Position numbers and translations under genes: made by a program
Shown here: positions 1 through 61,593 of the stretch, piece after piece
Layout of the letters: each line of letters starts with the position of its first letter
Position numbering within the stretch: the first letter of the stretch is position 1
The notes under the pieces: model-generated
What the model saw: the letters and a program-made list of their open reading frames with translations, nothing else
What the model was told of the DNA's origin: nothing
Database searches by the model: none
From: Alistipes sp.
GTDB lineage: Bacteria; Bacteroidota; Bacteroidia; Bacteroidales; Rikenellaceae
NCBI GenBank assembly: GCA_045659225.1
Contig: JAZOWM010000012.1
Coordinates: 1 to 61,593 of the forward strand
Reading direction: 5' to 3'
Length of the DNA: 61,593 nt

Positions 1-2
1 TT

Positions 3-830
3 ATTTTAGTCGAGAATTGCTCGACCGACAACTCCTTGGCTCTCTGTCACGAGATTGCCACAACAGACGACAGAATCAAGGTCTTAAGCATCGACAAAGC
101 CGACCTCTCGACTGCCCGCAACGAGGGTGTGAAGATTGCCACAGGCGAATATATCGCATTTGTGGATAGTGACGATACGGTTTTACCAAATATGTGCGAG
201 GATATCTACAACATTGCCGTAGAGCACAACTTGGGATTGGTATGTTTTGCCCTGCATAAGGTCTTCGACAATCGCCCCGATAAATATATCTACCCCGAAG
301 ATGGCGAGGTACGTATACTCTCGGCAAAGGAGATGACCATTCTCAACCTTACCGACAAGAGCCCTGCCTACGTCTGCACACACCTCTTCAAGCGCGAGTT
401 GTTCGACGCCCTCTCCTTCCCCGAAAATATCTACTACGAGGATAGAGCCTCAACCTTCCGCTTTACGGCTGCTTGTGGCAAAGGAGCAATTATCAATAGA
501 TCCTACTACCGCTACTACTGTCGTCAAGGCAGCATCAGCCGTTCGTTTGGCTGGAGGACCTATCGCGACTTTGCATACGCCAACCTCTGCCGATTGGAGT
601 TTATCAACCACTCGGGACTCTTTAGTGCGGAGGAGATGTCCACGGTAGCTTCGGCTTCGGCAGACTCATTCCTACGTAAATTGCGCCATATCCTAAGCAA
701 GGCTCAAACCCCTGAACAGCGTTCGGAGGCCTTGGCGTGGTGCCACAAACTGGATCTTATACCACAAAAAACGCGCCTTCCATTGAAAGCGCGCGTGATA
801 AGGTGGTATATTCGCAACTTTATCCTGTAG
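3..830 (+). CDS. Glycosyltransferase family 2 (5'-truncated by window edge)
   Basis: Frame is open from position 3 (ILVENCSTDNSLALCHE...). Carries the GT-A motifs ARNEG..ATGEYIAFVDSDD and YYED. Confidence 0.85.
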   Translation: MLVENCSTDNSLALCHEIATTDDRIKVLSIDKADLSTARNEGVKIATGEYIAFVDSDDTVLPNMCEDIYNIAVEHNLGLVCFALHKVFDNRPDKYIYPEDGEVRILSAKEMTILNLTDKSPAYVCTHLFKRELFDALSFPENIYYEDRASTFRFTAACGKGAIINRSYYRYYCRQGSISRSFGWRTYRDFAYANLCRLEFINHSGLFSAEEMSTVASASADSFLRKLRHILSKAQTPEQRSEALAWCHKLDLIPQKTRLPLKARVIRWYIRNFIL

Positions 831-834
831 GATA

Positions 835-1779
835 CTATCTCTTGCGGCGGAAGAGATTGTAAATCTTCACAAATATCTGGAACAGAAGAGGCGTGCGATA
901 GTGCAGGCTCAACTTGGCATTGCTCACAGCCTCCGACAACCACGGAAACTCCGCAAAGAGGTCACTGTCGTAAATCATAGAGTGCCAACCAGCACGCAGA
1001 ACTACGCCATCGATTACCCCCTCGACAGGGCTACCTTTCATCCTATCCTTATAATCAATATACAAGCCTAAGAGGTTGCGCGAGGATGTCAAATGGCGCC
1101 AACTCCTCTTCTGCGAGCACATCGAAGCTGGATTGGTCTTACGGTAGTGGTATAGAACTTCGGGCAGATGCGAGATAGATTGAGCATAGAAGATTATCTG
1201 TGCCATCAAATATATATCCTCGTGCATACCGAGCTTGGGGAACGAAATGAAGTTGTCGGTGTACAATCTGCGGCGGAAACACTTTGTAACAGTATAACCA
1301 TACGAATTGTAGTTCAACAGGTTACGTACCCACAATCGTCTATTCTTTGCAGTATATGTCTTCTCGTATTTTACGCTCTGCCTATTCTCATACTCCTTCA
1401 CAAGGTGGAAATATACCAAATCGGCATCGGTACGCTCGGCCTCTGCCACAACCCTCTCCACGGCATTAAGTTCGAGCCAATCGTCCGAATCTACAAAGAG
1501 AATATATTCGCCCGTAGCGGCATCTAAACCGCTTTTACGAGCCGAAGGAAGTCCGCCATTCTCCTTGTTTATTATCACTATGCGAGGGCGCAAGTGTGCA
1601 AATTTCTCCTCGATAAGGCTCTCCAATACCCCCATTGAGTTATCCTTTGTACCATCGTTCACAAAGATAAACACAATATCCTGATAGCTCTGTGCCAATA
1701 CGCTCTCGGCGCATTGACGGATATATTGCTCCACTCCGTAGATGGGAACAATTAGCGATATTTTGTGGCTATTATTCAT
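835..1779 (-). CDS. Glycosyltransferase family 2
   Basis: ISLIVPIYGVEQY, FVNDGTKD, ENGGLPSARKSG, GEYILFVDSDD and HED motifs. Confidence 0.9.
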   Translation of the reverse strand: MNNSHKISLIVPIYGVEQYIRQCAESVLAQSYQDIVFIFVNDGTKDNSMGVLESLIEEKFAHLRPRIVIINKENGGLPSARKSGLDAATGEYILFVDSDDWLELNAVERVVAEAERTDADLVYFHLVKEYENRQSVKYEKTYTAKNRRLWVRNLLNYNSYGYTVTKCFRRRLYTDNFISFPKLGMHEDIYLMAQIIFYAQSISHLPEVLYHYRKTNPASMCSQKRSWRHLTSSRNLLGLYIDYKDRMKGSPVEGVIDGVVLRAGWHSMIYDSDLFAEFPWLSEAVSNAKLSLHYRTPLLFQIFVKIYNLFRRKR

Positions 1780-2654
1780 CTCTCGTACTTCGATTTTTGA
1801 GGGAAACGCTCCTCGAATGCCCCAAGTAGAGCCTTACGAAGCTCCAAATAGCGCTCCTCTGGCAACTTCACATCGTTGATGCAGGCGAGTTGGCGAGTTG
1901 GATTTTTGATAAACTCGGTAAGGCTACTAACCGAACTGACACCCACCGAGAAGTGCTTCTTGGAGAGTCGCTCGTTTATCAATCTACCTTTTAGGTAGGT
2001 ATAGTTTAGGAAGATGTACTGCGCAACATTATTCTTAGTGCGAGTACGAGTCATTCGCGAAAGAATCTCCTCCTTCATCTTCTCGTAAAGCTCCTCACAA
2101 TCGCTCTTGAACATAGGTGTACAGATATGTTGAGGGCGCAAGAAGAGACAAGCGGGTTTAAGCCCTAAGGCTCGGCGCGCAAGATGGTCGGAGTTGCGAC
2201 AAATATGCTTAAACATATCGCAAGCCAGGAGATGGCGAGACATACCAAGTACACTCTTTCCGTTGCGGAAGAAGTTGGTAGGCTCACACTTCATCATAGG
2301 GAACACATCGTCATTGAAGTAGAGGTACTCCTCGTCCAAATCCTCGATGCGATGAAGGTGCATCTCTATGGGGTTGCTATTGAAAACGGGCAGATACTCG
2401 GCAGGGATAATATCCTTGTGGAGAACAACGTCCACCTCGTCACGATTTACCCACTCGGGTACTTGACTCTCGTGCGAAACCACAAGGTGCACCTTGCGGA
2501 TAAAAGGCATATTCTCGGCTATACCACGGAAGAGATAGCGAAGTGTACCCCAATCGCGAAAACGCTTCTCCAGCACGGGTTGATTGGTGTACTTCTCGTA
2601 GTCGCGTTGCCAAATTGGGTCTAAACCATTTACGAATGTTATAACTATATCCAC
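1776..2654 (-). CDS. Stealth family protein (capsular polysaccharide hexose-1-phosphate transferase)
   Basis: CR1 DIVITFVNG; CR2 LRYLFRGIAENMPFIRKVHLV..HKDIIP..FNSNPIE..YLYFNDD; CR4 ACIND. GTG start; 4-bp overlap with the downstream GT2. Confidence 0.85.
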   Translation of the reverse strand: MDIVITFVNGLDPIWQRDYEKYTNQPVLEKRFRDWGTLRYLFRGIAENMPFIRKVHLVVSHESQVPEWVNRDEVDVVLHKDIIPAEYLPVFNSNPIEMHLHRIEDLDEEYLYFNDDVFPMMKCEPTNFFRNGKSVLGMSRHLLACDMFKHICRNSDHLARRALGLKPACLFLRPQHICTPMFKSDCEELYEKMKEEILSRMTRTRTKNNVAQYIFLNYTYLKGRLINERLSKKHFSVGVSSVSSLTEFIKNPTRQLACINDVKLPEERYLELRKALLGAFEERFPQKSKYER

Positions 2655-2782
2655 TACTATTTTCTCCTTTTTTGGTACTCAAAGTCACTTTTTCATCACT
2701 ACAAATATAGAAATTTATTTTCAAAGGAGCAAAAAACATTACAATTGCGTCAAAATTATTTAGCAGTCTGCACTATAATTTG

Positions 2783-2790
2783 TACCTTTG
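2783..2790 (+). promoter_or_regulatory. Bacteroidetes sigma-A -7 box (TACCTTTG)
   Basis: Matches TAnnTTTG, 25 bp upstream of the ATG at 2816. Confidence 0.65.
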
Positions 2791-2815
2791 CGTATTGAAC
2801 AAAGAGTTGAACGAT

Positions 2816-4021
2816 ATGTCAAACACACAAATTCTTCGCCGTCAGTTTCTCGCCAATGTAGCACAAACTTCGCCTTCACCTATGTTGGTGGGTGTGGAGC
2901 GTGCCGAGGGAGTATTCTTCTACACCCCCGAGGGTAAACGCTACTTCGACCTTGTGTCGGGAGTGTCGGTGAGCAATGTCGGTCACGCCAATCCTGCCGT
3001 AGTCGAGGCTGTGAAACGCCAGGCGGAGCGATATATGCACATTATGGTCTATGGCGAGATGGTCGAGCGACCTCAGGTAGAGTATGCCGTAGAGATTGCC
3101 GAGGCGCCACCCGAACCATTGGAGAGTGTCTACTTCCTAAACTCGGGCGCCGAGGCTGTGGAGGGGGCTTTGAAGTTGGCAAAACGCTACACCCATCGTA
3201 CCGAGATGATATCGATGCGCCGCGCTTATCACGGCTCTACTCACGGAGCAATGAGTATGATGGGCGAGCCCGAGGGTGAGGAGTGGAAAAATGCATTCCG
3301 ACCTCTTTTACCCGACTGCAAAGCGTTAGATTTTAACTCGTTTGACGACCTACAGCAAATCACCGAAAAGACCGCCTGCGTATTGTGCGAACCGGTGCAA
3401 GGTGAAGCAGGTGTACGCCTTCCACAAGAGGGGTACTTACAGGCTCTACGCAAGCGTTGTGACGAGGTGGGAGCATTGCTTATCTTCGATGAAATTCAGA
3501 CTGGTATGGGACGTACGGGCGATATGTTCGCCTGCGTGAAGTATGGGGTAACACCCGATATTATAACCCTCGCCAAAGCCTTTGGCGGAGGTATGCCACT
3601 CGGAGCATTTGTGGCATCAAAGAAGATTATGGATTCGTTGCAGGAGAACCCTGTTCTTGGTCATATCACCACCTTTGGTGGTCACCCCGTATGCTGTGCA
3701 GCGGGTTTGGCGGCTTTCCACTACCTCAAGGAGCACAATGTCGTAGCCGATGTTGAGCGTAAGGGAGCTCTCTACGAGGAGCTTCTCCGCGACCACCCCG
3801 CAGTAATCGAGATTCGCCGTAGTGGACTACTCTTGGCTGTGGAACTTGGCACCGAGGAGCGCCTGTTCAAGGTGATGGAGATGTTCAAGGAGGAGGGTAT
3901 TATGAGCGATTGGTTCCTCTATTGCGCTACCGCATTCCGTATCTCACCTCCGCTTGTGATTACGGACGAGGAGATTCGCGAGAGTGTGGAGATTATTCGC
4001 CGAGTACTCGATAGATTGTAA
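2816..4021 (+). CDS. Class III PLP aminotransferase (acetylornithine aminotransferase-like)
   Basis: NSGAEAVEGALK, YHGST, EPVQGEAG, LIFDEIQTGMGRTG, AKAFGGGMP and TTFGG. Start moved to the ATG at 2816, downstream of the promoter box. Confidence 0.9.
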   Translation: MSNTQILRRQFLANVAQTSPSPMLVGVERAEGVFFYTPEGKRYFDLVSGVSVSNVGHANPAVVEAVKRQAERYMHIMVYGEMVERPQVEYAVEIAEAPPEPLESVYFLNSGAEAVEGALKLAKRYTHRTEMISMRRAYHGSTHGAMSMMGEPEGEEWKNAFRPLLPDCKALDFNSFDDLQQITEKTACVLCEPVQGEAGVRLPQEGYLQALRKRCDEVGALLIFDEIQTGMGRTGDMFACVKYGVTPDIITLAKAFGGGMPLGAFVASKKIMDSLQENPVLGHITTFGGHPVCCAAGLAAFHYLKEHNVVADVERKGALYEELLRDHPAVIEIRRSGLLLAVELGTEERLFKVMEMFKEEGIMSDWFLYCATAFRISPPLVITDEEIRESVEIIRRVLDRL

Positions 4022-4035
4022 AACATACTATCCAA

Positions 4036-5475
4036 ATGAACGCCCTACTACCCCTAACTGTTGTTATTGCCTATATTATACTGCTCTTTGTGGTATCGCA
4101 CCTTTCGGGCAGTAACCGCGAGGCATTGACCGCCAAGAAACATCCACGGTGGTTGGTGACACTTGCGATGGTGGGTGCCGCAGTTACGGGTATTACGTTT
4201 ATCTCACTGCCAGGTTCGGTTGAGCAAGATGCCTTCTCCTATCTGCAGATGAACTTGGGTTTTATTGTGGCATATGTCGCAATAGCCTATTGGTTAATAC
4301 CCCTTTACTATCGCCACAACGTAACCTCGCTCTACGAGTATCTCGATAGCCGCTTTGGCGTGGTTACACATACCACAGGTGCTTGGATTTTTCTTGTGGC
4401 GAAAATTTTGGGTGCGGCATTGAGAGTGTTTGTGGTGTGTCTTGTACTACAACGTCTAATGAGCGACCCTCTTGGCATACCATTTTGGGTTACCATAACG
4501 GCATTTATGGCGTTAGCGTGGCTCTACACTCATCGAGGAGGCATCTCCTCGGTGATTTGGGCGGACCTGATAAAGACCCTCTGTATGGTTGCTTGCGTGG
4601 CGTTTTCGATGGTTTTTGTGCTTCAAAAACTCGATCTTTCTTTTGTTGAGGCCTGTCGCCAAAGCTCCGAGCAAGGGCTGACTCAGATATTTTTCTTTGA
4701 TGACATCAATAATAGTCGCCACTTCCTTAAACTCTTCTTTTCGGGACTCTTTATTGTCATTGCTTCGACCGGACTCGACCAAGACCTTATGCAACGAATT
4801 TTGAGTAGCGACTCAGGGCGCTCGGCACAACGCAATATGGTGCTTTCATCTCTGATTCAGATGGGCTTCCTTGCGATGTTGCTTATCTTGGGTGCATTCT
4901 TCTTCCTCTATATGGGTAAGAATGGTTATTCGGGGGTTGCGGCAGATGAGATCTGGGCATTCGTCTCCTCGCGCAAGGAGATGCCAATGATTATGACCAT
5001 ACTCCTTGTCTTAGGTGTTGTGGCTTCGACATTCTCCTCGATAGGAGGTACTCTCACAGCTCTCACCACATCGTTTATGGTGGATGTTTTACACGGTCGC
5101 AAACGATTCTCGGAGGAGCGATACTCAAAGGTGCACCACGCCGTACATTTTGTTATGGCGGCACTGATGGTGTTGGTAATCTTTGCATTCAAGATTTGGG
5201 GCGATGGATGTTCGATAAACCTCTACTTCAAGATGTCGAGTTATACCTTCGGACCGCTGCTCGGACTGTTTGCTTTCGGAATGTTTTTTAAGTGGGAGGT
5301 GCGCGACAGATGGGTACCTATTGTCCTCATACTCTCGCCATTGATGTGTGGCATATTAGACCTCTTCTCGGAGCAACTTCTATGCGGCTATGAGTTTGGT
5401 TTCGAGATTCTCCTCGTAAATACCGCCTTCACAATATTAGGCTTGCTAATGCTCTCCCGACCATCTAATAAATAG
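4036..5475 (+). CDS. Sodium:solute symporter (SSS) family transporter
   Basis: Multi-TM protein with TFISLPG, SLYEYL..RFG, GG..SVIWAD and GLDQDLMQR. Confidence 0.85.
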   Translation: MNALLPLTVVIAYIILLFVVSHLSGSNREALTAKKHPRWLVTLAMVGAAVTGITFISLPGSVEQDAFSYLQMNLGFIVAYVAIAYWLIPLYYRHNVTSLYEYLDSRFGVVTHTTGAWIFLVAKILGAALRVFVVCLVLQRLMSDPLGIPFWVTITAFMALAWLYTHRGGISSVIWADLIKTLCMVACVAFSMVFVLQKLDLSFVEACRQSSEQGLTQIFFFDDINNSRHFLKLFFSGLFIVIASTGLDQDLMQRILSSDSGRSAQRNMVLSSLIQMGFLAMLLILGAFFFLYMGKNGYSGVAADEIWAFVSSRKEMPMIMTILLVLGVVASTFSSIGGTLTALTTSFMVDVLHGRKRFSEERYSKVHHAVHFVMAALMVLVIFAFKIWGDGCSINLYFKMSSYTFGPLLGLFAFGMFFKWEVRDRWVPIVLILSPLMCGILDLFSEQLLCGYEFGFEILLVNTAFTILGLLMLSRPSNK

Positions 5476-5510
5476 AAAATGACCAAATCGAATTGGTCAT
5501 TTTCTATTTA
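5469..5510. terminator. Bidirectional intrinsic terminator
   Basis: 18-bp inverted repeat TAAATAGAAAATGACCAA/TTGGTCATTTTCTATTTA between convergent genes. Confidence 0.8.
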
Positions 5511-6317
5511 TTTACCGAGGTTTAACCACTGATAATCGTTGCAGGTACCACCCTTGACGCCCCACGAACGTAGCTTATCAACATACGCAGCATCTCGCAA
5601 AGGAAGACCGTAGCACTCGACTATATAACCCTGCGAGTGACAATAATCCACAAGCTCCTTTGTGGTACGGCGGGCCATAGGTCGAATAACGCAATTCTTC
5701 ACCCCCTTGAGTTTGTCCACAACCTCTGGGGTATACCTCTTGTGCATAAACTCGAGCGGAGCGTTTGAATACTTGGCAGCCTCCTTAAGATATCTCCAGC
5801 GGAACGAGGTGAGTACATACTTACCCTCAAGACCCATATCGTGCAACATCTCTACGGTCTTGCGAATACCCTCAGGGGTGAGAAACTTCAACTCAACATA
5901 AGGCACAAGGTTTGCCTTCTTGCACACCTTGAGATACTCCTTGAAAGTTGGTACGCGAAGCTTGTTAGCATACTTCTCGTTCCAACCATCTCCACCATCA
6001 ATACGAAGCTTACGCAGCTCCTTCCAAGTGTAATCACTAACCTTACCTGTACCATTTGTGGTGCGGTCGATAGTCTTGTCGTGCATACATACAAGGACTC
6101 CATCCTTTGTCATCTGCACATCGGTCTCCATACCATAGAAATATGGAACCTTAGCCGCCTCACGGAATGCAACAACTGTATTCTCGGGATAGCGATGGGA
6201 GAGTCCGCGATGCGCCTGCAAGCCAAATTCTACGTTACGTCCCTTTGGCAGTGTCACCTGCGCATTGCTACCGATAGCAACAAGCAAAGCTACGAGGAGG
6301 AAGAAATTTTTTCTCAT
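5508..6317 (-). CDS. Glycerophosphodiester phosphodiesterase (GDPD), secreted
   Basis: Signal peptide, AHRG..PENT, ETDVQMTKDG..VCMHD..DRTTNG, VELK. Confidence 0.9.
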   Translation of the reverse strand: MRKNFFLLVALLVAIGSNAQVTLPKGRNVEFGLQAHRGLSHRYPENTVVAFREAAKVPYFYGMETDVQMTKDGVLVCMHDKTIDRTTNGTGKVSDYTWKELRKLRIDGGDGWNEKYANKLRVPTFKEYLKVCKKANLVPYVELKFLTPEGIRKTVEMLHDMGLEGKYVLTSFRWRYLKEAAKYSNAPLEFMHKRYTPEVVDKLKGVKNCVIRPMARRTTKELVDYCHSQGYIVECYGLPLRDAAYVDKLRSWGVKGGTCNDYQWLNLGK

Positions 6318-6349
6318 TTTATGGTTGGTTTTTTGCGGTTGTACTTACG

Positions 6350-6378
6350 AAAAACGGACTACCTTTCGGGCAGTCCGT
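6350..6378 (-). terminator. Intrinsic terminator after rpsT
   Basis: ACGGACT...AGTCCGT stem followed by a T-run on the minus strand. Confidence 0.7.
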
Positions 6379-6405
6379 ATTCTTCGGTTGAAAGTAAAGC
6401 TCCTA

Positions 6406-6657
6406 TTAGAGAGTGTTTACGTGCAACTGTGCTGCGCTCTTGAGGTTAGCAGCCTTGTTCTTGTGGATGATGTTAGTCTTAGCCAACTTGTCCAACATAG
6501 CTGTTACCTTTGGAAGCAATGCCTCAGCAGCGCTCTTCTCTGTTGTGTTGCGAAGAGCCTTGATAGCGTTACGAGTAGTCTTGTGATAAAGACGGTTGTG
6601 TGCACGCTTAGTTGCTGTCTGGCGGATTCTCTTCTCAGATGACTTGTGATTTGCCAT
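6406..6657 (-). CDS. rpsT: 30S ribosomal protein S20
   Basis: [13 protein letters not shown]...[19 protein letters not shown]. Confidence 0.97.
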
Positions 6658-6704
6658 AGTAGTTTTCTTTTTTTATTTGTTTATTTTTTAAATTCTAATT
6701 TTTT

Positions 6705-6865
6705 CACGCATTTAGGGTTGCGCTATCCCGAGCATTTATAGGGTTGCCCTCCCTTTCTACACGACCTTGGTCGGTTTCGGATAGACTAATGTCCTCTCCT
6801 AAATCATTGTGTTACCACTCCGTCTGTGTGTAGAGTAGAGCTTTGCCCCCCTTCTTCCACAGTCT
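6705..6865 (-). other. Candidate structured RNA between tRNA-Glu and rpsT (unassigned)
   Basis: Nested stems AUUUAGG/CCUAAAU and CUAUCCGA/UCGGGAUAG; hairpins CGAC-CAAG-GUCG, GUG-GUAA-CAC and GG-GCAA-CC. Confidence 0.4.
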
Positions 6866-6867
6866 TG

Positions 6868-6939
6868 TAGCCCGTACGAGAGTCGAACTCGTCTTTCAAG
6901 AATGAAAATCTTGCGTCCTAGCCGATAGACGAACGGGCC
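6868..6939 (-). tRNA. tRNA-Glu (TTC)
   Basis: GGCCCGTTCGTCTATCGGCTAGGACG-CAAGA-TTTTCAT-TCTTG-AAAG-ACGAG-TTCGACT-CTCGT-ACGGGCT-A forms a full cloverleaf. CCA is not encoded. Confidence 0.96.
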
Positions 6940-6974
6940 TTACCGCTATAACCCTACGTGGGTATTTAGCGGTG

Positions 6975-6982
6975 CAAAGGTA
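6975..6982 (-). promoter_or_regulatory. -7 box (TACCTTTG) for tRNA-Glu/rpsT
   Basis: TAnnTTTG on the minus strand, followed by a leader hairpin at 6942-6973. Confidence 0.7.
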
Positions 6983-6987
6983 CGAAT

Positions 6988-7022
6988 AAAATTCAAAATG
7001 CAAAATGCAAAATGCAAAATTG
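6988..7022. repeat. Heptamer tandem array (AAAATGC)x5, degenerate
   Basis: AAAATTC AAAATGC AAAATGC AAAATGC AAAATTG. Confidence 0.9.
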
Positions 7023-7034
7023 TGCGAAAAAATA

Positions 7035-7065
7035 AGAAAAAGCGGTGAATTTCACCGCTTTTTCT
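7035..7065 (-). terminator. Intrinsic terminator after GH2 gene
   Basis: AGAAAAAGCGGTGAA/TTCACCGCTTTTTCT inverted repeat. Confidence 0.8.
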
Positions 7066-7098
7066 CTAATTATCAGCCACTAAAAAGGTAATTGTCAA

Positions 7099-8988
7099 CT
7101 ACTTCTTAGGGGTTTTGCCGAAGATTGAACGGAGACGAGCTGAGTCGTACTTTGCCTTGCGGTCGTAGTAGAATATACCATTCTCCTCCTGCTCGACATC
7201 GGTGAGCTGGGTGTAGCAGTAGCCCCAAACCTTGTCGCAAATCCAGAGCAAAGCATCGACCTGATCCTCCAAACGCTTGTAGAAATCCTCGCGGGTAACT
7301 GCCGACTTACCATAGCCCCACGATGCTGTGCGTGGCTTGCCCTTCTGATCCAACTCTACGCCTGGAGTTGTCTCGAGGCACTTAATACCACCGAACTCAT
7401 CGATAAAGTATGGACGCTTACCATCGTAGGTAGCCTGGACAAACTCTGCCTTGTTCACCACATCGCCAGTAACTGGGCAACCGCTCGAAGTCTTGTACAA
7501 CACCTGTGTGCGCGAACGGTTGTGACGGAACGCACCAGTCTCTGGGTTGTAGGTCGACTTCGCCAACTTAGCACCATCCTGCTCGTAGTTGTGCATAGCG
7601 CAGATGTCATACTCGTTGGTGATGATACCGCCACTCGCGGTATTTACTGGGCGTGTAGGGTCGGTGATGTGTGTTACATCGTAGACATCCTTCACGAAGC
7701 GTGGGTACTGAACATTGTCAGGATACCAAGTCTCGTTCATTGGGGTCCAAGTGACGATTGCTGGGTGGTTGCGGTCACGAACCACGATATTCTGCCACTC
7801 CGAGATGAAGTTACGAGCAGTCTCAGGCAACGATACATCGCTACCCCAGCTTGCATACTCACCCCAAACGAGGTAGCCGAGCTTATCAGCCCAGTAGAGG
7901 AAACGCTCCTCAAACACCTTCTGGTGCAAACGTGCACCATTGAAACCTACCTCCATCGACAACTCGATATCGCGGCGGAGAGCCTCATCGCTTGGAGCAG
8001 TCCAGATACCATCAGGGTAGAATCCCTGATCGAGAACAAGGCGCTGGTAGTATGGTTGGTTGTTGAGATATACCTTATTGCCATCGGTGTGAACCTTACG
8101 CATACCGAGGTACGACGAGATCTTATCGAGTACCTTACCCTCCTTGTCACTGATGATATACTCCACATCGTAGAGTTTTGGATTCCCGGGCGACCAAGTC
8201 TGATACTTCTTGAAAGGCACGATGATAGGCATACCCTCCACCTGTGGCATAACCTTCTTTGCTACGATCTTGCCGTTGTCCTTAATGTTGATGGTCAAGG
8301 TATTCGATGCCATAGTGCGATAGTAGCGCGGAGTAAATACTACGTGGTGCTGATCGATATCGGTAATAACCTGGATATGGTCGAGCGAATAGTCGTTTGT
8401 AGCCTCCAACCATACGGTCTGCCAAATACCTGTTGTACGTGTGTAGACGCAACCGTACGAGTAGGAGCGCAAAGACTGCTTACCTGCACCCTGGGTTCTA
8501 CGGCGGAGGTCGCTATTGGCGCGAACAACGAGGTCGTGCTCCTTGCCATCAGCCAAATACTTGGTCACATCGAGTGCAAAAGGCGAAGATCCTCCGAAGT
8601 GGCGACCTACGAACTTACCATCCACATAGACCTCAGCCTCATAGTAGACTGCGCCGAAGTGGAGCATAATCTTCTTCTCACTCCAAGCCTTAGGAGCCTG
8701 GATGGTGCGGTGGTACCAGATACCAGTGATGATATCCTTGTGCTCAACACCCGAAAGCTTACTCTCAGGGCAGAATGGCACGATAATCTTATCGCCAAAT
8801 CCCTTGCTTTCGTAGATTCTACGCTCGAAACCTGTATTTGCAAGGTCGAGCTCATAGGTCCACTCACCGTTGAGATTCACCCATTCGCTACGCTCGAACT
8901 GAGGACGAGGATACTCTGCGCGGGGTTGCGCTGCAAAGACAGTTGCTACAGCAACCAACATCATTGCGAAAGTCAAAATTCTCTTCAT
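7099..8988 (-). CDS. Glycoside hydrolase family 2 (beta-galactosidase/glucuronidase-like), secreted
   Basis: YPRPQF, LNGEW, LHFGAV, TGIWQTVWLE, LDQGFYPDG, RNHPAI..W..MNE, DEFGG and YTQLTDVEQE. Confidence 0.92.
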   Translation of the reverse strand: MKRILTFAMMLVAVATVFAAQPRAEYPRPQFERSEWVNLNGEWTYELDLANTGFERRIYESKGFGDKIIVPFCPESKLSGVEHKDIITGIWYHRTIQAPKAWSEKKIMLHFGAVYYEAEVYVDGKFVGRHFGGSSPFALDVTKYLADGKEHDLVVRANSDLRRRTQGAGKQSLRSYSYGCVYTRTTGIWQTVWLEATNDYSLDHIQVITDIDQHHVVFTPRYYRTMASNTLTINIKDNGKIVAKKVMPQVEGMPIIVPFKKYQTWSPGNPKLYDVEYIISDKEGKVLDKISSYLGMRKVHTDGNKVYLNNQPYYQRLVLDQGFYPDGIWTAPSDEALRRDIELSMEVGFNGARLHQKVFEERFLYWADKLGYLVWGEYASWGSDVSLPETARNFISEWQNIVVRDRNHPAIVTWTPMNETWYPDNVQYPRFVKDVYDVTHITDPTRPVNTASGGIITNEYDICAMHNYEQDGAKLAKSTYNPETGAFRHNRSRTQVLYKTSSGCPVTGDVVNKAEFVQATYDGKRPYFIDEFGGIKCLETTPGVELDQKGKPRTASWGYGKSAVTREDFYKRLEDQVDALLWICDKVWGYCYTQLTDVEQEENGIFYYDRKAKYDSARLRSIFGKTPKK

Positions 8989-9010
8989 AATTGTTTTGGT
9001 TTTTATTGAT

Positions 9011-9700
9011 TTATTGTTTGAAAATTCGTTCTATCTCCTCACAGGCCTCGGCAGTAGGGAGCTTACGTAGTGTTTCATCCTCGATTATTGCAAACGAGTC
9101 GCAAACGGGCAGAGCCGAGTCTAAGTCGTGGGTTGAGAAGAGTATTGTTTTACCCTCCTTGTGCGCCAAGTCGGCAAGCAGACGACACACCTCGAAGCGA
9201 GTTGGAATATCAAGGAAAGCTGTCGGCTCATCGAGCAGAATAATAGGTGTCTGCTGCGCTATGGCACGGGCAATCATTGCTCGTTGCAACTCTCCATCCG
9301 AGAGAGAGGAGGTCTCGCGCTTTGCAAAGTCACTTATTCCAACCACCGCTATCGCCTTACCAACAATTTCGCGGTCAATATCCTGAAGATGTCCTACCCA
9401 GTTGGTGTAGGGCGCACGTCCCATAGCCACCAAATCCTCCACCAACATATTCTCAACACGAATGCGCTCTGTGGTAACGATTGCTACACTCTGTGCCAAC
9501 TTCTCGGCTGCGAGCTCGGCAAGTGGAGTCCCATCTATCAGCGTATTCCCATTCGATGTCAATGCTCTGAGGAGGGTACTCTTTCCCGCGCCATTGCGAC
9601 CTACAAGGGCACAAAATTCTCCTTTGCCGAGGTGCAACGACACATCACGCAGAATTGTGCGTGAGCCATACGAAAGGGTTATGTTATCGAGCCTTATCAT
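9011..9700 (-). CDS. Iron-siderophore/cobalamin ABC transporter ATP-binding protein
   Basis: GRNGAGKST, LSDGE, LLDEPTAFLD and STHD. Confidence 0.9.
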   Translation of the reverse strand: MIRLDNITLSYGSRTILRDVSLHLGKGEFCALVGRNGAGKSTLLRALTSNGNTLIDGTPLAELAAEKLAQSVAIVTTERIRVENMLVEDLVAMGRAPYTNWVGHLQDIDREIVGKAIAVVGISDFAKRETSSLSDGELQRAMIARAIAQQTPIILLDEPTAFLDIPTRFEVCRLLADLAHKEGKTILFSTHDLDSALPVCDSFAIIEDETLRKLPTAEACEEIERIFKQ

Positions 9701-10689
9701 CGTTTGCGAGCTACAATATAGATTACAATCGGAATACCCATAAGGGCTGTTATAGTATTTATCGGCAGAGTGAAATACTTCGCCACAATATCTCCCACAA
9801 GCAACATCACCACTCCCGAGAGAATTGTTCCAGGGAGCAATATGCGGTGGTCAGCCGAGCGGAATACCATTCGTGCTATGTGCGGCACTGCGATGCCCAC
9901 AAAGCCTATTGGACCGCAGAAGGCTGTTACCGTACCCGCCAAGAGGGTAGTCGCGGTGAGCACAAGCGTGCGTGTACGAGTTATATTGAGTCCCATCGAG
10001 GCGGCATAACGCTCGCCCGCCAGGAGCATATTCATAGGTTTAATTGCCGCAACCGCCATAGCCAAGCCCGCCACCACAATCGGTACAAGCAAAGCAAGTT
10101 GGTTTGCGGTAACATCGCCCAACGAGCCCATAGTCCACACGACATACGATTTGAGCGATGCCTCGTTGCTGAAATATTGCAAAATCTCCACTACTGCACC
10201 CACGCCCGACGAGAGCATAATGCCGAGAATGAGCATCACCATAATATCCTTTATTCTACGCGAGAGTGCCACAACGAGGAGTAACACCACCGCCGATCCT
10301 ATCCACGCAGCACCCGCTGTGCCGAGTGTTTGGAACACTGGTGAGATGGTAAAACCAAAGATTGGCGCACCCAACAAAAAGAGGGCTACTCCAAGGCTTG
10401 CGCCTGCCGACACGCCGAGGACATAAGGGCCTGCCAATGGATTGCGGAAGAGAACTTGCATCTGCAAACCACTAACCGAGAGTGCCATACCTGCCAAAAG
10501 TGCAACCACAGTTCGCACAAGGCGAATGTCCAATACTATGCTTCGTATCTCCTCCGAGCCTCCACCGCAGAGTGCAGATACCACCTCCAAAAGTGATATT
10601 GCCACCGAGCCGACAGCAATATCCACCACAAAGAGTACCGCACATAGCGCAGTAAGCAGAGTGAAAAGTATGGTGTTTCGACACTTCAT
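9697..10689 (-). CDS. FecCD/BtuC-family ABC permease
   Basis: MQVLFRNPLAGPYVLGVSAGA and GPIGFVGIAVPH. Confidence 0.92.
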   Translation of the reverse strand: MKCRNTILFTLLTALCAVLFVVDIAVGSVAISLLEVVSALCGGGSEEIRSIVLDIRLVRTVVALLAGMALSVSGLQMQVLFRNPLAGPYVLGVSAGASLGVALFLLGAPIFGFTISPVFQTLGTAGAAWIGSAVVLLLVVALSRRIKDIMVMLILGIMLSSGVGAVVEILQYFSNEASLKSYVVWTMGSLGDVTANQLALLVPIVVAGLAMAVAAIKPMNMLLAGERYAASMGLNITRTRTLVLTATTLLAGTVTAFCGPIGFVGIAVPHIARMVFRSADHRILLPGTILSGVVMLLVGDIVAKYFTLPINTITALMGIPIVIYIVARKR

Positions 10690-10717
10690 ATCTCCTATCT
10701 TCTATCTCCTCTCCCCT
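10690..10717. repeat. Heptamer array (ATCTCCT)x4, degenerate, spanning the btuF-like stop codon
   Basis: ATCTCCT ATCTTCT ATCTCCT CTCCCCT. Confidence 0.7.
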
Positions 10718-11877
10718 AACTTTTTATAGTAGTAGAGTTCCTCGGTTGGGGCTTCGTGGTGCAGAATCTTCACCAAGTCCTGCAATATAAGGTCGGGACG
10801 AACAGCTCCCGACTCCCAAAAGTCGCTACCTCGGCTCTCGTTGGTTCGTTTGGTATTGTTGTAGAGGCGACCAAAGCGCACCGCATCAACCTTTGCAAAA
10901 CGAGGAGTCGCAGCACAAACCTCCTCAACTGATGCCATCTGACCGAGATTCAACCAAAAATCTGCCTTCATTGCCAATACCAACGCCTCCTCCAAAGAGA
11001 TTGGAGTTGAAGAATTTTGGCTTTTGGCCATTGGCTTTTGGCCATTAGCTTTATCTAATTTTGCATTTTGTTCTTTCGTCTCTCGTCTCTCGTCTCTCGA
11101 CTTTAATATATACTCTCCTCCTGCATCCTCAATCAGTCGCACCATATAGCTATTATGCGGCGGCATAAACCAGGTGTCGCGGTATGGCAAATTGAGCATT
11201 ACGCGCGGCTTGTACGCCGAGCAGTGCTTCTGCTCACACAAGTCGTTATATCGCTCCTCCACACCTTCGAAGAACTTTTTACCCTTCTCCTCGCAGCCAC
11301 ATAGGTATGACAACGCTACCACCCACTCCGCCTTACCAAGTGGAGACTCCTCAAGATACTCCCCTATATAAATATAAGGTATTCGGAGCTCCTCGAGTTT
11401 GTTGGTTATAACCTTTGCCTCGCCAGCTACACCATAGAGCAGTATTATATCGGGGTTAAGTGCTCGCATCTTCTCGAAGTTGAAGGAGGCATCGTAGCCA
11501 ACCTCTCCGATTTTGCCATCGGCGATAGCTCTGCGCAGCTCTGCATCGTAGATATATTGACAACCCGACAACCCAACAATGCGGTCGGCACAACCTATAG
11601 CATCGAGCATAGCCGCGTGGCTCGAAGACATTGCAATAATGCGCTTTAGCGGATTGGAAACATTGAGTAGAGTATAGAACTGCTCTCCTTCCGCTCCCTG
11701 CCATGGATTCTTCACGCAGAGCAACAACTCCCCACTCGCCTTATCACGCTCAATCGAAAATCCCTGAGCGTAGCGAGGGGTGTAGATTGGCTCGGTATCG
11801 CGCACAACCTCCTTGTTGCTGCAAGCCGAAAGCAATGCAACCACAACGAGTGTCGCTATTTGTGCCAATCGTCTCAT
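10702..11877 (-). CDS. BtuF/FepB-like ABC substrate-binding lipoprotein with repeat-derived insertion
   Basis: Lipobox LSAC, EYLEESPLGKAEW and DFWESGAVRPDLIL.DL. Low-complexity insert SRDERRETKEQNAKLDKANGQKPMAKSQN. Confidence 0.88.
   Translation of the reverse strand: MRRLAQIATLVVVALLSACSNKEVVRDTEPIYTPRYAQGFSIERDKASGELLLCVKNPWQGAEGEQFYTLLNVSNPLKRIIAMSSSHAAMLDAIGCADRIVGLSGCQYIYDAELRRAIADGKIGEVGYDASFNFEKMRALNPDIILLYGVAGEAKVITNKLEELRIPYIYIGEYLEESPLGKAEWVVALSYLCGCEEKGKKFFEGVEERYNDLCEQKHCSAYKPRVMLNLPYRDTWFMPPHNSYMVRLIEDAGGEYILKSRDERRETKEQNAKLDKANGQKPMAKSQNSSTPISLEEALVLAMKADFWLNLGQMASVEEVCAATPRFAKVDAVRFGRLYNNTKRTNESRGSDFWESGAVRPDLILQDLVKILHHEAPTEELYYYKKLGERR
11015..11101. repeat. In-frame mosaic of three heptamer families inside the CDS
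   Basis: TTTTGGC TTTTGGC CATTGGC TTTTGGC CATTAGC / AATTTTG CATTTTG / TTTCGTC TCTCGTC TCTCGTC TCTCGAC. Confidence 0.88.
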
Positions 11878-11892
11878 TTTTTTGGGATAGGT

Positions 11893-13533
11893 TTATAGAG
11901 ATAAGAGGTGTTTTGCCTGTGCAAGAGCAGCCTCGGTGACAGTGTCACCCGAGAGCATCTTTGCAATCTCCTCCACACGCTCCTCCGAAGAGAGAGGTCG
12001 GATATTGCTTCGGCTCTGCTCCTTGTAGACAAGGAAGTGGCGCGAGCCCTTCGATGCCACCTGTGGCGAGTGGGTGATGTCTATAACCTGCATCGACCCT
12101 GCCAAGCGTGCGATAATATCGCCCACATCGTTGGCTGTGCGGCCCGAAATACCTGTATCAATCTCGTCGAAGATGATTGTTGGCAAGGCAAGGTGACGTG
12201 CAAGAGTGGTCTTGAGCGCCAACATCACACGCGAAAGCTCACCTCCCGAAGCAATCTTCTCAATCGCTCGAGGCTCAACCGCAGCATTTGCCGAAAAGAG
12301 AAAATCTACCGCATCCACACCCGAGATGGTCGGTGTGCAAGGCGTTACTGCGATCCTGAACTCGGCATCTGCCATACCTACGGTGTGGAGAATCTCCACC
12401 ACCGACTTCGAGAGTGCTGGCGAAGCCTTTACTCGTGCATCGTGCAACTTTATGGCAAGTGCCGTAGCCTTACTCTCTGCCTTTGCCACTACCTCCTCCG
12501 CCTCGCGGATAAGCTCATCACTATGCTCAATGGCTGAAAGTTGCTCGGTATATTTGTCGCGCAGGGCTATCAACTCCTCGATACCCTCGCAACGATGTTT
12601 TCTTTGTAGTGTATAGATAAGGTCGAGGCGGCTATTTACCGCATCGAGTCGCTCGGGGTTAGCCTCTATACGCTCCAAGTCGTAGGATGTGGTTGCCGAA
12701 ATATCCTTCAGCTCCACCGCTGCCGAGTGGATTCGCTCGATAAGGCTTGGTGCCGCAGCATAGTTCTCCGACACTCGGCGCAACGAGTTCTCTGCCTCAC
12801 GAAGTATGGTCAATACACCCGTAACCTCCTCATCGAGCGACTGCGTTACTCGCTGCAACGCCTCGCTGATAGAGTCGGCATTTTCGAGCGTACGCAACTC
12901 CGCCTCTAACTCCTCAATCTCGCCTACACGAAGGTTTGCTCCTCGCAACTCCTCTGCCTGGTGGCGCAACCAATCCTCCTCGTCGGCATTGCGCTTGGCA
13001 CTCTCCTGCAACTTTGCAAGGGCGTGGCGCGCCTCCTGCAGAGCCGAAAATGCGTTGCCATACTCGGCAAGCAATGCTCCATTTCCTGCCTCGGTGTCGA
13101 TTGCTCGAATACGGAACTGTGGCGAAGAGAGAATAAGATTTTGATGTTGAGAGTGGATGTCGATAAGGTATGCGCCCAACTGCTTGAGGTCGGAGAGTTG
13201 CACTGGCTGGTCGTTCACAAAGGCTCTACTCTTGCCACTTGGCGAGATGGTACGGCGAATGATTGTCTCGTGGTCGTACTCGATGTCCAACTCCTTGAAA
13301 GCCTCCTCCAAGCCAAGTCGCTTGATGTCGAACTCACCCTCGACAACACAAGCGCGAGAGTTATCTTTGATTGCTGCGCTGTCGTTCTTGGCTCCGAGTA
13401 ACAGCGCCAAAGCACCCATCAAAATCGACTTTCCGGCTCCCGTCTCGCCCGTAATAATATTGAGCGATGAGTCGAACTCGATTTCGAGGTACTCAATTAG
13501 AGCGTAGTTCTCAACAACAAGCCTTCTAAGCAC
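11893..13533 (-). CDS. recN: DNA repair protein RecN
   Basis: ITGETGAGKS, IHSQHQ, coiled coil, ASGGELSR, IFDEIDTG and ITHSPQVA. Confidence 0.96.
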   Translation of the reverse strand: MLRRLVVENYALIEYLEIEFDSSLNIITGETGAGKSILMGALALLLGAKNDSAAIKDNSRACVVEGEFDIKRLGLEEAFKELDIEYDHETIIRRTISPSGKSRAFVNDQPVQLSDLKQLGAYLIDIHSQHQNLILSSPQFRIRAIDTEAGNGALLAEYGNAFSALQEARHALAKLQESAKRNADEEDWLRHQAEELRGANLRVGEIEELEAELRTLENADSISEALQRVTQSLDEEVTGVLTILREAENSLRRVSENYAAAPSLIERIHSAAVELKDISATTSYDLERIEANPERLDAVNSRLDLIYTLQRKHRCEGIEELIALRDKYTEQLSAIEHSDELIREAEEVVAKAESKATALAIKLHDARVKASPALSKSVVEILHTVGMADAEFRIAVTPCTPTISGVDAVDFLFSANAAVEPRAIEKIASGGELSRVMLALKTTLARHLALPTIIFDEIDTGISGRTANDVGDIIARLAGSMQVIDITHSPQVASKGSRHFLVYKEQSRSNIRPLSSEERVEEIAKMLSGDTVTEAALAQAKHLLSL

Positions 13534-13542
13534 AGACTTTTC

Positions 13543-14733
13543 CTATTTTAAAAGGTTTTCTATTTTATCGGCAATGCGGTCAGCAACCTCCGCCTTCGAA
13601 AGGAGTGGCAACTCCTCACGACCAACCGAGTCGATGAATGTCACCTTGTTGGTGTCGTGGCCAAAGCCTGCACCCTCGTCACGCAACGAGTTCAGCACAA
13701 TCATATCGAGGTTTTTCTCCGCCAACTTCTTCTCGGCATTCGACTGCTCATTGTCGGTCTCAAGCGCAAAGCCCACAAGCTTGCGCGCACCCTTCACCTT
13801 GCCCAACTCACGAGCGATATCCTTCGTCTTGCGAAGCTCTATCGAGAACGAGTCATCACTCTTCTTGATTTTGCTCTCGCTGACCACCACTGGCGTATAG
13901 TCCGCAACCGCAGCACACATCACTGCGCAGTCGCAAGCCTCGAACTCCGCTACTGAAGCCTCGTACATATCCTCTGCCGAGCATACATCTACACGGCGCA
14001 CACCTTGCGGTGTCGCCAATGCACTCTTGCCACTCACCAAAACAACCTCGGCACCGCGCTTTGCCAACTTCTCGGCAATAGCGTAGCCCATCTTGCCAGT
14101 CGAGTGATTCGAGATGTAACGCACAGGATCTATCGCCTCGATAGTAGCACCTGCGGTAATCATCACGCGCCTACCTGCCAAGGTCGACTTCACCTCAAAC
14201 ATCTTATCGATAGCCTCAACAATCTGCTCTGGCTCCATCATACGACCTTTGCCCATCAAGCCGCTTGCCAACTCACCCTCGGGCGACTCCAACACCACAA
14301 CACCTCGCTCACGAAGTTTCGCGAGATTATCTTGTGTCGCTTGGTGGCAGAACATATCGCAATCCATAGCCGGAGCGACAACGGTCTGACAGCGTGCCGA
14401 GAGGTAGGTTGTGAGCAAGAGGTTATCGGCAATGCCGTATGCCATCTTGGCGATGGTGTTTGCCGTAGCGGGTGCTATGAGGTAGCAGTCGGCCCACTCG
14501 CCCATCGAGATGTGCGAATGCCAATCGCCATTCTCGGGGTTGTAAAACTCCACAGCGATAGGATTCTTCGACAAAGTTGCCATCGTAACGGGGGTGATAA
14601 ACTCCTTAGCTGTAGGAGTCATCAACACCTTAACCTCCGCTCCTGCCACACGCAAAAGACGACAAAGCATAGCAGCCTTATATGCCGCTATGCTTCCGGT
14701 TATACCGAGCAGAATATGTTTGCCCTGTAACAT
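13543..14733 (-). CDS. coaBC: Phosphopantothenoylcysteine decarboxylase/ligase
   Basis: GITGSIAAYK, APATAN, PAM, IDPVRYISNHSTGKMG and GFALET. Confidence 0.96.
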   Translation of the reverse strand: MLQGKHILLGITGSIAAYKAAMLCRLLRVAGAEVKVLMTPTAKEFITPVTMATLSKNPIAVEFYNPENGDWHSHISMGEWADCYLIAPATANTIAKMAYGIADNLLLTTYLSARCQTVVAPAMDCDMFCHQATQDNLAKLRERGVVVLESPEGELASGLMGKGRMMEPEQIVEAIDKMFEVKSTLAGRRVMITAGATIEAIDPVRYISNHSTGKMGYAIAEKLAKRGAEVVLVSGKSALATPQGVRRVDVCSAEDMYEASVAEFEACDCAVMCAAVADYTPVVVSESKIKKSDDSFSIELRKTKDIARELGKVKGARKLVGFALETDNEQSNAEKKLAEKNLDMIVLNSLRDEGAGFGHDTNKVTFIDSVGREELPLLSKAEVADRIADKIENLLK

Positions 14734-14776
14734 CTTATTTCTTCCTTAATGAAAAACCCTTTTAGATGATGCGTTA

Positions 14777-14897
14777 GAAATTGTATAACAAGAGGGATTT
14801 CAAGGCTTGCGAAACTTTTTAATGCGGAGCATACTTGGGCGTATGTGAGCAATTAAAAAGTGAGCGTAACGCCGAAATCAACTTGTTAGACAGTTTC
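14777..14897. mobile_element. MITE-like hairpin element, copy 1 (TA-flanked)
   Basis: Terminal inverted repeat TAGAAATTGTATAACAAG / CTTGTTAGACAGTTTCTA. Core is shared with 37028-37125. The right end forms the rpoZ TAG. Confidence 0.7.
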
Positions 14898-15211
14898 TAC
14901 TCCTTTCCGTCACGGAAATAGATCTCGTCATCGAGATACTCCTCGGTAGCGATAATCACCGGCTTTGGAAGACGCTCGTAGTAGCGAGAAATCTCAATCT
15001 GCTCACGGTTCTCGAAGGTCTCCTCCATAGTGTCGGTTGGCGACGAGAAATCTGCGAGCTTACGATTCAACTCGCTCTTCAACTCTGCTGCAATCTGGTT
15101 TGCACGGCGAGCGATAACATTGATGCTCTTGTAAACATTACCTGTCTCGTGGTCGAAATCTACGAGCTTACGAGTTACGGTGTTGTTCGGAATGTTCTTC
15201 TTAATCTCCAT
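14897..15211 (-). CDS. rpoZ: RNA polymerase omega subunit (Bacteroidetes type)
   Basis: TGNVY..I..IARRANQI and FENREQIEISRYYERLPKP; lies between bamD and coaBC. Confidence 0.92.
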   Translation of the reverse strand: MEIKKNIPNNTVTRKLVDFDHETGNVYKSINVIARRANQIAAELKSELNRKLADFSSPTDTMEETFENREQIEISRYYERLPKPVIIATEEYLDDEIYFRDGKE

Positions 15212-15212
15212 C

Positions 15213-16088
15213 TTATTTTTGTTTTTCTATGTTGTTTTTATCCAAATAGTCTTTTGCCTCCTTGGTGTAGCGCTCCAACTCCTTGCTATACTTCGACTCG
15301 GGGTACTCGTTGATAAATGAGTAGTACGAATCGAGAACTTTCAGATAACGTTCACCCTTCTTCTCCTCTATCGAGTTGTGGGCCACCTTGTAGTTCGATA
15401 CGGTAATCAGGTAGAGTATCTTCTCGCGGTAGGGAGTCTCGGGATAGCTCTTCAACGCATTACGTAGGGCTACTATTGCCGAGTTATATCGCTGGATCTT
15501 GAAGTAGGTGTAGGCATTGAGGTAGCTCTTCTGCTTCAATCTATCGGTCAACTCCACTATCAAAGCCGAGAAGGTCTCTACTCGTTTGGAGTTGGGATAA
15601 CGCTCGATAAACTCGGAGAATGCCACAATAGCCTCACCAGTGATGGTCTGGTCGCGCGTTGCATCGGGAGCAAGGTAGTAGTGACACATTGCCAACATTG
15701 CCTCGGCGTCTTCGATAAATATGCTGCGTCCAAACTTACGGCGGAACTCATCGAGCTCAACTGTCGCATTCGAGTAGTCACGCTGCTTGAACTTGCATCG
15801 TGCAGCAAAGAACGAGATTGAGTCCTCCTGTGTATTTCCCACAAAGTAAGCTGCGCTCGCTTCGAAGAGGTCTCCTGCCTGCTTCCACTTATTGCGGTTG
15901 TAATACTTCAAACCCTCGGAGTAGATTAGATCGGGGTCGGCACTCTTGATAATCTTCTGAATACCCACCTTCTTGCCGCGCTCCACCCTATCACGAATGC
16001 TCTCCTTGTCTGCACGAGCACTCGCTGTGCCTACAAAAAACATTGCACACAGTGTCAAAATTAGGGTTTTGGCTACAGTCTTAATCAT
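15213..16088 (-). CDS. bamD: Outer membrane protein assembly factor BamD
   Basis: TPR helices, RDQT.T..AI..F..FIERYPNS and YPETPYRE; canonical synteny. Confidence 0.88.
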   Translation of the reverse strand: MIKTVAKTLILTLCAMFFVGTASARADKESIRDRVERGKKVGIQKIIKSADPDLIYSEGLKYYNRNKWKQAGDLFEASAAYFVGNTQEDSISFFAARCKFKQRDYSNATVELDEFRRKFGRSIFIEDAEAMLAMCHYYLAPDATRDQTITGEAIVAFSEFIERYPNSKRVETFSALIVELTDRLKQKSYLNAYTYFKIQRYNSAIVALRNALKSYPETPYREKILYLITVSNYKVAHNSIEEKKGERYLKVLDSYYSFINEYPESKYSKELERYTKEAKDYLDKNNIEKQK

Positions 16089-16174
16089 AATTATCTAACT
16101 CCTCTTCACGCGCATACACGCGATAAATCGCACAAAGTTATAACGAATTAACGAAAATCCCAAAATAAAATTGC

Positions 16175-16210
16175 AAAAGAGAGTAAAAGTTAGACTTTTA
16201 CCCCCTTTTT
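16175..16210 (-). terminator. Probable terminator after asd
   Basis: AAAAGAGAGTAAAAGT/ACTTTTACCCCCTTTT imperfect inverted repeat. Confidence 0.55.
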
Positions 16211-16229
16211 TCGTTAATATTTGACCTTT

Positions 16230-17240
16230 TTAGCGCAAAACACCCTTGGCAATCAACCACTCAGCAATCTGCACCGCGTTCAATGCCGCACCCTTCTTAA
16301 TCTGGTCAGCAACGCACCAGAACGAGAGACCATTCTCGCAGGTGAGGTCCTTGCGGATACGGCCAACATATACAGGCTCCTTGCCAGCGATAAACAATGG
16401 CATTGGATACTCCTTCTCGGCAGGATTGTCCAATACTACCACGCGCTCAGCCTCGGCAAATGCCTGACGAGCCTCCTCAACCGAAATTGGGCGCTCGGTC
16501 TCAACCCAAATGCTCTCCGAGTGAGCACGCATAACAGGAACACGCACACAAGTTGCCGACACGGCAATATCCGAGTGCATAATCTTCTGTGTCTCGTTAA
16601 ACATCTTCATCTCCTCCTTGGTGTAACCATTGTCGGTGAAGACATCGATGTGTGGTATCACATTGAAAGCCAACTGATAAGCGAACTTCTCGACTATTGG
16701 CTCTTCTCCCTTTGCCAACGATGCGTGCTGTGCCTCCAACTCCGCCATAGCCTGCGCACCTGCACCACTTGCCGACTGGTAGGTCGAAACGTGTACGCGC
16801 TTGATATGCGAGAGCTTCTCGATAGCATTCAATGCAACCACCATCTGAATGGTTGTACAGTTAGGGTTTGCGATGATGCGGCGTGGAGCATTCAAAGCAT
16901 CCTCGGCATTCACCTCTGGCACTACCAATGGCACATCGGCATCCATACGATAGCAGCTCGAGTTATCAATCATCAAGCAACCGTGCTTAGTAATTGTCTC
17001 GGCATAATCACGAGATATTGAGCCTCCTGCCGACACCAATGCAAGGTCGATATCCTTGAAGTCGTCATTGTGTTGCAACTCCTTGATAACTATCTCCTTA
17101 CCGCGAAATACTCGTGTCTGACCAGCACTACGAGCCGAACCAAAGAGCACCAACTCATCGAGTGGGAAGTTGTGCTCATCTAAAATCTTCAAGAACTCCT
17201 GTCCTACAGCGCCACTTGCGCCAACGATAGCTACCTTCAT
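16230..17240 (-). CDS. asd: Aspartate-semialdehyde dehydrogenase
   Basis: [42 protein letters not shown] and [12 protein letters not shown]. Confidence 0.97.
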
Positions 17241-17340
17241 AATTCGTTGTTATTTAAGTTTTTTTGTTAATGTTATCTTTTCATTTCAGTTTATCGTCTT
17301 GCAAAATGGTGGAATTATGAAGTAGCAACATTTTTACATT

Positions 17341-17386
17341 CCTCCTAAATCCCCCTTTGAAAAAGGGGGACTTGTCGCTACGCTCC
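17341..17386. repeat. REP-like palindrome
   Basis: CCTCCTAAA-TCCCCCTTT-GAA-AAAGGGGGA-CTTGTCGCTACGCTCC. Confidence 0.55.
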
Positions 17387-17422
17387 ACTAATTCACGATG
17401 TGTTAAGGTTTATTATTTTTTA

Positions 17423-17450
17423 ATTTTGCATTTTTCTCTCGTCTCTTGTC
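17423..17450. repeat. Composite heptamer array (ATTTTGC + TCTCGTC families)
   Basis: ATTTTGC ATTTTTC TCTCGTC TCTTGTC, just after the PBP1A stop. Confidence 0.6.
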
Positions 17451-17467
17451 TTTTTTAAAGTTTTCCG

Positions 17468-19912
17468 TTAATCAAAGAACTCGTCCTGCTTTATAGCCTC
17501 AACAGCTTGTGGCATTTCGGCATCTTCGCACTCCACAGCTTGCCACATAGCTGGGCGAACAAACTTATCGCTCTTGTTTATCGGTATATTAGGGTCGTTA
17601 TGCAACTTGCGTAGGAAGTCGCCCACAATAGGCAACGCCATAACCGAACCTTCGCCCTTGCGACCAAGAGTTATCTGCTGATCTTCGGCTCCAACCCACG
17701 CTCCTGCAACGAGTTTTGGCGTTATACCCATAAACCAAGCATCGCGATTTTCGTTGGTGGTACCAGTCTTTCCGGCAATCTCCACACCCTGCATATCGTA
17801 GCCCCAAACCATACGGCGACCTGTACCGCTGGTGATGACATTCTGCAACATTGTGAGCATAGTATATGCAGACTCCTTGCTAATGGCGTCTTGGGACGAA
17901 GAGGAGAACGAGGAGATGAGATTGCCCTGTCTATCCTCGATGTGAGTCACAAAAATCGGAGAGGTATATACACCCTCATTCGCAAAGGTTGCGTAGGCGC
18001 TAACCATCTCATACACATTCGATTCGAAAGTTCCCACACAGAGAGCATAGACCGGATCGATAAAGCTCAAAATACCCATATTATGGATAAAATCTGCCAC
18101 CGCCTCGGGCTGTTTTGCCTGCTTCATAACCCAAGCCGAATAGTTGTTTCGAGAGTGTGCCAAACCCCAGCGCAAAGGGTGAAGAACTGCATCGTTTTCG
18201 ATATTTACCGACTCCTTGGGAGACCACGCTGCACCCACTGCAGTTTCGATTGTAACAGGGAGATTCGGCACCATAGTACAAGGTGTGAGTCCAAGATGGT
18301 CGATTGCAAAGGTGTAGATAAACGGCTTGACGGTTGAGCCAATCTGACGTTTACCCTGCTTTGCCATATCGTACTTGAAGTATTGGAACGAAGGACCGCC
18401 CACATACGCCTTGATATGTCCCGATTGAGGCTCCATAGCCACAAATGCGCCACGCATAATACCCTTGTGGTGGAGTATCGAGTCGCGTGGAGAGAGGAGA
18501 GTATCGACCTCGCCTTCGTAGGTAAATATCTTCATCTTGCACCTCTCGTTGAAGCTCTCGTAAATATCCTTCTCGTGAACTCCCGCCGACTTCATATTGC
18601 GGTAGCGGTCCGAGTTACGCATTGCACGCTTGAGAATTGCCTCTCCCTCCTCCTCGGTAATATCCTGGAAGAGTTTACCCGTTTCGCGGAGCTGTCTATC
18701 CATCGTAGGCTGAATAACCTTCTCCATCTGCTTCTGCAACGATGCCTCGGCATACTCCTGCATTGTGGCATTGATGGTGGTGTAGATTTTTAAACCATCG
18801 CGATATATGTCGTAAGGTGTGCCATCCGCCTTGCGATTCTTGTGGCACCAGCCAATAAGCGGATTCTCGTCATACTCCTTGCACGCCTGCTCGTAGTCCC
18901 AAGTGGTATAGAAGTTACGGCGTTTTGGGCGTTGGGCATTCATCGTCAAGCGCAACATCTCGCGGAAGTAGGTGGCACGACCGTAGTTGTGCGACACAGG
19001 GCGATAGTTCAACGTAATTGGCAAGTCCGCCAACGAATCGTACTGCGCAGCGGTGATTCCTCCTGCCGCTTCGATTCGCTTAAGCACCGTATTTCGGCGG
19101 CGCAAAGCATTCTCGGGGTTGCGTACAGGGGAGTAACGGGTAGGAGCATTCACCACACCCACCAACACTGCCGCCTCCTGCAAGTTCAACTCCGCAGGAG
19201 TCTTACCAAAGAAGGTGGTTGCAGCCGACTTTATACCGAAAGCGTTGGAGCCGTACTCCACAGTGTTGAGGTACATAGCTATAATCTCCTCTTTGGTGTA
19301 GTTATACTCGAGTTTCAGGGCAGTAATCCACTCCTTGAACTTTGCTACTACGAGTTTTACCGTGCGTACAATCTTGTTCTCGCCCCTCTTACCGCGCGGA
19401 AAGAGATTTTTTGCCAACTGCTGGGTGATGGTACTACCTCCACCCTGCGAGGAGCGTTGCATAGCGATAGTCTTGACACCAACACGAGCCAACGATACAA
19501 GGTCTATACCCGAATGGGAATAAAAGCGAGCATCCTCGGTTGCCACCAAAGCCGCTGCAATAGGAGGCATACGCTGACCTGCAACCTCAACAAGTTGGGA
19601 ATCGTCCTCGGGAAAGAGGTCGCCATACTGCACATAGGAGCGATTCTGCACAAAGAAGCTACCCAACACTTGACCATTGTCCGCATAAACTTCGGTTGCA
19701 AGATTGCTCTTTGGATTCTCCAACTCCTCGAACGAAGGCATAGTTCCAAACACCCCCGTAGCCGTAAGAGTCAGCATAGTTGCGAGTGCCACAAGCGGAG
19801 TCATAGCCACTATCCACAGCCATTTTACCAACTGGCGGCGCTTGCCTCCCCTCTTGGTAGCACCTCTCTTCGGTGCGGTTTTGCGAGTTGTATTCTTCTT
19901 TTTTGTCTGCAT
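17468..19912 (-). CDS. mrcA: Class A penicillin-binding protein 1A
   Basis: TM anchor; GT51 motifs EDARF..HSG and GGSTITQQLAKNL; transpeptidase motifs STVK, SRN and KTGT. Confidence 0.92.
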   Translation of the reverse strand: MQTKKKNTTRKTAPKRGATKRGGKRRQLVKWLWIVAMTPLVALATMLTLTATGVFGTMPSFEELENPKSNLATEVYADNGQVLGSFFVQNRSYVQYGDLFPEDDSQLVEVAGQRMPPIAAALVATEDARFYSHSGIDLVSLARVGVKTIAMQRSSQGGGSTITQQLAKNLFPRGKRGENKIVRTVKLVVAKFKEWITALKLEYNYTKEEIIAMYLNTVEYGSNAFGIKSAATTFFGKTPAELNLQEAAVLVGVVNAPTRYSPVRNPENALRRRNTVLKRIEAAGGITAAQYDSLADLPITLNYRPVSHNYGRATYFREMLRLTMNAQRPKRRNFYTTWDYEQACKEYDENPLIGWCHKNRKADGTPYDIYRDGLKIYTTINATMQEYAEASLQKQMEKVIQPTMDRQLRETGKLFQDITEEEGEAILKRAMRNSDRYRNMKSAGVHEKDIYESFNERCKMKIFTYEGEVDTLLSPRDSILHHKGIMRGAFVAMEPQSGHIKAYVGGPSFQYFKYDMAKQGKRQIGSTVKPFIYTFAIDHLGLTPCTMVPNLPVTIETAVGAAWSPKESVNIENDAVLHPLRWGLAHSRNNYSAWVMKQAKQPEAVADFIHNMGILSFIDPVYALCVGTFESNVYEMVSAYATFANEGVYTSPIFVTHIEDRQGNLISSFSSSSQDAISKESAYTMLTMLQNVITSGTGRRMVWGYDMQGVEIAGKTGTTNENRDAWFMGITPKLVAGAWVGAEDQQITLGRKGEGSVMALPIVGDFLRKLHNDPNIPINKSDKFVRPAMWQAVECEDAEMPQAVEAIKQDEFFD

Positions 19913-19931
19913 AATCTTTATTGAGATTGTG

Positions 19932-22900
19932 TTAGAATGGTAGTCCGAATCCTACCGATACAAATGGGCGTTTTCTGCCATGCGGTTGGTAGACCGAAAG
20001 GGTCAGCGATGTTGTCGCAGCATCGGGCATTCGGAATAGGTTGAAATCTATCGATAAATCTCCTCCGTAAGAGAAGAGTCGCATACGCTCAATATCGGTG
20101 GTTACGGCACCTGTATTATCCTTCAAGGTGGCGAACTTGCTATCGAACGAGGCGTAATCGAAACCTATGTTAAGGCGAACACGCTTGAAGTGGATAACAT
20201 TACAGCCTAAATCGGGATACCAAACTGGCAATGCGTAGTTTATGGAGGTTGCCACATAGTTACGATTCTCGATGTTTGAAGTATAGAAGCCTCGTGGCAC
20301 GAGTCGTCCCGAGTGGAAGGCGAGGTTCGACAATGCATCCTCGTGGTCGAAACCCTTAAGCGATGTCTGGAACGCCAAAGCCAACGACAATGAGTGATGG
20401 CGCACTATACCTGGGAAGTAGCCCTTTCCGTATATCGAGACGAGATGACTAAAGTTCTCATCGGCAGGGTTGAGTGCATAATTAAGCGACACAATCTGTC
20501 CCCAACGAGGTTGAAAATCCTTGTGAGCAAGGCGCACAGTATGTTGGTATCCTGCGCCAAACTGCAACATATGAAGTCCCTCTTTGTAACCTATTTTTGC
20601 GATGTTTCGAACTATGCCCTTGCCTACATCTACCGATAATCTGTCTATCTTAGCGACCATACCGTTAGAGTAGTTGTAGCCCGCCGAGAATTGAGCGATA
20701 TGTGTGCTATATCCCGCTTGGAAATAGAGCGGAAGCGAAGCCATAAGTCCTACGTTGTAGTAGCGTCCTCGGTCGGGTACTTCGTTCAGCACGAGCTCCT
20801 TCTTGCCAGTTACAGGGTTTGTTACATACTCCTCCTTGCCACCAGGCAAGTCCGGCTCGTATCTACCCGACAATGGATTTTAGAGATAGGGGTAAGTCGA
20901 ATAGAGTTGTTGAGTACCTCCGTATGTGTCATTAACACTCAAATTTACACCCAAGCCATAGTAGCGGAATGCGCCTTTGAAGACATTTCCCTCGCTTGCA
21001 TTCCACCCCCAAGTGAGGAATCCGTCAGCCGTAGATAGTATATTCTGCGACATAATCGTAGCTCCAAGATTGAAATCCAAAGCACCCTCCTCGGCAAGTG
21101 AAAATGGGTCGTACGACACTGGTGCCCACGAGTGAATATTGAAGAGGTGAGCAGGTCCGCTGTATCGTTTATCGCGCAGTGTGCGGTTGCTCTTTTTGCT
21201 CTGCAAGAGCATCGAGTCCACCCCCTTAAATCGCACCGTATCGAGGTTTACCAATCCCCAATTCTTGCGTTGCGGATTTACTACATTACGTGGCAACTTC
21301 GAATATGACACCATCGGCAATGTGTCGCGTCTAACAGCCTGCTCGGCAAGATGATAGCCATAGCGATTATAGGTTGTCATTAATACCGCATCACCCTCCA
21401 TAGGCATAGGTGAAAAAGAGCCGTATGTCGAGGTTGAAATGCGATACTCTCTCGAGGTGCGAAGGTCATAGCAATGCACCTCGTCCTTACCCGACTCTAT
21501 CGAACCGAAGTACAACACTCCGTCTTTAGCGCGGAGGTCGCTTAGGGTTATGTATGCACCCTCGGTCACCTGCTCAATCTCGCGATTCTTACCTACACGG
21601 CCGAGCCACATACCACTATCATCGGTAGCAAGGAAGTAGAGAGCTTTGGTGTAGTTGTCGTATGCCAAGCCGTGAATCTCGATATCCGAAGGTATCGTAA
21701 CATCTTCGTACTCGTAGCGCATACGTCTGTCGATATAACCCTGCTTGATAGTATAAACGCCATTTGGAGCGTAATTCACCCAGGCGAGTCGTTTGTCGCT
21801 CATAGGTGTTGCATACAAAGCCTTATCTTGACGGTGAACAGTCTTGGTATGACCATTCTCGAGGTCCATATAGCACAATGTGGAGTTTATACGCTCGGCA
21901 AAGAGCGCACTACGGCGATACTCGGTCCACCACACTCGCCCACCGACGACCTCGCTCGGACGGGTAGAAACAACACCTGTATATGCTACGCGTTGATTCT
22001 TTCCGTTACTCTTATCGGTCAGCACAAAGGCTTTAGGACGATCGAGCGTCTCGTAGAGCGACAACGCCTTATTGCAGCCGATATATTGAGGATAGCTATA
22101 CTTGATATAGCCCGAACTAATCTCCTTGGAGAGCTGAGTAGAGCTGTTCGGTTGATATGGCAGCGAGTTCCAATAGTCGTTCAAATCGGCAAAGGTTTCG
22201 CGAAAGAGTTTTGTAGTGGAGGTGTTGTAAAACTTCTTCATAGCTACATAAGTAGTGGCTATGGTGTATGGATTACGCACCGAGTAGCGAACTATCTTGT
22301 TCCAGATATTCTCGTTATACTTGGTGTTGGCGTATGCTGTAATCTGATAACCGAGTTGGTAGTGGTCGGGGATATATTCGCGATAGGAGCCACAGAACCA
22401 CTTGTTGAATCCGCGCTCCTGAGCAATATTGCCCATAGCGCGGTAGTGCATTGTGAAGCTCGGTTGCAGGGCGCGACCAAACGACGACATCTGCGTCTCG
22501 GACAAGGTGGCATCTCCCTCCAAACCCCACAACGGCATAAACAGGAGACCTATGGTAGAACTCTGCTGTCCGAGGAGGTAGCTAAAGACGCGAACAAAGC
22601 CCTTGTTTAGGTTGTTGTATTGTACCGCGTGACGGTATTCGTGAGCCGCCAACTGCTTGAGCCACGGCATCGAGTAGCCACTCACTGCTGGCGAGGAGAG
22701 AATCTCCACACGTTTTGGCAACCACATCACCAATCCATTCGAGGAGAAGTTCTCGGGGTGAATGACAAACGGAATCTTCATTGGGCCGTGACGGAATCCA
22801 AATCCAATATCAGGTTGCACAGCGCGAGCGTAGTACATCATCTTGTAGCCCAAGGCTCGAGCTGTATCGGGGTAAATGACATCAATCTTATCGCCCTTGA

Positions 22901-23018
22901 GTTGGCGCCATTGCATATAGGTTGGGTCGGCACCCCACGAGTAGTATTGTGCCGAAGCGATATGGGTTGCCACAAGTGCAACCACCACCAAAACTATATG
23001 CCTCACGACTCTTCCCAT
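19932..23018 (-). pseudogene. Metallopeptidase/beta-propeller/Omp85-like outer membrane protein interrupted by one in-frame TAA (20880-20882)
   Basis: ORFs 20880..23018 and 19932..20873 are in the same frame (..TAT CTC TAA AAT CCA TTG TCG..). The N part has a signal peptide and HEYRH..LEGDA; the C part has beta-strands ending FGLPF. Confidence 0.7.
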
Positions 23019-23357
23019 CTAAACCTTCTTGGTTCTCGAATAACCTTTCTGAATAAGCAATGCTGTAACGCGATCACGATGGTCGCCCTGGATGATAATC
23101 TCACCCTCCTTGACCGAACCTCCTACACCACAACCCTGCTTTAGCGCACGTCCCAAGTCGTTGAGGTCGCTCTCCGAGCCTACAAAACCTCGAACAATAG
23201 TTGCCACCTTGCCACCACGACCTTTGGTGTCGCGCCATACACGCAAGTTCTGCTTTTCGGGCGCAAGAGTCTCCTCCTCCTGCTCCTCTCCACAATCGTA
23301 TGTAAAGTCTGGATTTGTCGAATAGACCATTCCAAGACGCTCTTTCCAATCTGCCAT
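23019..23357 (-). CDS. Translation initiation factor SUI1/YciH family
   Basis: VYSTNPDF, KGRGGKVAT and CGVGGSVKEGEIIIQGDHR. Confidence 0.93.
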   Translation of the reverse strand: MADWKERLGMVYSTNPDFTYDCGEEQEEETLAPEKQNLRVWRDTKGRGGKVATIVRGFVGSESDLNDLGRALKQGCGVGGSVKEGEIIIQGDHRDRVTALLIQKGYSRTKKV

Positions 23358-23366
23358 AATATCTAT

Positions 23367-23394
23367 TTTAGCCTTTAGCTATCAGCCCCCAGCT
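23367..23394. repeat. Degenerate heptamer array (TTTAGCC family) in the SUI1 leader
   Basis: TTTAGCC TTTAGCT ATCAGCC CCCAGCT. Confidence 0.6.
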
Positions 23395-23498
23395 CATTAA
23401 AAGAGATTACATTACCCAAATTAACCTTGCAAAAATAATAATTATTTTGTCAACTCACACAGATTTTGTATATTTGTACACAAATATCACAAAAAAGA

Positions 23499-24560
23499 GT
23501 GGCAACACGCGAGGACAACCGACAACGTAAACGCGAAGAGATGCTCGAAAAGATACGAGCTAAAGCTCTCTTGCGAGGTAAGGTGGATTTGGAGAATCTG
23601 CCCGCCTCATTGCCTATTGACGATGGCAAGAGGTTGGTGCAGGTCTTTGTGGAGGGCTACGAGGATGTCGCCTTCTGGCGTAGCATCTTCGACCACTTTG
23701 CAAACCCATACCTCCGTTTCGAGATTTCGGTTCCTACGCGCAAAGATTTACCAAAAGGTAAAAAAGTCCTCCTCTCGATGGCAGAGGAGGCCTCCGAGGA
23801 GATGCTTTTGTGTATGGATTCGGACTTCGACTACCTCTTTTCCGATGAGGATGAGGTATCGCGTAAGATTGTAGAATCACCCTATATGTTCCACACCTAC
23901 ACCTACGCCACCGAAAACTATCTCTGCTACGCTCCGTCGCTGCACAATGTGTGTGTCAAGGCTGTGAAAAACGATACCCACATCTTTGATTTCGAGATGT
24001 TTATGGCTGATTACTCGCGCACGATATACCCTCTATTTTTGTGGTACGCCTACTCTGCCTCGCGCCATACGGTAAATGTGTTGCCATTGGCAGATTTCAA
24101 GTCGGCAGCACGCATCGGCTATATCGACATAGAGCAAAATGGAGCGAACACCATAGCGTGGTTGGGGCGCAATGTTGCTAAACGCGTAGCTTCGCTCGAG
24201 GCGGAAAATCCCGATATGGCAAACGACATACCTGCCTTTGCCGAACGCATCGCCCAAAAGGGTGTTACACCCGAGCTTACCTACCTATTTATGCACGGCC
24301 ACACATTGATGGACAATGTTGTTCTGCCGGTATTGAGTGGTGTGTGCGAGAAGCTTCGACAGATGTCGCTATCGCATATTATATGCTCATCGAAAGAGGG
24401 TGTTGCGCTGAAAAACGAGATGAGCAACTACTCAAATTCGCTACGTTCGATTCGCGATGTACTGCTCGATAACGAGAACTACACTTCATCACCACTCTAC
24501 AAACGATTAAAAGCTGATATTCAGAGATATATAGATTCGGCCATTTCAAACATTAAATAA
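23499..24560 (+). CDS. DUF4435 (TOPRIM-like) domain protein
   Basis: VFVEGYEDVAFW, GKKVL, CMDSDFDYL, TYTYATENY and GH motifs. The GTG at 23499 lies downstream of the -7 box TATATTTG. Confidence 0.8.
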   Translation: MATREDNRQRKREEMLEKIRAKALLRGKVDLENLPASLPIDDGKRLVQVFVEGYEDVAFWRSIFDHFANPYLRFEISVPTRKDLPKGKKVLLSMAEEASEEMLLCMDSDFDYLFSDEDEVSRKIVESPYMFHTYTYATENYLCYAPSLHNVCVKAVKNDTHIFDFEMFMADYSRTIYPLFLWYAYSASRHTVNVLPLADFKSAARIGYIDIEQNGANTIAWLGRNVAKRVASLEAENPDMANDIPAFAERIAQKGVTPELTYLFMHGHTLMDNVVLPVLSGVCEKLRQMSLSHIICSSKEGVALKNEMSNYSNSLRSIRDVLLDNENYTSSPLYKRLKADIQRYIDSAISNIK

Positions 24561-24565
24561 TATTT

Positions 24566-27079
24566 ATGAGAAACAAATTTACAATTTTAGCACTTGCACT
24601 CGTTGCACTTGTAGGTACAGTGTCGGCGCAAACTGTCGAGAAACCAGCCAAGCGCAAGGTCTATATGAGTTTTATATTGCACGGCAATATGAACTACGAC
24701 CGCTATGTCATCACAACATTGTGGCGCGATTTCCCAGTTATCTACGACAACCTGCTAACCTTTATGGACGAGCACCCCGACTTCAAGGGACAGCTTCAGT
24801 TCTCGGGACAGACTCTTGGCTCGTTGAAGCAGGCTGCACCACACGTTCTTGACCACGCGATGAAGATTCACAAACGCGGTCAGTTGAACTTTACGGGAAC
24901 ATTCTACTCGGAGCCCGTGAATGTGAATATGGATGGTGAAACAAACTACCGCTGCGCCTTGCTCGGTACTCGTATCGTAGAGGATTTCCTTGGCGCAAAG
25001 ACCGATGGATTCTACCTCCAGGAGCGTGCCTACCACCCACAGTTGCCGTGGATTTTGAACAACTCGAATGTCTCGTGGACACCTATCATCACCAACGATG
25101 ATTCGTGGCGTCCGTTCCGTCTTTCTGGCTTGGACGGTAGCTCTTCGGTATGTGTACCTATCACCCGTAGCAAGCCTCTTGAGAGAGTGCTCGTTGCTCC
25201 CGAAAATAGTCTTATTACCATAGAGGAGGACTACGAGATTCCGCAGAAATTTAGTCGTACATACGCACAAGTTGCCGAGTTTAACGCCACAAACCAAGAG
25301 ATTGAGGTTGAGTGGATTACAGTCAAGGAGTATATCGAGAAGTTCGGTCTTGGCAAGGAGCAGTATGTAGACCACTCGGCAAAGGTTAAGGACCTTGCCC
25401 ACGGCACCTATTCGCGTTGGACAGCCGACCCTCTCGACATCATCATCCAGAAGCATACCGACTATGCAATGGTTGACTTCCGCAGCGCAAATATCTTTAA
25501 CGCACTGTTGCACCACACCAATAATTGGAACGTGGACAAGGAGATTTCGCAGAACGATATTACAACTATTGACGACCCTCTCACCTGGAACATTGAGCGT
25601 GCCGACCTCTATCCCGAGGTTGAGCCAAAGTTCCTCACTCGTGACGGAAAAATCACCACACTCTCGCGTGCTGAGCACCTACTTTTGTGGGCGGTGAATA
25701 GCGACTCGAAGGGCTGGTATCCACTCTACGAGAAGCGTAGCGAACGTAACACCTCGTTGCTCAATAGTTCGTTGCTCTCGAAGAGTCTTATCAACGATGG
25801 TATGGATAAGATTGCCCAAAATGTAAAGTTGAAGGGTTACGATAGCTACTTTATGGCTCTCTGTATGGAGCACTCGGCTGAGCGCACCATAACCATAGAG
25901 AGCGACAAAGCGTATGCCATCTACGACTATGCTACAGGCAAGAGCCTCAACAGCCGATGCACACGCACAGCCGAGGGTTATACCATCGAGTTCAAGAGCG
26001 AATTGCCATCGTTTGGCTACGCTATTTTCGGCGCAAAGAGTCTCGAAAAGGCGGAGGTTAAGAGCTGGCGCGAGGGCAACACCATCACTGCCGACAACAT
26101 CTCCATTACCGCTTCGGAGGATAAGATCATCATCACCGAGGGTGGTCGCAAAACAGAGTTAAGCCTTGCTCCATTCCAGATTAAGGCTTTGGCAGATATG
26201 AAAGATGGCAAGGGTGATGGCGAATGGCGCGCCGCCAAGCAGTATGGCGCAACTCGAACAAAGGTGTGTGGCTCGGAGCTTATCGTAGACCGTCAGTTGG
26301 ATTGGTTGCTCCATATGCGTCAGCACTTCGTAATAGAGTCTGGACGTGTGGTCTGCAATATCGACTTCACAGCTCCTCACCCTACAATCATTCGTAGAGT
26401 GGGTGGCAAGGCTCGTTCGTTCGATCCACGAGGTCTCGATTTGGTAATCAATACTGGCTCTCCTTGCAAAACTATATTCGACATCCCATTCGGTTTGAGC
26501 GAGTATTCGAAGGGTGGCGAGGGACACTTCTGCTTGTTGAATATGTGTGCATTGGAGGATAAAGAGGGAGGTCTTGTAGTGACGCCTCGCACTGGCGAGC
26601 AGGGCTTCTCGGTGGATGCCGATAAGGGTGAGATGACTCTCTACCTCGGAGCATCGACCGTAGGTGGACCTATCAGAGATGTAACTCTCACATTTGTCAC
26701 ACCTGTAAATGTAAAGCAGGAGGCTGCGTGGTACCACGAACCTTTCCACGGCACATATAGCCACACCATAATCTTCGACTCCTACAAGGGAACTTGGCAA
26801 CAGAGCGAGGCTCTACAGCAGGTTCGCAAGGCTGTAGTACCTATCTATACTCGCGAGGTGGTAGGCGCAAGCAAGGGTGGCAAAATGGCAGCCAAAGGTT
26901 CACTTCTGCAGTGTTCTTCTGCAAATGTGGACATAACATCGGCAGAGATTGCGAATGGTAAGTTGCAACTTCGCCTAAACGAGCGAATGGGCAAGTCGGC
27001 ACAGGTTAAGCTCAACACCTCAAAGGGTGGTGCAGTTGTCGATATAAAGCCATTTGGTATCGTAAGTCAAGAGTTGTAG
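24566..27079 (+). CDS. Secreted glycoside hydrolase-like protein (GH57/GH38-type barrel plus GH38-like C-terminus)
   Basis: Signal peptide, FILHGN, FSGQTL, FTGTFYSEP and GFYLQERAY. C-terminal FDIPFG, LRLNE and IKPFGI. Confidence 0.6.
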   Translation: MRNKFTILALALVALVGTVSAQTVEKPAKRKVYMSFILHGNMNYDRYVITTLWRDFPVIYDNLLTFMDEHPDFKGQLQFSGQTLGSLKQAAPHVLDHAMKIHKRGQLNFTGTFYSEPVNVNMDGETNYRCALLGTRIVEDFLGAKTDGFYLQERAYHPQLPWILNNSNVSWTPIITNDDSWRPFRLSGLDGSSSVCVPITRSKPLERVLVAPENSLITIEEDYEIPQKFSRTYAQVAEFNATNQEIEVEWITVKEYIEKFGLGKEQYVDHSAKVKDLAHGTYSRWTADPLDIIIQKHTDYAMVDFRSANIFNALLHHTNNWNVDKEISQNDITTIDDPLTWNIERADLYPEVEPKFLTRDGKITTLSRAEHLLLWAVNSDSKGWYPLYEKRSERNTSLLNSSLLSKSLINDGMDKIAQNVKLKGYDSYFMALCMEHSAERTITIESDKAYAIYDYATGKSLNSRCTRTAEGYTIEFKSELPSFGYAIFGAKSLEKAEVKSWREGNTITADNISITASEDKIIITEGGRKTELSLAPFQIKALADMKDGKGDGEWRAAKQYGATRTKVCGSELIVDRQLDWLLHMRQHFVIESGRVVCNIDFTAPHPTIIRRVGGKARSFDPRGLDLVINTGSPCKTIFDIPFGLSEYSKGGEGHFCLLNMCALEDKEGGLVVTPRTGEQGFSVDADKGEMTLYLGASTVGGPIRDVTLTFVTPVNVKQEAAWYHEPFHGTYSHTIIFDSYKGTWQQSEALQQVRKAVVPIYTREVVGASKGGKMAAKGSLLQCSSANVDITSAEIANGKLQLRLNERMGKSAQVKLNTSKGGAVVDIKPFGIVSQEL

Positions 27080-27080
27080 C

Positions 27081-27122
27081 AAAATAATAAATGGGAGCCG
27101 TTAAGCACCCATTTATTATTTC
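27081..27122. terminator. Bidirectional terminator
   Basis: AAAATAATAAATGGG/CCCATTTATTATTTT inverted repeat between convergent genes. Confidence 0.8.
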
Positions 27123-27137
27123 ATATAGATTGTACCT

Positions 27138-28151
27138 CTATTTAGCAAAGCACTTCGGAGTGCGGAGTGTAATCTCCTCCACACGGCGAATAATCTTTGC
27201 TCGCTGCTTGTCGTTTACGATGTAGTAGTGGCGATTCGATGCCTTATCCTCGACAAAGAATGTATTGCTCTTGAAATCGACCTGCACCATACCTGCCTTC
27301 GAAATCGAAGCATAACCACCCTTTGGCTCTGCTGCAAAGAGCACAGCTGTAGGGTCCCACAATGGGCGGTTGTAAGGCATCTGCTGATAGTATTCGAAAG
27401 CCTTTACGCAAGGGTGATTCTCCACATAGTTATAGCCCTTGTAGATAGCCTGCCAAGGGTAGAGGATTGTGCGACCAAGCAGATAGTCGGTGAAGTACAT
27501 CGGCACAGGGCACTCGGCATAGAACTTAACCGCAGCAAAGTGATCCTTGCGAACATTATATTCTGCCTTCTGCTCCACAAAGTTACCAGCCATAATCACC
27601 ACTTTTTCCACCTTTTTAGCGAACAACTCCTTCCCGCCGAGCGGAGAGTGCTCATCACCCTTCGACTCCATCATACGGGCTAAATTGGTCGAGAAACCTA
27701 CTGCCACAACCACCACGCTATTGTCCTCCTCCTTTGCGAGGAGCTGGCGGAGCAACTTGTAGCCATCCGGAAGTGCATCCCAATCCTTCACGGTGTGCTT
27801 GTAGGTGTTGTTTGCCACCACATAGTCGGCATAGTTCAAACGCTTCGATGTTGCGGTATCAACATAACCCTCCTCAGGGTAGATTTTTGCAATGCCGATA
27901 GGGATATTCGGATAGCCATAGAGGGTGTTCATAGCATCGATAAACTTCACGCTACCACCCTCGCGCTTGCTCGAGAGAATACCGAGAAGGTTGATAGTAC
28001 CTTCGTCTTGGTATTTGTAGAGCATATCGAGTGCAATCACATCATCAACATCGTTACCCATATCGGTATCGAAGATAATCTTGATAGGCTTTGCCGCCTC
28101 AACCGAAGCAAAGGCAAAGATTGCCAAAAGGGCAAAAAGAGCTCTTTTCAT
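27138..28151 (-). CDS. Nucleoside hydrolase (IU-NH family), secreted
   Basis: IIFDTDMGNDVDD, VGFSTNLA, MAG..EYN and WDP. Confidence 0.88.
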   Translation of the reverse strand: MKRALFALLAIFAFASVEAAKPIKIIFDTDMGNDVDDVIALDMLYKYQDEGTINLLGILSSKREGGSVKFIDAMNTLYGYPNIPIGIAKIYPEEGYVDTATSKRLNYADYVVANNTYKHTVKDWDALPDGYKLLRQLLAKEEDNSVVVVAVGFSTNLARMMESKGDEHSPLGGKELFAKKVEKVVIMAGNFVEQKAEYNVRKDHFAAVKFYAECPVPMYFTDYLLGRTILYPWQAIYKGYNYVENHPCVKAFEYYQQMPYNRPLWDPTAVLFAAEPKGGYASISKAGMVQVDFKSNTFFVEDKASNRHYYIVNDKQRAKIIRRVEEITLRTPKCFAK

Positions 28152-28161
28152 ATCGCTTCAA

Positions 28162-29418
28162 TTACAAAGGTTTAACGTAGCGAACAGTGTCAGGTGTGAG
28201 CTGGCTGATGATAAAGTCATCGCACTCCACATACTTGTTGAGCAACTCGTCGTTGTAGTGACGAATGGTCAAGAGCTCCACCTTCGAGATAATCTCCACA
28301 TTGAAGCCCTCCTCCTGCAAGGCGGTCGAAACCTCCTCCAAGTGCCAGCTCGACTCCACGCACAAACCAAGCTCTACAGCGGTGTTGTGGATAAGGTTAG
28401 TCTTGATGCGGAAACGCTCCAAAGTCGCAAAGATGATAGGGAACTTCTCCTCCAATACGAACGACAAATCGCGCGAACGAAGGCGCAAGAAGCTCTGGTT
28501 GCGCTTAACGATGATGGTAGGTGTTGCTACAGTATCTGCATTGCCATCAATCACTGTTCCCGCTGCGAGTTTGTTGCCGAAAGGTTTTACATACAAAGGT
28601 ATGTTCTTGTTCTGCAACGGCTTGATGGTCTTAGGGTGGATAATCTGCGCACCGCTATATGCCAACTCGATGGTATCTACATAGTTGAGGTGGTCAATCT
28701 TCACCGCATCAGGGAAGATTTTAGGGTCGGCATTGAGAATTCCATCCACATCCTTCCATACGGTCATCGACTCTGCGTTGAGGATGTTTGCAACAACCGC
28801 TGCCGAGTAGTCCGAACCCTCGCGACCAAGTGTTGTGGTTGTTCCGTCGGGTGCCGAGCCGATAAAGCCCTGACCAACAAAGATGCGACTCTCTGCACCT
28901 GCACACGCACGGCGAAGTGGCGTTTTCGACTCCTCAATCAGCACATTTGCATCCTTGTGGCGAGCCTGTGTGAGGAAGCACTTGCGCATATCGATCCAGC
29001 TGTTTTTGATGCCCTCCTTGTTGAGGAATGCCGAGATGATGGTTGTCGAAACCAACTCTCCGTAGGCTACGATGTGGTCGTACCACTCCTCCGCCTTAGT
29101 GCGCTCGAACTTGTTTGTTGTCACCGCCTTACGCAACGCCTCGAACAGTGCATCAACCTCCTCGATGCGATGCTCCTCCGAGCCGAAAAGGTCGGCGATG
29201 GTGGTGTAGTGATATGCTTTGATTTCGGCAATTTTGCTCTCGCAGAAGGCGGTGTCGCCCTTACGCATAGCATCGAAGACCTCCTCCAAAGCGTTGGTGG
29301 TCTTGCCCATAGCCGAAACTATGATGAACAATTCGTTCTCATCACGAACAATGTTGAGGAGGTTTCTAACACCCTCGGCGTGACGTACCGAGGCACCTCC
29401 AAATTTGTAGACTTTCAT
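28162..29418 (-). CDS. lysC: Aspartate kinase
   Basis: KFGGASV, VSAMGKTTN, TTLGREGSDYSAA, WKDVDG..ADPK and GAQIIHPKT. Confidence 0.94.
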   Translation of the reverse strand: MKVYKFGGASVRHAEGVRNLLNIVRDENELFIIVSAMGKTTNALEEVFDAMRKGDTAFCESKIAEIKAYHYTTIADLFGSEEHRIEEVDALFEALRKAVTTNKFERTKAEEWYDHIVAYGELVSTTIISAFLNKEGIKNSWIDMRKCFLTQARHKDANVLIEESKTPLRRACAGAESRIFVGQGFIGSAPDGTTTTLGREGSDYSAAVVANILNAESMTVWKDVDGILNADPKIFPDAVKIDHLNYVDTIELAYSGAQIIHPKTIKPLQNKNIPLYVKPFGNKLAAGTVIDGNADTVATPTIIVKRNQSFLRLRSRDLSFVLEEKFPIIFATLERFRIKTNLIHNTAVELGLCVESSWHLEEVSTALQEEGFNVEIISKVELLTIRHYNDELLNKYVECDDFIISQLTPDTVRYVKPL

Positions 29419-29442
29419 ATATTTTGCTTGTTACTTTGGGTG

Positions 29443-29486
29443 CAAAGATAATAAAAAGACGAGAGACGAGAGACGAGAGACGAGAG
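29443..29486 (-). promoter_or_regulatory. lysC -7 box (TATCTTTG) with an adjacent (GACGAGA)x4 array
   Basis: CAAAGATA at 29443-29450; perfect heptamers at 29458-29485. Confidence 0.7.
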
Positions 29487-29512
29487 TTTTTTTTGTTATG
29501 TGGCGCACTTTT

Positions 29513-29630
29513 ATAGGATTAGATGGGAATGAATGGGATTCGCACCTACGGTGCTTAATAGGATTCGATAGGAGTGCACCTCCTATTCAAGGGCGTAAGC
29601 CCGTTCCTATTAAGTCCTATCCAATCCTAT
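29513..29630. repeat. Palindromic element built from about 10-bp ATAGGATTAG-type units, with internal hairpins
   Basis: Arms ATAGGATTAGATGGGAATGAATGGGA / TCCTATTAAGTCCTATCCAATCCTAT; hairpins GCACC-TAC-GGTGC, ATAGGAG-TGCAC-CTCCTAT and GGGC-GTAA-GCCC. Confidence 0.7.
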
Positions 29631-29650
29631 TTGACGCACAAAACACAACT

Positions 29651-29749
29651 CGTCATTCCGAGGCTTGGAACAAGCCGTGGGAATCTCCCTCTTTTAAATT
29701 AAAAACAATAATGAAGATTGCCACGAGCCTTGCGGCTCTCGCAATGACG
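29651..29749. repeat. REP/RPE-like palindromic element
   Basis: CGTCATTCCGAG..GGAATCT(C)...AGATTGCCACG..CTCGCAATGACG with two side hairpins. Confidence 0.7.
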
Positions 29750-29793
29750 GATATTTTATTTTCTATTTTTGGTTTAGTTTATCGAAAAATCTC

Positions 29794-29970
29794 TATCTTT
29801 GTGCTACATATTCGCCTAATCGCTATCGAACTACGACACTTGATACAAAGGGCTTGTTTGTAAATTGTCTTGTTAGGCAAGGTATCGCTATGCGTGTACC
29901 TGCCTTGCAAAGACAATGGGATGTCGTAGTCCTTGATAGCGTGTAAGGTATGGTGCACGCTATTTTTTTG
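29794..29970 (+). promoter_or_regulatory. -7 promoter plus long-hairpin leader overlapping an intrinsic terminator
   Basis: TATCTTTG at 29794-29801; hairpin 29821-29941; terminator TAGCGTGTA/TGCACGCTA followed by T7 at 29937-29970. Confidence 0.6.
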
Positions 29971-29994
29971 TTTAACCTTAAAATATAAAGAATT

Positions 29995-30732
29995 ATGTCA
30001 CTTATTAATTGTCCTGAATGCGGAAAAGAGATTAGCAATAAAGCTATAAGTTGTCCTAATTGCGGAGTACCTCTAAACCGTACAAACGAGTCTATGTTAA
30101 CAACACTATCAGAACCAGAGATTGTAGTGTCGGAAGAACTCATTTTATGTCCAGAAGTTTTCCCAGACGACCTTCGCATTGGACAACAAATTACTAATTG
30201 GAAGTTTGATGCGGCATTTGATGGTTTTTATAGTCAAGCAGAAAACACTATTACTGCAATACCAAGCGGTAAAGTGAAAGTAACGCTACATACTCACGGA
30301 ATAAGAATATGGGGTGGTTTGAATATGTATGACATTCACAACTCTCAAATCATAAATATAGTTAAGACATCTTCTGCCGAACTTGTTCAAACCAATAAAT
30401 CCGTAATTGGAAGAGCCGTTGTAGGAGGCTTAATTATGGGACCACTAGGCGCGATTGTTGGAGGAATGTCAGGTCTGCAGGCAAAAGAAAAATTACAGGT
30501 TAGACAATATGTTGTAATAAATTTTTGGGATGTAGAGACTCGAACATCACAATCCATTCTTATTCAATGTGATGATACACAACCTATCTCATTATTTATT
30601 GCACGACAAATACAAGAACACTCAACCAATATTGTAGAAAATAGATCAGCAGAAGAAGAACACCTGCCAGCGTGGTCAATAATATGTATCATTATTATAG
30701 TGATCTCAATCATTATATTTTTTGTATCATAA
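29995..30732 (+). CDS. Zinc-ribbon domain membrane protein (AT-rich)
   Basis: CPECGKEIS..A.SCPNCG.P, GRAVVGGLIMGPLGAIVGG glycine zipper and a C-terminal TM helix. Confidence 0.8.
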   Translation: MSLINCPECGKEISNKAISCPNCGVPLNRTNESMLTTLSEPEIVVSEELILCPEVFPDDLRIGQQITNWKFDAAFDGFYSQAENTITAIPSGKVKVTLHTHGIRIWGGLNMYDIHNSQIINIVKTSSAELVQTNKSVIGRAVVGGLIMGPLGAIVGGMSGLQAKEKLQVRQYVVINFWDVETRTSQSILIQCDDTQPISLFIARQIQEHSTNIVENRSAEEEHLPAWSIICIIIIVISIIIFFVS

Positions 30733-30762
30733 TTACTACCATTGACGATATATTTCTTAAAT

Positions 30763-30798
30763 AAATAACAGCGATGTGTGTACATCGCTGTTATTTTT
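30763..30798. terminator. Bidirectional terminator
   Basis: AAATAACAGCGATGT/ACATCGCTGTTATTT inverted repeat. Confidence 0.8.
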
Positions 30799-30811
30799 AA
30801 CTGTCAATTAA

Positions 30812-30838
30812 AAAAGCCAATGGCCAATGGCTAAAAGC
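30812..30838. repeat. Heptamer array (AATGGCC family), left flank of ybaK/proX
   Basis: AAAAGCC AATGGCC AATGGCT AAAAGC; inverted relative to 31356-31388. Confidence 0.8.
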
Positions 30839-30844
30839 CCTAAA

Positions 30845-31348
30845 CTAATACAACTCCACAAACTCCCACGAGTTGCCGACTGCTTCGAGGTAGCGCATAA
30901 ACTCCTCGTTAGAGATAACCACCGTACCTCGGCTGTCGTTGGGGTGGAAGCTCAAACTTGGAGCATTTTTTAGGTTGTGGTCGAGGAAGAGGTGAGTATG
31001 GTTCTCCTCGTCGTTGATAAGCCCGAAGGGCGATACCGAGCCCGGCTCTAAGCCGAGATATCGCTCCATACGCTGTGGCGAGGCGAAACTCAACTTACCC
31101 TGGTGCAGGCGGTGCTCCATATCGTGAATTGCCATATCTTGGTCGCAGTCGAAGCATACCAGGTAGTGGCGATTGCCCTTGTGGTTGCGGAAAAAGAGGT
31201 TTTTGCAATGCACCGAGCCATCGTTGCGCCAATACTGCTTGGCAATCTCGATAGTCGGCGACTCAGGGTGAAAATAGACCTCGTATTTAATTCCGTGCGA
31301 GTCAAGAAACTCAAAGACTTTCTTGCTGCGTAGTTCTAATGCCTCCAT
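30845..31348 (-). CDS. YbaK/ProX prolyl-tRNA editing family protein
   Basis: HCKNLFFRN, KLSFAS, LGLEPGSVSPFGL and SFHPN. Confidence 0.9.
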   Translation of the reverse strand: MEALELRSKKVFEFLDSHGIKYEVYFHPESPTIEIAKQYWRNDGSVHCKNLFFRNHKGNRHYLVCFDCDQDMAIHDMEHRLHQGKLSFASPQRMERYLGLEPGSVSPFGLINDEENHTHLFLDHNLKNAPSLSFHPNDSRGTVVISNEEFMRYLEAVGNSWEFVELY

Positions 31349-31355
31349 ATTTTTT

Positions 31356-31388
31356 GCTTTTAGCCATTAGCTATTAGCCATTGGTTTT
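31356..31388. repeat. Heptamer array (ATTAGCC family), right flank of ybaK/proX
   Basis: GCT TTTAGCC ATTAGCT ATTAGCC ATTGGTT TT. Confidence 0.8.
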
Positions 31389-31430
31389 TTTAGTTTTACG
31401 AACTCCTACCCTTATCACGGCGCAACCATT

Positions 31431-31466
31431 ATAGGGGCAATAGGGGTAATAGGGATTATAGGGAGC
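31431..31466 (+). repeat. Nonamer array (ATAGGGnnn)x4, G-quadruplex-pattern
   Basis: ATAGGGGCA ATAGGGGTA ATAGGGATT ATAGGGAGC. Confidence 0.8.
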
Positions 31467-31479
31467 GCTTAAACTATAT

Positions 31480-31511
31480 AATTCTCAATTCTCAATTTTC
31501 AATTCTCAATT
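31480..31511. repeat. Heptamer array (AATTCTC)x4.5 containing the prolyl oligopeptidase stop codon
   Basis: AATTCTC AATTCTC AATTTTC AATTCTC AATT. Confidence 0.88.
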
Positions 31512-33662
31512 ATACTTTGTGTTTGTGTTCTCAAACACAAACGCAAAGGTATCGGCAATCTCCTCGATGCGCTTCGAGGTTGGCTTGCCTGCACCGTGAC
31601 CGGCATTGGTGTCGATGCGGATAAGCACAGGGTTATCGCCCTTGTGGCAGTGCTGCAACTCGGCTGCGAACTTGAACGAGTGGGCAGGCACAACTCTATC
31701 GTCGTGGTCACCCGTAGTTACGAGTGTTGCAGGGTACTCCACACCCTCACGCAAGTTGTGCAGAGGCGAATACTTGATAAGGTACTCGAACTGCTCCTTG
31801 TTTGCCGATGAGCCATACTCTACAACCCATCCGTGACCTATTGTGAAGAGGTGGTAGCGCAACATATCCAACACACCCACTGCCGGCAATGCAACGGCAT
31901 ATAGCTCAGGGCGTTGGGTCATACAAGCACCCACCAACAAACCTCCATTCGAGCCTCCGGCAATAGCCAATTTCTTGCTCGAAGTGTAGCCCTCCTTGAT
32001 GAGATACTCGGCAGCTGCGATAAAGTCGTCGAAGACATTCTGCTTATTCTCCAACATACCGCCCTTGTGCCACTCCTCGCCATACTCCGAGCCGCCACGA
32101 AGGTTCACTACGCAGTAGACACCACCCTGCTCCATAAACATCGCTGCGGTGGTTGAGAACGAAGGTGTGAGGTTAATCTGCAAACCTCCATATCCGTAGA
32201 GGTAACAAGGGTTGTTACCGTCTAATTTCAGTCCCTTCTTGTGCGACACGAACATCGGCACACGGGTGCCATCCTTGCTCTCGAAGAAGAGCTGCTTTGT
32301 CTCATAGTTCTCGCAGTCGAACTTCACCTCCGAGCGGTGGTAAAGCTCGCTATTGCCACTCTCGATATCATAGCTGTAGATTGTGCTTGGCGAGGTGTAG
32401 TTTGCCACAGCATAATAGACCTCCTTGTCCTCTCTTTCGCCGTCGAAGCCGCCTACCGAGCCGATAATCGGAAGCTCAACCTCGCGTACGAGATTACCCT
32501 TGCGGTCATACTGGAAGATCTTGTTCTGCGCATCGATAAGGTACTCGGCAAAGAGGTATTTGCCCGCCATACCTACAGCCTCGAGCAACGACTCGCCCTC
32601 AGGGATGATGTCGTACTTGTCGCCCGTATTGAGGTTTACACCCATAAGACGGTAGTTTGGTGCGTTGTCGTTTGTTACAACGAGGAGCTCATCCTCGTAG
32701 CAATCAAGAATCATATAGTCGAACTCGAAGCCCTCGAACAACACGCGGAATTTGCGCTCCTTCTTGCCCTTATAGAGAATCTGTGTACCCGAAGTACCTG
32801 CCGACGAGGTAACAAACTGCCACTTGCCATCCTCGCTCTCGCCACCATGGTGGTAGTGGAGCGGATTCTTCTTATCCTCGAAGATGAGGATATCCTCCGC
32901 CTGCGTAGTGCCAAGGCGGTGGAAATAGACCTTCTGGTTGGTATTCTGAGCCGAATATACCGCATCACCCTCCTTTGGAGCGTCGTATGCGCTATAGTAG
33001 AAGCCACGGCCATCGCGAGTCCACGATGCACCCGAGAACTTCACCCATTTGATGTGGTCGGCAAGAGGTTGCATGGTTTCGGTATCCAAAACCTTAATCT
33101 CCACCCAATCCGAACCTGCAGCAGCAAGAGCATAGGCGAAATACTTGCCATCCTTAGTGAACGATCCCGCATGCAACGCCACGGTACCATCCTCCGAGAG
33201 GGTGTTTGGATCGAAGAATACCTCCTCCTCACTATCGGCAAGGTTGCGCTTGCGGTAGAGAACGCTCTGATTTTGAAGTCCGCTGTTACGCGAGATGTAG
33301 TACCACTCGCCACGCTTTGCCGGAGCACTCTGCGAAGGGTAGTTCCACAACTCTGTCAATCGCTCGCGGATAGCATCGCGCTGCGGGAGCGAATTGAGGT
33401 AGCCAAATGTAACCTCGTTCTGCGCCTTCACCCACTCGGCTGTGCGCTCCGACATATCATCCTCCAACCAGCGATAAGGGTCGGCAATCTCCACTCCGTG
33501 ATAGTTGTCAACAACGCCCTCACGCGCTGTTTCAGGGTACTCGATATCTCTCAACATATTCTTTAACATTTTACCTATTCCGTAACCAAAAAAGAATGCC
33601 ACGGCCACCAATGCAGCACAAATGGCAATAACCTTAACAATCTGTTTATAACTCTTTCCCAT
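31506..33662 (-). CDS. Prolyl oligopeptidase (S9A)
   Basis: DPYRWLED, YGYGG, GGSNGGLL, HDDRVVPAHS and AGHGAGKP. Start placed at ATG 33662, downstream of the -7 box. Confidence 0.95.
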   Translation of the reverse strand: MGKSYKQIVKVIAICAALVAVAFFFGYGIGKMLKNMLRDIEYPETAREGVVDNYHGVEIADPYRWLEDDMSERTAEWVKAQNEVTFGYLNSLPQRDAIRERLTELWNYPSQSAPAKRGEWYYISRNSGLQNQSVLYRKRNLADSEEEVFFDPNTLSEDGTVALHAGSFTKDGKYFAYALAAAGSDWVEIKVLDTETMQPLADHIKWVKFSGASWTRDGRGFYYSAYDAPKEGDAVYSAQNTNQKVYFHRLGTTQAEDILIFEDKKNPLHYHHGGESEDGKWQFVTSSAGTSGTQILYKGKKERKFRVLFEGFEFDYMILDCYEDELLVVTNDNAPNYRLMGVNLNTGDKYDIIPEGESLLEAVGMAGKYLFAEYLIDAQNKIFQYDRKGNLVREVELPIIGSVGGFDGEREDKEVYYAVANYTSPSTIYSYDIESGNSELYHRSEVKFDCENYETKQLFFESKDGTRVPMFVSHKKGLKLDGNNPCYLYGYGGLQINLTPSFSTTAAMFMEQGGVYCVVNLRGGSEYGEEWHKGGMLENKQNVFDDFIAAAEYLIKEGYTSSKKLAIAGGSNGGLLVGACMTQRPELYAVALPAVGVLDMLRYHLFTIGHGWVVEYGSSANKEQFEYLIKYSPLHNLREGVEYPATLVTTGDHDDRVVPAHSFKFAAELQHCHKGDNPVLIRIDTNAGHGAGKPTSKRIEEIADTFAFVFENTNTKYN

Positions 33663-33757
33663 AGATATATATTTGCTCGGTACAAAGATAATAAAAAGCA
33701 TAAATATGACACCTCGCAGCGAATGAAAAGATAAAAAATTCATATCTTTGTCGCGTT

Positions 33758-34594
33758 ATGATAGCAAAAATGGTCTATAATATATTAAAAATAGTCGTTA
33801 TTGCGATTTTACTGACGGCACCGACGGTTGTTGCCGTTGCCAAGGGGGGGGGTAAAATAGAGGCTAAAAACGACTCTGAGAGGGTAAAAGTCCAGCGATA
33901 CTCGGAGAATTGGTGGGAGAAGAACCAAACCTATTCCACCCGCTTTCGTGCCGAGCAGCTTGTGGCTCCCGTGGCGTTGGTCGGCTTAGGTGCTTTGGGT
34001 GTTGGAGAGAATGCTCCGATGCGCGGCATAAACCTCGCCATCAAAAACGGACTCTACGAAACAAGTAAGGGGGTAAAGCTCCGCTTCGACGACTATGTTC
34101 AGTATGTTCCCGTAGCCTTCTATCTCACTCTCGACTTTATGGGCTTAGAGGCCAAGCACTCCTTTGGAGAGCGTGTGGCTGTAGCTGCCGTAACATATAT
34201 TGCCGTAACGGCTTTATCGCAGAGTATCAAGCACATAGTGCGCGAGCCTCGCCCCGACACAGGCACTCGCAACTCCTTCCCTTCGGGACATACGATGACC
34301 GCATTTGCGGGAGCCGAATTGGTACGCTCGGAGTATGGTTGGGGTGTCGGTATGGGTGCCTACGCTTTGGCTGCAACAGTGGGATTTATGCGAATGTATA
34401 ATGGTCGCCACTGGTTCAACGATGTCTTGGCAGGTGCAGGCTTCGGAATCCTCTCGGCACGAATAGGATATTGGATGTTGCCTCTCAACCGCCACATCTT
34501 CCACATTCCACGCAAGGGCCAAGCAATGGTTGCTACCCCGATGTACTACGCCAATACGAAGGCTTTGGGCGTGAGTTGCGCTATACAATTCTAA
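33758..34594 (+). CDS. PAP2-family phosphatase
   Basis: K..VREPRPD, SFPSGHT and R.YNGRHWFNDV. Confidence 0.9.
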   Translation: MIAKMVYNILKIVVIAILLTAPTVVAVAKGGGKIEAKNDSERVKVQRYSENWWEKNQTYSTRFRAEQLVAPVALVGLGALGVGENAPMRGINLAIKNGLYETSKGVKLRFDDYVQYVPVAFYLTLDFMGLEAKHSFGERVAVAAVTYIAVTALSQSIKHIVREPRPDTGTRNSFPSGHTMTAFAGAELVRSEYGWGVGMGAYALAATVGFMRMYNGRHWFNDVLAGAGFGILSARIGYWMLPLNRHIFHIPRKGQAMVATPMYYANTKALGVSCAIQF

Positions 34595-34618
34595 ATTTTT
34601 TGCTACCTTTGTATCGCT

Positions 34619-35056
34619 ATGGATATTCTATTTTATACTGATGACTGCAACTACCGCCTGCCACAAAAGCGACTTATGCGTAAGTGGTTGCGCGAGGTGG
34701 CACAGCAGGAGGGCAACTACGAGATTGCCGAGATAAACTATGTTTTCTGCTCGGCGGAGCGTCATCGTGCGATGAATATCGAGTTCCTCGGACACGACTA
34801 TTTTACCGACATCATAACCTTCGATGATAGCGATTTGAAGGCGGGCTATATCGCTGGCGATATATTTATCGATATCGAGACTGTGCGCGACAATGCTCGT
34901 TTGTATGGTGCTACGGCACGCCAAGAGATGCTCCGCGTAATCGTTCACGGAGTATTGCACCTCTGCGGCCAGAAGGACAAGACTCCTCGCGCCGAGAAGC
35001 AGATGCACCGCAAGGAGGATAAGTATCTGGCTCTGTTGGAGCAAATGCAGAATTAA
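34619..35056 (+). CDS. ybeY: rRNA maturation endoribonuclease YbeY
   Basis: TDIITFD, GDIFI and HGVLHLCGQKD. Confidence 0.95.
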   Translation: MDILFYTDDCNYRLPQKRLMRKWLREVAQQEGNYEIAEINYVFCSAERHRAMNIEFLGHDYFTDIITFDDSDLKAGYIAGDIFIDIETVRDNARLYGATARQEMLRVIVHGVLHLCGQKDKTPRAEKQMHRKEDKYLALLEQMQN

Positions 35057-35064
35057 AAAAGGTT

Positions 35065-36948
35065 ATGGTACAGAAATACGATGTGATTGTAGTGGGTGCA
35101 GGTCACGCAGGTTGTGAGGCGGCTTCGGCGGCGGCTCGCAGAGGTTGTCGCACGCTGCTGGTAACGATGGATATGACCAAGTTTGCGGCGATGTCGTGCA
35201 ACCCCGCTATCGGTGGCGTAGCCAAGGGACAAATAGTGCGCGAAATCGACGCACTCGGTGGCGAAACGGGCATCGTAACCGACCTCTCGACCATACAGTT
35301 CCGTATGCTCAACCGCTCGAAGGGTGCTGCGATGTGGAGCCCACGAGCGCAGTGTGACAAGGCGCAGTTCTCGGCTGAGTGGCGACACCGCCTCGAAAAC
35401 CGCGAAAACCTCTTTATTTGGCAGGATTCGGTTACGGAGATACTCTTTGACACCGAGGGCGAGAAACCGCGCGCAAAGGGCATAAAAACGCAAATGGGCG
35501 TGGAGTTCGAGGCAAAGGCAATAGTCCTCACCGCAGGAACATTCCTTTCGGGCCTTATGCACTGTGGTCGCAACAATGCCGGTGGAGGTCGTGCAGGAGA
35601 TGCAGCGTCGTATGGAGTAACCGAAAGCCTTGTAAATCAAGGTGTTGAGGTTGGTAGAATGAAAACGGGAACCCCTGCTCGACTCGATGCACGCACAATC
35701 GACTTTTCGATTTTGGAGCAGCAGCCGGGCGATGAAAAGCCATCAAAATTCTCCTTCTCTGACGAGACCGAGGCTGTTCGTGAACAGTTGCCTTGCTACT
35801 TGGTTTACACCTCGCAAGATGTCCACGACACCCTCCGCACAGGTTTTGAGGATTCGCCACTTTTCAACGGAACAATCAAGGGTATTGGCCCTCGTTACTG
35901 CCCAAGCATCGAAGATAAGTTGCGCACCTTCGCCGACAAAGAGCAACACCAGCTCTTCCTCGAACCCGAGGGTCGCACCACAAACGAATACTACCTCAAT
36001 GGCTTCTCGTCATCGTTGCCATACGAGGTGCAACTCTCTGCCCTTCACCAGATTAGGGGCTTGGAGAAGGTACACGCCTACCGCACAGGTTACGCCATCG
36101 AGTACGACTATTTCCCTCCAACACAGTTGAAGCACTCGTTGGAGAGCAAACTCATTGATAATCTGTACTTTGCAGGTCAAGTGAATGGTACAACGGGCTA
36201 CGAAGAGGCTGCTGCGCAGGGTCTGCTTGCAGGTATCAACGCATCGTTGCGAGTTGAGGGTAAAGAGCCTATCATCTTACAACGCGATGAGGCATATATC
36301 GGAGTGTTGATTGACGACCTTGTGATGAAGGGAGTCGACGAGCCATACCGAATGTTTACTTCGCGCGCCGAATATCGAATTTTGCTCCGACAAGATAATG
36401 CCGATCGCAGACTCACTCCACTTGGTCACAAATTGGGTTTGATTTCGGAGTCGAGATACGAAAAATTCAACGAAAAAATATCGCGCGTAGATTCGCTTAT
36501 TTCGTACTGTCGCACACAAAGCGCCAAAATATGCGAAATTCAAAACTACTTAATTTCGCTTGGTTTGCCCGAAATTTCGCAAGGAAAAAAGATTTTTGAC
36601 CTCGCACTACGCAACGATTTGACTCTTGCTGGACTTATCGGAGCGTTGCCAAAACTCGCAAAGTTTGTCCGAGAGAACGGAATTACCGAGCAAGACATTG
36701 AGGAGGCAGAGATTGAAATTAAGTATAGTGGCTACATCGAGCGCGAGCGTCAAGTGGCAGAAAAGCTCCATCGTTTGGAGAATATTGCCATCCCTGAAGG
36801 GTTCGACTACAACACAATGCAATCGCTAACCATCGAAGCTCGACAGAAATTGAGCCGAATTCGACCAACAACAATCGGTCAGGCATCGCGCATTCCTGGC
36901 GTTTCGCCAGCAGATGTAAATGTGCTTTTGGTGAAGTTTGGAAGATAG
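35065..36948 (+). CDS. mnmG: tRNA uridine-5-carboxymethylaminomethyl modification enzyme MnmG/GidA
   Basis: VGAGHAGCEAA, MSCNPAIGG, GPRYCPSIEDK, AGQVNGTTGYEEAAAQG and YRMFTSRAE. Confidence 0.97.
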   Translation: MVQKYDVIVVGAGHAGCEAASAAARRGCRTLLVTMDMTKFAAMSCNPAIGGVAKGQIVREIDALGGETGIVTDLSTIQFRMLNRSKGAAMWSPRAQCDKAQFSAEWRHRLENRENLFIWQDSVTEILFDTEGEKPRAKGIKTQMGVEFEAKAIVLTAGTFLSGLMHCGRNNAGGGRAGDAASYGVTESLVNQGVEVGRMKTGTPARLDARTIDFSILEQQPGDEKPSKFSFSDETEAVREQLPCYLVYTSQDVHDTLRTGFEDSPLFNGTIKGIGPRYCPSIEDKLRTFADKEQHQLFLEPEGRTTNEYYLNGFSSSLPYEVQLSALHQIRGLEKVHAYRTGYAIEYDYFPPTQLKHSLESKLIDNLYFAGQVNGTTGYEEAAAQGLLAGINASLRVEGKEPIILQRDEAYIGVLIDDLVMKGVDEPYRMFTSRAEYRILLRQDNADRRLTPLGHKLGLISESRYEKFNEKISRVDSLISYCRTQSAKICEIQNYLISLGLPEISQGKKIFDLALRNDLTLAGLIGALPKLAKFVRENGITEQDIEEAEIEIKYSGYIERERQVAEKLHRLENIAIPEGFDYNTMQSLTIEARQKLSRIRPTTIGQASRIPGVSPADVNVLLVKFGR

Positions 36949-36978
36949 GGGCTTTTAGGGTCGTTAGGGCAAAAAGGG
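36946..36978 (+). repeat. Nonamer-periodic G-tract array after mnmG
   Basis: TAGGGG CTTTTA GGG TCGTTA GGG CAAAAA GGG. Confidence 0.65.
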
Positions 36979-36979
36979 T

Positions 36980-36995
36980 TGTTCCACGTGGAACA
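36980..36995. promoter_or_regulatory. parS site (ParB binding), inside a 32-bp palindrome/terminator (36972-37003)
   Basis: Perfect palindrome TGTTCCACGTGGAACA matching the TGTTNCACGTGAAACA-type consensus. Confidence 0.8.
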
Positions 36996-37027
36996 ACCCT
37001 TTTCTATTCTACACCAATCGTTTATTA

Positions 37028-37125
37028 GAAGAGGTGGTTTCAAGGCTTGCGAAGTTTGAGAAACCACAGCATACTAAGCGTATGTGAGGATTTCGAAAAC
37101 GAGCGTAACGCAGAAAACACCCTTC
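37028..37125. mobile_element. MITE-like hairpin element, copy 2 (TA-flanked)
   Basis: Termini TTAGAAGAGGTGGTTTC / GAAAACACCCTTCTAA. Core is shared with 14777-14897. The right end forms the ilvE TAG. Confidence 0.7.
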
Positions 37126-38147
37126 TAATCAACGATCACATTCCAGTTGTGAATGTCTGGAACTCGCCCATATTGCACATCTTGGAGCGACTTATAGAGG
37201 TCTAACAACACCTCGCCGACCTCGTCGCCATAGTGAATTTTCTCGCCAGTATCAGGATCGAAAACATTTCCAAGAGGGGTAATTATCGCACCCGTACCAC
37301 AAGCTCCACACTCATCAAAAGTAGGCAATTCCGCAACATCAACAGGACGCTGCTCAACTACAAATCCCTTATCCTCAGCAATTTGCATCAACGAATCGTT
37401 GGTAATAGAAGGCAAAATAGAAGGAGATTTTGGTGTTATATACTTATCTCCCTTAATTGCGATAAAGTTCGCTGCACCACACTCCTCGATATAACGATGC
37501 TCCACCGACTCGGTATAAAGCACCGCGCTATAGCCCATTTCGTGGGCCTCCTCATACGAAAGCATACTCGAAGCATAGTTGCCACCAACCTTAACATCAC
37601 CCGTACCAAGTGGCGCAGAGCGATCCTGATTACGGTTTACAATGGCATCAATCGGCTTTATTCCATCTTTGAAATATGGTCCTACGGGCGTTGCAAAGAC
37701 ACAAAATCCCGCTTCGCTCGATGGTCGCACGGTCAAGCGTGGGCGTGTTCCAAACAAGACCGGACGGATATAGAGCGCCGCCTGCGACTCGTATGGTGGC
37801 AAGAATTCGAGATTTCGGCGCACAACCTCCTTGCAAGCCTCGACAAACTCATCTGCCGAAACCATTGGCAGACACAACTTACGAGCACCTGCAGCCATTC
37901 GCTCTGCGTTTGCATAAGGGCGGAAAATTCGCACCTTACCATCCACACCACGGAAAGCCTTGATGCCCTCAAACGCCTGCAAACCGTAGTTCAAGCAGGC
38001 AGAACACATATGAACAGGGATATACTCCGAAGTCGTCCACTCCGAAGCACCCCACTCTCCATTCTTAAAGTATCGGCGGAGGTTCTCACCTCCCGTCTCA
38101 TTGAAATCGAAACTCAGTTCGTCCCAATTCATCATCTTCTTCATCAT
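37125..38147 (-). CDS. ilvE: Branched-chain amino acid aminotransferase
   Basis: LNYG..AFEGIKA, LYIRP, KVGGNYA, EECGAAN, ILPSIT and GTGAII. Confidence 0.94.
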   Translation of the reverse strand: MMKKMMNWDELSFDFNETGGENLRRYFKNGEWGASEWTTSEYIPVHMCSACLNYGLQAFEGIKAFRGVDGKVRIFRPYANAERMAAGARKLCLPMVSADEFVEACKEVVRRNLEFLPPYESQAALYIRPVLFGTRPRLTVRPSSEAGFCVFATPVGPYFKDGIKPIDAIVNRNQDRSAPLGTGDVKVGGNYASSMLSYEEAHEMGYSAVLYTESVEHRYIEECGAANFIAIKGDKYITPKSPSILPSITNDSLMQIAEDKGFVVEQRPVDVAELPTFDECGACGTGAIITPLGNVFDPDTGEKIHYGDEVGEVLLDLYKSLQDVQYGRVPDIHNWNVIVD

Positions 38148-38172
38148 TTAACAAATCGCACGAGTCGCTCGA

Positions 38173-38188
38173 TGTTCCCCGTGGAACA
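38173..38188. promoter_or_regulatory. Second parS-like site (1 mismatch to the first)
   Basis: TGTTCCCCGTGGAACA, directly after the metG stop. Confidence 0.65.
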
Positions 38189-40225
38189 TTAGCCAACCAT
38201 TGCTCCGCTATTGGTCTTTTCGTTCGGCTGCAACAAACGCAAAGCACCTGTTGCATCCTCCGCCATAAGGATCATTCCCTGCGTGGTAATACCCTTGAAA
38301 TCGCGCGGTGCGAGGTTCACCAAAACCAACACCTGCTGACCAATCAACTCCTCAGGCGAGAAGTGCTCGGCAATACCCGAAACAATTGTTCGCTTGTCGA
38401 TACCAGTATCAATGGTAAGTTTGAGCAACTTCTTGGTCTTTGGCAACTTCTCCGCCTCCAAGATGGTCGAAACACGAATATCCATCTTCTGGAAGTCATC
38501 GAAAGTGCACTCGGCCTTCTGTGGCTCTGCCTTAACCTCAGCAGCCATATTCTGCTTCTTAATCTCGGCAAGACGGTCAAGCTGCTTCTGAATTACATCG
38601 TCCTCAATCTTCTCGAAGAGGAGCGAAGGCTCGCCAATCTGATGTCCCTCAGACAACAAATCCATTGCTCCAAGTCGCTCCCAGCCGAACTTCTCGCACG
38701 CCAACATATTCAAAATCTTGGCAGCCGAGAATGGCATAAACGGCTCGATTGCAACGGCGATATTTGCGGTAATCTGCAATGCGATATTGAGAATTGTCTT
38801 CACGCGCTCAGCGTCTGTCTTAATCAACTTCCAAGGCTCCGAGTCGGCAAGATACTTGTTACCGATACGAGCGAAGTTCATTGCATCCTTCAACGCCTCA
38901 CGGAAACGGTAGTTCTCGATATTATTCTCCAAAGAGGCCTTGATTTCCGACAACTCTGCGATTGTATCTCGGTCATAATCAGAGAGTTCACCACACGCAG
39001 GCACTACCCCATCGTAATACTTCTTGGTGAGTACCAATGCGCGATTTACAAAGTTTCCGAGCACTGCAACCAACTCGTTGTTATTGCGTGCCTGATAGTC
39101 TTTCCAAGTAAAATCATTATCCTTAGTCTCAGGAGCAGTTGCACACAAAGCGTAGCGCAAAACATCCTCCTTGCCAGGGAAATCAACGAGGTACTCGTGC
39201 AACCAAACAGCCCAATTGCGAGAAGTCGAAATCTTGTCACCCTCCAAGTTCAAGAACTCGTTGCTTGGTACATTTTCAGGCAAGATGTAGTCGCCGTGAG
39301 CCTTCAACATCGAAGGGAAAACGATGCAGTGGAATACGATGTTGTCCTTACCGATGAAGTGAACAAGCTTGGTATCCTCGCTCTTCCAATACTTCTCCCA
39401 ATCTGGCGTAAAGTCCTTAGTAGCAGAGATATAGCCAATTGGCGCATCGAACCAAACATAGAGAACCTTGCCCTCGGCTCCCTCAACCGGCACAGGAATA
39501 CCCCACTCCAAGTCGCGGCTTACAGCACGTGGCAACAAACCACCATCGAGCCAGCTCTTGCACTGACCGTAGACATTCGATTTCCACTCCTTATGGCCCT
39601 CGAGAATCCACTCGCGGAGCATCTGCTCATACTGGTCGAGTGGCAAGTACCAGTGCTTTGTTTCGCGCTTTACTGGTGTTGCGCCCGAGAGGGTTGAATA
39701 TGGGTTGATAAGCTCCTCTGGCGAGAGGGTTGAGCCACACACCTCGCACTGATCGCCATATGCGCCCTCAGCGTTACATTTAGGGCAAGTACCCTTGATG
39801 TAGCGGTCTGCGAGGAACGATTTAGCCTCCTCATCGTAGAACTGCTCAGTGGTCTGCTCCACGAATTTGCCCTCGTCATAGAGCTTGCGGAAGAAGTCCG
39901 AAGCGGTCTTTGCGTGGGTTGGCGAGGTTGTACGCGAGTAGATGTCGAACGAAATGCCCAACTTCTCGAACGAATCTTTGATGATGTTGTGGTAACGATC
40001 TACCACCTGCTGAGGGGTTATACCCTCCTTCTTTGCCTTGATTGTGATAGGCACTCCGTGCTCGTCGCTACCGCAAACCGAAATCACATCGCGACCACGC
40101 AAACGGAGGTAGCGAGTGTAGATATCAGACGGAATATATACGCCTGCAAGGTGTCCGATATGCACGGGACCATTGGCGTAAGGCAACGCCGAAGTGATAA
40201 GATATCTTTTGAAATCCTTAGCCAT
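38189..40225 (-). CDS. metG: Methionine--tRNA ligase
   Basis: [13 protein letters not shown], zinc knuckle, YVWFDA, KISTS and a C-terminal tRNA-binding domain. Confidence 0.97.
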
Positions 40226-40263
40226 AATATGTTTGTTTTTATTGTTTTTGCTCTACTAAAGGG

Positions 40264-40306
40264 CAAAGATAATAAAAAGACGAGAGACGAGAGACTAAAG
40301 ACGAGA
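40264..40306 (-). promoter_or_regulatory. metG -7 box (TATCTTTG) with an adjacent GACGAGA array
   Basis: CAAAGATA at 40264-40271; GACGAGA GACGAGA GACTAAA GACGAGA at 40279-40306. Confidence 0.7.
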
Positions 40307-40409
40307 GAAATTTTAATTTTTCTTATGGCTTTTAGCCATATTGGGGTTGTTTTCACAAAAAAAGCGAGGTTTTAGCCTCGCTATTCATCGTCTAATAAAT
40401 ACCTATCTA

Positions 40410-41525
40410 CTACTTCTTGAAGCAATTTGCTGCCGACATCTTCACATCTGGCGATGGGGCATAGATGCCGAATACAATCTTGTACTCCATCTCCATTGTC
40501 GAGATATTTACCGCCGAGCCTATCGTGCCTATGCGCTGTCCCTTCTGCACGATTGCACCCTTGGCAACCGACTCTGCCGAGAGGTTTGCGTAAGATGTAA
40601 TATACTCACCGTGAGCGATATATATATCGTACTTATTGTTAACCTTATTGCGCTTTACATCTACGACCTTACCCTCGTAGATTGAGGTTACAGCAGCACC
40701 CTCCTTACCGGTAATCTCTGCCATATTACCCTTGTAGCGCTTCACCTTTCCACCCACAACCGGAAGATTCAGTGCCGTAGTGCTGGTCGAGAACGAAGCT
40801 CCCGCCTTGTTGCCCTTAGTGAGTTTGCGCAACTGCTTAATCGCAGCATTGAGCTTCTCCTCGTGCTCCATCTTCGAGCGAAGAACACTCTGCTGCTTGC
40901 TCGACATCTTGCTGATAGTCTTTTTGGCAGCCGCCATATCGGTACGAAGGTAGGCACGCTGCTTGTCGAGTCGGCGCAGGGAGGCAGATAGTTCCTCACG
41001 GCGTTTAGCAAGAAGGTTACGCTCCGCTTGCTCATCTCTACGCACTGCCGAGACCTGCTTTATCTGGTTAATACGATACTCCGTAGCCACACGCAACATC
41101 GCCACTCTACGAGCCATATCCGAGAATGATTTTGCCGAGAAGAGATAGGTCAAATAGTTCTGATAGCGATAGTTACGGTAGGCAACACGGACAATCTCGC
41201 GAGCATTCTCTTCGAGTTCGCTGAGTTGTCCGCCGAGTAATTTAAGACGTCTCTCGGATGCATTCACCTCTGCCGTAAGTTGCTTGATTTGGCGCGTAGT
41301 TTCACGAATCAGCGCATTTCTCTTCTCAATCTGCTTGGTGAGCGAACGCACCTGCTTCTCCGCCGAGGCTTTATTCTTTTTGAGTTGCGCCAACTGCTTC
41401 TCCTCGCGCGCAATGCTACGCTCTAGGTTGGCAATAACCCTCTTCTGCTGCTCAATCTTGCTCGTCTGCGCAAGTGCAGGAGCCATCATCAACAGCAACA
41501 CCAGGGTTAGTATATATTGTCGCAA
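40410..41525 (-). CDS. EnvC-like murein hydrolase activator (coiled coil plus degenerate M23 domain)
   Basis: Signal peptide, long coiled coil, IAHGEYITSYANL and V.KGQRIG. Confidence 0.8.
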   Translation of the reverse strand: MRQYILTLVLLLMMAPALAQTSKIEQQKRVIANLERSIAREEKQLAQLKKNKASAEKQVRSLTKQIEKRNALIRETTRQIKQLTAEVNASERRLKLLGGQLSELEENAREIVRVAYRNYRYQNYLTYLFSAKSFSDMARRVAMLRVATEYRINQIKQVSAVRRDEQAERNLLAKRREELSASLRRLDKQRAYLRTDMAAAKKTISKMSSKQQSVLRSKMEHEEKLNAAIKQLRKLTKGNKAGASFSTSTTALNLPVVGGKVKRYKGNMAEITGKEGAAVTSIYEGKVVDVKRNKVNNKYDIYIAHGEYITSYANLSAESVAKGAIVQKGQRIGTIGSAVNISTMEMEYKIVFGIYAPSPDVKMSAANCFKK

Positions 41526-41534
41526 CTACATCAT

Positions 41535-43235
41535 TTACTTCTTTGTTTCACCACCCTTTTCGGGCAAAAGACGCCTCTCTACTTCACTCTTATCAGCCCC
41601 ACGCTCCAACGCCTTTCGCCAATAGGTTTTTGCCATAAAATCCTCGCCTAGGGCGTGAAGAATGTCACCATAGTGCATCGCCAACTCTGCCGACTGATCG
41701 CGGTCGAGCGAAAGCGCCTGCTGCATATACTTTTTTGCCTCATCGTAACGCCCCAACTTGTAGAGCACCCACGCCATAGTATCGAGGTAGGTGGAGTTCT
41801 TCTCCGAGAGCGCCAAGGTACGAGTAATCATTGTCAAGGCACGCTCGAGATTGCGACCTTCAAGCGAGAGGTAGTAGGCATAGTTATTCAACACCGAAGT
41901 GTTGTCGGCAAAGTGGTGCAACGCCTTCTCGTACGCCTTGTAGCAACGTTTCTTTTCTTTACGGTTATGCTCTACATCGCCAATCGCACCCCACAGCGTA
42001 CTGCGTAAAGTATCGTTATCAGCGTGTTTCAATGCCTCATTGTAGAGTGCTATAGCATCGTCATACTCTTTGCGTTGCGAAGCCAAAGCTCCACGCATAT
42101 GCAGCAGATCCACATCTTTCGGAAAGAGGGTCAAAGCAAGGTCGGTATAGTGTTTCACCGAATCGGGGCGATTAAGATGATTCTCAATCTCTATTACCTT
42201 GGTAAAATCCTCAATCTTTGGAGTTTTGTAATCTATAAGTTGCTTGCACATCGTCAACGCAGACTCAATATCACCCAAGCGAATAAGGTGTTGTGCATAG
42301 AGCTCTGCCACCTCTTTGCTCATAGGGTAGTAGATGTAGAGTCGCTTAATCAACGCATCGTACTGCGTAAAGAACTTACGATAGGCTTTAATGTCGTTTG
42401 CAAGCGATTTCCACTCATTGATTTTAGAGTTGAGTGGAAGTTGGTCGTTGATAAAAAGACGCTCTAAAATGGTCAAATACGCCCCCTTGTCGCCTCTACG
42501 CTGATAGTATTCACCCAATGCCAACCAAGGCTCTAAAGCTAAAGTATCTACAGCTATCGCTCGCTTGAACGACTGCACCGCCAACGAATCGCGGCGAGTG
42601 GAGGCATATATCTCGGCAAGCGCAAGATAGTTATCTGCTATGTATGGGGCATCTTCAATGGCTTTGCGAGCATCAGCCTCGGCAGCAAGAGTCTGCCCAC
42701 TCTTCATAAGGAAATACTGGCGCATACGTCCAAGTTGCGGAATACGACCAAAGCGCATCTCTGCACTATCCAATACCGATATAGCCTCGATTGTACGCTT
42801 GCTATTGTCGAGTAGGAGAGCATAGATTCGATAGTGGTCGGGGTCGGTACTCTTCGATACTATCTTCTCGAAGACAGCAACCGCCTTATCGTACTCGTTC
42901 GCCCTAATCAACGCACCACCATAATCCTCCAAGTAGTAGCGATTGGTGGTATCCTGACGATAGGCCCTTTCGGAGTACTCCACCGCGTTTTGAGGCTTCT
43001 TGGTCAAGCGAGCCAATAGACTCAATGCTGGGGCATAGTTCGAATCCTGCTGAAAAATCGCCTCTATAGCACCAAGAGCATTGATGGTGTCCTTGCGGAT
43101 TGTTACCGCCTTTATCGCCTCGGTATATAGCTCGGAGATGCTTCTGCGGGGTGCGCTCTGACGTGCCGCCTTGTGCTGGGGAATAAATCCACAACAGAAC
43201 AACGCAATAAGCAATATCGCAAACCCCTTCTTCAT
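41535..43235 (-). CDS. Tetratricopeptide repeat protein
   Basis: Multiple TPRs; VLNNYAYYLS..YLDTMAWVLYK..HYGDIL. Confidence 0.85.
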   Translation of the reverse strand: MKKGFAILLIALFCCGFIPQHKAARQSAPRRSISELYTEAIKAVTIRKDTINALGAIEAIFQQDSNYAPALSLLARLTKKPQNAVEYSERAYRQDTTNRYYLEDYGGALIRANEYDKAVAVFEKIVSKSTDPDHYRIYALLLDNSKRTIEAISVLDSAEMRFGRIPQLGRMRQYFLMKSGQTLAAEADARKAIEDAPYIADNYLALAEIYASTRRDSLAVQSFKRAIAVDTLALEPWLALGEYYQRRGDKGAYLTILERLFINDQLPLNSKINEWKSLANDIKAYRKFFTQYDALIKRLYIYYPMSKEVAELYAQHLIRLGDIESALTMCKQLIDYKTPKIEDFTKVIEIENHLNRPDSVKHYTDLALTLFPKDVDLLHMRGALASQRKEYDDAIALYNEALKHADNDTLRSTLWGAIGDVEHNRKEKKRCYKAYEKALHHFADNTSVLNNYAYYLSLEGRNLERALTMITRTLALSEKNSTYLDTMAWVLYKLGRYDEAKKYMQQALSLDRDQSAELAMHYGDILHALGEDFMAKTYWRKALERGADKSEVERRLLPEKGGETKK

Positions 43236-43255
43236 AAACCGAAACCGAAAGCGTT

Positions 43256-43295
43256 TAATACCCCTAACGACACTAACGCCTCTAACGACCCTAAT
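43256..43295. repeat. Nonamer array (TAACGACCC family) after the pheS stop
   Basis: TAATACCCC TAACGACAC TAACGCCTC TAACGACCC TAAT. Confidence 0.8.
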
Positions 43296-44335
43296 TACAA
43301 TACTGAGTCGAACTGGTGAAGGAAGCGCACATCGTTCTCGAAGTAGAGGCGCAAATCCTTTACACCAAACTTCAACATTGCAATACGCTCAACTCCCATA
43401 CCAAACGCAAAGCCCGAATACTCCTTCGAGTCGATACCGTTAGCCTCCAGAACATTAGGGTCAACCATACCGCAACCCATAATCTCCAACCAGCCAGTTC
43501 CCTTACATACTGGGCAACCCTTGCCACCGCAGAGGTTGCACGATACATCCAACTCTGCCGAAGGCTCGGTGAATGGGAAGTATGATGGGCGCATACGAAT
43601 CTGCGTCTTCTCGCCGAAGAGTTCCTTCGAGAAGTAGAGCAAAGACTGCTTCATATCGGCAAACGATACATTCTTGTCGATGTAGAGTCCCTCCACCTGG
43701 TGGAAGATACAGTGTGCGCGGTAGGAGATAGCCTCGTTACGGAACACACGACCTGGGCAGATTACGCGGATAGGTGGCTGTTGGTTCTGCATTGTACGCA
43801 CCTGAATCGACGAGGTGTGGGTACGCAATAAAACATCGTCTGCCGAAGGCTCCGAACCTGCCTTCTCAACGAAGAAGGTGTCCTGCATATCGCGTGCAGG
43901 ATGCTCCATTGGGAAGTTCAAGCGAGAGAATACGTGGTTGTCATCCTCAATCTCGGGACCATCCGCTACGGTGTAGCCAAGGCGCGAGAAGATATCGATA
44001 ATCTCCTGCTTCACCAACGAGATTGGGTGGCGTGAGCCGAGTTGCTCAGCCGAGCCTGGGCGTGACATATCGTCTATTTGTGGAGCCGAAGCCTGCTGGT
44101 TTTCGAGCAACTCCTTCTGCTCGTTAATCTTTGCCAAGATGCTGTTTTTGAGGGCATTCAACTTCTGACCAAACTCTCTTTTAAGTTCTGGTGCTACGGT
44201 TTTGAACTCCTCCATAAGGGCTGTCATCTCGCCCTTCTTGCCGACCATTCGGATGCGGAAATCCTCAACCTCAGCCAACGATTTCGGCGCAAAAGCCTCA
44301 ACTTCTTGCGTTAAAGCAACAATTTTTTCGTTCAT
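43295..44335 (-). CDS. pheS: Phenylalanine--tRNA ligase alpha subunit
   Basis: HPARDMQDTF, LRTHTSS, FHQVEGL, RPSYFPFTEPSAE and GFAFGMGVER. Confidence 0.97.
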   Translation of the reverse strand: MNEKIVALTQEVEAFAPKSLAEVEDFRIRMVGKKGEMTALMEEFKTVAPELKREFGQKLNALKNSILAKINEQKELLENQQASAPQIDDMSRPGSAEQLGSRHPISLVKQEIIDIFSRLGYTVADGPEIEDDNHVFSRLNFPMEHPARDMQDTFFVEKAGSEPSADDVLLRTHTSSIQVRTMQNQQPPIRVICPGRVFRNEAISYRAHCIFHQVEGLYIDKNVSFADMKQSLLYFSKELFGEKTQIRMRPSYFPFTEPSAELDVSCNLCGGKGCPVCKGTGWLEIMGCGMVDPNVLEANGIDSKEYSGFAFGMGVERIAMLKFGVKDLRLYFENDVRFLHQFDSVL

Positions 44336-44376
44336 AAAATCTATCTGTTTTTATTATTTTTTCGTCTATAATGTCG

Positions 44377-44426
44377 CAAAGGTACACTTTAATTTTGAAT
44401 TCTGCATTTTGCATTCTGAATTTTTT
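44377..44426 (-). promoter_or_regulatory. pheS -7 box (TACCTTTG) with an adjacent ATTYTGM heptamer array
   Basis: CAAAGGTA at 44377-44384; ATTTTGA ATTCTGC ATTTTGC ATTCTGA ATTTTTT at 44392-44426. Confidence 0.7.
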
Positions 44427-44439
44427 AGCCTCTGGCTAA

Positions 44440-44601
44440 GAAACGGCTTAAATTTGTTCGCAAAATTATTTTATAATCTATTTTGTGGCTATTTTTTCTT
44501 CTAATTTGAGGCGTATAGTGGTGGCTATATAACGATAATTAGAAGAAAAAAGAGTCGTAAATAACATAAAAGAATAAAGTGAATCAAACTTAAGCCGTTT
44601 C
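44440..44601. mobile_element. MITE-like hairpin element 3 (TAA direct repeats)
   Basis: TAA-GAAACGGCTTAAATTTG ... CAAACTTAAGCCGTTTC-TAA; inner stem TTTTTTCTTCTAATT/AATTAGAAGAAAAAA. The right end forms the permease TAG. Confidence 0.75.
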
Positions 44602-45926
44602 TAATATTTCAACCATCTCCACAGGTCACTCAACTTCGGTTTTGCGCCGTGCATAAAGATGCCAATCTTGTAGATTTTTGCCGCTCCCCACACGCAAACT
44701 ACGAAGGTTGCGTAGAGCAAAATTAACGATGAGGCAATCTCCCACGCCGCTATTCCGCTCGGTATGCGAGCCACCATCACGATTGGCGAGGTGAAAGGTA
44801 TCATCGAGCACCAAAAAACTATCGACGAATTGGGGTCTTTCATTATCATCATCGTAACCACAAATGCCACAATGATAGGCAAGGTGATAATCGTTGTAAG
44901 TTGCTGAGCATCTTGCGCTTGGTCAACACTTGCACCTATAGCCGCATAGAGCGAAGCGTAGAGCAAGAAGCCTCCTATCGTAAAGAGCAATACCATAACC
45001 ACAACCAACGCAATCTGTCCCGTATCGAGCACCGATGCCATAGCGGTAAGCATCTCGGGCGCAATATCTTGCTGCATTGCGAGTGCTGTAGCATCGGCTC
45101 CCGCCTGCACCTGCAGAACGCTCTCCATAATATTTTCGGGCATAAGCATCGGCATAACAACCGCACTGAAAACAACCAGCAACACTCCCCAAACGAGTAT
45201 CTGCGTAGCCGCCACAAGGGCAATACCGAGTATTTTTCCCATCAACATCTCGAATGGTCGCACGGTCGAAACCATAACCTCCAAGATGCGCGAGCTCTTC
45301 TCCTCGATAACGCTCTGCATCACCATTGCGCCATAGATTGCGAGGATAAAGTAGAGCAAAAAACCAAGCACCATACCCACCACCGATGAAGCAATAGCAG
45401 ACGAAGCTGCCGACTCCTTCTCTTTGTCGGTGCGGAAGGTGGCAAGATGCACCGAGGCCTCAACTTTTTCGAGTATCTCGTCTATATTTTCGATGTTGTA
45501 GGCCTTGAGACGCTCGCTCTCGATAACATTTTCAATCTGGTCGGCTATATACTCCTCGAGCATCAACGAGGATGATGAAGTGGTATAGAGTCGAGCATCA
45601 TTCGGGTTTTGGATAATATCCTTACCGATAAACAATACGCCGAAAGTGTTTTCATCTCCCGAAGCCTCAATAAGAGTGGTGGCTATATCGCTATTCGATA
45701 AATCGAATAGTACCTCATCGTCCGATTCGAGGTGCGGAGCCACAATACCACTCTCGTCCACTACGGTTATCTTGCGAGTTTCCGAGTCGGCAAACTCCAT
45801 AATGAGCGTAGGTGCCGCACCCATCAAAATCATAAATAGCGGCACCAAAATCGTAGTAAAAATAAACGACTTTTTATATACTCTCTCGCGGTATTCGCGA
45901 CCGATAATCAGTGAAATGTTTCTCAT
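44601..45926 (-). CDS. ABC-2 type permease (NatB/YhaP-like)
   Basis: REYRERV.KKSF, V.EEKSSRILEV..S.V.P..ML.GKILG and PFTSPIVM. Confidence 0.88.
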   Translation of the reverse strand: MRNISLIIGREYRERVYKKSFIFTTILVPLFMILMGAAPTLIMEFADSETRKITVVDESGIVAPHLESDDEVLFDLSNSDIATTLIEASGDENTFGVLFIGKDIIQNPNDARLYTTSSSSLMLEEYIADQIENVIESERLKAYNIENIDEILEKVEASVHLATFRTDKEKESAASSAIASSVVGMVLGFLLYFILAIYGAMVMQSVIEEKSSRILEVMVSTVRPFEMLMGKILGIALVAATQILVWGVLLVVFSAVVMPMLMPENIMESVLQVQAGADATALAMQQDIAPEMLTAMASVLDTGQIALVVVMVLLFTIGGFLLYASLYAAIGASVDQAQDAQQLTTIITLPIIVAFVVTMMIMKDPNSSIVFWCSMIPFTSPIVMVARIPSGIAAWEIASSLILLYATFVVCVWGAAKIYKIGIFMHGAKPKLSDLWRWLKY

Positions 45927-45938
45927 ACTTTTTATTTT

Positions 45939-45971
45939 AGTTAGGAGTTAGGAATTAGGAGTTAGGAGTTA
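45939..45971. repeat. Heptamer array (TTAGGAR)x4+, left flank of the four-helix-bundle gene
   Basis: AG TTAGGAG TTAGGAA TTAGGAG TTAGGAG TTA; the last TTA is the gene's stop. Confidence 0.92.
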
Positions 45972-46322
45972 TTGTTTTTCTTGGAGGGTTTTTGTAGATG
46001 CAACTATCATATTCATCAACTCCTGACAATCCTCATAAATACTATCAAATTCGCTTTTGTTTATATACTCACTGCCGTATAGTAGTTCTAACCAATATTC
46101 AGTTTCTGCACACTCTTTTTGTGCTATAAATAGTTTTGCCGTAAAGTCTGCTTTTGATTGAGCATACATCGCCTCTTTTGCGTTTGCTCCTATGCTTGTA
46201 CCGCAGCGCAACAACTGTCTTGAAATTATATGCTCGTTCTTCTGCTCATTTAGATATCTATACAACTTAATTACCCTCAAAGCAAAAGCCTTACTCTTTT
46301 TCTGTATTACACTGTCTCTCAT
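45969..46322 (-). CDS. Four helix bundle protein (23S rRNA intervening-sequence protein/Avd-like family)
   Basis: KS..FA..VI.LY, QLLRCGTSIGAN..EA..AQS.ADF..KL.IA.KE..ET.YWLELL; AT-rich relative to its neighbours. Confidence 0.92.
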   Translation of the reverse strand: MRDSVIQKKSKAFALRVIKLYRYLNEQKNEHIISRQLLRCGTSIGANAKEAMYAQSKADFTAKLFIAQKECAETEYWLELLYGSEYINKSEFDSIYEDCQELMNMIVASTKTLQEKQ

Positions 46323-46329
46323 CTCTAAA

Positions 46330-46361
46330 AACTCCTAATTCCTAACTCCTAATTCCTAACT
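46330..46361. repeat. Heptamer array (AAYTCCT)x4.5, right flank, inverted relative to 45939-45971
   Basis: AACTCCT AATTCCT AACTCCT AATTCCT AACT; encodes the last codons and the stop of the ATPase. Confidence 0.92.
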
Positions 46362-47266
46362 GCTTGAATAAAAATATCGTTCATACTTGGAACCATCTCG
46401 GTGAACTGTCGCAACTCAACCGAGTCGTTGATGAGAGATACCACCGAGCGAATATCCTCGTTGCGCTCGATATGGAGTTTGAGCGAGGAGTAACCGGTCG
46501 AATTTTCATCGTGTGCAAGAATATTGCATACCCTTTGCAACTTTTCGGTAACAACCTTATTATCACCCTTATACTGTGCCAAGAAGATGTTTCCTCCGTG
46601 CTTGCGGCGGATATCCTCGACCTTGCCCGAAAGGATATTATGCGACTTGTTGATAAGGGTTATATGGTCGCAAATCTCCTCTACTGACGACATATTATGG
46701 GTCGAGAAAATAACCGTTGCACCCTCATCGCGCAATCGCAAAATCTCCTCTTTGAGGAGGTTGGCGTTTATAGGGTCGAAGCCCGAAAATGGCTCGTCAA
46801 AAATCAGCAACTCGGGTTTGTGAAGTACAGTAACGATAAACTGTATTTTTTGAGCCATACCCTTCGACAAATCTTCGACCTTCTTGTTCCACCACTCCTC
46901 GATACCAAAGCGGGTAAACCACTCACGCAGACGAAGCAAAGCTTCGTGACGCTTCAGACCTTTGAGCTGAGCAAGGAAGAGTGCCTGCTCGCCCACCTTC
47001 ATCTTGCGATAGAGGCCTCGCTCCTCAGGAAGGTAGCCAATGCGGAATATATCCTTTTGCTCAATTGGGCGACCATCAAAGAGTATTCTACCCTCATCAG
47101 GTAGGGTTATGCGGTTGATTGTGCGGATGAGCGTAGTCTTTCCGGCACCATTTGGACCAAGCAATCCATAGACCGAGCCTTGAGGTATCTCGATCGAGAC
47201 ATCGTCGAGTGCAGTGTGTGCCGAAAATCGTTTGGTTATATGTTCGGCTGTAATAATGTTGCTCAT
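46349..47266 (-). CDS. ABC-2 type ATP-binding protein (NatA/YhaQ-like)
   Basis: GPNGAGKTT, GYLPEERGLY, LSKGM, FDEPFSGFDP and PSMNDIF. Confidence 0.92.
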   Translation of the reverse strand: MSNIITAEHITKRFSAHTALDDVSIEIPQGSVYGLLGPNGAGKTTLIRTINRITLPDEGRILFDGRPIEQKDIFRIGYLPEERGLYRKMKVGEQALFLAQLKGLKRHEALLRLREWFTRFGIEEWWNKKVEDLSKGMAQKIQFIVTVLHKPELLIFDEPFSGFDPINANLLKEEILRLRDEGATVIFSTHNMSSVEEICDHITLINKSHNILSGKVEDIRRKHGGNIFLAQYKGDNKVVTEKLQRVCNILAHDENSTGYSSLKLHIERNEDIRSVVSLINDSVELRQFTEMVPSMNDIFIQAVRN

Positions 47267-47393
47267 ACACCAAAAAATTTATAAATCTTTACGCAAATTT
47301 AGTAAAAATTTTCTAACTTTGCGTAGAAAGTGTGGGCATATCTGACGAGATGCTCCGATATTTGACGCAGACAACAACTAAACAACTAAAAAT

Positions 47394-48431
47394 ATGGGAA
47401 AGAAAACTGTTTTGGTATCGGGTGGTGCAGGCTACATCGGCTCGCACACAGCCGTAGAGTTGATTAACGCAGGTTTGAATGTGGTGGTTGCTGACAACCT
47501 CTCGAACTCGGATATGTCGGGTGTTGAGGGTGTTCGCAAGATCACTGGCGTAGATGTTCCTTTCATCAACGTAGATTGCTGCGACAAGGAGGCTTTCAAG
47601 CGCGAGGTATTCGATAAGTATGAGTTCGACTCGGTAATCCACTTTGCTGCATACAAGGCTGTAGGTGAGTCGGTTGCAGATCCTATGAAGTACTACCGCA
47701 ACAATCTCGTTTCGTTTATGAACATCATCGACTTGATGCGCGAGACCAATCGCCACAACATTGTATTCTCGTCGTCGGCAACAGTCTATGGCGAGGCTGA
47801 CGAACTCCCTGTAACCGAGCAGACTCCGCGTAAGCCTGCAACATCGGCTTATGGAAACACCAAGCAGATGTGCGAGGATATCTTGCGCGACTCGGTGGCT
47901 GCATACGGAGGTGAGGGCTTGAAGGGTATCGCTCTTCGCTACTTCAACCCAATCGGTGCACACCCATCGGCACTTATCGGCGAGTTGCCACGCGGTGTAC
48001 CACAGAATCTCGTTCCATTTATCACCCAGACCGCAGCGGGCATTCGCGAGTGCCTCTCGGTATTTGGCGATGACTACAACACCCCTGATGGCTCGTGCTT
48101 GCGCGACTACATCGATGTTGTAGACTTGGCAAAGGCTCACGTTGTGGCTCTCCAGCGAATGATTGACGATAAGAACAAAGAGAACTACGAAATTTTCAAC
48201 ATTGGCACAGGTCGTGCAGTATCGGTGTTGGAGTTGGTGAACACATTCGAGCGTGTAAACGAGTTGAAGCTCAACTACAAGGTTGCACCACGCCGTCCAG
48301 GCGATGTTGTGGCAATTTGGGCTGACACCACCCACGCAAACGAGGAGCTCGGCTGGAAGGCAGAGCGCTCGCTCGACGATACTCTCCGTTCGGCTTGGGC
48401 TTGGGAGAAGAATGTTAGAGGCATTAAATAA
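47394..48431 (+). CDS. galE: UDP-glucose 4-epimerase
   Basis: GGAGYIGSH, HFAAYKAVGESV, FSSSATVYG, YGNTK and LRYFNPIGAH. Confidence 0.97.
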   Translation: MGKKTVLVSGGAGYIGSHTAVELINAGLNVVVADNLSNSDMSGVEGVRKITGVDVPFINVDCCDKEAFKREVFDKYEFDSVIHFAAYKAVGESVADPMKYYRNNLVSFMNIIDLMRETNRHNIVFSSSATVYGEADELPVTEQTPRKPATSAYGNTKQMCEDILRDSVAAYGGEGLKGIALRYFNPIGAHPSALIGELPRGVPQNLVPFITQTAAGIRECLSVFGDDYNTPDGSCLRDYIDVVDLAKAHVVALQRMIDDKNKENYEIFNIGTGRAVSVLELVNTFERVNELKLNYKVAPRRPGDVVAIWADTTHANEELGWKAERSLDDTLRSAWAWEKNVRGIK

Positions 48432-48442
48432 GAGTTTACAAT

Positions 48443-49321
48443 ATGGAGTACAAAATAAAGTTACAAGATTTTGCACCTGCATTGACCGATGCAGAGGTGG
48501 CGGCAGAGGTGGCTCGCATCAAGGAGCTTTCCACTCGCAACCACCGCAAGGAGGTCTACGCGTTTGCATTGTCGGCTGTCGATTTGACAACTTTGACTTG
48601 TAACGACTCGGTGGAGTCGGTGTCGGCATTCGCGCAGCGTGCGGTGGATTTCTACACCAAGTATCCCGACTTGGCAAATGTAGCCTCTATCTGCGTCTAC
48701 CCTTCATTCGTGGAGACCGTAGGTTTGGCTGTTGATGGCTCGCCAATGCGTATTACAAGCGTAGCGGCAGGCTTCCCAGCTTCGCAGACCTTCCTCGAGG
48801 TGAAGATGTTGGAGGTGGCTATGGCTATCGAAAATGGTGCTGACGAGGTGGATATAGTCATCAATGTTGGTAAGGTTTTGACTGGCAACTACGATGAGGC
48901 GGCAGCCGAGGTTGAGATTATTAAATCGGAGATGGGTAACGACACCATCCTGAAGGTTATCCTCGAAACTGGCGCATTGAAGTCGTCACAGCTCATTCAC
49001 GATGCCTCGTTGATTTCGATGTTGGCAGGTACCGACTTTATCAAGACTTCGACTGGAAAGATCGATGTTGCAGCAACCCCTGAGGCGGCTGTTGTGATGT
49101 GTCGTGCCATCAAGTTATTCCACGAAAAAACTGGCGTGAAGGTTGGTTTCAAGGCGGCTGGCGGTGTTCGCACCCCTGAGGATGCAGCGTTGTACTACAC
49201 CATCGTTGAGGAGATCTTGGGCGAGGAGTGGCTCACCACCGATTTGTTCCGCATCGGAGCATCTTCGGCAGCAAACAACCTACTCTCGGCCGTACTTGGC
49301 GAAGAGGTAAAGCACTTCTAA
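48443..49321 (+). CDS. deoC: Deoxyribose-phosphate aldolase
   Basis: DLTTL, GADEVDIV, LKVILETG, FIKTSTGK, KAAGG and FRIGASS. Confidence 0.95.
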   Translation: MEYKIKLQDFAPALTDAEVAAEVARIKELSTRNHRKEVYAFALSAVDLTTLTCNDSVESVSAFAQRAVDFYTKYPDLANVASICVYPSFVETVGLAVDGSPMRITSVAAGFPASQTFLEVKMLEVAMAIENGADEVDIVINVGKVLTGNYDEAAAEVEIIKSEMGNDTILKVILETGALKSSQLIHDASLISMLAGTDFIKTSTGKIDVAATPEAAVVMCRAIKLFHEKTGVKVGFKAAGGVRTPEDAALYYTIVEEILGEEWLTTDLFRIGASSAANNLLSAVLGEEVKHF

Positions 49322-49341
49322 TCGAAGATATAAACAAATAA

Positions 49342-49378
49342 AAGATGTCGGGCTGTTTTGCCCGACATCTTCTCTTTT
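49342..49378. terminator. Bidirectional terminator
   Basis: AAGATGTCGGGC/GCCCGACATCTT inverted repeat. Confidence 0.8.
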
Positions 49379-49391
49379 GTAGCTATTGAAA

Positions 49392-49967
49392 TTAGTTAGC
49401 CAATTCGCTGTTCTCGGCAAGGTTCACCTTCTCGAACTTGTAGCCAAGGCGGTGCAACTCCATTGCCGCGCCTATGCGGAACAAGACGCGAGTTGTGCGG
49501 GCAAAAATATAGAATGCCTTGGTGCTTTGCGCCTCGGTATCCTCGCGGCGAATATAGGTAATTGCCGTATTGGCACAACGGCGCATCATCTCCTCAATCT
49601 TGTGCGCCTCCTCCGAATCGAGCGATAAGCCCAAGATGTTCTGCACGATATGCTCGTCCATATCGTCAAAACCCTGCTCACCGTGCAACTTTTCGTACGC
49701 CTCAGTGGCATACTGCTCCCAATTCTCGTCCCAGCGATGTGCCACAGCCATACCCACATATCCTGCCCAGGCAATAGCCGCAGCAGGAAAGGCATTTACC
49801 TGCGGTACAGCGTCTGCCATATACTCGGGTGCATACTCCTTCCAACGCTCATCAATATCGTCAGATGCAAGGAGGGTGCCCTCCAACATCTTGTGTGATG
49901 TGGAGAGCTTCATCAACTCCTGCAAAAGGTTGTTCTCAAATGTATCAAAATACTCGGTCTGCTCCAT
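49392..49967 (-). CDS. Hypothetical protein (all-helical, acidic)
   Basis: 191-aa ORF co-oriented with upstream genes and with host-like codon usage; no motif recognised. Confidence 0.7.
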   Translation of the reverse strand: MEQTEYFDTFENNLLQELMKLSTSHKMLEGTLLASDDIDERWKEYAPEYMADAVPQVNAFPAAAIAWAGYVGMAVAHRWDENWEQYATEAYEKLHGEQGFDDMDEHIVQNILGLSLDSEEAHKIEEMMRRCANTAITYIRREDTEAQSTKAFYIFARTTRVLFRIGAAMELHRLGYKFEKVNLAENSELAN

Positions 49968-49979
49968 TATAATCTTATA

Positions 49980-52439
49980 TTAATATTTTACCTGCTGTGT
50001 GAGGTGAATCTCCTCCGATGACGAACCTACATAGACTGTCACATCCTTCGATGCATCTACCCAGTTGTGCGAGAAGATGTCGTAGTATGCCAACCCATTG
50101 TAAGGCACCTCAATGGCAAAGTGGTGGGTTTCACCGCTCTTGATCTCCACCTTATCGTAGCCCTTCAACTCCTTCACAGGGTGTGGCACACTCTTCTCGT
50201 TGAAGCCTACATAGACCTGCGCAACCTCTGCGCCATCCATCTTGCCCGTGTTGGTAACATCAAACTCCACAAGATAACCATTGGTCGAAGGCGAAACCTT
50301 GAGGTTGCTATACTTGAATGTTGTGTAGCTCAAACCAAATCCGAATGGGAAGAGAGGCTTAACCTCCTTGCGGTCGTAGCCACGATAGCCGAGGAATACA
50401 CCCTCCTTATAATTTACGCGAAGATAAGGGCTCTTACGAGTATCTACATCGAGGTTGTGATAGTAGCTACCGTGGGTTGGATTATCCTCCAATTTACGCT
50501 CGATAGAGATAGGCAAGTGTCCACTTGGCGAGAGCTTACCCGAAATAATCTCGGCTATAGCCTGACCGCCCTTCTGACCTGGATACCAAGCCAACAAAAC
50601 AGCCTTTGCGGAGTCTAACCAGCTCTCCATCTCGAAGCCACCACCCGCATTTACAACCACAATCACGTTAGGGTTGATAGCGGCAACCTTTTTGATAAAG
50701 TCGCCCTGCTCGTACGGCAACTCGAAGGTACGATCACTATTCTCGCGCTCGGTCGAAGAGTCGAAACCTACACATACAACCACCGCATCTGCCCCCTTGA
50801 ATGTCTTGGCGTTCTGATTGATATAGCCCTTGTTGTAGATTTGGAATGCCACCATAGCATCGCTCGAGTTGTCGAAATACTCGATGCGAATATTATACTT
50901 CTTATTCGCATTAGCCTTGAAGAGGTAGGTACGCTTAGTTCTGGCGTGGTTGCGCCAATCGGAGATAACCTCCTCGTCATCGATAAACATACGATAGCCA
51001 TCGTCACCCGAGAGCTCGAAGAGAAGTTCCTCGTTCTGCTTGCTGCAGAAGACTCCACTCCAACGAATCGAGAAGCCATCCATCTTAACAACACCACCCT
51101 TAGGCGATCCCTTCTTCCAATTGTGACGGATATACTTTGCTGTGTAGCTCCAAACCGCCTCGCCCGAGCAGTTCTTGGTATTGAAGCACTCCGCCTTCAA
51201 ACCTGGAGTTTTTAGATCTGACGAGGTATAGAAGTTTTTCTCCAATGAGTAGGAGAAAATATCATCTGTCGAGATTGTTTTGTAGCTCTCTACCTGCTGC
51301 AATCCCTCCGTTACCGAGCAGGTCTCGAATGGATTTACCCAGCCACTACCACCTCCTGTAGGAATTGTCTTAGATTGAACACCCGTAACAGCAACCTTGC
51401 CCTTTTCGAGTGGGAGAATACCATCATTCTTGAGCATTACAACGCCATTGCGAGCAAGTTCGAGCGATGCACTATCCGAGAATGGGTTGCGCTCACCAAT
51501 CTTCTCATCTTTTTGAGGGCGGTCGAAGAAGCCGAAGGCGATAAGAGTCTGGAGAATATTCTGCACCTTGGTATCGATAGTACGAACATCCACAACACCA
51601 TTTGCGATTGCCTCTGCGAGGTGTTTGTAGTTCATCACGCGACCTGATGGCATCTCGAGGTCGAGACCTCCATTTGCCGAGTTGATAGCCGAGTAGGTTG
51701 CTGTCCAGTCCGACATCAAAATACCCTCAAAACCCCACATATTACGCAAAACATCGATGTTGAGGTAGGTATTTTCGGTTGCGTGCACCGAGTTGATAAG
51801 GTTGTATGATGCCATCAACGAACCAACCTGAGCCTCCTCTACTGCTGCACGGAATGCAGGGAGGTAGATCTCGTGCAAGGTACGCTCATCTACATCTGAC
51901 GAGACGTGGTGGCGATTCCACTCTTGGTTGTTCAAAGCGTAGTGCTTGATACAAGCCATAACACCCTGGCTCTGTACTCCCTTGATATATTGAACAGCGG
52001 TCTGGGCTGCCAAGTATGGATCCTCGCCGAAATACTCGAAGTTACGACCACAAAGAGGCGAGCGGTAGATATTTACACCTGGACCGAGCAAGATATGCAC
52101 ACCGCGTGCGCGACAATCCTGACCAAGACCTACACCCATATTGTGAACAGCCTCCTTGTTCCAAGTTGCAGCTACGGCAATACCCGAAGCAAACATTGTG
52201 CTCTTGGTGTTGTTGCGAACACCCTGCGGACCATCAGCCATACGAATCTCGGGGATACCGAGTCGCTCGATAGGGCGGATATAGAAGCGGTTGTAACCTC
52301 CTATGTAGTCGAGTTTCTCCTCGAGAGTCATCTTCGATACAAGCTCGGCAGCTCGGCGCTTTGCCTCATCGGTAATCTGCTGTGCCGAGAGGGTTGCAAC
52401 AGTCAATATACCGCACAACAAAAAGGTTAATTTTCTCAT
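49980..52439 (-). CDS. GH3 beta-glucosidase with PA14 and Fn3 domains
   Basis: MADGPQG, GRNFEYFGEDP, KHYALN and MSDW; PA14 insert FSIRWSG..GDDG.R; FPFGFGLSYT and ELKG. Confidence 0.94.
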   Translation of the reverse strand: MRKLTFLLCGILTVATLSAQQITDEAKRRAAELVSKMTLEEKLDYIGGYNRFYIRPIERLGIPEIRMADGPQGVRNNTKSTMFASGIAVAATWNKEAVHNMGVGLGQDCRARGVHILLGPGVNIYRSPLCGRNFEYFGEDPYLAAQTAVQYIKGVQSQGVMACIKHYALNNQEWNRHHVSSDVDERTLHEIYLPAFRAAVEEAQVGSLMASYNLINSVHATENTYLNIDVLRNMWGFEGILMSDWTATYSAINSANGGLDLEMPSGRVMNYKHLAEAIANGVVDVRTIDTKVQNILQTLIAFGFFDRPQKDEKIGERNPFSDSASLELARNGVVMLKNDGILPLEKGKVAVTGVQSKTIPTGGGSGWVNPFETCSVTEGLQQVESYKTISTDDIFSYSLEKNFYTSSDLKTPGLKAECFNTKNCSGEAVWSYTAKYIRHNWKKGSPKGGVVKMDGFSIRWSGVFCSKQNEELLFELSGDDGYRMFIDDEEVISDWRNHARTKRTYLFKANANKKYNIRIEYFDNSSDAMVAFQIYNKGYINQNAKTFKGADAVVVCVGFDSSTERENSDRTFELPYEQGDFIKKVAAINPNVIVVVNAGGGFEMESWLDSAKAVLLAWYPGQKGGQAIAEIISGKLSPSGHLPISIERKLEDNPTHGSYYHNLDVDTRKSPYLRVNYKEGVFLGYRGYDRKEVKPLFPFGFGLSYTTFKYSNLKVSPSTNGYLVEFDVTNTGKMDGAEVAQVYVGFNEKSVPHPVKELKGYDKVEIKSGETHHFAIEVPYNGLAYYDIFSHNWVDASKDVTVYVGSSSEEIHLTQQVKY

Positions 52440-52452
52440 TTTTTATTCTTAT

Positions 52453-53676
52453 TTAGTTGTTCTTTCCAATAGCTAATCTATCTGTTACCACAGCACAAGC
52501 GGCATCACCAGTAATATTCAAAACGGTGCGAATCATATCGAACACACGGTCCAATGCATAGAGGAGTGGTAGACCTTCGATCGGAATACCCGCTGCAGCC
52601 AACACCGCCACAACCATCAAGGTAGGACCTGGCACGCCCGCCTGACCAATACTTCCGAGCGAGGCGGTAACCGTAATCGCAACATATTGAGCCATACCAA
52701 GCTCAATGCCATAGAACTGTGCGAAGAAGAGGGCCACCAAGCTGTAATATATGGCATTGCCCGTCATATTGATAGTTGCACCAAGTGGCACAACAAAGCC
52801 TGTAACCTGCTTCGATACTCCCATATTGTCGCAGGCTCCCATAGTTACAGGAAGAGTTGCCATTGACGAGGCAGTCGAGAAGGCAACAATCTGCGGACGG
52901 AACATCTCGCGGAAGAAGGTTTTAATACCCACTTTAGAGAGAAGAGCTACGGTCGAAGGGTAGATGACAAGACCCATAACCAACACCGCTAAGAGATTTA
53001 CCCACAAAAGGTTAACAACCTTGACAAGAACATCAAAACCGAATGTTCCAACCGCCTCTGCCATCAGTCCAAATACACCTATCGGAGCCACCAACATCAC
53101 CTTACCGATGCACCAAATCAAGGCTTCGAGCAGATAGTTCATTCCATTGATAACCTTAGAACGCTTCTCCTCGTTGAGGGCGGCGATACCAAAGCCCACA
53201 AACAATCCGAATACAATAATCTGCAAGATGTTACCCTCGGCAAACGACTGCATAGGATTTGCTGGTATCATTCCTATAACCGTATCCCAGAACGAGATAT
53301 TGGTCGAAGCGGCCTGCTCCGATGAGGCCGATGCCATAATCGAAGCGACACCTTCGGCACTCAATCCTGCTCCTGGCTTAAATATAAGACCTGCGATAAT
53401 TGCAAGAACAATCGAAACTACGGTTGTAAGTAGGATATTTCCGATACTCACAACGCCAATCTTTCCCGCCGAACGGCTACTACCGAGCGAAGCTGCTCCC
53501 GAAATAATCGACACCGCAACCAACGGCACCACCAACATTTTGATAAGTTGAATGAAGAGTGTTCCGAGCGGAGCAAACATTGTTGCCTTCTCACCCATTA
53601 CAACACCCGCAACGACTCCTGCAACCATCGCTACAAGAATCCAAAGTCCAAGATTTTTAACCAATTTTTTCATCAT
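52453..53676 (-). CDS. Dicarboxylate/amino acid:cation symporter (DAACS)
   Basis: IKMLVVPLV, AFSTASSMATLP, PLGATINMTG and DM.RTVLNITGD. Start placed at ATG 53676. Confidence 0.92.
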   Translation of the reverse strand: MMKKLVKNLGLWILVAMVAGVVAGVVMGEKATMFAPLGTLFIQLIKMLVVPLVAVSIISGAASLGSSRSAGKIGVVSIGNILLTTVVSIVLAIIAGLIFKPGAGLSAEGVASIMASASSEQAASTNISFWDTVIGMIPANPMQSFAEGNILQIIVFGLFVGFGIAALNEEKRSKVINGMNYLLEALIWCIGKVMLVAPIGVFGLMAEAVGTFGFDVLVKVVNLLWVNLLAVLVMGLVIYPSTVALLSKVGIKTFFREMFRPQIVAFSTASSMATLPVTMGACDNMGVSKQVTGFVVPLGATINMTGNAIYYSLVALFFAQFYGIELGMAQYVAITVTASLGSIGQAGVPGPTLMVVAVLAAAGIPIEGLPLLYALDRVFDMIRTVLNITGDAACAVVTDRLAIGKNN

Positions 53677-53739
53677 AGTGCAAAGATAATAAATTTTTAC
53701 CAAAAAAATTACTATCTTTACATTCGGAATAGTGGCAAA

Positions 53740-54558
53740 ATGAATAGATTGACAAAACATACCGTTCCTCGGGTGGTGGTGATTGCTATAGTTATCGCCC
53801 TTGGTGGTGCGCAATGGCTCTTTGGGGAGTTCCCTCTCTATTTTTTTGCTATGCCAATGAATCTGCTGCTTGGAGCGCTATGGCTTGCTCTCCTTTGGGA
53901 GGGGTATCGCCATCGTGCAACCTCTGCCACCATACAATATCTCCTCTCTGCCGAGGCTACATATACAGCACTGGCTCTTGCAGCCATACTATCGGCTGTG
54001 CTGGGCCTGCAGAGCAATCCTGCAACAACATCGTGGCTCACAATTGGAGGCTTTCTCTATATACAAACCGTTCTAACTCTCGTGATTCTACGCGGTTGGC
54101 GCAACGATAGGGGAGTGCGCTGGCGCTTTCTCGCAACCCATTGTGGATTGTGGTTGGCGGTAACATCAGCTCTACTTGGGGCCCCCGACAAAGAGGTTCT
54201 ACGCACACAAGTGGGCAAGGAGCCAACTCGAGAGGTGGTAAATGAACAAGGAGCAAAGATCTATCTCGACTACGAACTTCGCCTTGATGATTTTGTGGTG
54301 GAGCACACCGAAAGTGGCACACCAGAGATGTTCCGCGCAACTGTTGCGATAGACGAGAAGATTGTTGATATTGAGGTAAACAGCCCATACCACAAAGAGT
54401 ATGGCGAGGATATTTACTTGGTGAGCTATAGCCCCGAGGGGTGTGTGTTGCAGATTGTGCGAGAGCCGTGGCGTGTGGTTACCACCATCGGCATTGCGCT
54501 GCTCTTGCTCGGAGCGTTTATGTTGTTTTTGCATGGTTTTGGAGGGGAAAAACGATGA
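53740..54558 (+). CDS. Cytochrome c biogenesis protein, ResB/CcsB-like
   Basis: TM helices, conserved-type H in THCG, IEVNSP and YLVSY; ATGA overlap with ccsA. Confidence 0.7.
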   Translation: MNRLTKHTVPRVVVIAIVIALGGAQWLFGEFPLYFFAMPMNLLLGALWLALLWEGYRHRATSATIQYLLSAEATYTALALAAILSAVLGLQSNPATTSWLTIGGFLYIQTVLTLVILRGWRNDRGVRWRFLATHCGLWLAVTSALLGAPDKEVLRTQVGKEPTREVVNEQGAKIYLDYELRLDDFVVEHTESGTPEMFRATVAIDEKIVDIEVNSPYHKEYGEDIYLVSYSPEGCVLQIVREPWRVVTTIGIALLLLGAFMLFLHGFGGEKR

Positions 54559-55337
54559 TTGCAGGATGGAACATATTTCCTTGCTTTGCTGCAGCGACTG
54601 CTCTTTTGGCAGTTGTGGCATCGATAGGCGCACTGTGTAATCGCCGAACTCTTGCCCTTATCACCTCAACACTCTCGGTGGTAGTGCTCTCGGGTTTTGT
54701 GGCGATGTTGTGGATCTCGCTCGAACGCCCTCCAATGCGTACTATGGGAGAAACGCGCTTGTGGTACTCATTGTTCCTGCTTATTGCAGGTGTGGCAACC
54801 TACGCAAGGTGGCGTTTTAAGTGGGTGTTGAGTTTCTCGACAATGCTTGCTACGGTCTTTATGGTGATAAATTGCCTACGCCCCGAGTTGCACGACAAGG
54901 GTTTGATGCCTGCGTTGCAGAGTGCGTGGTTTATGCCTCACGTGGCGGTCTATATGTTCTCGTATGCGTTGCTTGGAGTTGCGACACTTGTGGCGTTATA
55001 CTACCTCGTCAAGCGAGATGAGAAGGTGTTGTCTGCCATCGAAAATCTGCTCGGCGGAGGCTTAGCCCTCTTTACGGTGGGAATGCTTACAGGTGCGTTG
55101 TGGGCAAAGCAGGCGTGGGGAGAGTATTGGAGCTGGGATGCCAAGGAGGCTTGGGCTGCGGCAACTTGGTTTATCTACTTGGGTGCTATCCACCTGCGAT
55201 TGATGCGACCTCGCGCGGTTAAAACGTTTTGTACTTTGCTGATTGTGGGATTTCTCTCGTTGCAGATGTGCTGGTATGGCGTAAACTATCTCCCATCGGC
55301 ACAACAAAGTGTTCACTCATATAATCGAAATAATTAA
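54555..55337 (+). CDS. ccsA: Cytochrome c assembly protein CcsA (system II)
   Basis: RPPMRTMGET, LQS.WF.PHV and the WWD motif GALWAKQAWGEYWSWDAKE. Confidence 0.9.
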   Translation: MIAGWNIFPCFAAATALLAVVASIGALCNRRTLALITSTLSVVVLSGFVAMLWISLERPPMRTMGETRLWYSLFLLIAGVATYARWRFKWVLSFSTMLATVFMVINCLRPELHDKGLMPALQSAWFMPHVAVYMFSYALLGVATLVALYYLVKRDEKVLSAIENLLGGGLALFTVGMLTGALWAKQAWGEYWSWDAKEAWAAATWFIYLGAIHLRLMRPRAVKTFCTLLIVGFLSLQMCWYGVNYLPSAQQSVHSYNRNN

Positions 55338-55357
55338 CCATTTTAAACAAAGTTGTT

Positions 55358-56728
55358 ATGAAGAAGAAATTACTCTTTTTGGCTTTGGTACTTGCCGTTG
55401 CTGTGGTGGCAATCTTCCGCATCTCGGAGCGTGTACCTTCAGCGGAGTATCCGCTCAATAAGCGTGTTGCCGCTATCTTCGTTAAGGGAGGTTGCTTGGA
55501 TTGCCACTCGGCAAATCCAGAGTTGCCAGCCTACTTCAAACTCCCAGTTGTGGGCAAGGTTATGAAGCAGGATGTAGACGAGGGCTATCGCGCCTTCGAT
55601 ATGGAGCCAATGTGGAAAGTGCTCGAATCGGGCGAGGGTGCACTCAACCCTGTGGATATGGCAAAGGTCGAGAAGGTTGCACTCGACAAGCGTATGCCTA
55701 TGGCGAAGTATTACCTCGTACACTGGGGTAGCCGTATGACCAACGCTAAGCGCGATCTTATTCTCGAGTGGGTTGCTGCATACCGCGCTGCTCATTACAA
55801 CGATGGTGTGTGTGGTTGCGAGCCAGTTCGCCCAATCGATTTGTCCTTGCCTTACGATGAGGCGAAGGCTGCTTTGGGCTTCAAGCTCTATCACGACACT
55901 CGTCTTTCGGTGGATAATACCGTATCGTGTGCTTCGTGCCACGGCTTGAAGACCGCAGGTGTGGATAATAAGCAGTATTCCGAGGGTGTCGAGGGTAAAC
56001 TCGGTGGCGTGAATGCTCCAACCGTTTTCAATGCTGTCTACAACTTCGTACAGTTCTGGGATGGTCGCGCCGTAACACTTGCTGACCAGGCTGCAGGACC
56101 TCCAGTAAACCCAGTGGAGATGGCCTCGCCAAACTTCGATGCTATCGTTGCAAAGCTCAACAAAGACCGAGCATTCGTGCGTGAGTTTAAGAAGGTCCAT
56201 CCAGAGGGTCTTTCGCAGGCTACAATTACCGATGCTATCGAGCAGTTCGAGCGCACTCTTATCACCCCTAACTCGCGCTTCGACAAATACTTGCGTGGCG
56301 ATAAGGAGGCCATCACAGCCGAGGAGTTGCAGGGTTACGAACTCTTCAAGAAGTACAACTGCGCAACTTGCCATGTAGGCAAGAACCTCGGTGGCGAGTC
56401 GTACGAGTTGATGGGCTTGCGTAAGCACTACTTCGCAGATCGCGGCTTGGCTTTGACCGAGGAGGATAATGGTCGCTTCAAGCAGACGGGTGTGGAGCGC
56501 GATCGTCACCGCTTCAAGGTACCAGGTTTGCGAAATGTGGCACTCACTTGGCCATACTACCACGATGGCACTCGCACCTCACTCAAGGAGGCTGTATGCG
56601 ATATGGGAACCTACCAGTCGGGCGTAGCCTTGACGGACGAGGAGGAGGATTTGATTGTTGCATTCCTCAACACCCTCACTGGCGAGTACAACGGAGCGTT
56701 GCTCACCAACGAGAATGTGCAGAAATAG
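55358..56728 (+). CDS. Tri-heme cytochrome c peroxidase (YhjA/Ccp type)
   Basis: Three CXXCH motifs (CLDCH, CASCH, CATCH), QFWDGRA and FKVPGLRNVALTWPYYHDG. Confidence 0.92.
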   Translation: MKKKLLFLALVLAVAVVAIFRISERVPSAEYPLNKRVAAIFVKGGCLDCHSANPELPAYFKLPVVGKVMKQDVDEGYRAFDMEPMWKVLESGEGALNPVDMAKVEKVALDKRMPMAKYYLVHWGSRMTNAKRDLILEWVAAYRAAHYNDGVCGCEPVRPIDLSLPYDEAKAALGFKLYHDTRLSVDNTVSCASCHGLKTAGVDNKQYSEGVEGKLGGVNAPTVFNAVYNFVQFWDGRAVTLADQAAGPPVNPVEMASPNFDAIVAKLNKDRAFVREFKKVHPEGLSQATITDAIEQFERTLITPNSRFDKYLRGDKEAITAEELQGYELFKKYNCATCHVGKNLGGESYELMGLRKHYFADRGLALTEEDNGRFKQTGVERDRHRFKVPGLRNVALTWPYYHDGTRTSLKEAVCDMGTYQSGVALTDEEEDLIVAFLNTLTGEYNGALLTNENVQK

Positions 56729-56765
56729 TTGAATGTTAGTCATTTGCTAACAAAAAAACACACAA

Positions 56766-56797
56766 AAAGATGGGTATCGAAAATGATACCCGTCTTT
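56766..56797. terminator. Bidirectional terminator
   Basis: AAAGATGGGTATC/GATACCCGTCTTT inverted repeat. Confidence 0.75.
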
Positions 56798-56820
56798 CGT
56801 TTTGCGTTTATTGCTCTGTT

Positions 56821-57195
56821 CTACAACTCTGTTTTCCACAATCCGTGGAGGTTGCAATACTCGTAGACTGCGATAGGCTTCGAGTCACAAGTGCAGAATA
56901 CCGCCTCAGGTTTATCGGTCAAATCGATGCGGTGACCACCATTCTCGGTCTCTACGTAGATAAAGCAGATGTGGTGCTCAGGCAACATTGGATGAGCCAC
57001 GCTACCCACCTCAACCTTGATGTGGTTATCATCAATCTTTGTAACAACGGGAACGTGCTTCTCGTTGCTTGCATCAACGGTATTTGGTACCAACTCCTGC
57101 ATAGGTACACCACAACATACAACAGGAACTTTAGAGTCTACCACCTTCTGAATAACATTGCCGCAATGAGGGCAAACATAAAATTTAACAGCCAT
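56821..57195 (-). CDS. Desulfoferrodoxin / superoxide reductase
   Basis: CPHCGN..CCG..M, EKHVP, HPM..EHHI and YCNLHGLW. Confidence 0.95.
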   Translation of the reverse strand: MAVKFYVCPHCGNVIQKVVDSKVPVVCCGVPMQELVPNTVDASNEKHVPVVTKIDDNHIKVEVGSVAHPMLPEHHICFIYVETENGGHRIDLTDKPEAVFCTCDSKPIAVYEYCNLHGLWKTEL

Positions 57196-57230
57196 AATAT
57201 TCTGAATTTTAAGGTTTTTAACAATATAAT

Positions 57231-58361
57231 TTATTTTATTTTTCTCTTATCAATCAAGCAAAAATCTATTCTCTCGTACGGCGAGGCGTTACCGCACTCG
57301 AAGAGTACGCCAACTTGCTTTCGTGGCATAATCACTATGTCCGAGTAGGCAGATAATCCACTCTCCAAAACTGTGCCAGAACTCCACGTCTTACCTCCAT
57401 CGCGGCTTTGTCTTAGGGTTAATTGCTCCCTGGCGCGCGTTGAGGCTGGGTTGCTGAACAACAGATGGTTTGTTGCACGACCCTTCTCCGAGTAGCCAAT
57501 TATCGAGCCTTGGCACACCGGTTCAATCAGTTGTGCATCGCGCACCACCTCGCTCGATGTAAGTGCACCGTCGCAACTTACTGCGTAGTGACGAGCATAT
57601 CGGTCTGCTCCTCGTTGCCACCTCGAGTTGTGCATTATGTCGCCATTTGCCAACTCCGCAACAGTAGACTCGTTGCCACCCTTCAAAGTTGCACCTATAT
57701 GCCAATTCTCGCCACAATCGTCGGAGTAGATGAGGTGAGCATTGTAGTAGGTGCGACCGCCCTCGTAGAGCGAATGAACACACGGTACAACTACCCTGCC
57801 GCGATGCGACTTGTGTTGCAACTGAATGGCGTGACAAGGTCCTGTGGCATACCACGCCCACTCGTTGCGCTTGGTCGAGGATGTAATCTCGCGCGGAGTG
57901 CTCCACTTGCGACCATCATCGTCGGAATGGCAGATAAAAACTCGTCGTGTATCGTGCGACTTACGCCTCATAATTGCACGCTCCTTGTCGTCACCGCGAT
58001 TCCAACTCATAAGCAACAATATGCGACCACTCTCTCTGTCTACAACTGGCGATGGATTGCCGCAAGTGTTCTCCGCATCGTCCCATACGACGATAATATC
58101 GCCCCACGATGCTCCCCCATCCTCCGAACGACGCACAACCAAGTCGATGTTTCCCGCATCGCCTATGCCGTCGCGCCTTGCCTCAGCAAATGCCAACAAC
58201 GTATTGTTTGCGGTGCGCACGATAGCCGGAATGCGGAATGCCGAGTAGCCACTCATACCACTGCTATAGACCGTTGTGCGGAGCGATGTTGTCTCCGACG
58301 AACGACCAAACGCAATGCTGGTGAGGAGTGATAATGCGATTATGGAGAGCAACCTCTTCAT
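57231..58361 (-). CDS. Sialidase (GH33), secreted
   Basis: FRIP motif; Asp boxes SEDGGASW, SDDDGRKW, SDDCGENW and SRDGGKTW; SAYSD. Confidence 0.9.
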   Translation of the reverse strand: MKRLLSIIALSLLTSIAFGRSSETTSLRTTVYSSGMSGYSAFRIPAIVRTANNTLLAFAEARRDGIGDAGNIDLVVRRSEDGGASWGDIIVVWDDAENTCGNPSPVVDRESGRILLLMSWNRGDDKERAIMRRKSHDTRRVFICHSDDDGRKWSTPREITSSTKRNEWAWYATGPCHAIQLQHKSHRGRVVVPCVHSLYEGGRTYYNAHLIYSDDCGENWHIGATLKGGNESTVAELANGDIMHNSRWQRGADRYARHYAVSCDGALTSSEVVRDAQLIEPVCQGSIIGYSEKGRATNHLLFSNPASTRAREQLTLRQSRDGGKTWSSGTVLESGLSAYSDIVIMPRKQVGVLFECGNASPYERIDFCLIDKRKIK

Positions 58362-58373
58362 ATTATCAAATCA

Positions 58374-58754
58374 TTAGAACGCCCACAACCAAGGAATTAC
58401 CGAAACGACCAAGAGCAGAAGCAACACCAAATAGAGCGATGTACGCAGACTTCTGCTGGCGATGTGCTTCTTGAAGTAGGCGTCAATCATCTGCCAATGG
58501 AGTGCGATATGCACCACCAGCAACACCATCACTATGACGCCCGCCCAGAGGTGGATGTGCGCCCAAGTGCGGCGTGTCCACACCTCGAAGAAAGATGTTG
58601 CCGCCTCGCGTACCCACTCCGACTCGGCGGTACGGCGCAGAGGTGCGATGATTCGAATTACTATACCGCTGATGCTCGTTACTACCATCGCGACAAACAT
58701 CACGAGGTCGATAATAATGTTTGTTGTCAATCTGTTTTTCATAGTTGTTTGCAT
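58374..58754 (-). CDS. DUF4405-type membrane protein (cytochrome b-like)
   Basis: ID..MF....SG and W..IH.W.G......LVVHIALHW; three TM helices. Confidence 0.75.
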   Translation of the reverse strand: MQTTMKNRLTTNIIIDLVMFVAMVVTSISGIVIRIIAPLRRTAESEWVREAATSFFEVWTRRTWAHIHLWAGVIVMVLLVVHIALHWQMIDAYFKKHIASRSLRTSLYLVLLLLLVVSVIPWLWAF

Positions 58755-58902
58755 TTCTGTTACTACAAAGGTAAACCTTTATTTCGGATAAAGCAAATCA
58801 TAAATTTTGATGTTTCTATAAGCAAAAACTATCTTCTCGTTGATTATATTATCTTTTATTTCCCCATTTTTTCTATATTTGCAACAAATTAGCGAGGAAA
58901 AG

Positions 58903-59568
58903 ATGAAGAATAAAATCAAAAAACTTATCTATATTCCAACCTTCGGCGAGGAGGTGGCAAACTCGGTTTCGCACGGCGTGATGTCCGTTCTGATGTTGTT
59001 GGCACTACCCTTCTCGGCAGTTTGGGCATACCTACACAACCCCTCGCACTCGGCACTTGCAAGCGCAGGAGTATCGGTTTTTGTGATTAGCATCTTTTTG
59101 ATGTTTCTCTGCTCGACTTTGTATCACTCGATGCAGCCCGAGTCGAAGCATAAGGCTGTGTTCCATATCCTCGACCATATAATGATTTACTTCGCCATTG
59201 CTGGCTCCTACACACCCGTTGCACTCTGCGTTATCGGCGGTTGGCAAGGTGTACTAATTGTCGTTATTCAGTGGGTGATGGTTCTTTTCGGAATATTTTA
59301 TAAGTCGCTGTCGAAGCGTTCGATTCCGTCAATCAGCCTTACTATTTATCTGATTATGGGCTGGATGATAGTCATCTTCTTCCCTCTCTTTTGGAAGCAA
59401 GCCTCTACCCCACTTCTTGCGCTGATTGGCGGTGGCGGCATCTTCTACACCTTGGGCGCTCTCTTCTACGCCAAGAAGGGTTTCCGCTATCACCACCTCG
59501 TGTGGCATCTGCTTATCAACTTGGCGGTGATTTGCCACTTTGTGGGAATTGTTTTCTTTTTGAATTAA
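58903..59568 (+). CDS. Hemolysin III / PAQR family membrane protein
   Basis: EEVANSVSHG, STLYH, LDH..IY..IAGSYTP and HH..WH. Start placed at ATG 58903. Confidence 0.92.
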   Translation: MKNKIKKLIYIPTFGEEVANSVSHGVMSVLMLLALPFSAVWAYLHNPSHSALASAGVSVFVISIFLMFLCSTLYHSMQPESKHKAVFHILDHIMIYFAIAGSYTPVALCVIGGWQGVLIVVIQWVMVLFGIFYKSLSKRSIPSISLTIYLIMGWMIVIFFPLFWKQASTPLLALIGGGGIFYTLGALFYAKKGFRYHHLVWHLLINLAVICHFVGIVFFLN

Positions 59569-59598
59569 AAAAGTTATTTTATACAAAATTCTATAACT

Positions 59599-61395
59599 AT
59601 GAAGTTTTTTAAGGTATTCTTGGCGAGCCTGCTTGCGCTCGTTGTCGGTACAGTAGTATCGTTTGTTTTGTGTATCGCTGTTTTTGTCGGTATGGCGAGC
59701 TCTATGGGGCAAACCTCTCAGGCTATTATCACTCCGCAGACTATCGTAAAGATTGATCTTGCCGAAAATATCACCGAGGCTCCGACCAAAAACCCAATGG
59801 CGGGCTTCGACTATACCACGATGACTATGCCGAAAAACACCCACCTATTGAAGGTGTTGCAGAGCATCGAGGCGGCAAAGTTGGATGCGACAGTTAAGGG
59901 TATCTACCTCAACTTTACGGGAGTAGGGAGTGTAACAACTGGTGCATTGGAGGAGATTCGTGCCGCATTGGTCGATTTCAAGCAGAGTGGCAATTTCGTG
60001 GTGGCATACAACGAGGGATATTCGCAGGGTACAATGTACCTCGCTTCGGTAGCAGATAAAATCTACCTCCACCCAGAGGGAGCTTTCTCGTGGGTAGGTA
60101 TGGCACAGACCTCTCTCTTCTTTAAGGGCGCGCTCGATAAGCTCGGTCTGAATGCCGAGGCCATCCGCCCAACCGTTTGCAAGTACAAGAGCGCCGTTGA
60201 GCCATATATCCGCAAGGAGATGTCGAAGGAGAACAAGGCTCAGATGCAGACCTTGGTCGATGATATGTGGGGCGTGTTGGTTGGCTCGATTGCCGAGAGC
60301 CGCAACCTCGACGCAAAGAAGTTGATGCAGTTGGCGGACAAGTTGGAGATTACACAGCCAGAAGATGCCTTGAAGCACGGCTTGGTCGATGCTCTTATCT
60401 ACGAGGACGAGATGGAGCAGAAATTTGCCGAGTATGGGGTAGAGAAGGGCACAGATGGCGAGTACAACATCATCTCGTTGGGCGACTATATGACATTGGC
60501 TCCTGTTTTGCCTAAGTTTGGTGCGCCGGCAGTGGGTATCATCTATGCCGAAGGTCAGATTTTTGATGGTGCAGGAGAGGATGATAATGTATATAGCGCA
60601 AACCTCGTGGAGGTTGTGAAGAAGGCTCGCAAGGATAAGGATATCAAGGCGGTTGTATTCCGTGTGAATTCACCGGGCGGTAGCGCATTGGCAAGCGATG
60701 TTATCTGGCGCGAGTTGGAGTTGCTCCGCAAAGAGAAGCCGGTAATCGTTTCGATGGGCTCGTACGCTGCGAGTGGTGGTTACTATATCTCTGCGGGCGC
60801 TGATGCGATTATTGCCGATAAGATGACCTTAACAGGCTCGATTGGTGTGTTTGGCTTGTTGCTTGAGGGCGAGAATATGCTCAACAAGCGACTCGGCGTC
60901 ACCACCGATGTTGTGAAGACTGGCCAGTCGGCGGACTTTGGCTCGAACATTATGGGCGTGGGTATTCGCAAGATTACCGACTTGGAGCGCAAGACCTTGC
61001 TTCGCTCGGTGGATAAGGTCTACGAAACATTCACTACAAAGGTGTCGAATGGTCGCAACTTGCCTATGGCAAAGGTTTTGGATATTGCGCAGGGTAGAGT
61101 ATGGTCGGGCACTCGTGCCGTAGAACTCGGCTTGGCAGATGCAAATGGCGGCTTGCGTGAGGCTATCGCTGTGGCTGTGGATAAGGCGGGTATTGCCGAG
61201 AACTTCCGTGTTACCGAGGTGTTGGAGGAGCTTTCTCCAATGGCGCAGATGATGCAGCAGTTGAATATGCAGGTTAAGTCATTCCTCCTCGATGCCGAAA
61301 CTTTGGAGGCTGTCGAGTACTACAACTCGTTGAAGCGTGAGGTTGCACGAGAGGGCGTGCAGGCGTATTGCCCGTATGCTTTCAGCATAAATTGA
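59599..61395 (+). CDS. sppA: Signal peptide peptidase SppA (67K type)
   Basis: KYKSAVEP, RVNSPGGS, SMG..AASGGY, TGSIGV and GRVWSG. Confidence 0.95.
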   Translation: MKFFKVFLASLLALVVGTVVSFVLCIAVFVGMASSMGQTSQAIITPQTIVKIDLAENITEAPTKNPMAGFDYTTMTMPKNTHLLKVLQSIEAAKLDATVKGIYLNFTGVGSVTTGALEEIRAALVDFKQSGNFVVAYNEGYSQGTMYLASVADKIYLHPEGAFSWVGMAQTSLFFKGALDKLGLNAEAIRPTVCKYKSAVEPYIRKEMSKENKAQMQTLVDDMWGVLVGSIAESRNLDAKKLMQLADKLEITQPEDALKHGLVDALIYEDEMEQKFAEYGVEKGTDGEYNIISLGDYMTLAPVLPKFGAPAVGIIYAEGQIFDGAGEDDNVYSANLVEVVKKARKDKDIKAVVFRVNSPGGSALASDVIWRELELLRKEKPVIVSMGSYAASGGYYISAGADAIIADKMTLTGSIGVFGLLLEGENMLNKRLGVTTDVVKTGQSADFGSNIMGVGIRKITDLERKTLLRSVDKVYETFTTKVSNGRNLPMAKVLDIAQGRVWSGTRAVELGLADANGGLREAIAVAVDKAGIAENFRVTEVLEELSPMAQMMQQLNMQVKSFLLDAETLEAVEYYNSLKREVAREGVQAYCPYAFSIN

Positions 61396-61417
61396 GAATT
61401 GAGAATTGAAAATTAAG
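61390..61417. repeat. Heptamer array (AATTGAG)x4 containing the sppA stop codon
   Basis: AATTGAG AATTGAG AATTGAA AATTAAG. Confidence 0.85.
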
Positions 61418-61427
61418 GATTATTTTC

Positions 61428-61460
61428 CCCGAGCAGAGAGATTTGCTCGGGCATTTTTTT
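61428..61460 (+). terminator. Intrinsic terminator after sppA
   Basis: CCCGAGCAGA/TTTGCTCGGG followed by a T-run. Confidence 0.8.
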
Positions 61461-61593
61461 ATAAGAACTCTGCTTTGTTTTTACTTTGACACCCAATCAA
61501 CAAGTCCCAACTGATTTATACTCCTAATTGCGGCAGCGACAATGGAGAGAGGCGGAAGATAGAAATTCTCTTGCCTATATATCTCGACTCTTT

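What the first reader, a model, noticed from the sequence alone, without database searches (positions are those of the whole stretch)
6988..61417. Window-wide system of 7/9-bp tandem arrays, possibly footprints of a four-helix-bundle cassette
Seen: at least six heptamer families (AAAATGC, GACGAGA, AATGGCC/TTTAGCC, AATTGAG, TTAGGAG, AGGAGAT) and a nonamer family (TAGGG core). Arrays are nearly always 3-5 units, about 30 bp. They occur at gene ends, in promoters, as inverted pairs around two genes, and as mixed-family mosaics (11015, 17423, 40279-40340). Constant unit length and copy number with unrelated sequences is hard to explain by simple slippage. The only candidate trans-acting gene here is the Avd-like four-helix-bundle gene, which itself lies between inverted arrays. 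Inference: a minimal mobile or RNA-processing system whose cassettes insert and are lost, leaving repeat scars. I cannot confirm from here that the association is undescribed.
Basis: inference. Interest (0 to 1): 0.8.

Follow-up and report, generated by a model that had tools for sequence, protein, structure and literature searches.

The report
Cassette arms spread without the gene
This bacterium carries some 300 short runs of 7- or 9-base repeats, and nearly all the 7-base runs use the same words and orientation as the ends of small four-helix-bundle gene cassettes in its relatives; they are likely laid down one end at a time without the gene, which would give a testable origin for the unexplained 7-base repeats of bacteria.

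Summary
The arrays are real: 194 period-7 and 32 period-9 arrays genome-wide, none in a shuffle. The window's TIGR02436 gene sits between inverted arms.

The link to four-helix-bundle (FHB) genes holds. 259 of 264 heptamer arrays use words of cassette arms in the genus (controls 52-99). Each FHB clade has its own word. Short FHBs go with 7-mers (64 of 65), long TIGR04258 ones more with 9-mers. Array load tracks FHB presence (22 of 32 versus 9 of 48 genomes), though 8 array-rich genomes lack one.

The 'scar' reading mostly fails. Neighbouring arrays face inward like cassette ends (45 of 54) but match in family only at chance (7 versus 7.1; cassettes 39 of 44). Arms fill a btuF loop in frame in 14 of 15 expanded alleles, with no cassette. 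Cassette sites of relatives are only weakly enriched for arrays here (p about 0.06).

Best reading (0.5): arms are added singly at gene edges, FHB-guided, enzyme unknown. I found no paper on the genome-wide link. This scan reported the system many times on other DNA.

The parts
45969..46322 (-). Short four-helix-bundle gene, 117 aa, between an ABC ATPase and its permease
   Evidence: TIGR02436 106.6 bits, cut-off 24; PF05635 95 bits; PDB 2RLD E 8e-32, 5 chains
46330..46361 (-). 5' arm of the cassette, about 4.5 heptamers; holds the stop codon of the ATPase gene
   Evidence: pairs with the 3' arm in the RNA fold, z -3.9
45939..45971 (+). 3' arm of the cassette, 4.7 heptamers, inverted; begins at the FHB stop codon
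6988..7020 (+). Orphan heptamer arm just upstream of the promoter box of tRNA-Glu (6867-6939); word of the cassette arms in G073/G172
10684..10717 (-). Orphan arm at the btuF stop and btuC start; word of the G253 cassette arm
11015..11099 (-). In-frame insert in a btuF loop: inward-facing pair of two different families with a partial third between
   Evidence: loop is 18 nt in 13 of 29 readable relatives
17409..17451 (-). Degenerate two-family mosaic after the stop of the PBP1A gene
29457..29486 (+). Perfect orphan arm upstream of the aspartokinase promoter box; word of the G196 cassette
30816..30839 (-). Orphan arm after the ProX stop
31356..31382 (+). Orphan arm before the ProX start, pointing away from the gene
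31431..31464 (+). Nonamer array; no exact match to the long-cassette flanks sampled
31480..31511 (-). Orphan arm at the stop of the prolyl-oligopeptidase gene; inward-facing partner of 31356, different family
40278..40340 (+). Mosaic upstream of the metG promoter box
43264..43294 (-). Nonamer arm at the pheS stop; matches 5' flanks of long cassettes in G173 and G005; the same junction holds a long FHB gene in G204
44391..44424 (-). Orphan arm upstream of the pheS promoter box; other families or none in relatives
61390..61414 (+). Orphan arm at the sppA stop

Best explanation
The heptamer arrays use the words and polarity of the arms of four-helix-bundle cassettes in this genus, each protein clade with its own word, and they are likely laid down one arm at a time at gene edges, mostly without the gene, by a process in which the FHB protein is predicted to bind its own arm and an unidentified enzyme pastes it in. 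Shown: word sharing, protein-clade coding, 7-mers with short and 9-mers with long proteins, polarity, chance-level family matching, fast turnover at fixed sites, in-frame entry into a coding loop, and a cassette shared between distant alleles with a 30-nt co-converted flank. Inferred: that FHB activity causes new arms; that each side of a break or recombination junction is capped independently, which would give inward-facing mismatched pairs, single arms and stacked arms; that a full cassette is the case where the gene lies between two matching caps; that the constant 4-5 units reflect one pentameric ring bound per arm. The catalyst is likely a host repair or recombination enzyme, since no element-linked one was found.
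For: 259 of 264 heptamer arrays share three or more 10-mers with cassette arms; reversed arrays 99, column-permuted mean 52. Arm word follows the FHB tree, also across different insertion sites. 64 of 65 short-FHB loci have 7-mers and 1 a 9-mer; 18 of 55 long-FHB loci have 9-mers and 6 have 7-mers. Near gene ends in long spacers 111 of 117 arrays point away from the gene; upstream of promoter boxes 40 of 48 are 3'-arm type. Neighbours: 45 of 54 inward, 2 outward; family match 7 versus 7.1 expected, cassettes 39 of 44. Replicate in 842 kb of relatives: 19 inward, 0 outward, 22 same-direction, match 2 versus 2.2. btuF loop: 15 expanded alleles, 14 in frame, at least five families, no FHB in 30 loci; three states within a clade with branches of 0.01-0.03. 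Load versus FHB 22 of 32 against 9 of 48; 16 of 26 against 9 of 47 without the close clade; a genome's own arm word tends to be its abundant word. Arms and orphans both have a median of 4.4 units.
Against: No new arm was seen arising; nothing here shows binding or catalysis. Eight array-rich genomes (81-94% complete) have no TIGR02436 hit and no array-flanked PF05635 hit. This assembly holds one short FHB for about eight abundant words, so most cognate genes are absent or unassembled. No RVT_1 or Y1 transposase in the assembly; RT in 2 of 5, Y1 in 0 of 5 relatives; GxxExxY in 0 of 36. With the arm library limited to distant congeners only 150 of 264 arrays match. At two mismatches pairs match 20 versus 15.5 (50 of 500 draws reach it). 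Kin are not independent, pattern counts include the cassettes' own arms, only four word groups were counted, and genes came from a crude ORF caller. One nonamer array (31431) matched no long-cassette flank.
Confidence: 0.5

Rival explanations
1. Patchwork by horizontal exchange. Arms arise only as matched cassette ends or matched gene-less doublets; short-tract recombination between species, anchored in the conserved gene next to a spacer, then swaps one arm at a time and spreads arms far beyond the cassette.
For: This genome and G253 share the cassette at the same junction and 29 of the last 30 ATPase bases (21-23 in five empty relatives), while G253 is more distant further upstream. This genome and G220 share the btuF mosaic tail though their proteins are not sisters. 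It explains arms pointing away from conserved genes and arrays in genomes without FHB.
Against: It moves arms but does not create the first in-frame arm in a coding loop. Matched pairs should stay in excess, and are at chance. It does not by itself explain why a genome's abundant word is its own cassette's word.
Confidence: 0.22
2. Scars: whole cassettes insert at a junction, the gene is later deleted and one or both arms remain.
For: At contig C128 a fused remnant of both arms remains where G068, G043 and G173 have the cassette with that word; at C87 a related 3' arm remains; pheS 3' holds a long FHB gene in G204. Matched gene-less doublets of the window's word appear in metagenome contigs, probably from other loci (table 5c).
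Against: 4 of 11 mapped junctions carry an array against 140 of 887 in the background (two more by eye); one-sided 7 of 30 and 7 of 27 against 12-13%, p 0.07 and 0.06, each including this genome's own cassette. At most such sites the orphan word differs from the cassette's. Pairs are mismatched. A cassette in the btuF loop would break the gene.
Confidence: 0.18
3. Regulatory sites. FHB is a repeat-binding regulator, and arrays are kept by selection at promoters, starts and stops.
For: 48 of 264 heptamer arrays end just upstream of a promoter box against 9.9% of random intergenic 30-mers. MacGregor 2015 proposed a binding role for such repeats (PMC4679880).
Against: Words and presence change freely at one promoter among species with 95-99% identical PheS. 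Most words lack a cognate protein in this assembly. It gives no origin for the arrays.
Confidence: 0.07
4. Ordinary replication slippage with a preference for 7-base units.
For: A few arrays reach 7-11 units, so slippage acts on existing arrays.
Against: Few words, fixed polarity, fixed copy number and coding by protein clade.
Confidence: 0.03

Closest known systems
ORF-bearing 23S rRNA intervening sequence (Coxiella S23p; PMC4990558, passages read)
   Same: Same protein family (PF05635); ORF enclosed by a terminal stem; tandem heptamers noted upstream of the ORF.
   Different: Here the cassette lies between protein genes, not in rRNA, and hundreds of gene-less arms exist. RNase III excision was not tested.
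RAYT / REPIN (PMC3337134, abstract and section 5 read)
   Same: One small gene per repeat family, flanked by its repeats, with many gene-less copies in spacers; several gene-repeat pairs per genome.
   Different: No HUH/Y1 transposase; arms are tandem heptamers, not palindromes; the two arms of gene-less pairs usually differ in family; cassettes move between sites and alleles.
Dispersed heptamer repeats of Xanthomonas, Nostoc and Beggiatoaceae (PMC4692102 passages; PMC4679880 abstract, passages and supplement search)
   Same: Short intergenic heptamer sets, oriented to genes, some convergent, some inside ORFs; origin unexplained.
   Different: Neither paper's main text contains 'helix bundle'; each treats one word, here about eight words map to protein clades.
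DGR accessory protein Avd (PMC10053308, passages)
   Same: PF05635 is reported as homologous to Avd; a family member is titled as five four-helix bundles (reference title only).
   Different: No reverse transcriptase beside the gene or found in the assembly.

Membership tests
TIGR02436 / PF05635 four-helix-bundle protein | Score above the curated cut-offs | tested here: met
   106.6 versus 24 bits; 95 versus 33.8 bits
TIGR04258 long four-helix-bundle protein (contig C27 gene) | C-terminal suffix domain | tested here: met
   65 versus 40 bits; nonamer arrays on both sides
23S rRNA intervening sequence | Located inside a 23S rRNA gene | tested here: not met
   Lies between ABC ATPase and permease genes
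23S rRNA intervening sequence | Terminal stem enclosing the ORF | tested here: met
   Predicted fold, z -3.9, 0 of 100 shuffles
23S rRNA intervening sequence | Excision from RNA by RNase III | not testable with these tools
   Only contigs of mixed communities were available
RAYT / REPIN | HUH/Y1 tyrosine transposase | tested here: not met
   PF01797 in 0 of 6 genomes, 82-96% complete
RAYT / REPIN | Each gene tied to one repeat family that flanks it | tested here: met
RAYT / REPIN | Gene-less unit is two complementary copies of one repeat | tested here: not met
   7 of 45 and 2 of 19 inward pairs matched, as by chance
Diversity-generating retroelement | Reverse transcriptase linked to the Avd-like gene | tested here: not met
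   No PF00078 hit in the assembly, which is 82% complete
MITE / insertion sequence | Target-site duplication and a partner transposase | tested here: inconclusive
   No duplication evident by eye; edges are A/T-rich without a sharp motif; no general transposase search was run

The most novel reading that the evidence does not exclude
FHB cassettes are a transposase-free repeat-writing system. A pentameric Avd-like ring loads one 4-5-unit arm of its own transcript and has it copied onto a DNA end, much as telomerase caps a break, so that each side of a junction is capped by whichever FHB lineage is passing through the population. This would be the general source of bacterial heptamer repeats and a small, sequence-coded tool for tagging DNA ends.
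Probability: 0.25. Interest if true: 0.9.

Novelty: new variant of a known kind. Interest (0 to 1): 0.68.

Why it matters
Heptamer repeats have been noted as over-represented and unexplained in bacteria (PMC4692102, PMC4679880), and PF05635 is a family without a function. This genus gives a table of protein clade against repeat word, so a binding test with cognate and non-cognate pairs can be set up directly. The mismatched inward pairs and in-frame arms narrow the mechanism: any model must place single arms with fixed polarity and without the gene. The system also remodels promoters, stop codons and protein loops between close species.

Tried and rejected
Purine content as polarity gave 43 of 75 neighbour pairs 'inward' and an apparent excess of related pairs at two mismatches (21 of 43 versus 11.2). 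I replaced it because it mislabels one large family and its null pool held nonamers; with cassette-defined polarity the excess shrinks to 20 versus 15.5. ProX as second cargo: rejected; five ordinary genes have such brackets by the purine rule. Partner enzymes: RVT_1, Y1_Tnp and GxxExxY as above; DUF559 in 6 of 36 genomes, flanked by its own palindromic repeats, absent here. Weak PF05635 hits in G033 and G049 have no arrays. Sequencing runs held at most 0.30 of the words and only mixed contigs; joints skipping the gene had sides of 30 bases or fewer, so they show neither excision nor expression. A target motif at arm edges was not resolved. The 20-kb relative stretches showed little synteny. 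A more sensitive family-by-family scan of junctions was not run, so degenerate remnants are undercounted. No structure or complex prediction was run. PMC5524665 only lists the protein in tables.

Full report
Observation. Tandem Repeats Finder and direct reading confirm the arrays. The window is contig C12 of an 82% complete assembly; from gene content I take it for an Alistipes-like Bacteroidales genome (my judgement, no call names it). A periodicity scan without motifs finds 194 period-7 and 32 period-9 arrays in the genome, 22 at all other periods from 4 to 16, and 0 at periods 7 and 9 after shuffling. At a looser threshold there are 264 and 48. The median is 4.4 units.

The cassette. The gene at 45969-46322 is TIGR02436/PF05635, close to PDB 2RLD, an entry with five chains. 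Its arms pair in a predicted stem (z -3.9); the 5' arm holds the upstream gene's stop and the 3' arm starts at its own stop. Among 30 orthologous ATPase-permease junctions, the best 30 of 183 hits, only this genome and G253 hold the cassette. About ten close relatives hold arrays of other words (read by eye), and the ten most distant have 24-59-nt gaps without arrays. G253 shares 29 of the last 30 ATPase bases with this genome but is more distant further upstream, which suggests transfer with a short co-converted flank. The genome has four further, long FHB genes; the one tested is TIGR04258 and has nonamer arrays on both sides.

Protein and word go together. I collected 120 FHB hits from 49 congeneric genomes (eight duplicate loci dropped, one split gene counted twice). 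64 of 65 short ones have heptamers nearby and 1 a nonamer; 18 of 55 long ones have detected nonamers and 6 heptamers. On a tree of 64 short proteins the arm word follows the clade, also where one clade occupies different junctions, and every heptamer family of the window has a cognate clade in relatives; the alignment has only 121 columns and deep forks are weak. 259 of 264 heptamer arrays share words with these arms; controls give 99 and 52, and a library without the close clade 150. Only 11 of 48 nonamer arrays match long-cassette flanks (reversed 0), so that link is thinner.

Load. Over 80 congeners and four word groups, 22 of 32 array-rich genomes have a short FHB against 9 of 48 others; without the close clade 16 of 26 against 9 of 47. 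Genomes tend to be rich in their own cassette's word: 4 of 6, 5 of 6, 5 of 5 and 3 of 4, against 5 of 23, 5 of 23, 2 of 24 and 2 of 25 for other cassette carriers. Kin are not independent and own arms are included. Against the link, eight array-rich genomes have no FHB hit with either model, apart from two weak array-free hits.

Scar test. Mapping relatives' cassette sites onto this genome gave 11 adjacent junctions, 4 with an array, against 140 of 887 co-directional junctions; two more show remnants by eye. One-sided mapping gave 7 of 30 and 7 of 27 against 12-13% (p 0.07, 0.06), each including this genome's own cassette. C128 looks like a true scar. In the window the pheS stop carries a nonamer arm and G204 a long FHB gene there, though with a different word (1 of 31 loci); ProX orthologues have none (0 of 26). 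Scars exist but look like a minority.

Geometry. With polarity taken from cassette arms, 111 of 117 arrays near a gene end in long spacers point away from the gene. Short spacers are uninformative (23 versus 19), and arrays far from a stop go the other way (12 versus 18). 40 of 48 arrays just upstream of a promoter box (consensus recalled) are 3'-arm type. Of 54 neighbour pairs 45 face inward and 2 outward, yet only 7 match in family against 7.1 expected, whereas 39 of 44 cassettes have matched arms. In 842 kb of relatives: 19 inward, 0 outward, 22 same-direction, 3 unassigned; 2 matched against 2.2. Matched hairpins could be lost or unassembled preferentially, but that does not create mismatched pairs.

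The btuF loop. Of 30 readable alleles, 13 have an 18-nt loop, 2 a 27-nt loop without arrays, and 15 a loop of 30-231 nt. The detector finds arrays in 13 of the 15; 14 are in frame, at least five families occur, and no locus holds an FHB gene. Six near-identical proteins show three states. A whole cassette here would break the gene, so arms likely arrive alone.

Mechanism. I commit to arm-by-arm addition guided by the FHB protein (0.5). Independent capping of two ends would give inward mismatched pairs, single arms and stacked arms; one pentamer per arm would give 4-5 units. Both are inference. The pentamer rests on five chains in 2RLD and a reference title seen. No catalyst was found: no RVT_1 or Y1 transposase here, RT in 2 of 5 and Y1 in 0 of 5 relatives, GxxExxY in 0 of 36, DUF559 in 6 of 36 with other repeats. 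Short-tract horizontal exchange (0.22) surely contributes and may be enough; scars 0.18.

Literature. Seven searches listed no paper tying dispersed heptamer or nonamer arrays to this family; most subscription papers are outside the library. The nearest statement is the tandem heptamers upstream of the Coxiella IVS ORF (PMC4990558, passages). PMC4692102 (passages) and PMC4679880 (abstract, passages, one supplement searched) describe oriented heptamer sets without a source; Mrazek 2007 I saw only as cited there. RAYT/REPIN (PMC3337134, abstract and section 5) is the organisational analogue, but membership fails. The scan's own notes describe this system in many other genomes (195 findings on one query) and none in this genome; they are not independent support. 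I did not see chance-level mismatch of inward pairs or the in-frame allele series in the few lines shown.

Verdict. A real, FHB-linked repeat system; mostly not scars; new variant of a known kind; interest 0.68.

Noticed in passing
G000 contig C107:5223-5328; also L226 (G220 btuF loop) and L061 (G196): A non-tandem element of about 85 nt with at least nine full or partial copies in this genome; several copies are followed directly by arms, of five different families, so its end looks like a favoured landing site.
   Followed up: partly
window 17336-17395: A palindromic element with six further partial copies in the genome; by eye it resembles repeats beside DUF559 genes of relatives, but only a 13-nt match was found.
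   Followed up: partly
G000 C72:5676-5720, C24:3572-3602, C118:8863-8949: Heptamer arrays translated in frame inside other long genes (a helicase-like and a topoisomerase-like protein, names judged by eye).
   Followed up: no
G000 C106 and C74 starts, C7 and C75 starts: Two long FHB genes are split across contig ends with identical 5' parts, which suggests a recent duplication and that assembly breaks at these cassettes.
   Followed up: no
L222 (G179): The btuF allele has a 50-nt array loop that shifts the frame: a broken gene or an assembly error.
   Followed up: no
L294 (G033), L295 (G049): Distant Avd-like genes without arrays, beside repeated coding segments and, in G049, an RT-like gene: likely diversity-generating retroelements.
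   Followed up: no
L302-L307: DUF559 genes in 6 of 36 congeners sit among their own palindromic repeats: a parallel small-gene and repeat system.
   Followed up: partly
window 30845-31348: The ProX/YbaK gene follows the prolyl-oligopeptidase gene in the close clade but a different gene in distant congeners.
   Followed up: no

Follow-up and report, generated by a model that had tools for sequence, protein, structure and literature searches.

A four-helix-bundle gene enclosed by inverted heptamer arms in an Alistipes transporter operon, a candidate mobile cassette

What is a short AT-rich gene of the four-helix-bundle family doing between an ABC ATPase and its permease, and why is it enclosed by two inverted arrays of heptamers? 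A preliminary description of this locus saw in it an inserted element whose defining act would be to loop itself out of the host message. The window, i.e., the whole stretch of DNA analysed here, comprises 61,593 nt of Alistipes sp. (GCA_045659225.1, contig JAZOWM010000012.1, positions 1 to 61,593 of the forward strand) and is contig C12 of the genome that we label G000 (assembly of 1.76 Mb, G+C 0.48, 82% complete). Other genomes carry G numbers and loci carry L numbers, while X2 and X3 are metagenome runs. The nearest named relatives of the cassette are Alistipes records. Our answer to the question is that the heptamer-armed gene is very probably a mobile cassette; the manner of its movement is a matter of more graded confidence.

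Anatomy of the cassette and its protein

Counted between the outer ends of its arms the cassette measures 423 nt, and it consists of a sense ORF enclosed by complementary arms, which confirms the earlier observation of an arm-bracketed gene at 45939–46361. The gene (45969..46322, minus strand) encodes a four-helix-bundle protein of 117 aa (TIGR02436/PF05635). It scores 106.6 bits against TIGR02436 (cut-off 24) and 95.1 bits against PF05635 (cut-off 33.8), over the full model in both cases, and the G+C over the gene is 0.32–0.39 compared to 0.48 in the genome. ORF, profile scores, and low G+C agree with the claim that an AT-rich gene of this length parts a host ABC ATPase (46349..47266, minus strand; PF00005 and PF13732) from an ABC-2 permease (44601..45926, minus strand; PF12698). 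The upstream (5') arm (46330..46361, minus strand) is built of four heptamers plus 4 nt, with units AGTTAGG and AATTAGG, and the downstream (3') arm (45939..45971, plus strand) is its inverted copy of 33 nt; each arm thus has four heptamers plus 4–5 nt. Both stop codons were said to lie within the arms, and they do: the 5' arm supplies that of the ATPase (46349–46351), altering the C-terminus of this protein, and the 3' arm overlaps that of the cassette gene itself (45969–45971).

The near-perfect complementarity over about 32 nt that had been described also holds, both quoted sequences being exact. The 32-nt arms are complementary end to end at 29 of 32 positions, complementarity reaches 89% over 35 nt when 45939–45973 is set against 46327–46361, and shifting the arms by one unit yields 23 nt that are perfectly complementary. 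Three positions of the 32-nt stem are not Watson-Crick pairs, on the mRNA strand A·C twice and G·U once, and RNAfold opens two of the three. The cassette transcript has a folding z of −3.5, with none of 100 shuffles folding equally well. A scan of 45800–47450 for promoters and terminators gave no promoter-like site on the strand of the cassette gene, with counts at the level of shuffled sequence, and Rfam gave no match at the gathering score over 45500–46800, where a single match (E 0.12) was at chance level.

The cassette gene has a dN/dS of 0.068 when compared to the homologous locus L084 and of 0.09 when compared to L066, values that place it under purifying selection. The predicted structure of the protein (pLDDT 94, four helices) matches BT_0352 (2RLD; Z 22.3, rmsd 0.6 over 112 residues, 49% identity), Xcc0516 (2GSC; Z 16.9, rmsd 2.2 over 112 residues), and Avd (Z 14.6, rmsd 2.1 over 110 residues, 13% identity), bearing out the structural kinship with Avd that had been put forward. 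Four residues of the cassette protein, Q36, S43, E50, and E73, are invariant. The 2RLD entry holds five chains, and a prediction of a four-copy complex of the cassette protein scored 0.31 against a mark of 0.42; judging from these homologues, the protein is probably a pentamer like BT_0352 and Avd. The accessible portions of PMC10053308 and 10.1101/2024.02.27.582315 note the Avd likeness of this protein family and give its function as not known.

Homologues of at least 61% identity are found at about ten other junctions in records of Rikenellaceae, Prevotellaceae, Muribaculaceae, Paludibacteraceae, and Bacteroidaceae, and in each of the 23 distinct contexts that allowed an upstream gene to be identified (23 of 23) this gene runs in the same direction as the cassette gene; for 16 of 102 loci no neighbour could be assigned. 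Within the genus, a search at E<1e-15 leaves the gene absent from 73 of 121 genomes. More widely, 49 of the 61 Bacteroidota genomes sampled have PF05635/TIGR02436 genes, in up to 16 copies, and one junction is persistently occupied by cassettes across many species (15 loci). Decaying cassette genes, with an internal stop and an intact upstream arm, were seen in L054 (G088) and in several of the phylum matches. Homologues also occur on 15 viral contigs (L200–L214), most of them with heptamer arms, and on 31 plasmids, 16 of which belong to Nostoc; such contigs and plasmids are possible vehicles between species.

Insertion at the ATPase–permease junction and its likely origin

The cassette is an insert at this junction. 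When orthologous operons lacking it were looked for, none of the 29 other genus operons among the matches listed (from 30 of the 60 ATPase-bearing genomes, G000 included) carried the gene, and in all 29 the permease lies directly after the ATPase, at a distance of 2–329 nt. The gene is therefore not fixed in the operon and, with PF05635 as the only ORF, the proposal of an inserted cassette of about 420 bp lacking a transposase stands. The closest empty alleles, those of G001 (89%) and G020 (88%), have an ATPase ending in FIRAVNG(N/T)L, like distant relatives, whereas in G000 it ends in FIQAVRN, indicating that the arm replaced the last codons. No target-site duplication is apparent at the junction, the nearest empty allele being that of another species. 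Elsewhere the same junction holds a gene-less, inverted, and matched AATTRAR pair (L018) or worn arrays (L008 and L017); the junction of L017 also has a mixed arm pair around a 300-nt insert with inverted repeats of its own.

Two more distant records carry a cassette at the same junction, L084 (88% protein identity) and L066 (85%). On the host tree, made with ATPase and permease DNA after removal of the junction ends (14 rows), G000 nevertheless pairs with the empty G001 (100/99), and a grouping of G000 with L084 on host genes is rejected by the AU test (p=0.0007). This conflict between the host tree and the distribution of the cassette makes a sideways arrival likely. Informative sites favour L084 by 12:7 within 36 nt of the arms and by 126:315 elsewhere (Fisher p=0.003), in a window picked post hoc, after viewing the alignment, and with a signal that is clearer on the ATPase side. 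Synonymous divergence (dS) is 0.85 for the cassette vs. roughly 1.2–1.4 for the host genes, the ATPase figure assuming no indel. Taken at face value, these sequence comparisons suggest that the cassette likely reached the junction by transfer from another species, with the ATPase stretch of ~30 nt adjoining the arm (46362..46395, minus strand, boundary approximate) likely carried along.

Metagenomes provide some further indications. In runs searched at 98% likeness the cassette interior is covered in three of four and the host genes in none, although holes in such coverage prove nothing. Two single contigs span the entire cassette at 99.3% but differ in the letters immediately beyond it. The one from X3 matches 45939–46359 with 3 differences and then departs, from the outer end of the arm, into 50 other letters; the one from X2 matches 425 nt, also with 3 differences, and runs on into an apparent permease start, four codons of which show three synonymous changes. 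Both contigs cross a repeat at a depth of 2.8–4.4 and could be mis-joined, so their support for transfer is suggestive. Metagenome joints that skip the cassette were considered as signs of excision here and discarded; they have short sides with foreign letters between, and we read them as other arm pairs.

Matched arms at homologues and gene-less arms across the genome

The flanks of the gene family were surveyed at 70 loci with complete flanks, many of which share junctions (38 remain at <90% identity). The family counts, over 80 loci, leave out 5 genus loci, one of which (L051) has no heptamer arms. An inverted match with a score of at least 14 flanks 62 of the 70 family loci, compared to 3 of 300 host ORFs of G000, and homologues can thus be said to carry inverted arrays, as had been expected; a phylum-wide draw gave 20 of 30 loci, and viral contigs 11 of 14. 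Both arms belong to the same word class in 57 of 66 gene-bearing cassettes, and in 27 of 33 comparisons a left arm resembles the right arm of its own cassette more closely than it does the orthologous left arms. For example, AATTAGG is found in both arms of the G000 cassette and AGATAGG in both arms of L084. Plotted on the protein tree the word requires 11 changes for 10 groups (19.4 when shuffled) but, since kin share word labels, this agreement is not proof of co-evolution. A single fixed word for each protein lineage was discarded, as L180 has AGTTAGG with a protein only 55% identical.

The repeat period, on the other hand, is shown to follow the protein subfamily: it is 7 in 134 of 138 strong TIGR02436 arms and 9–10 in 36 of 40 arms of the longer TIGR04258 form, in which an inverted match was found at only 14 of 30. 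Arrays of period 8 occur at a few TIGR02436 genes of the phylum draw (L215, L216, L218, and L241). G000 itself has four TIGR04258 long-form genes (L002–L005; C27:11895–12449, C107:5490–6038, and two at the starts of contigs C106 and C74), the one in C27 bracketed by inverted 9-mer arrays, together with about 30 intergenic 9-mer arrays in positions like those of the heptamers. In G066, where the pattern is matched 225 times and TIGR02436 over part of the model only, about 24 AGTTAGG units follow one another from a stop codon (L181, G066:C5, ~8800–8970).

The preliminary description missed that the cassette is accompanied by a genome-wide family of some 200 arms, mostly without a gene. There are 222 period-7 arrays in G000, while periods 5, 6, 8, 9, 10, and 11 give 3, 21, 5, 51, 8, and 6, and 196 of the 222 lie outside the ORFs called by a crude caller. 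Only one full-length TIGR02436 gene is present in this genome, and decayed copies were found nowhere in it, including beside gene-less arms. Eight arm words were recognised, each of which brackets a gene in some member of the genus, and seven of the eight have no cognate gene in the assembly (82% complete). The arms look like modules of fixed length. Those with 2 to 6 whole units number 54, 64, 101, 54, and 6, with 11 above, so that the distribution peaks at four units, falls from 54 to 6 beyond five, and is not geometric. The phases of arm ends are also fixed; in two of the families, for example, one phase is shared by 18 of 20 inner ends and by 16 of 28, respectively.

Most clusters (128 of 149) are solo arms, and this dominance, together with the lack of pseudogene remnants, is poorly explained by plain decay. 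Solo arms turn their outer end toward the nearer gene in 70 of 81 cases (48 at starts and 33 at stops), and in 44 of the 81 a start or stop lies no more than 20 nt away. Among 32 close pairs, 26 are facing, six stacked, and none tail to tail. Facing pairs combine different words in 23 of 26 cases (16 of 17 in a stricter count), in contrast to the matched arms of the gene-bearing cassettes, although the avoidance of matched empty pairs beyond random pairing is not significant (P=0.13). Gene-less arms occur also where the flanking genes are divergent (36) or convergent (22), and at syntenic junctions of the window sister species have different arms. In the genus, two tested words were found in 21 of 48 genomes with a full-length gene vs. 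5 of 73 without it (read by hand, in related and incomplete genomes), and both are absent from 27 of the 48 gene-bearing genomes. Junctions occupied elsewhere are not enriched in arms in G000 (3 of 20 vs. 154 of 1319, 11.7%).

Several of these arms can be seen in the window. A single intergenic gap (31356..31511) holds a TTAGCCA arm, a 9-mer arm, and an inward-facing AATTCTC arm, where sister species have other arms, and two arms of different words are adjacent at 11015..11099. Solo arms comprise AGACGAG (29457..29486 and 40278..40308, both plus strand), AAAATGC (6988..7020, plus strand), AATTGAG (61390..61414, plus strand), and AATKCAR between pheS and the permease (44391..44424, minus strand), a site with a different word in G005. 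There are also 9-mer arrays at gene edges (43264–43294 and 31431–31464), the first being common to G001 and replaced by a heptamer arm in G020. Other intergenic stretches of 80–140 nt (~37040–37120, 29650–29760, and 44430–44575) match many places in sister genomes and are dispersed repeat families of another kind, not based on heptamers. Lastly, 16-bp palindromes (~36980–36995 and 38173–38188) kept in relatives lie downstream of mnmG/gidA; we take them to resemble parS sites, presumably marking an origin-proximal region.

How the cassette may move, and what it resembles

We lean, with confidence slightly past the balance point, to a cassette that moves at the DNA level, with a protein predicted to bind the arms, host recombination or repair acting on them, and the gene-less arms as footprints. 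The cassette would be expressed from the transcript of the host operon. Its protein would grip four to five units per arm as a pentamer (we infer a match between five protomers and the 4–5 repeat units) and would in this way keep the arms alike; it would also favour the copying of the arm-to-arm segment into a gap beside a gene edge, with host recombination or repair enzymes cutting and joining. Orthologous junctions would be entered via short flanking homology, represented here by the ~30 nt co-transferred. Where cassettes of different lineages visited and the gene was subsequently lost, arms would remain behind, whether solo, stacked, or mixed. Cutting of the mRNA stem by RNase III may take place as a side effect. 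Against this reading, no catalytic partner was found. The lack of an apparent target-site duplication, of gene remnants beside the arms, of arm enrichment at occupied junctions, and of a one-to-one tie between word and protein also weighs against it, and it does not account for the dominance of clean solo arms or for the strict sense orientation of the gene.

An RNA route would account for the orientation, and the 23/23 co-direction fits it as well as it fits selection for expression. Here the arms would pair in the mRNA, RNase III or another nuclease would free the cassette RNA, the Avd-like protein would hold it, and a borrowed reverse transcriptase (RT) would copy it back using short flanking homology. 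The transcript does fold the stem, only short flanks appear to have been co-transferred, G000 encodes an RNase III, and cleavage of a stem of 23–32 bp is plausible on the established biochemistry of this enzyme. There are also precedents, as far as the portions available of both sources go, in the heptamer-armed intervening sequence (IVS) of Coxiella cut by RNase III (PMC4990558) and in Avd, which forms a pentamer and, next to an RT, touches an RNA stem-loop through each of its five protomers (10.1101/2023.10.23.563531). Nevertheless, we consider this route unlikely. Were the stem maintained at the RNA level, G·U would be expected to be accepted more readily than A·C. On the sense strand of the arms the G·U:A·C ratio is 37:32 (45 cassettes) or 28:32 (a separate set), vs. 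68:31 in terminator-like hairpins of G000 (p=0.0003); this would favour the DNA level, in a test that loses power because the repeats can slip register. No RT (PF00078) was found in G000, at 82% completeness, and one occurs in only one of five array-rich relatives, all of them incomplete genomes. Since the 5' arm holds the ATPase stop, a cut would risk leaving a stop-less message; the excised IVS of rRNA is reported as degraded in the accessible part of PMC4990558, and spread at the DNA level, which is what we see, would not follow from excision by RNase III if no ligation takes place. Looping out of the mRNA as the defining act, the core of the preliminary description, is so far not supported, given the lack of a G·U excess and the arms at divergent and convergent junctions.

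The solo arms would be better accommodated if each free 3' DNA end at an intergenic break gained an arm of fixed length (~32 nt) through protein-aided copying by a host polymerase, the gene coming along only when both ends copy one cassette. Arms are polar out of genes whatever the direction of the gene, never tail to tail, and mostly solo with no gene remnants; facing pairs mix words to a degree compatible with random pairing, the two arms of a cassette share words in shifted register, and one relative has the run of ~24 units. We hold this to be less likely still than the RNA route, as the cassette has no polymerase or template gene, the copying of modules plus slippage also gives fixed phases and lengths, and loss of matched palindromes, which are known to be unstable, would leave mixed pairs and solos too. 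That so many solo arms have a start or stop no more than 20 nt away, and that the gene is conserved, could instead speak for a host regulatory network, with the repeats as cis-acting sites, the protein as their regulator, its own arms serving autoregulation, and mobility being incidental; a similar role is proposed for TAACTGA repeats in the part of PMC4679880 available. This is improbable in view of the seven arm words without a cognate gene in the 82% complete assembly, the turnover of arms between sister species at fixed junctions, and a gene that is missing in more than half of the genus genomes and sits at unrelated junctions. Least probable of all, if only slightly more so, is a passive hitch-hiker with an unrelated host function, its arms being slippage-born microsatellites that are co-inherited and spread by ordinary homologous recombination. 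The failure to find a mobility enzyme and the persistence of cassettes at one junction in many species, as at the 15 loci, would suit it, but the matched, inverted, and fixed-phase arms of the 62 loci, the tie of period to subfamily, the non-geometric arm lengths, and the joint switching of word in both arms would not.

Among known systems, the closest are the ORF-bearing IVSs of 23S rRNA (helix 45 of Coxiella burnetii, and Leptospira). As described in the accessible part of PMC4990558, the one in Coxiella is 428 nt long with tandem heptamers and a stem of 28 bp, it is cleaved by RNase III, and where it came from is described as unclear. Like the cassette, these elements are of ~420–430 nt, with inverted terminal arms of ~28–32 bp, tandem heptamers in the arm, a sense S23p/PF05635 ORF, and low G+C, and they are sporadic and horizontally acquired, according to the same partial record. 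The kinship with an IVS-encoded family that had been claimed is strengthened by this common anatomy. The cassette falls outside the 23S IVSs in that it is not located in rRNA but at a stop/start junction of a protein operon; it is also accompanied by the ~200 gene-less arms, and its ORF is under purifying selection while that of Coxiella is reported to be decaying (PMC4990558, in part). By analogy, both are probably the same unit.

The other resemblances are more partial. With Avd of diversity-generating retroelements (DGRs; 4DWL, 8UB8) the cassette protein shares the four-helix fold, but its gene neighbours are ABC transporter genes with no RT beside them. Membership in the DGRs was rejected, with no RT found adjacent or in G000 (82% complete) and no template/variable repeat pair seen; within 44500–48000 there are no long direct repeats beyond matches of chance size. 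The published heptamer repeats of Xanthomonas and Nostoc (PMC4692102) and the TAACTGA repeats of Beggiatoaceae, Cyanobacteria, and Bacteroidetes (PMC4679880) are likewise of period 7, few in copies, intergenic, near one gene edge, often in convergent pairs, and patchy across taxa, in the portions of these sources available, and PMC4679880 states there that no mechanism is evident. Here, by contrast, every word is found flanking the gene in a cassette of some genus member. The term "S23" appears in the main text of neither article, nor "four helix" or "helix bundle" in that of PMC4679880. One gene with many short intergenic inverted-repeat elements also recalls REPIN-RAYT or REP-TnpA(REP) (PMC3116915, PMC3337134, and PMC8266576, each in part). 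Many gene-less intergenic repeats do fit, but membership was rejected, as RAYT is an HUH/Y1 transposase and the cassette protein an all-helical bundle, no PF01797 was found in G000 (82% complete), and instead of paired palindromic REPs there are arms of tandem heptamers, most of them solo or mixed. Neither is this an insertion sequence or MITE, there being no transposase and PF05635 being the sole ORF. In open-licence PMC and bioRxiv main texts we found no literature linking this gene family to inverted heptamer arrays outside rRNA.

A broader proposal, which we make tentatively and with more doubt than belief, is that of an element class free of nuclease, recombinase, and polymerase. An Avd-like ring would read the word, its subfamily would set the period (7 or 9–10), and host enzymes would add arms of a fixed ~32 nt to gene edges one side at a time and home the cassette between species; the heptamer repeats of bacteria, the ORF-bearing IVSs of rRNA, and possibly the Avd of DGRs would then all derive from this class.

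Two gaps meet at this locus, the unexplained intergenic heptamer arrays (PMC4692102 and PMC4679880, as far as their available parts describe them) and the role of the common PF05635/TIGR02436 proteins. If the cassette reading is true, both would share one cause, and the ORF-bearing IVSs of rRNA would be cassettes that landed in rRNA. The locus offers a concrete case in which a cassette likely passed from one species to another at a single junction, taking a short flank along, and G000 a genome in which arms can be counted as polar modules of fixed length. With a solved homologue (2RLD) in a tractable gut bacterium, both binding and mobility are directly testable.
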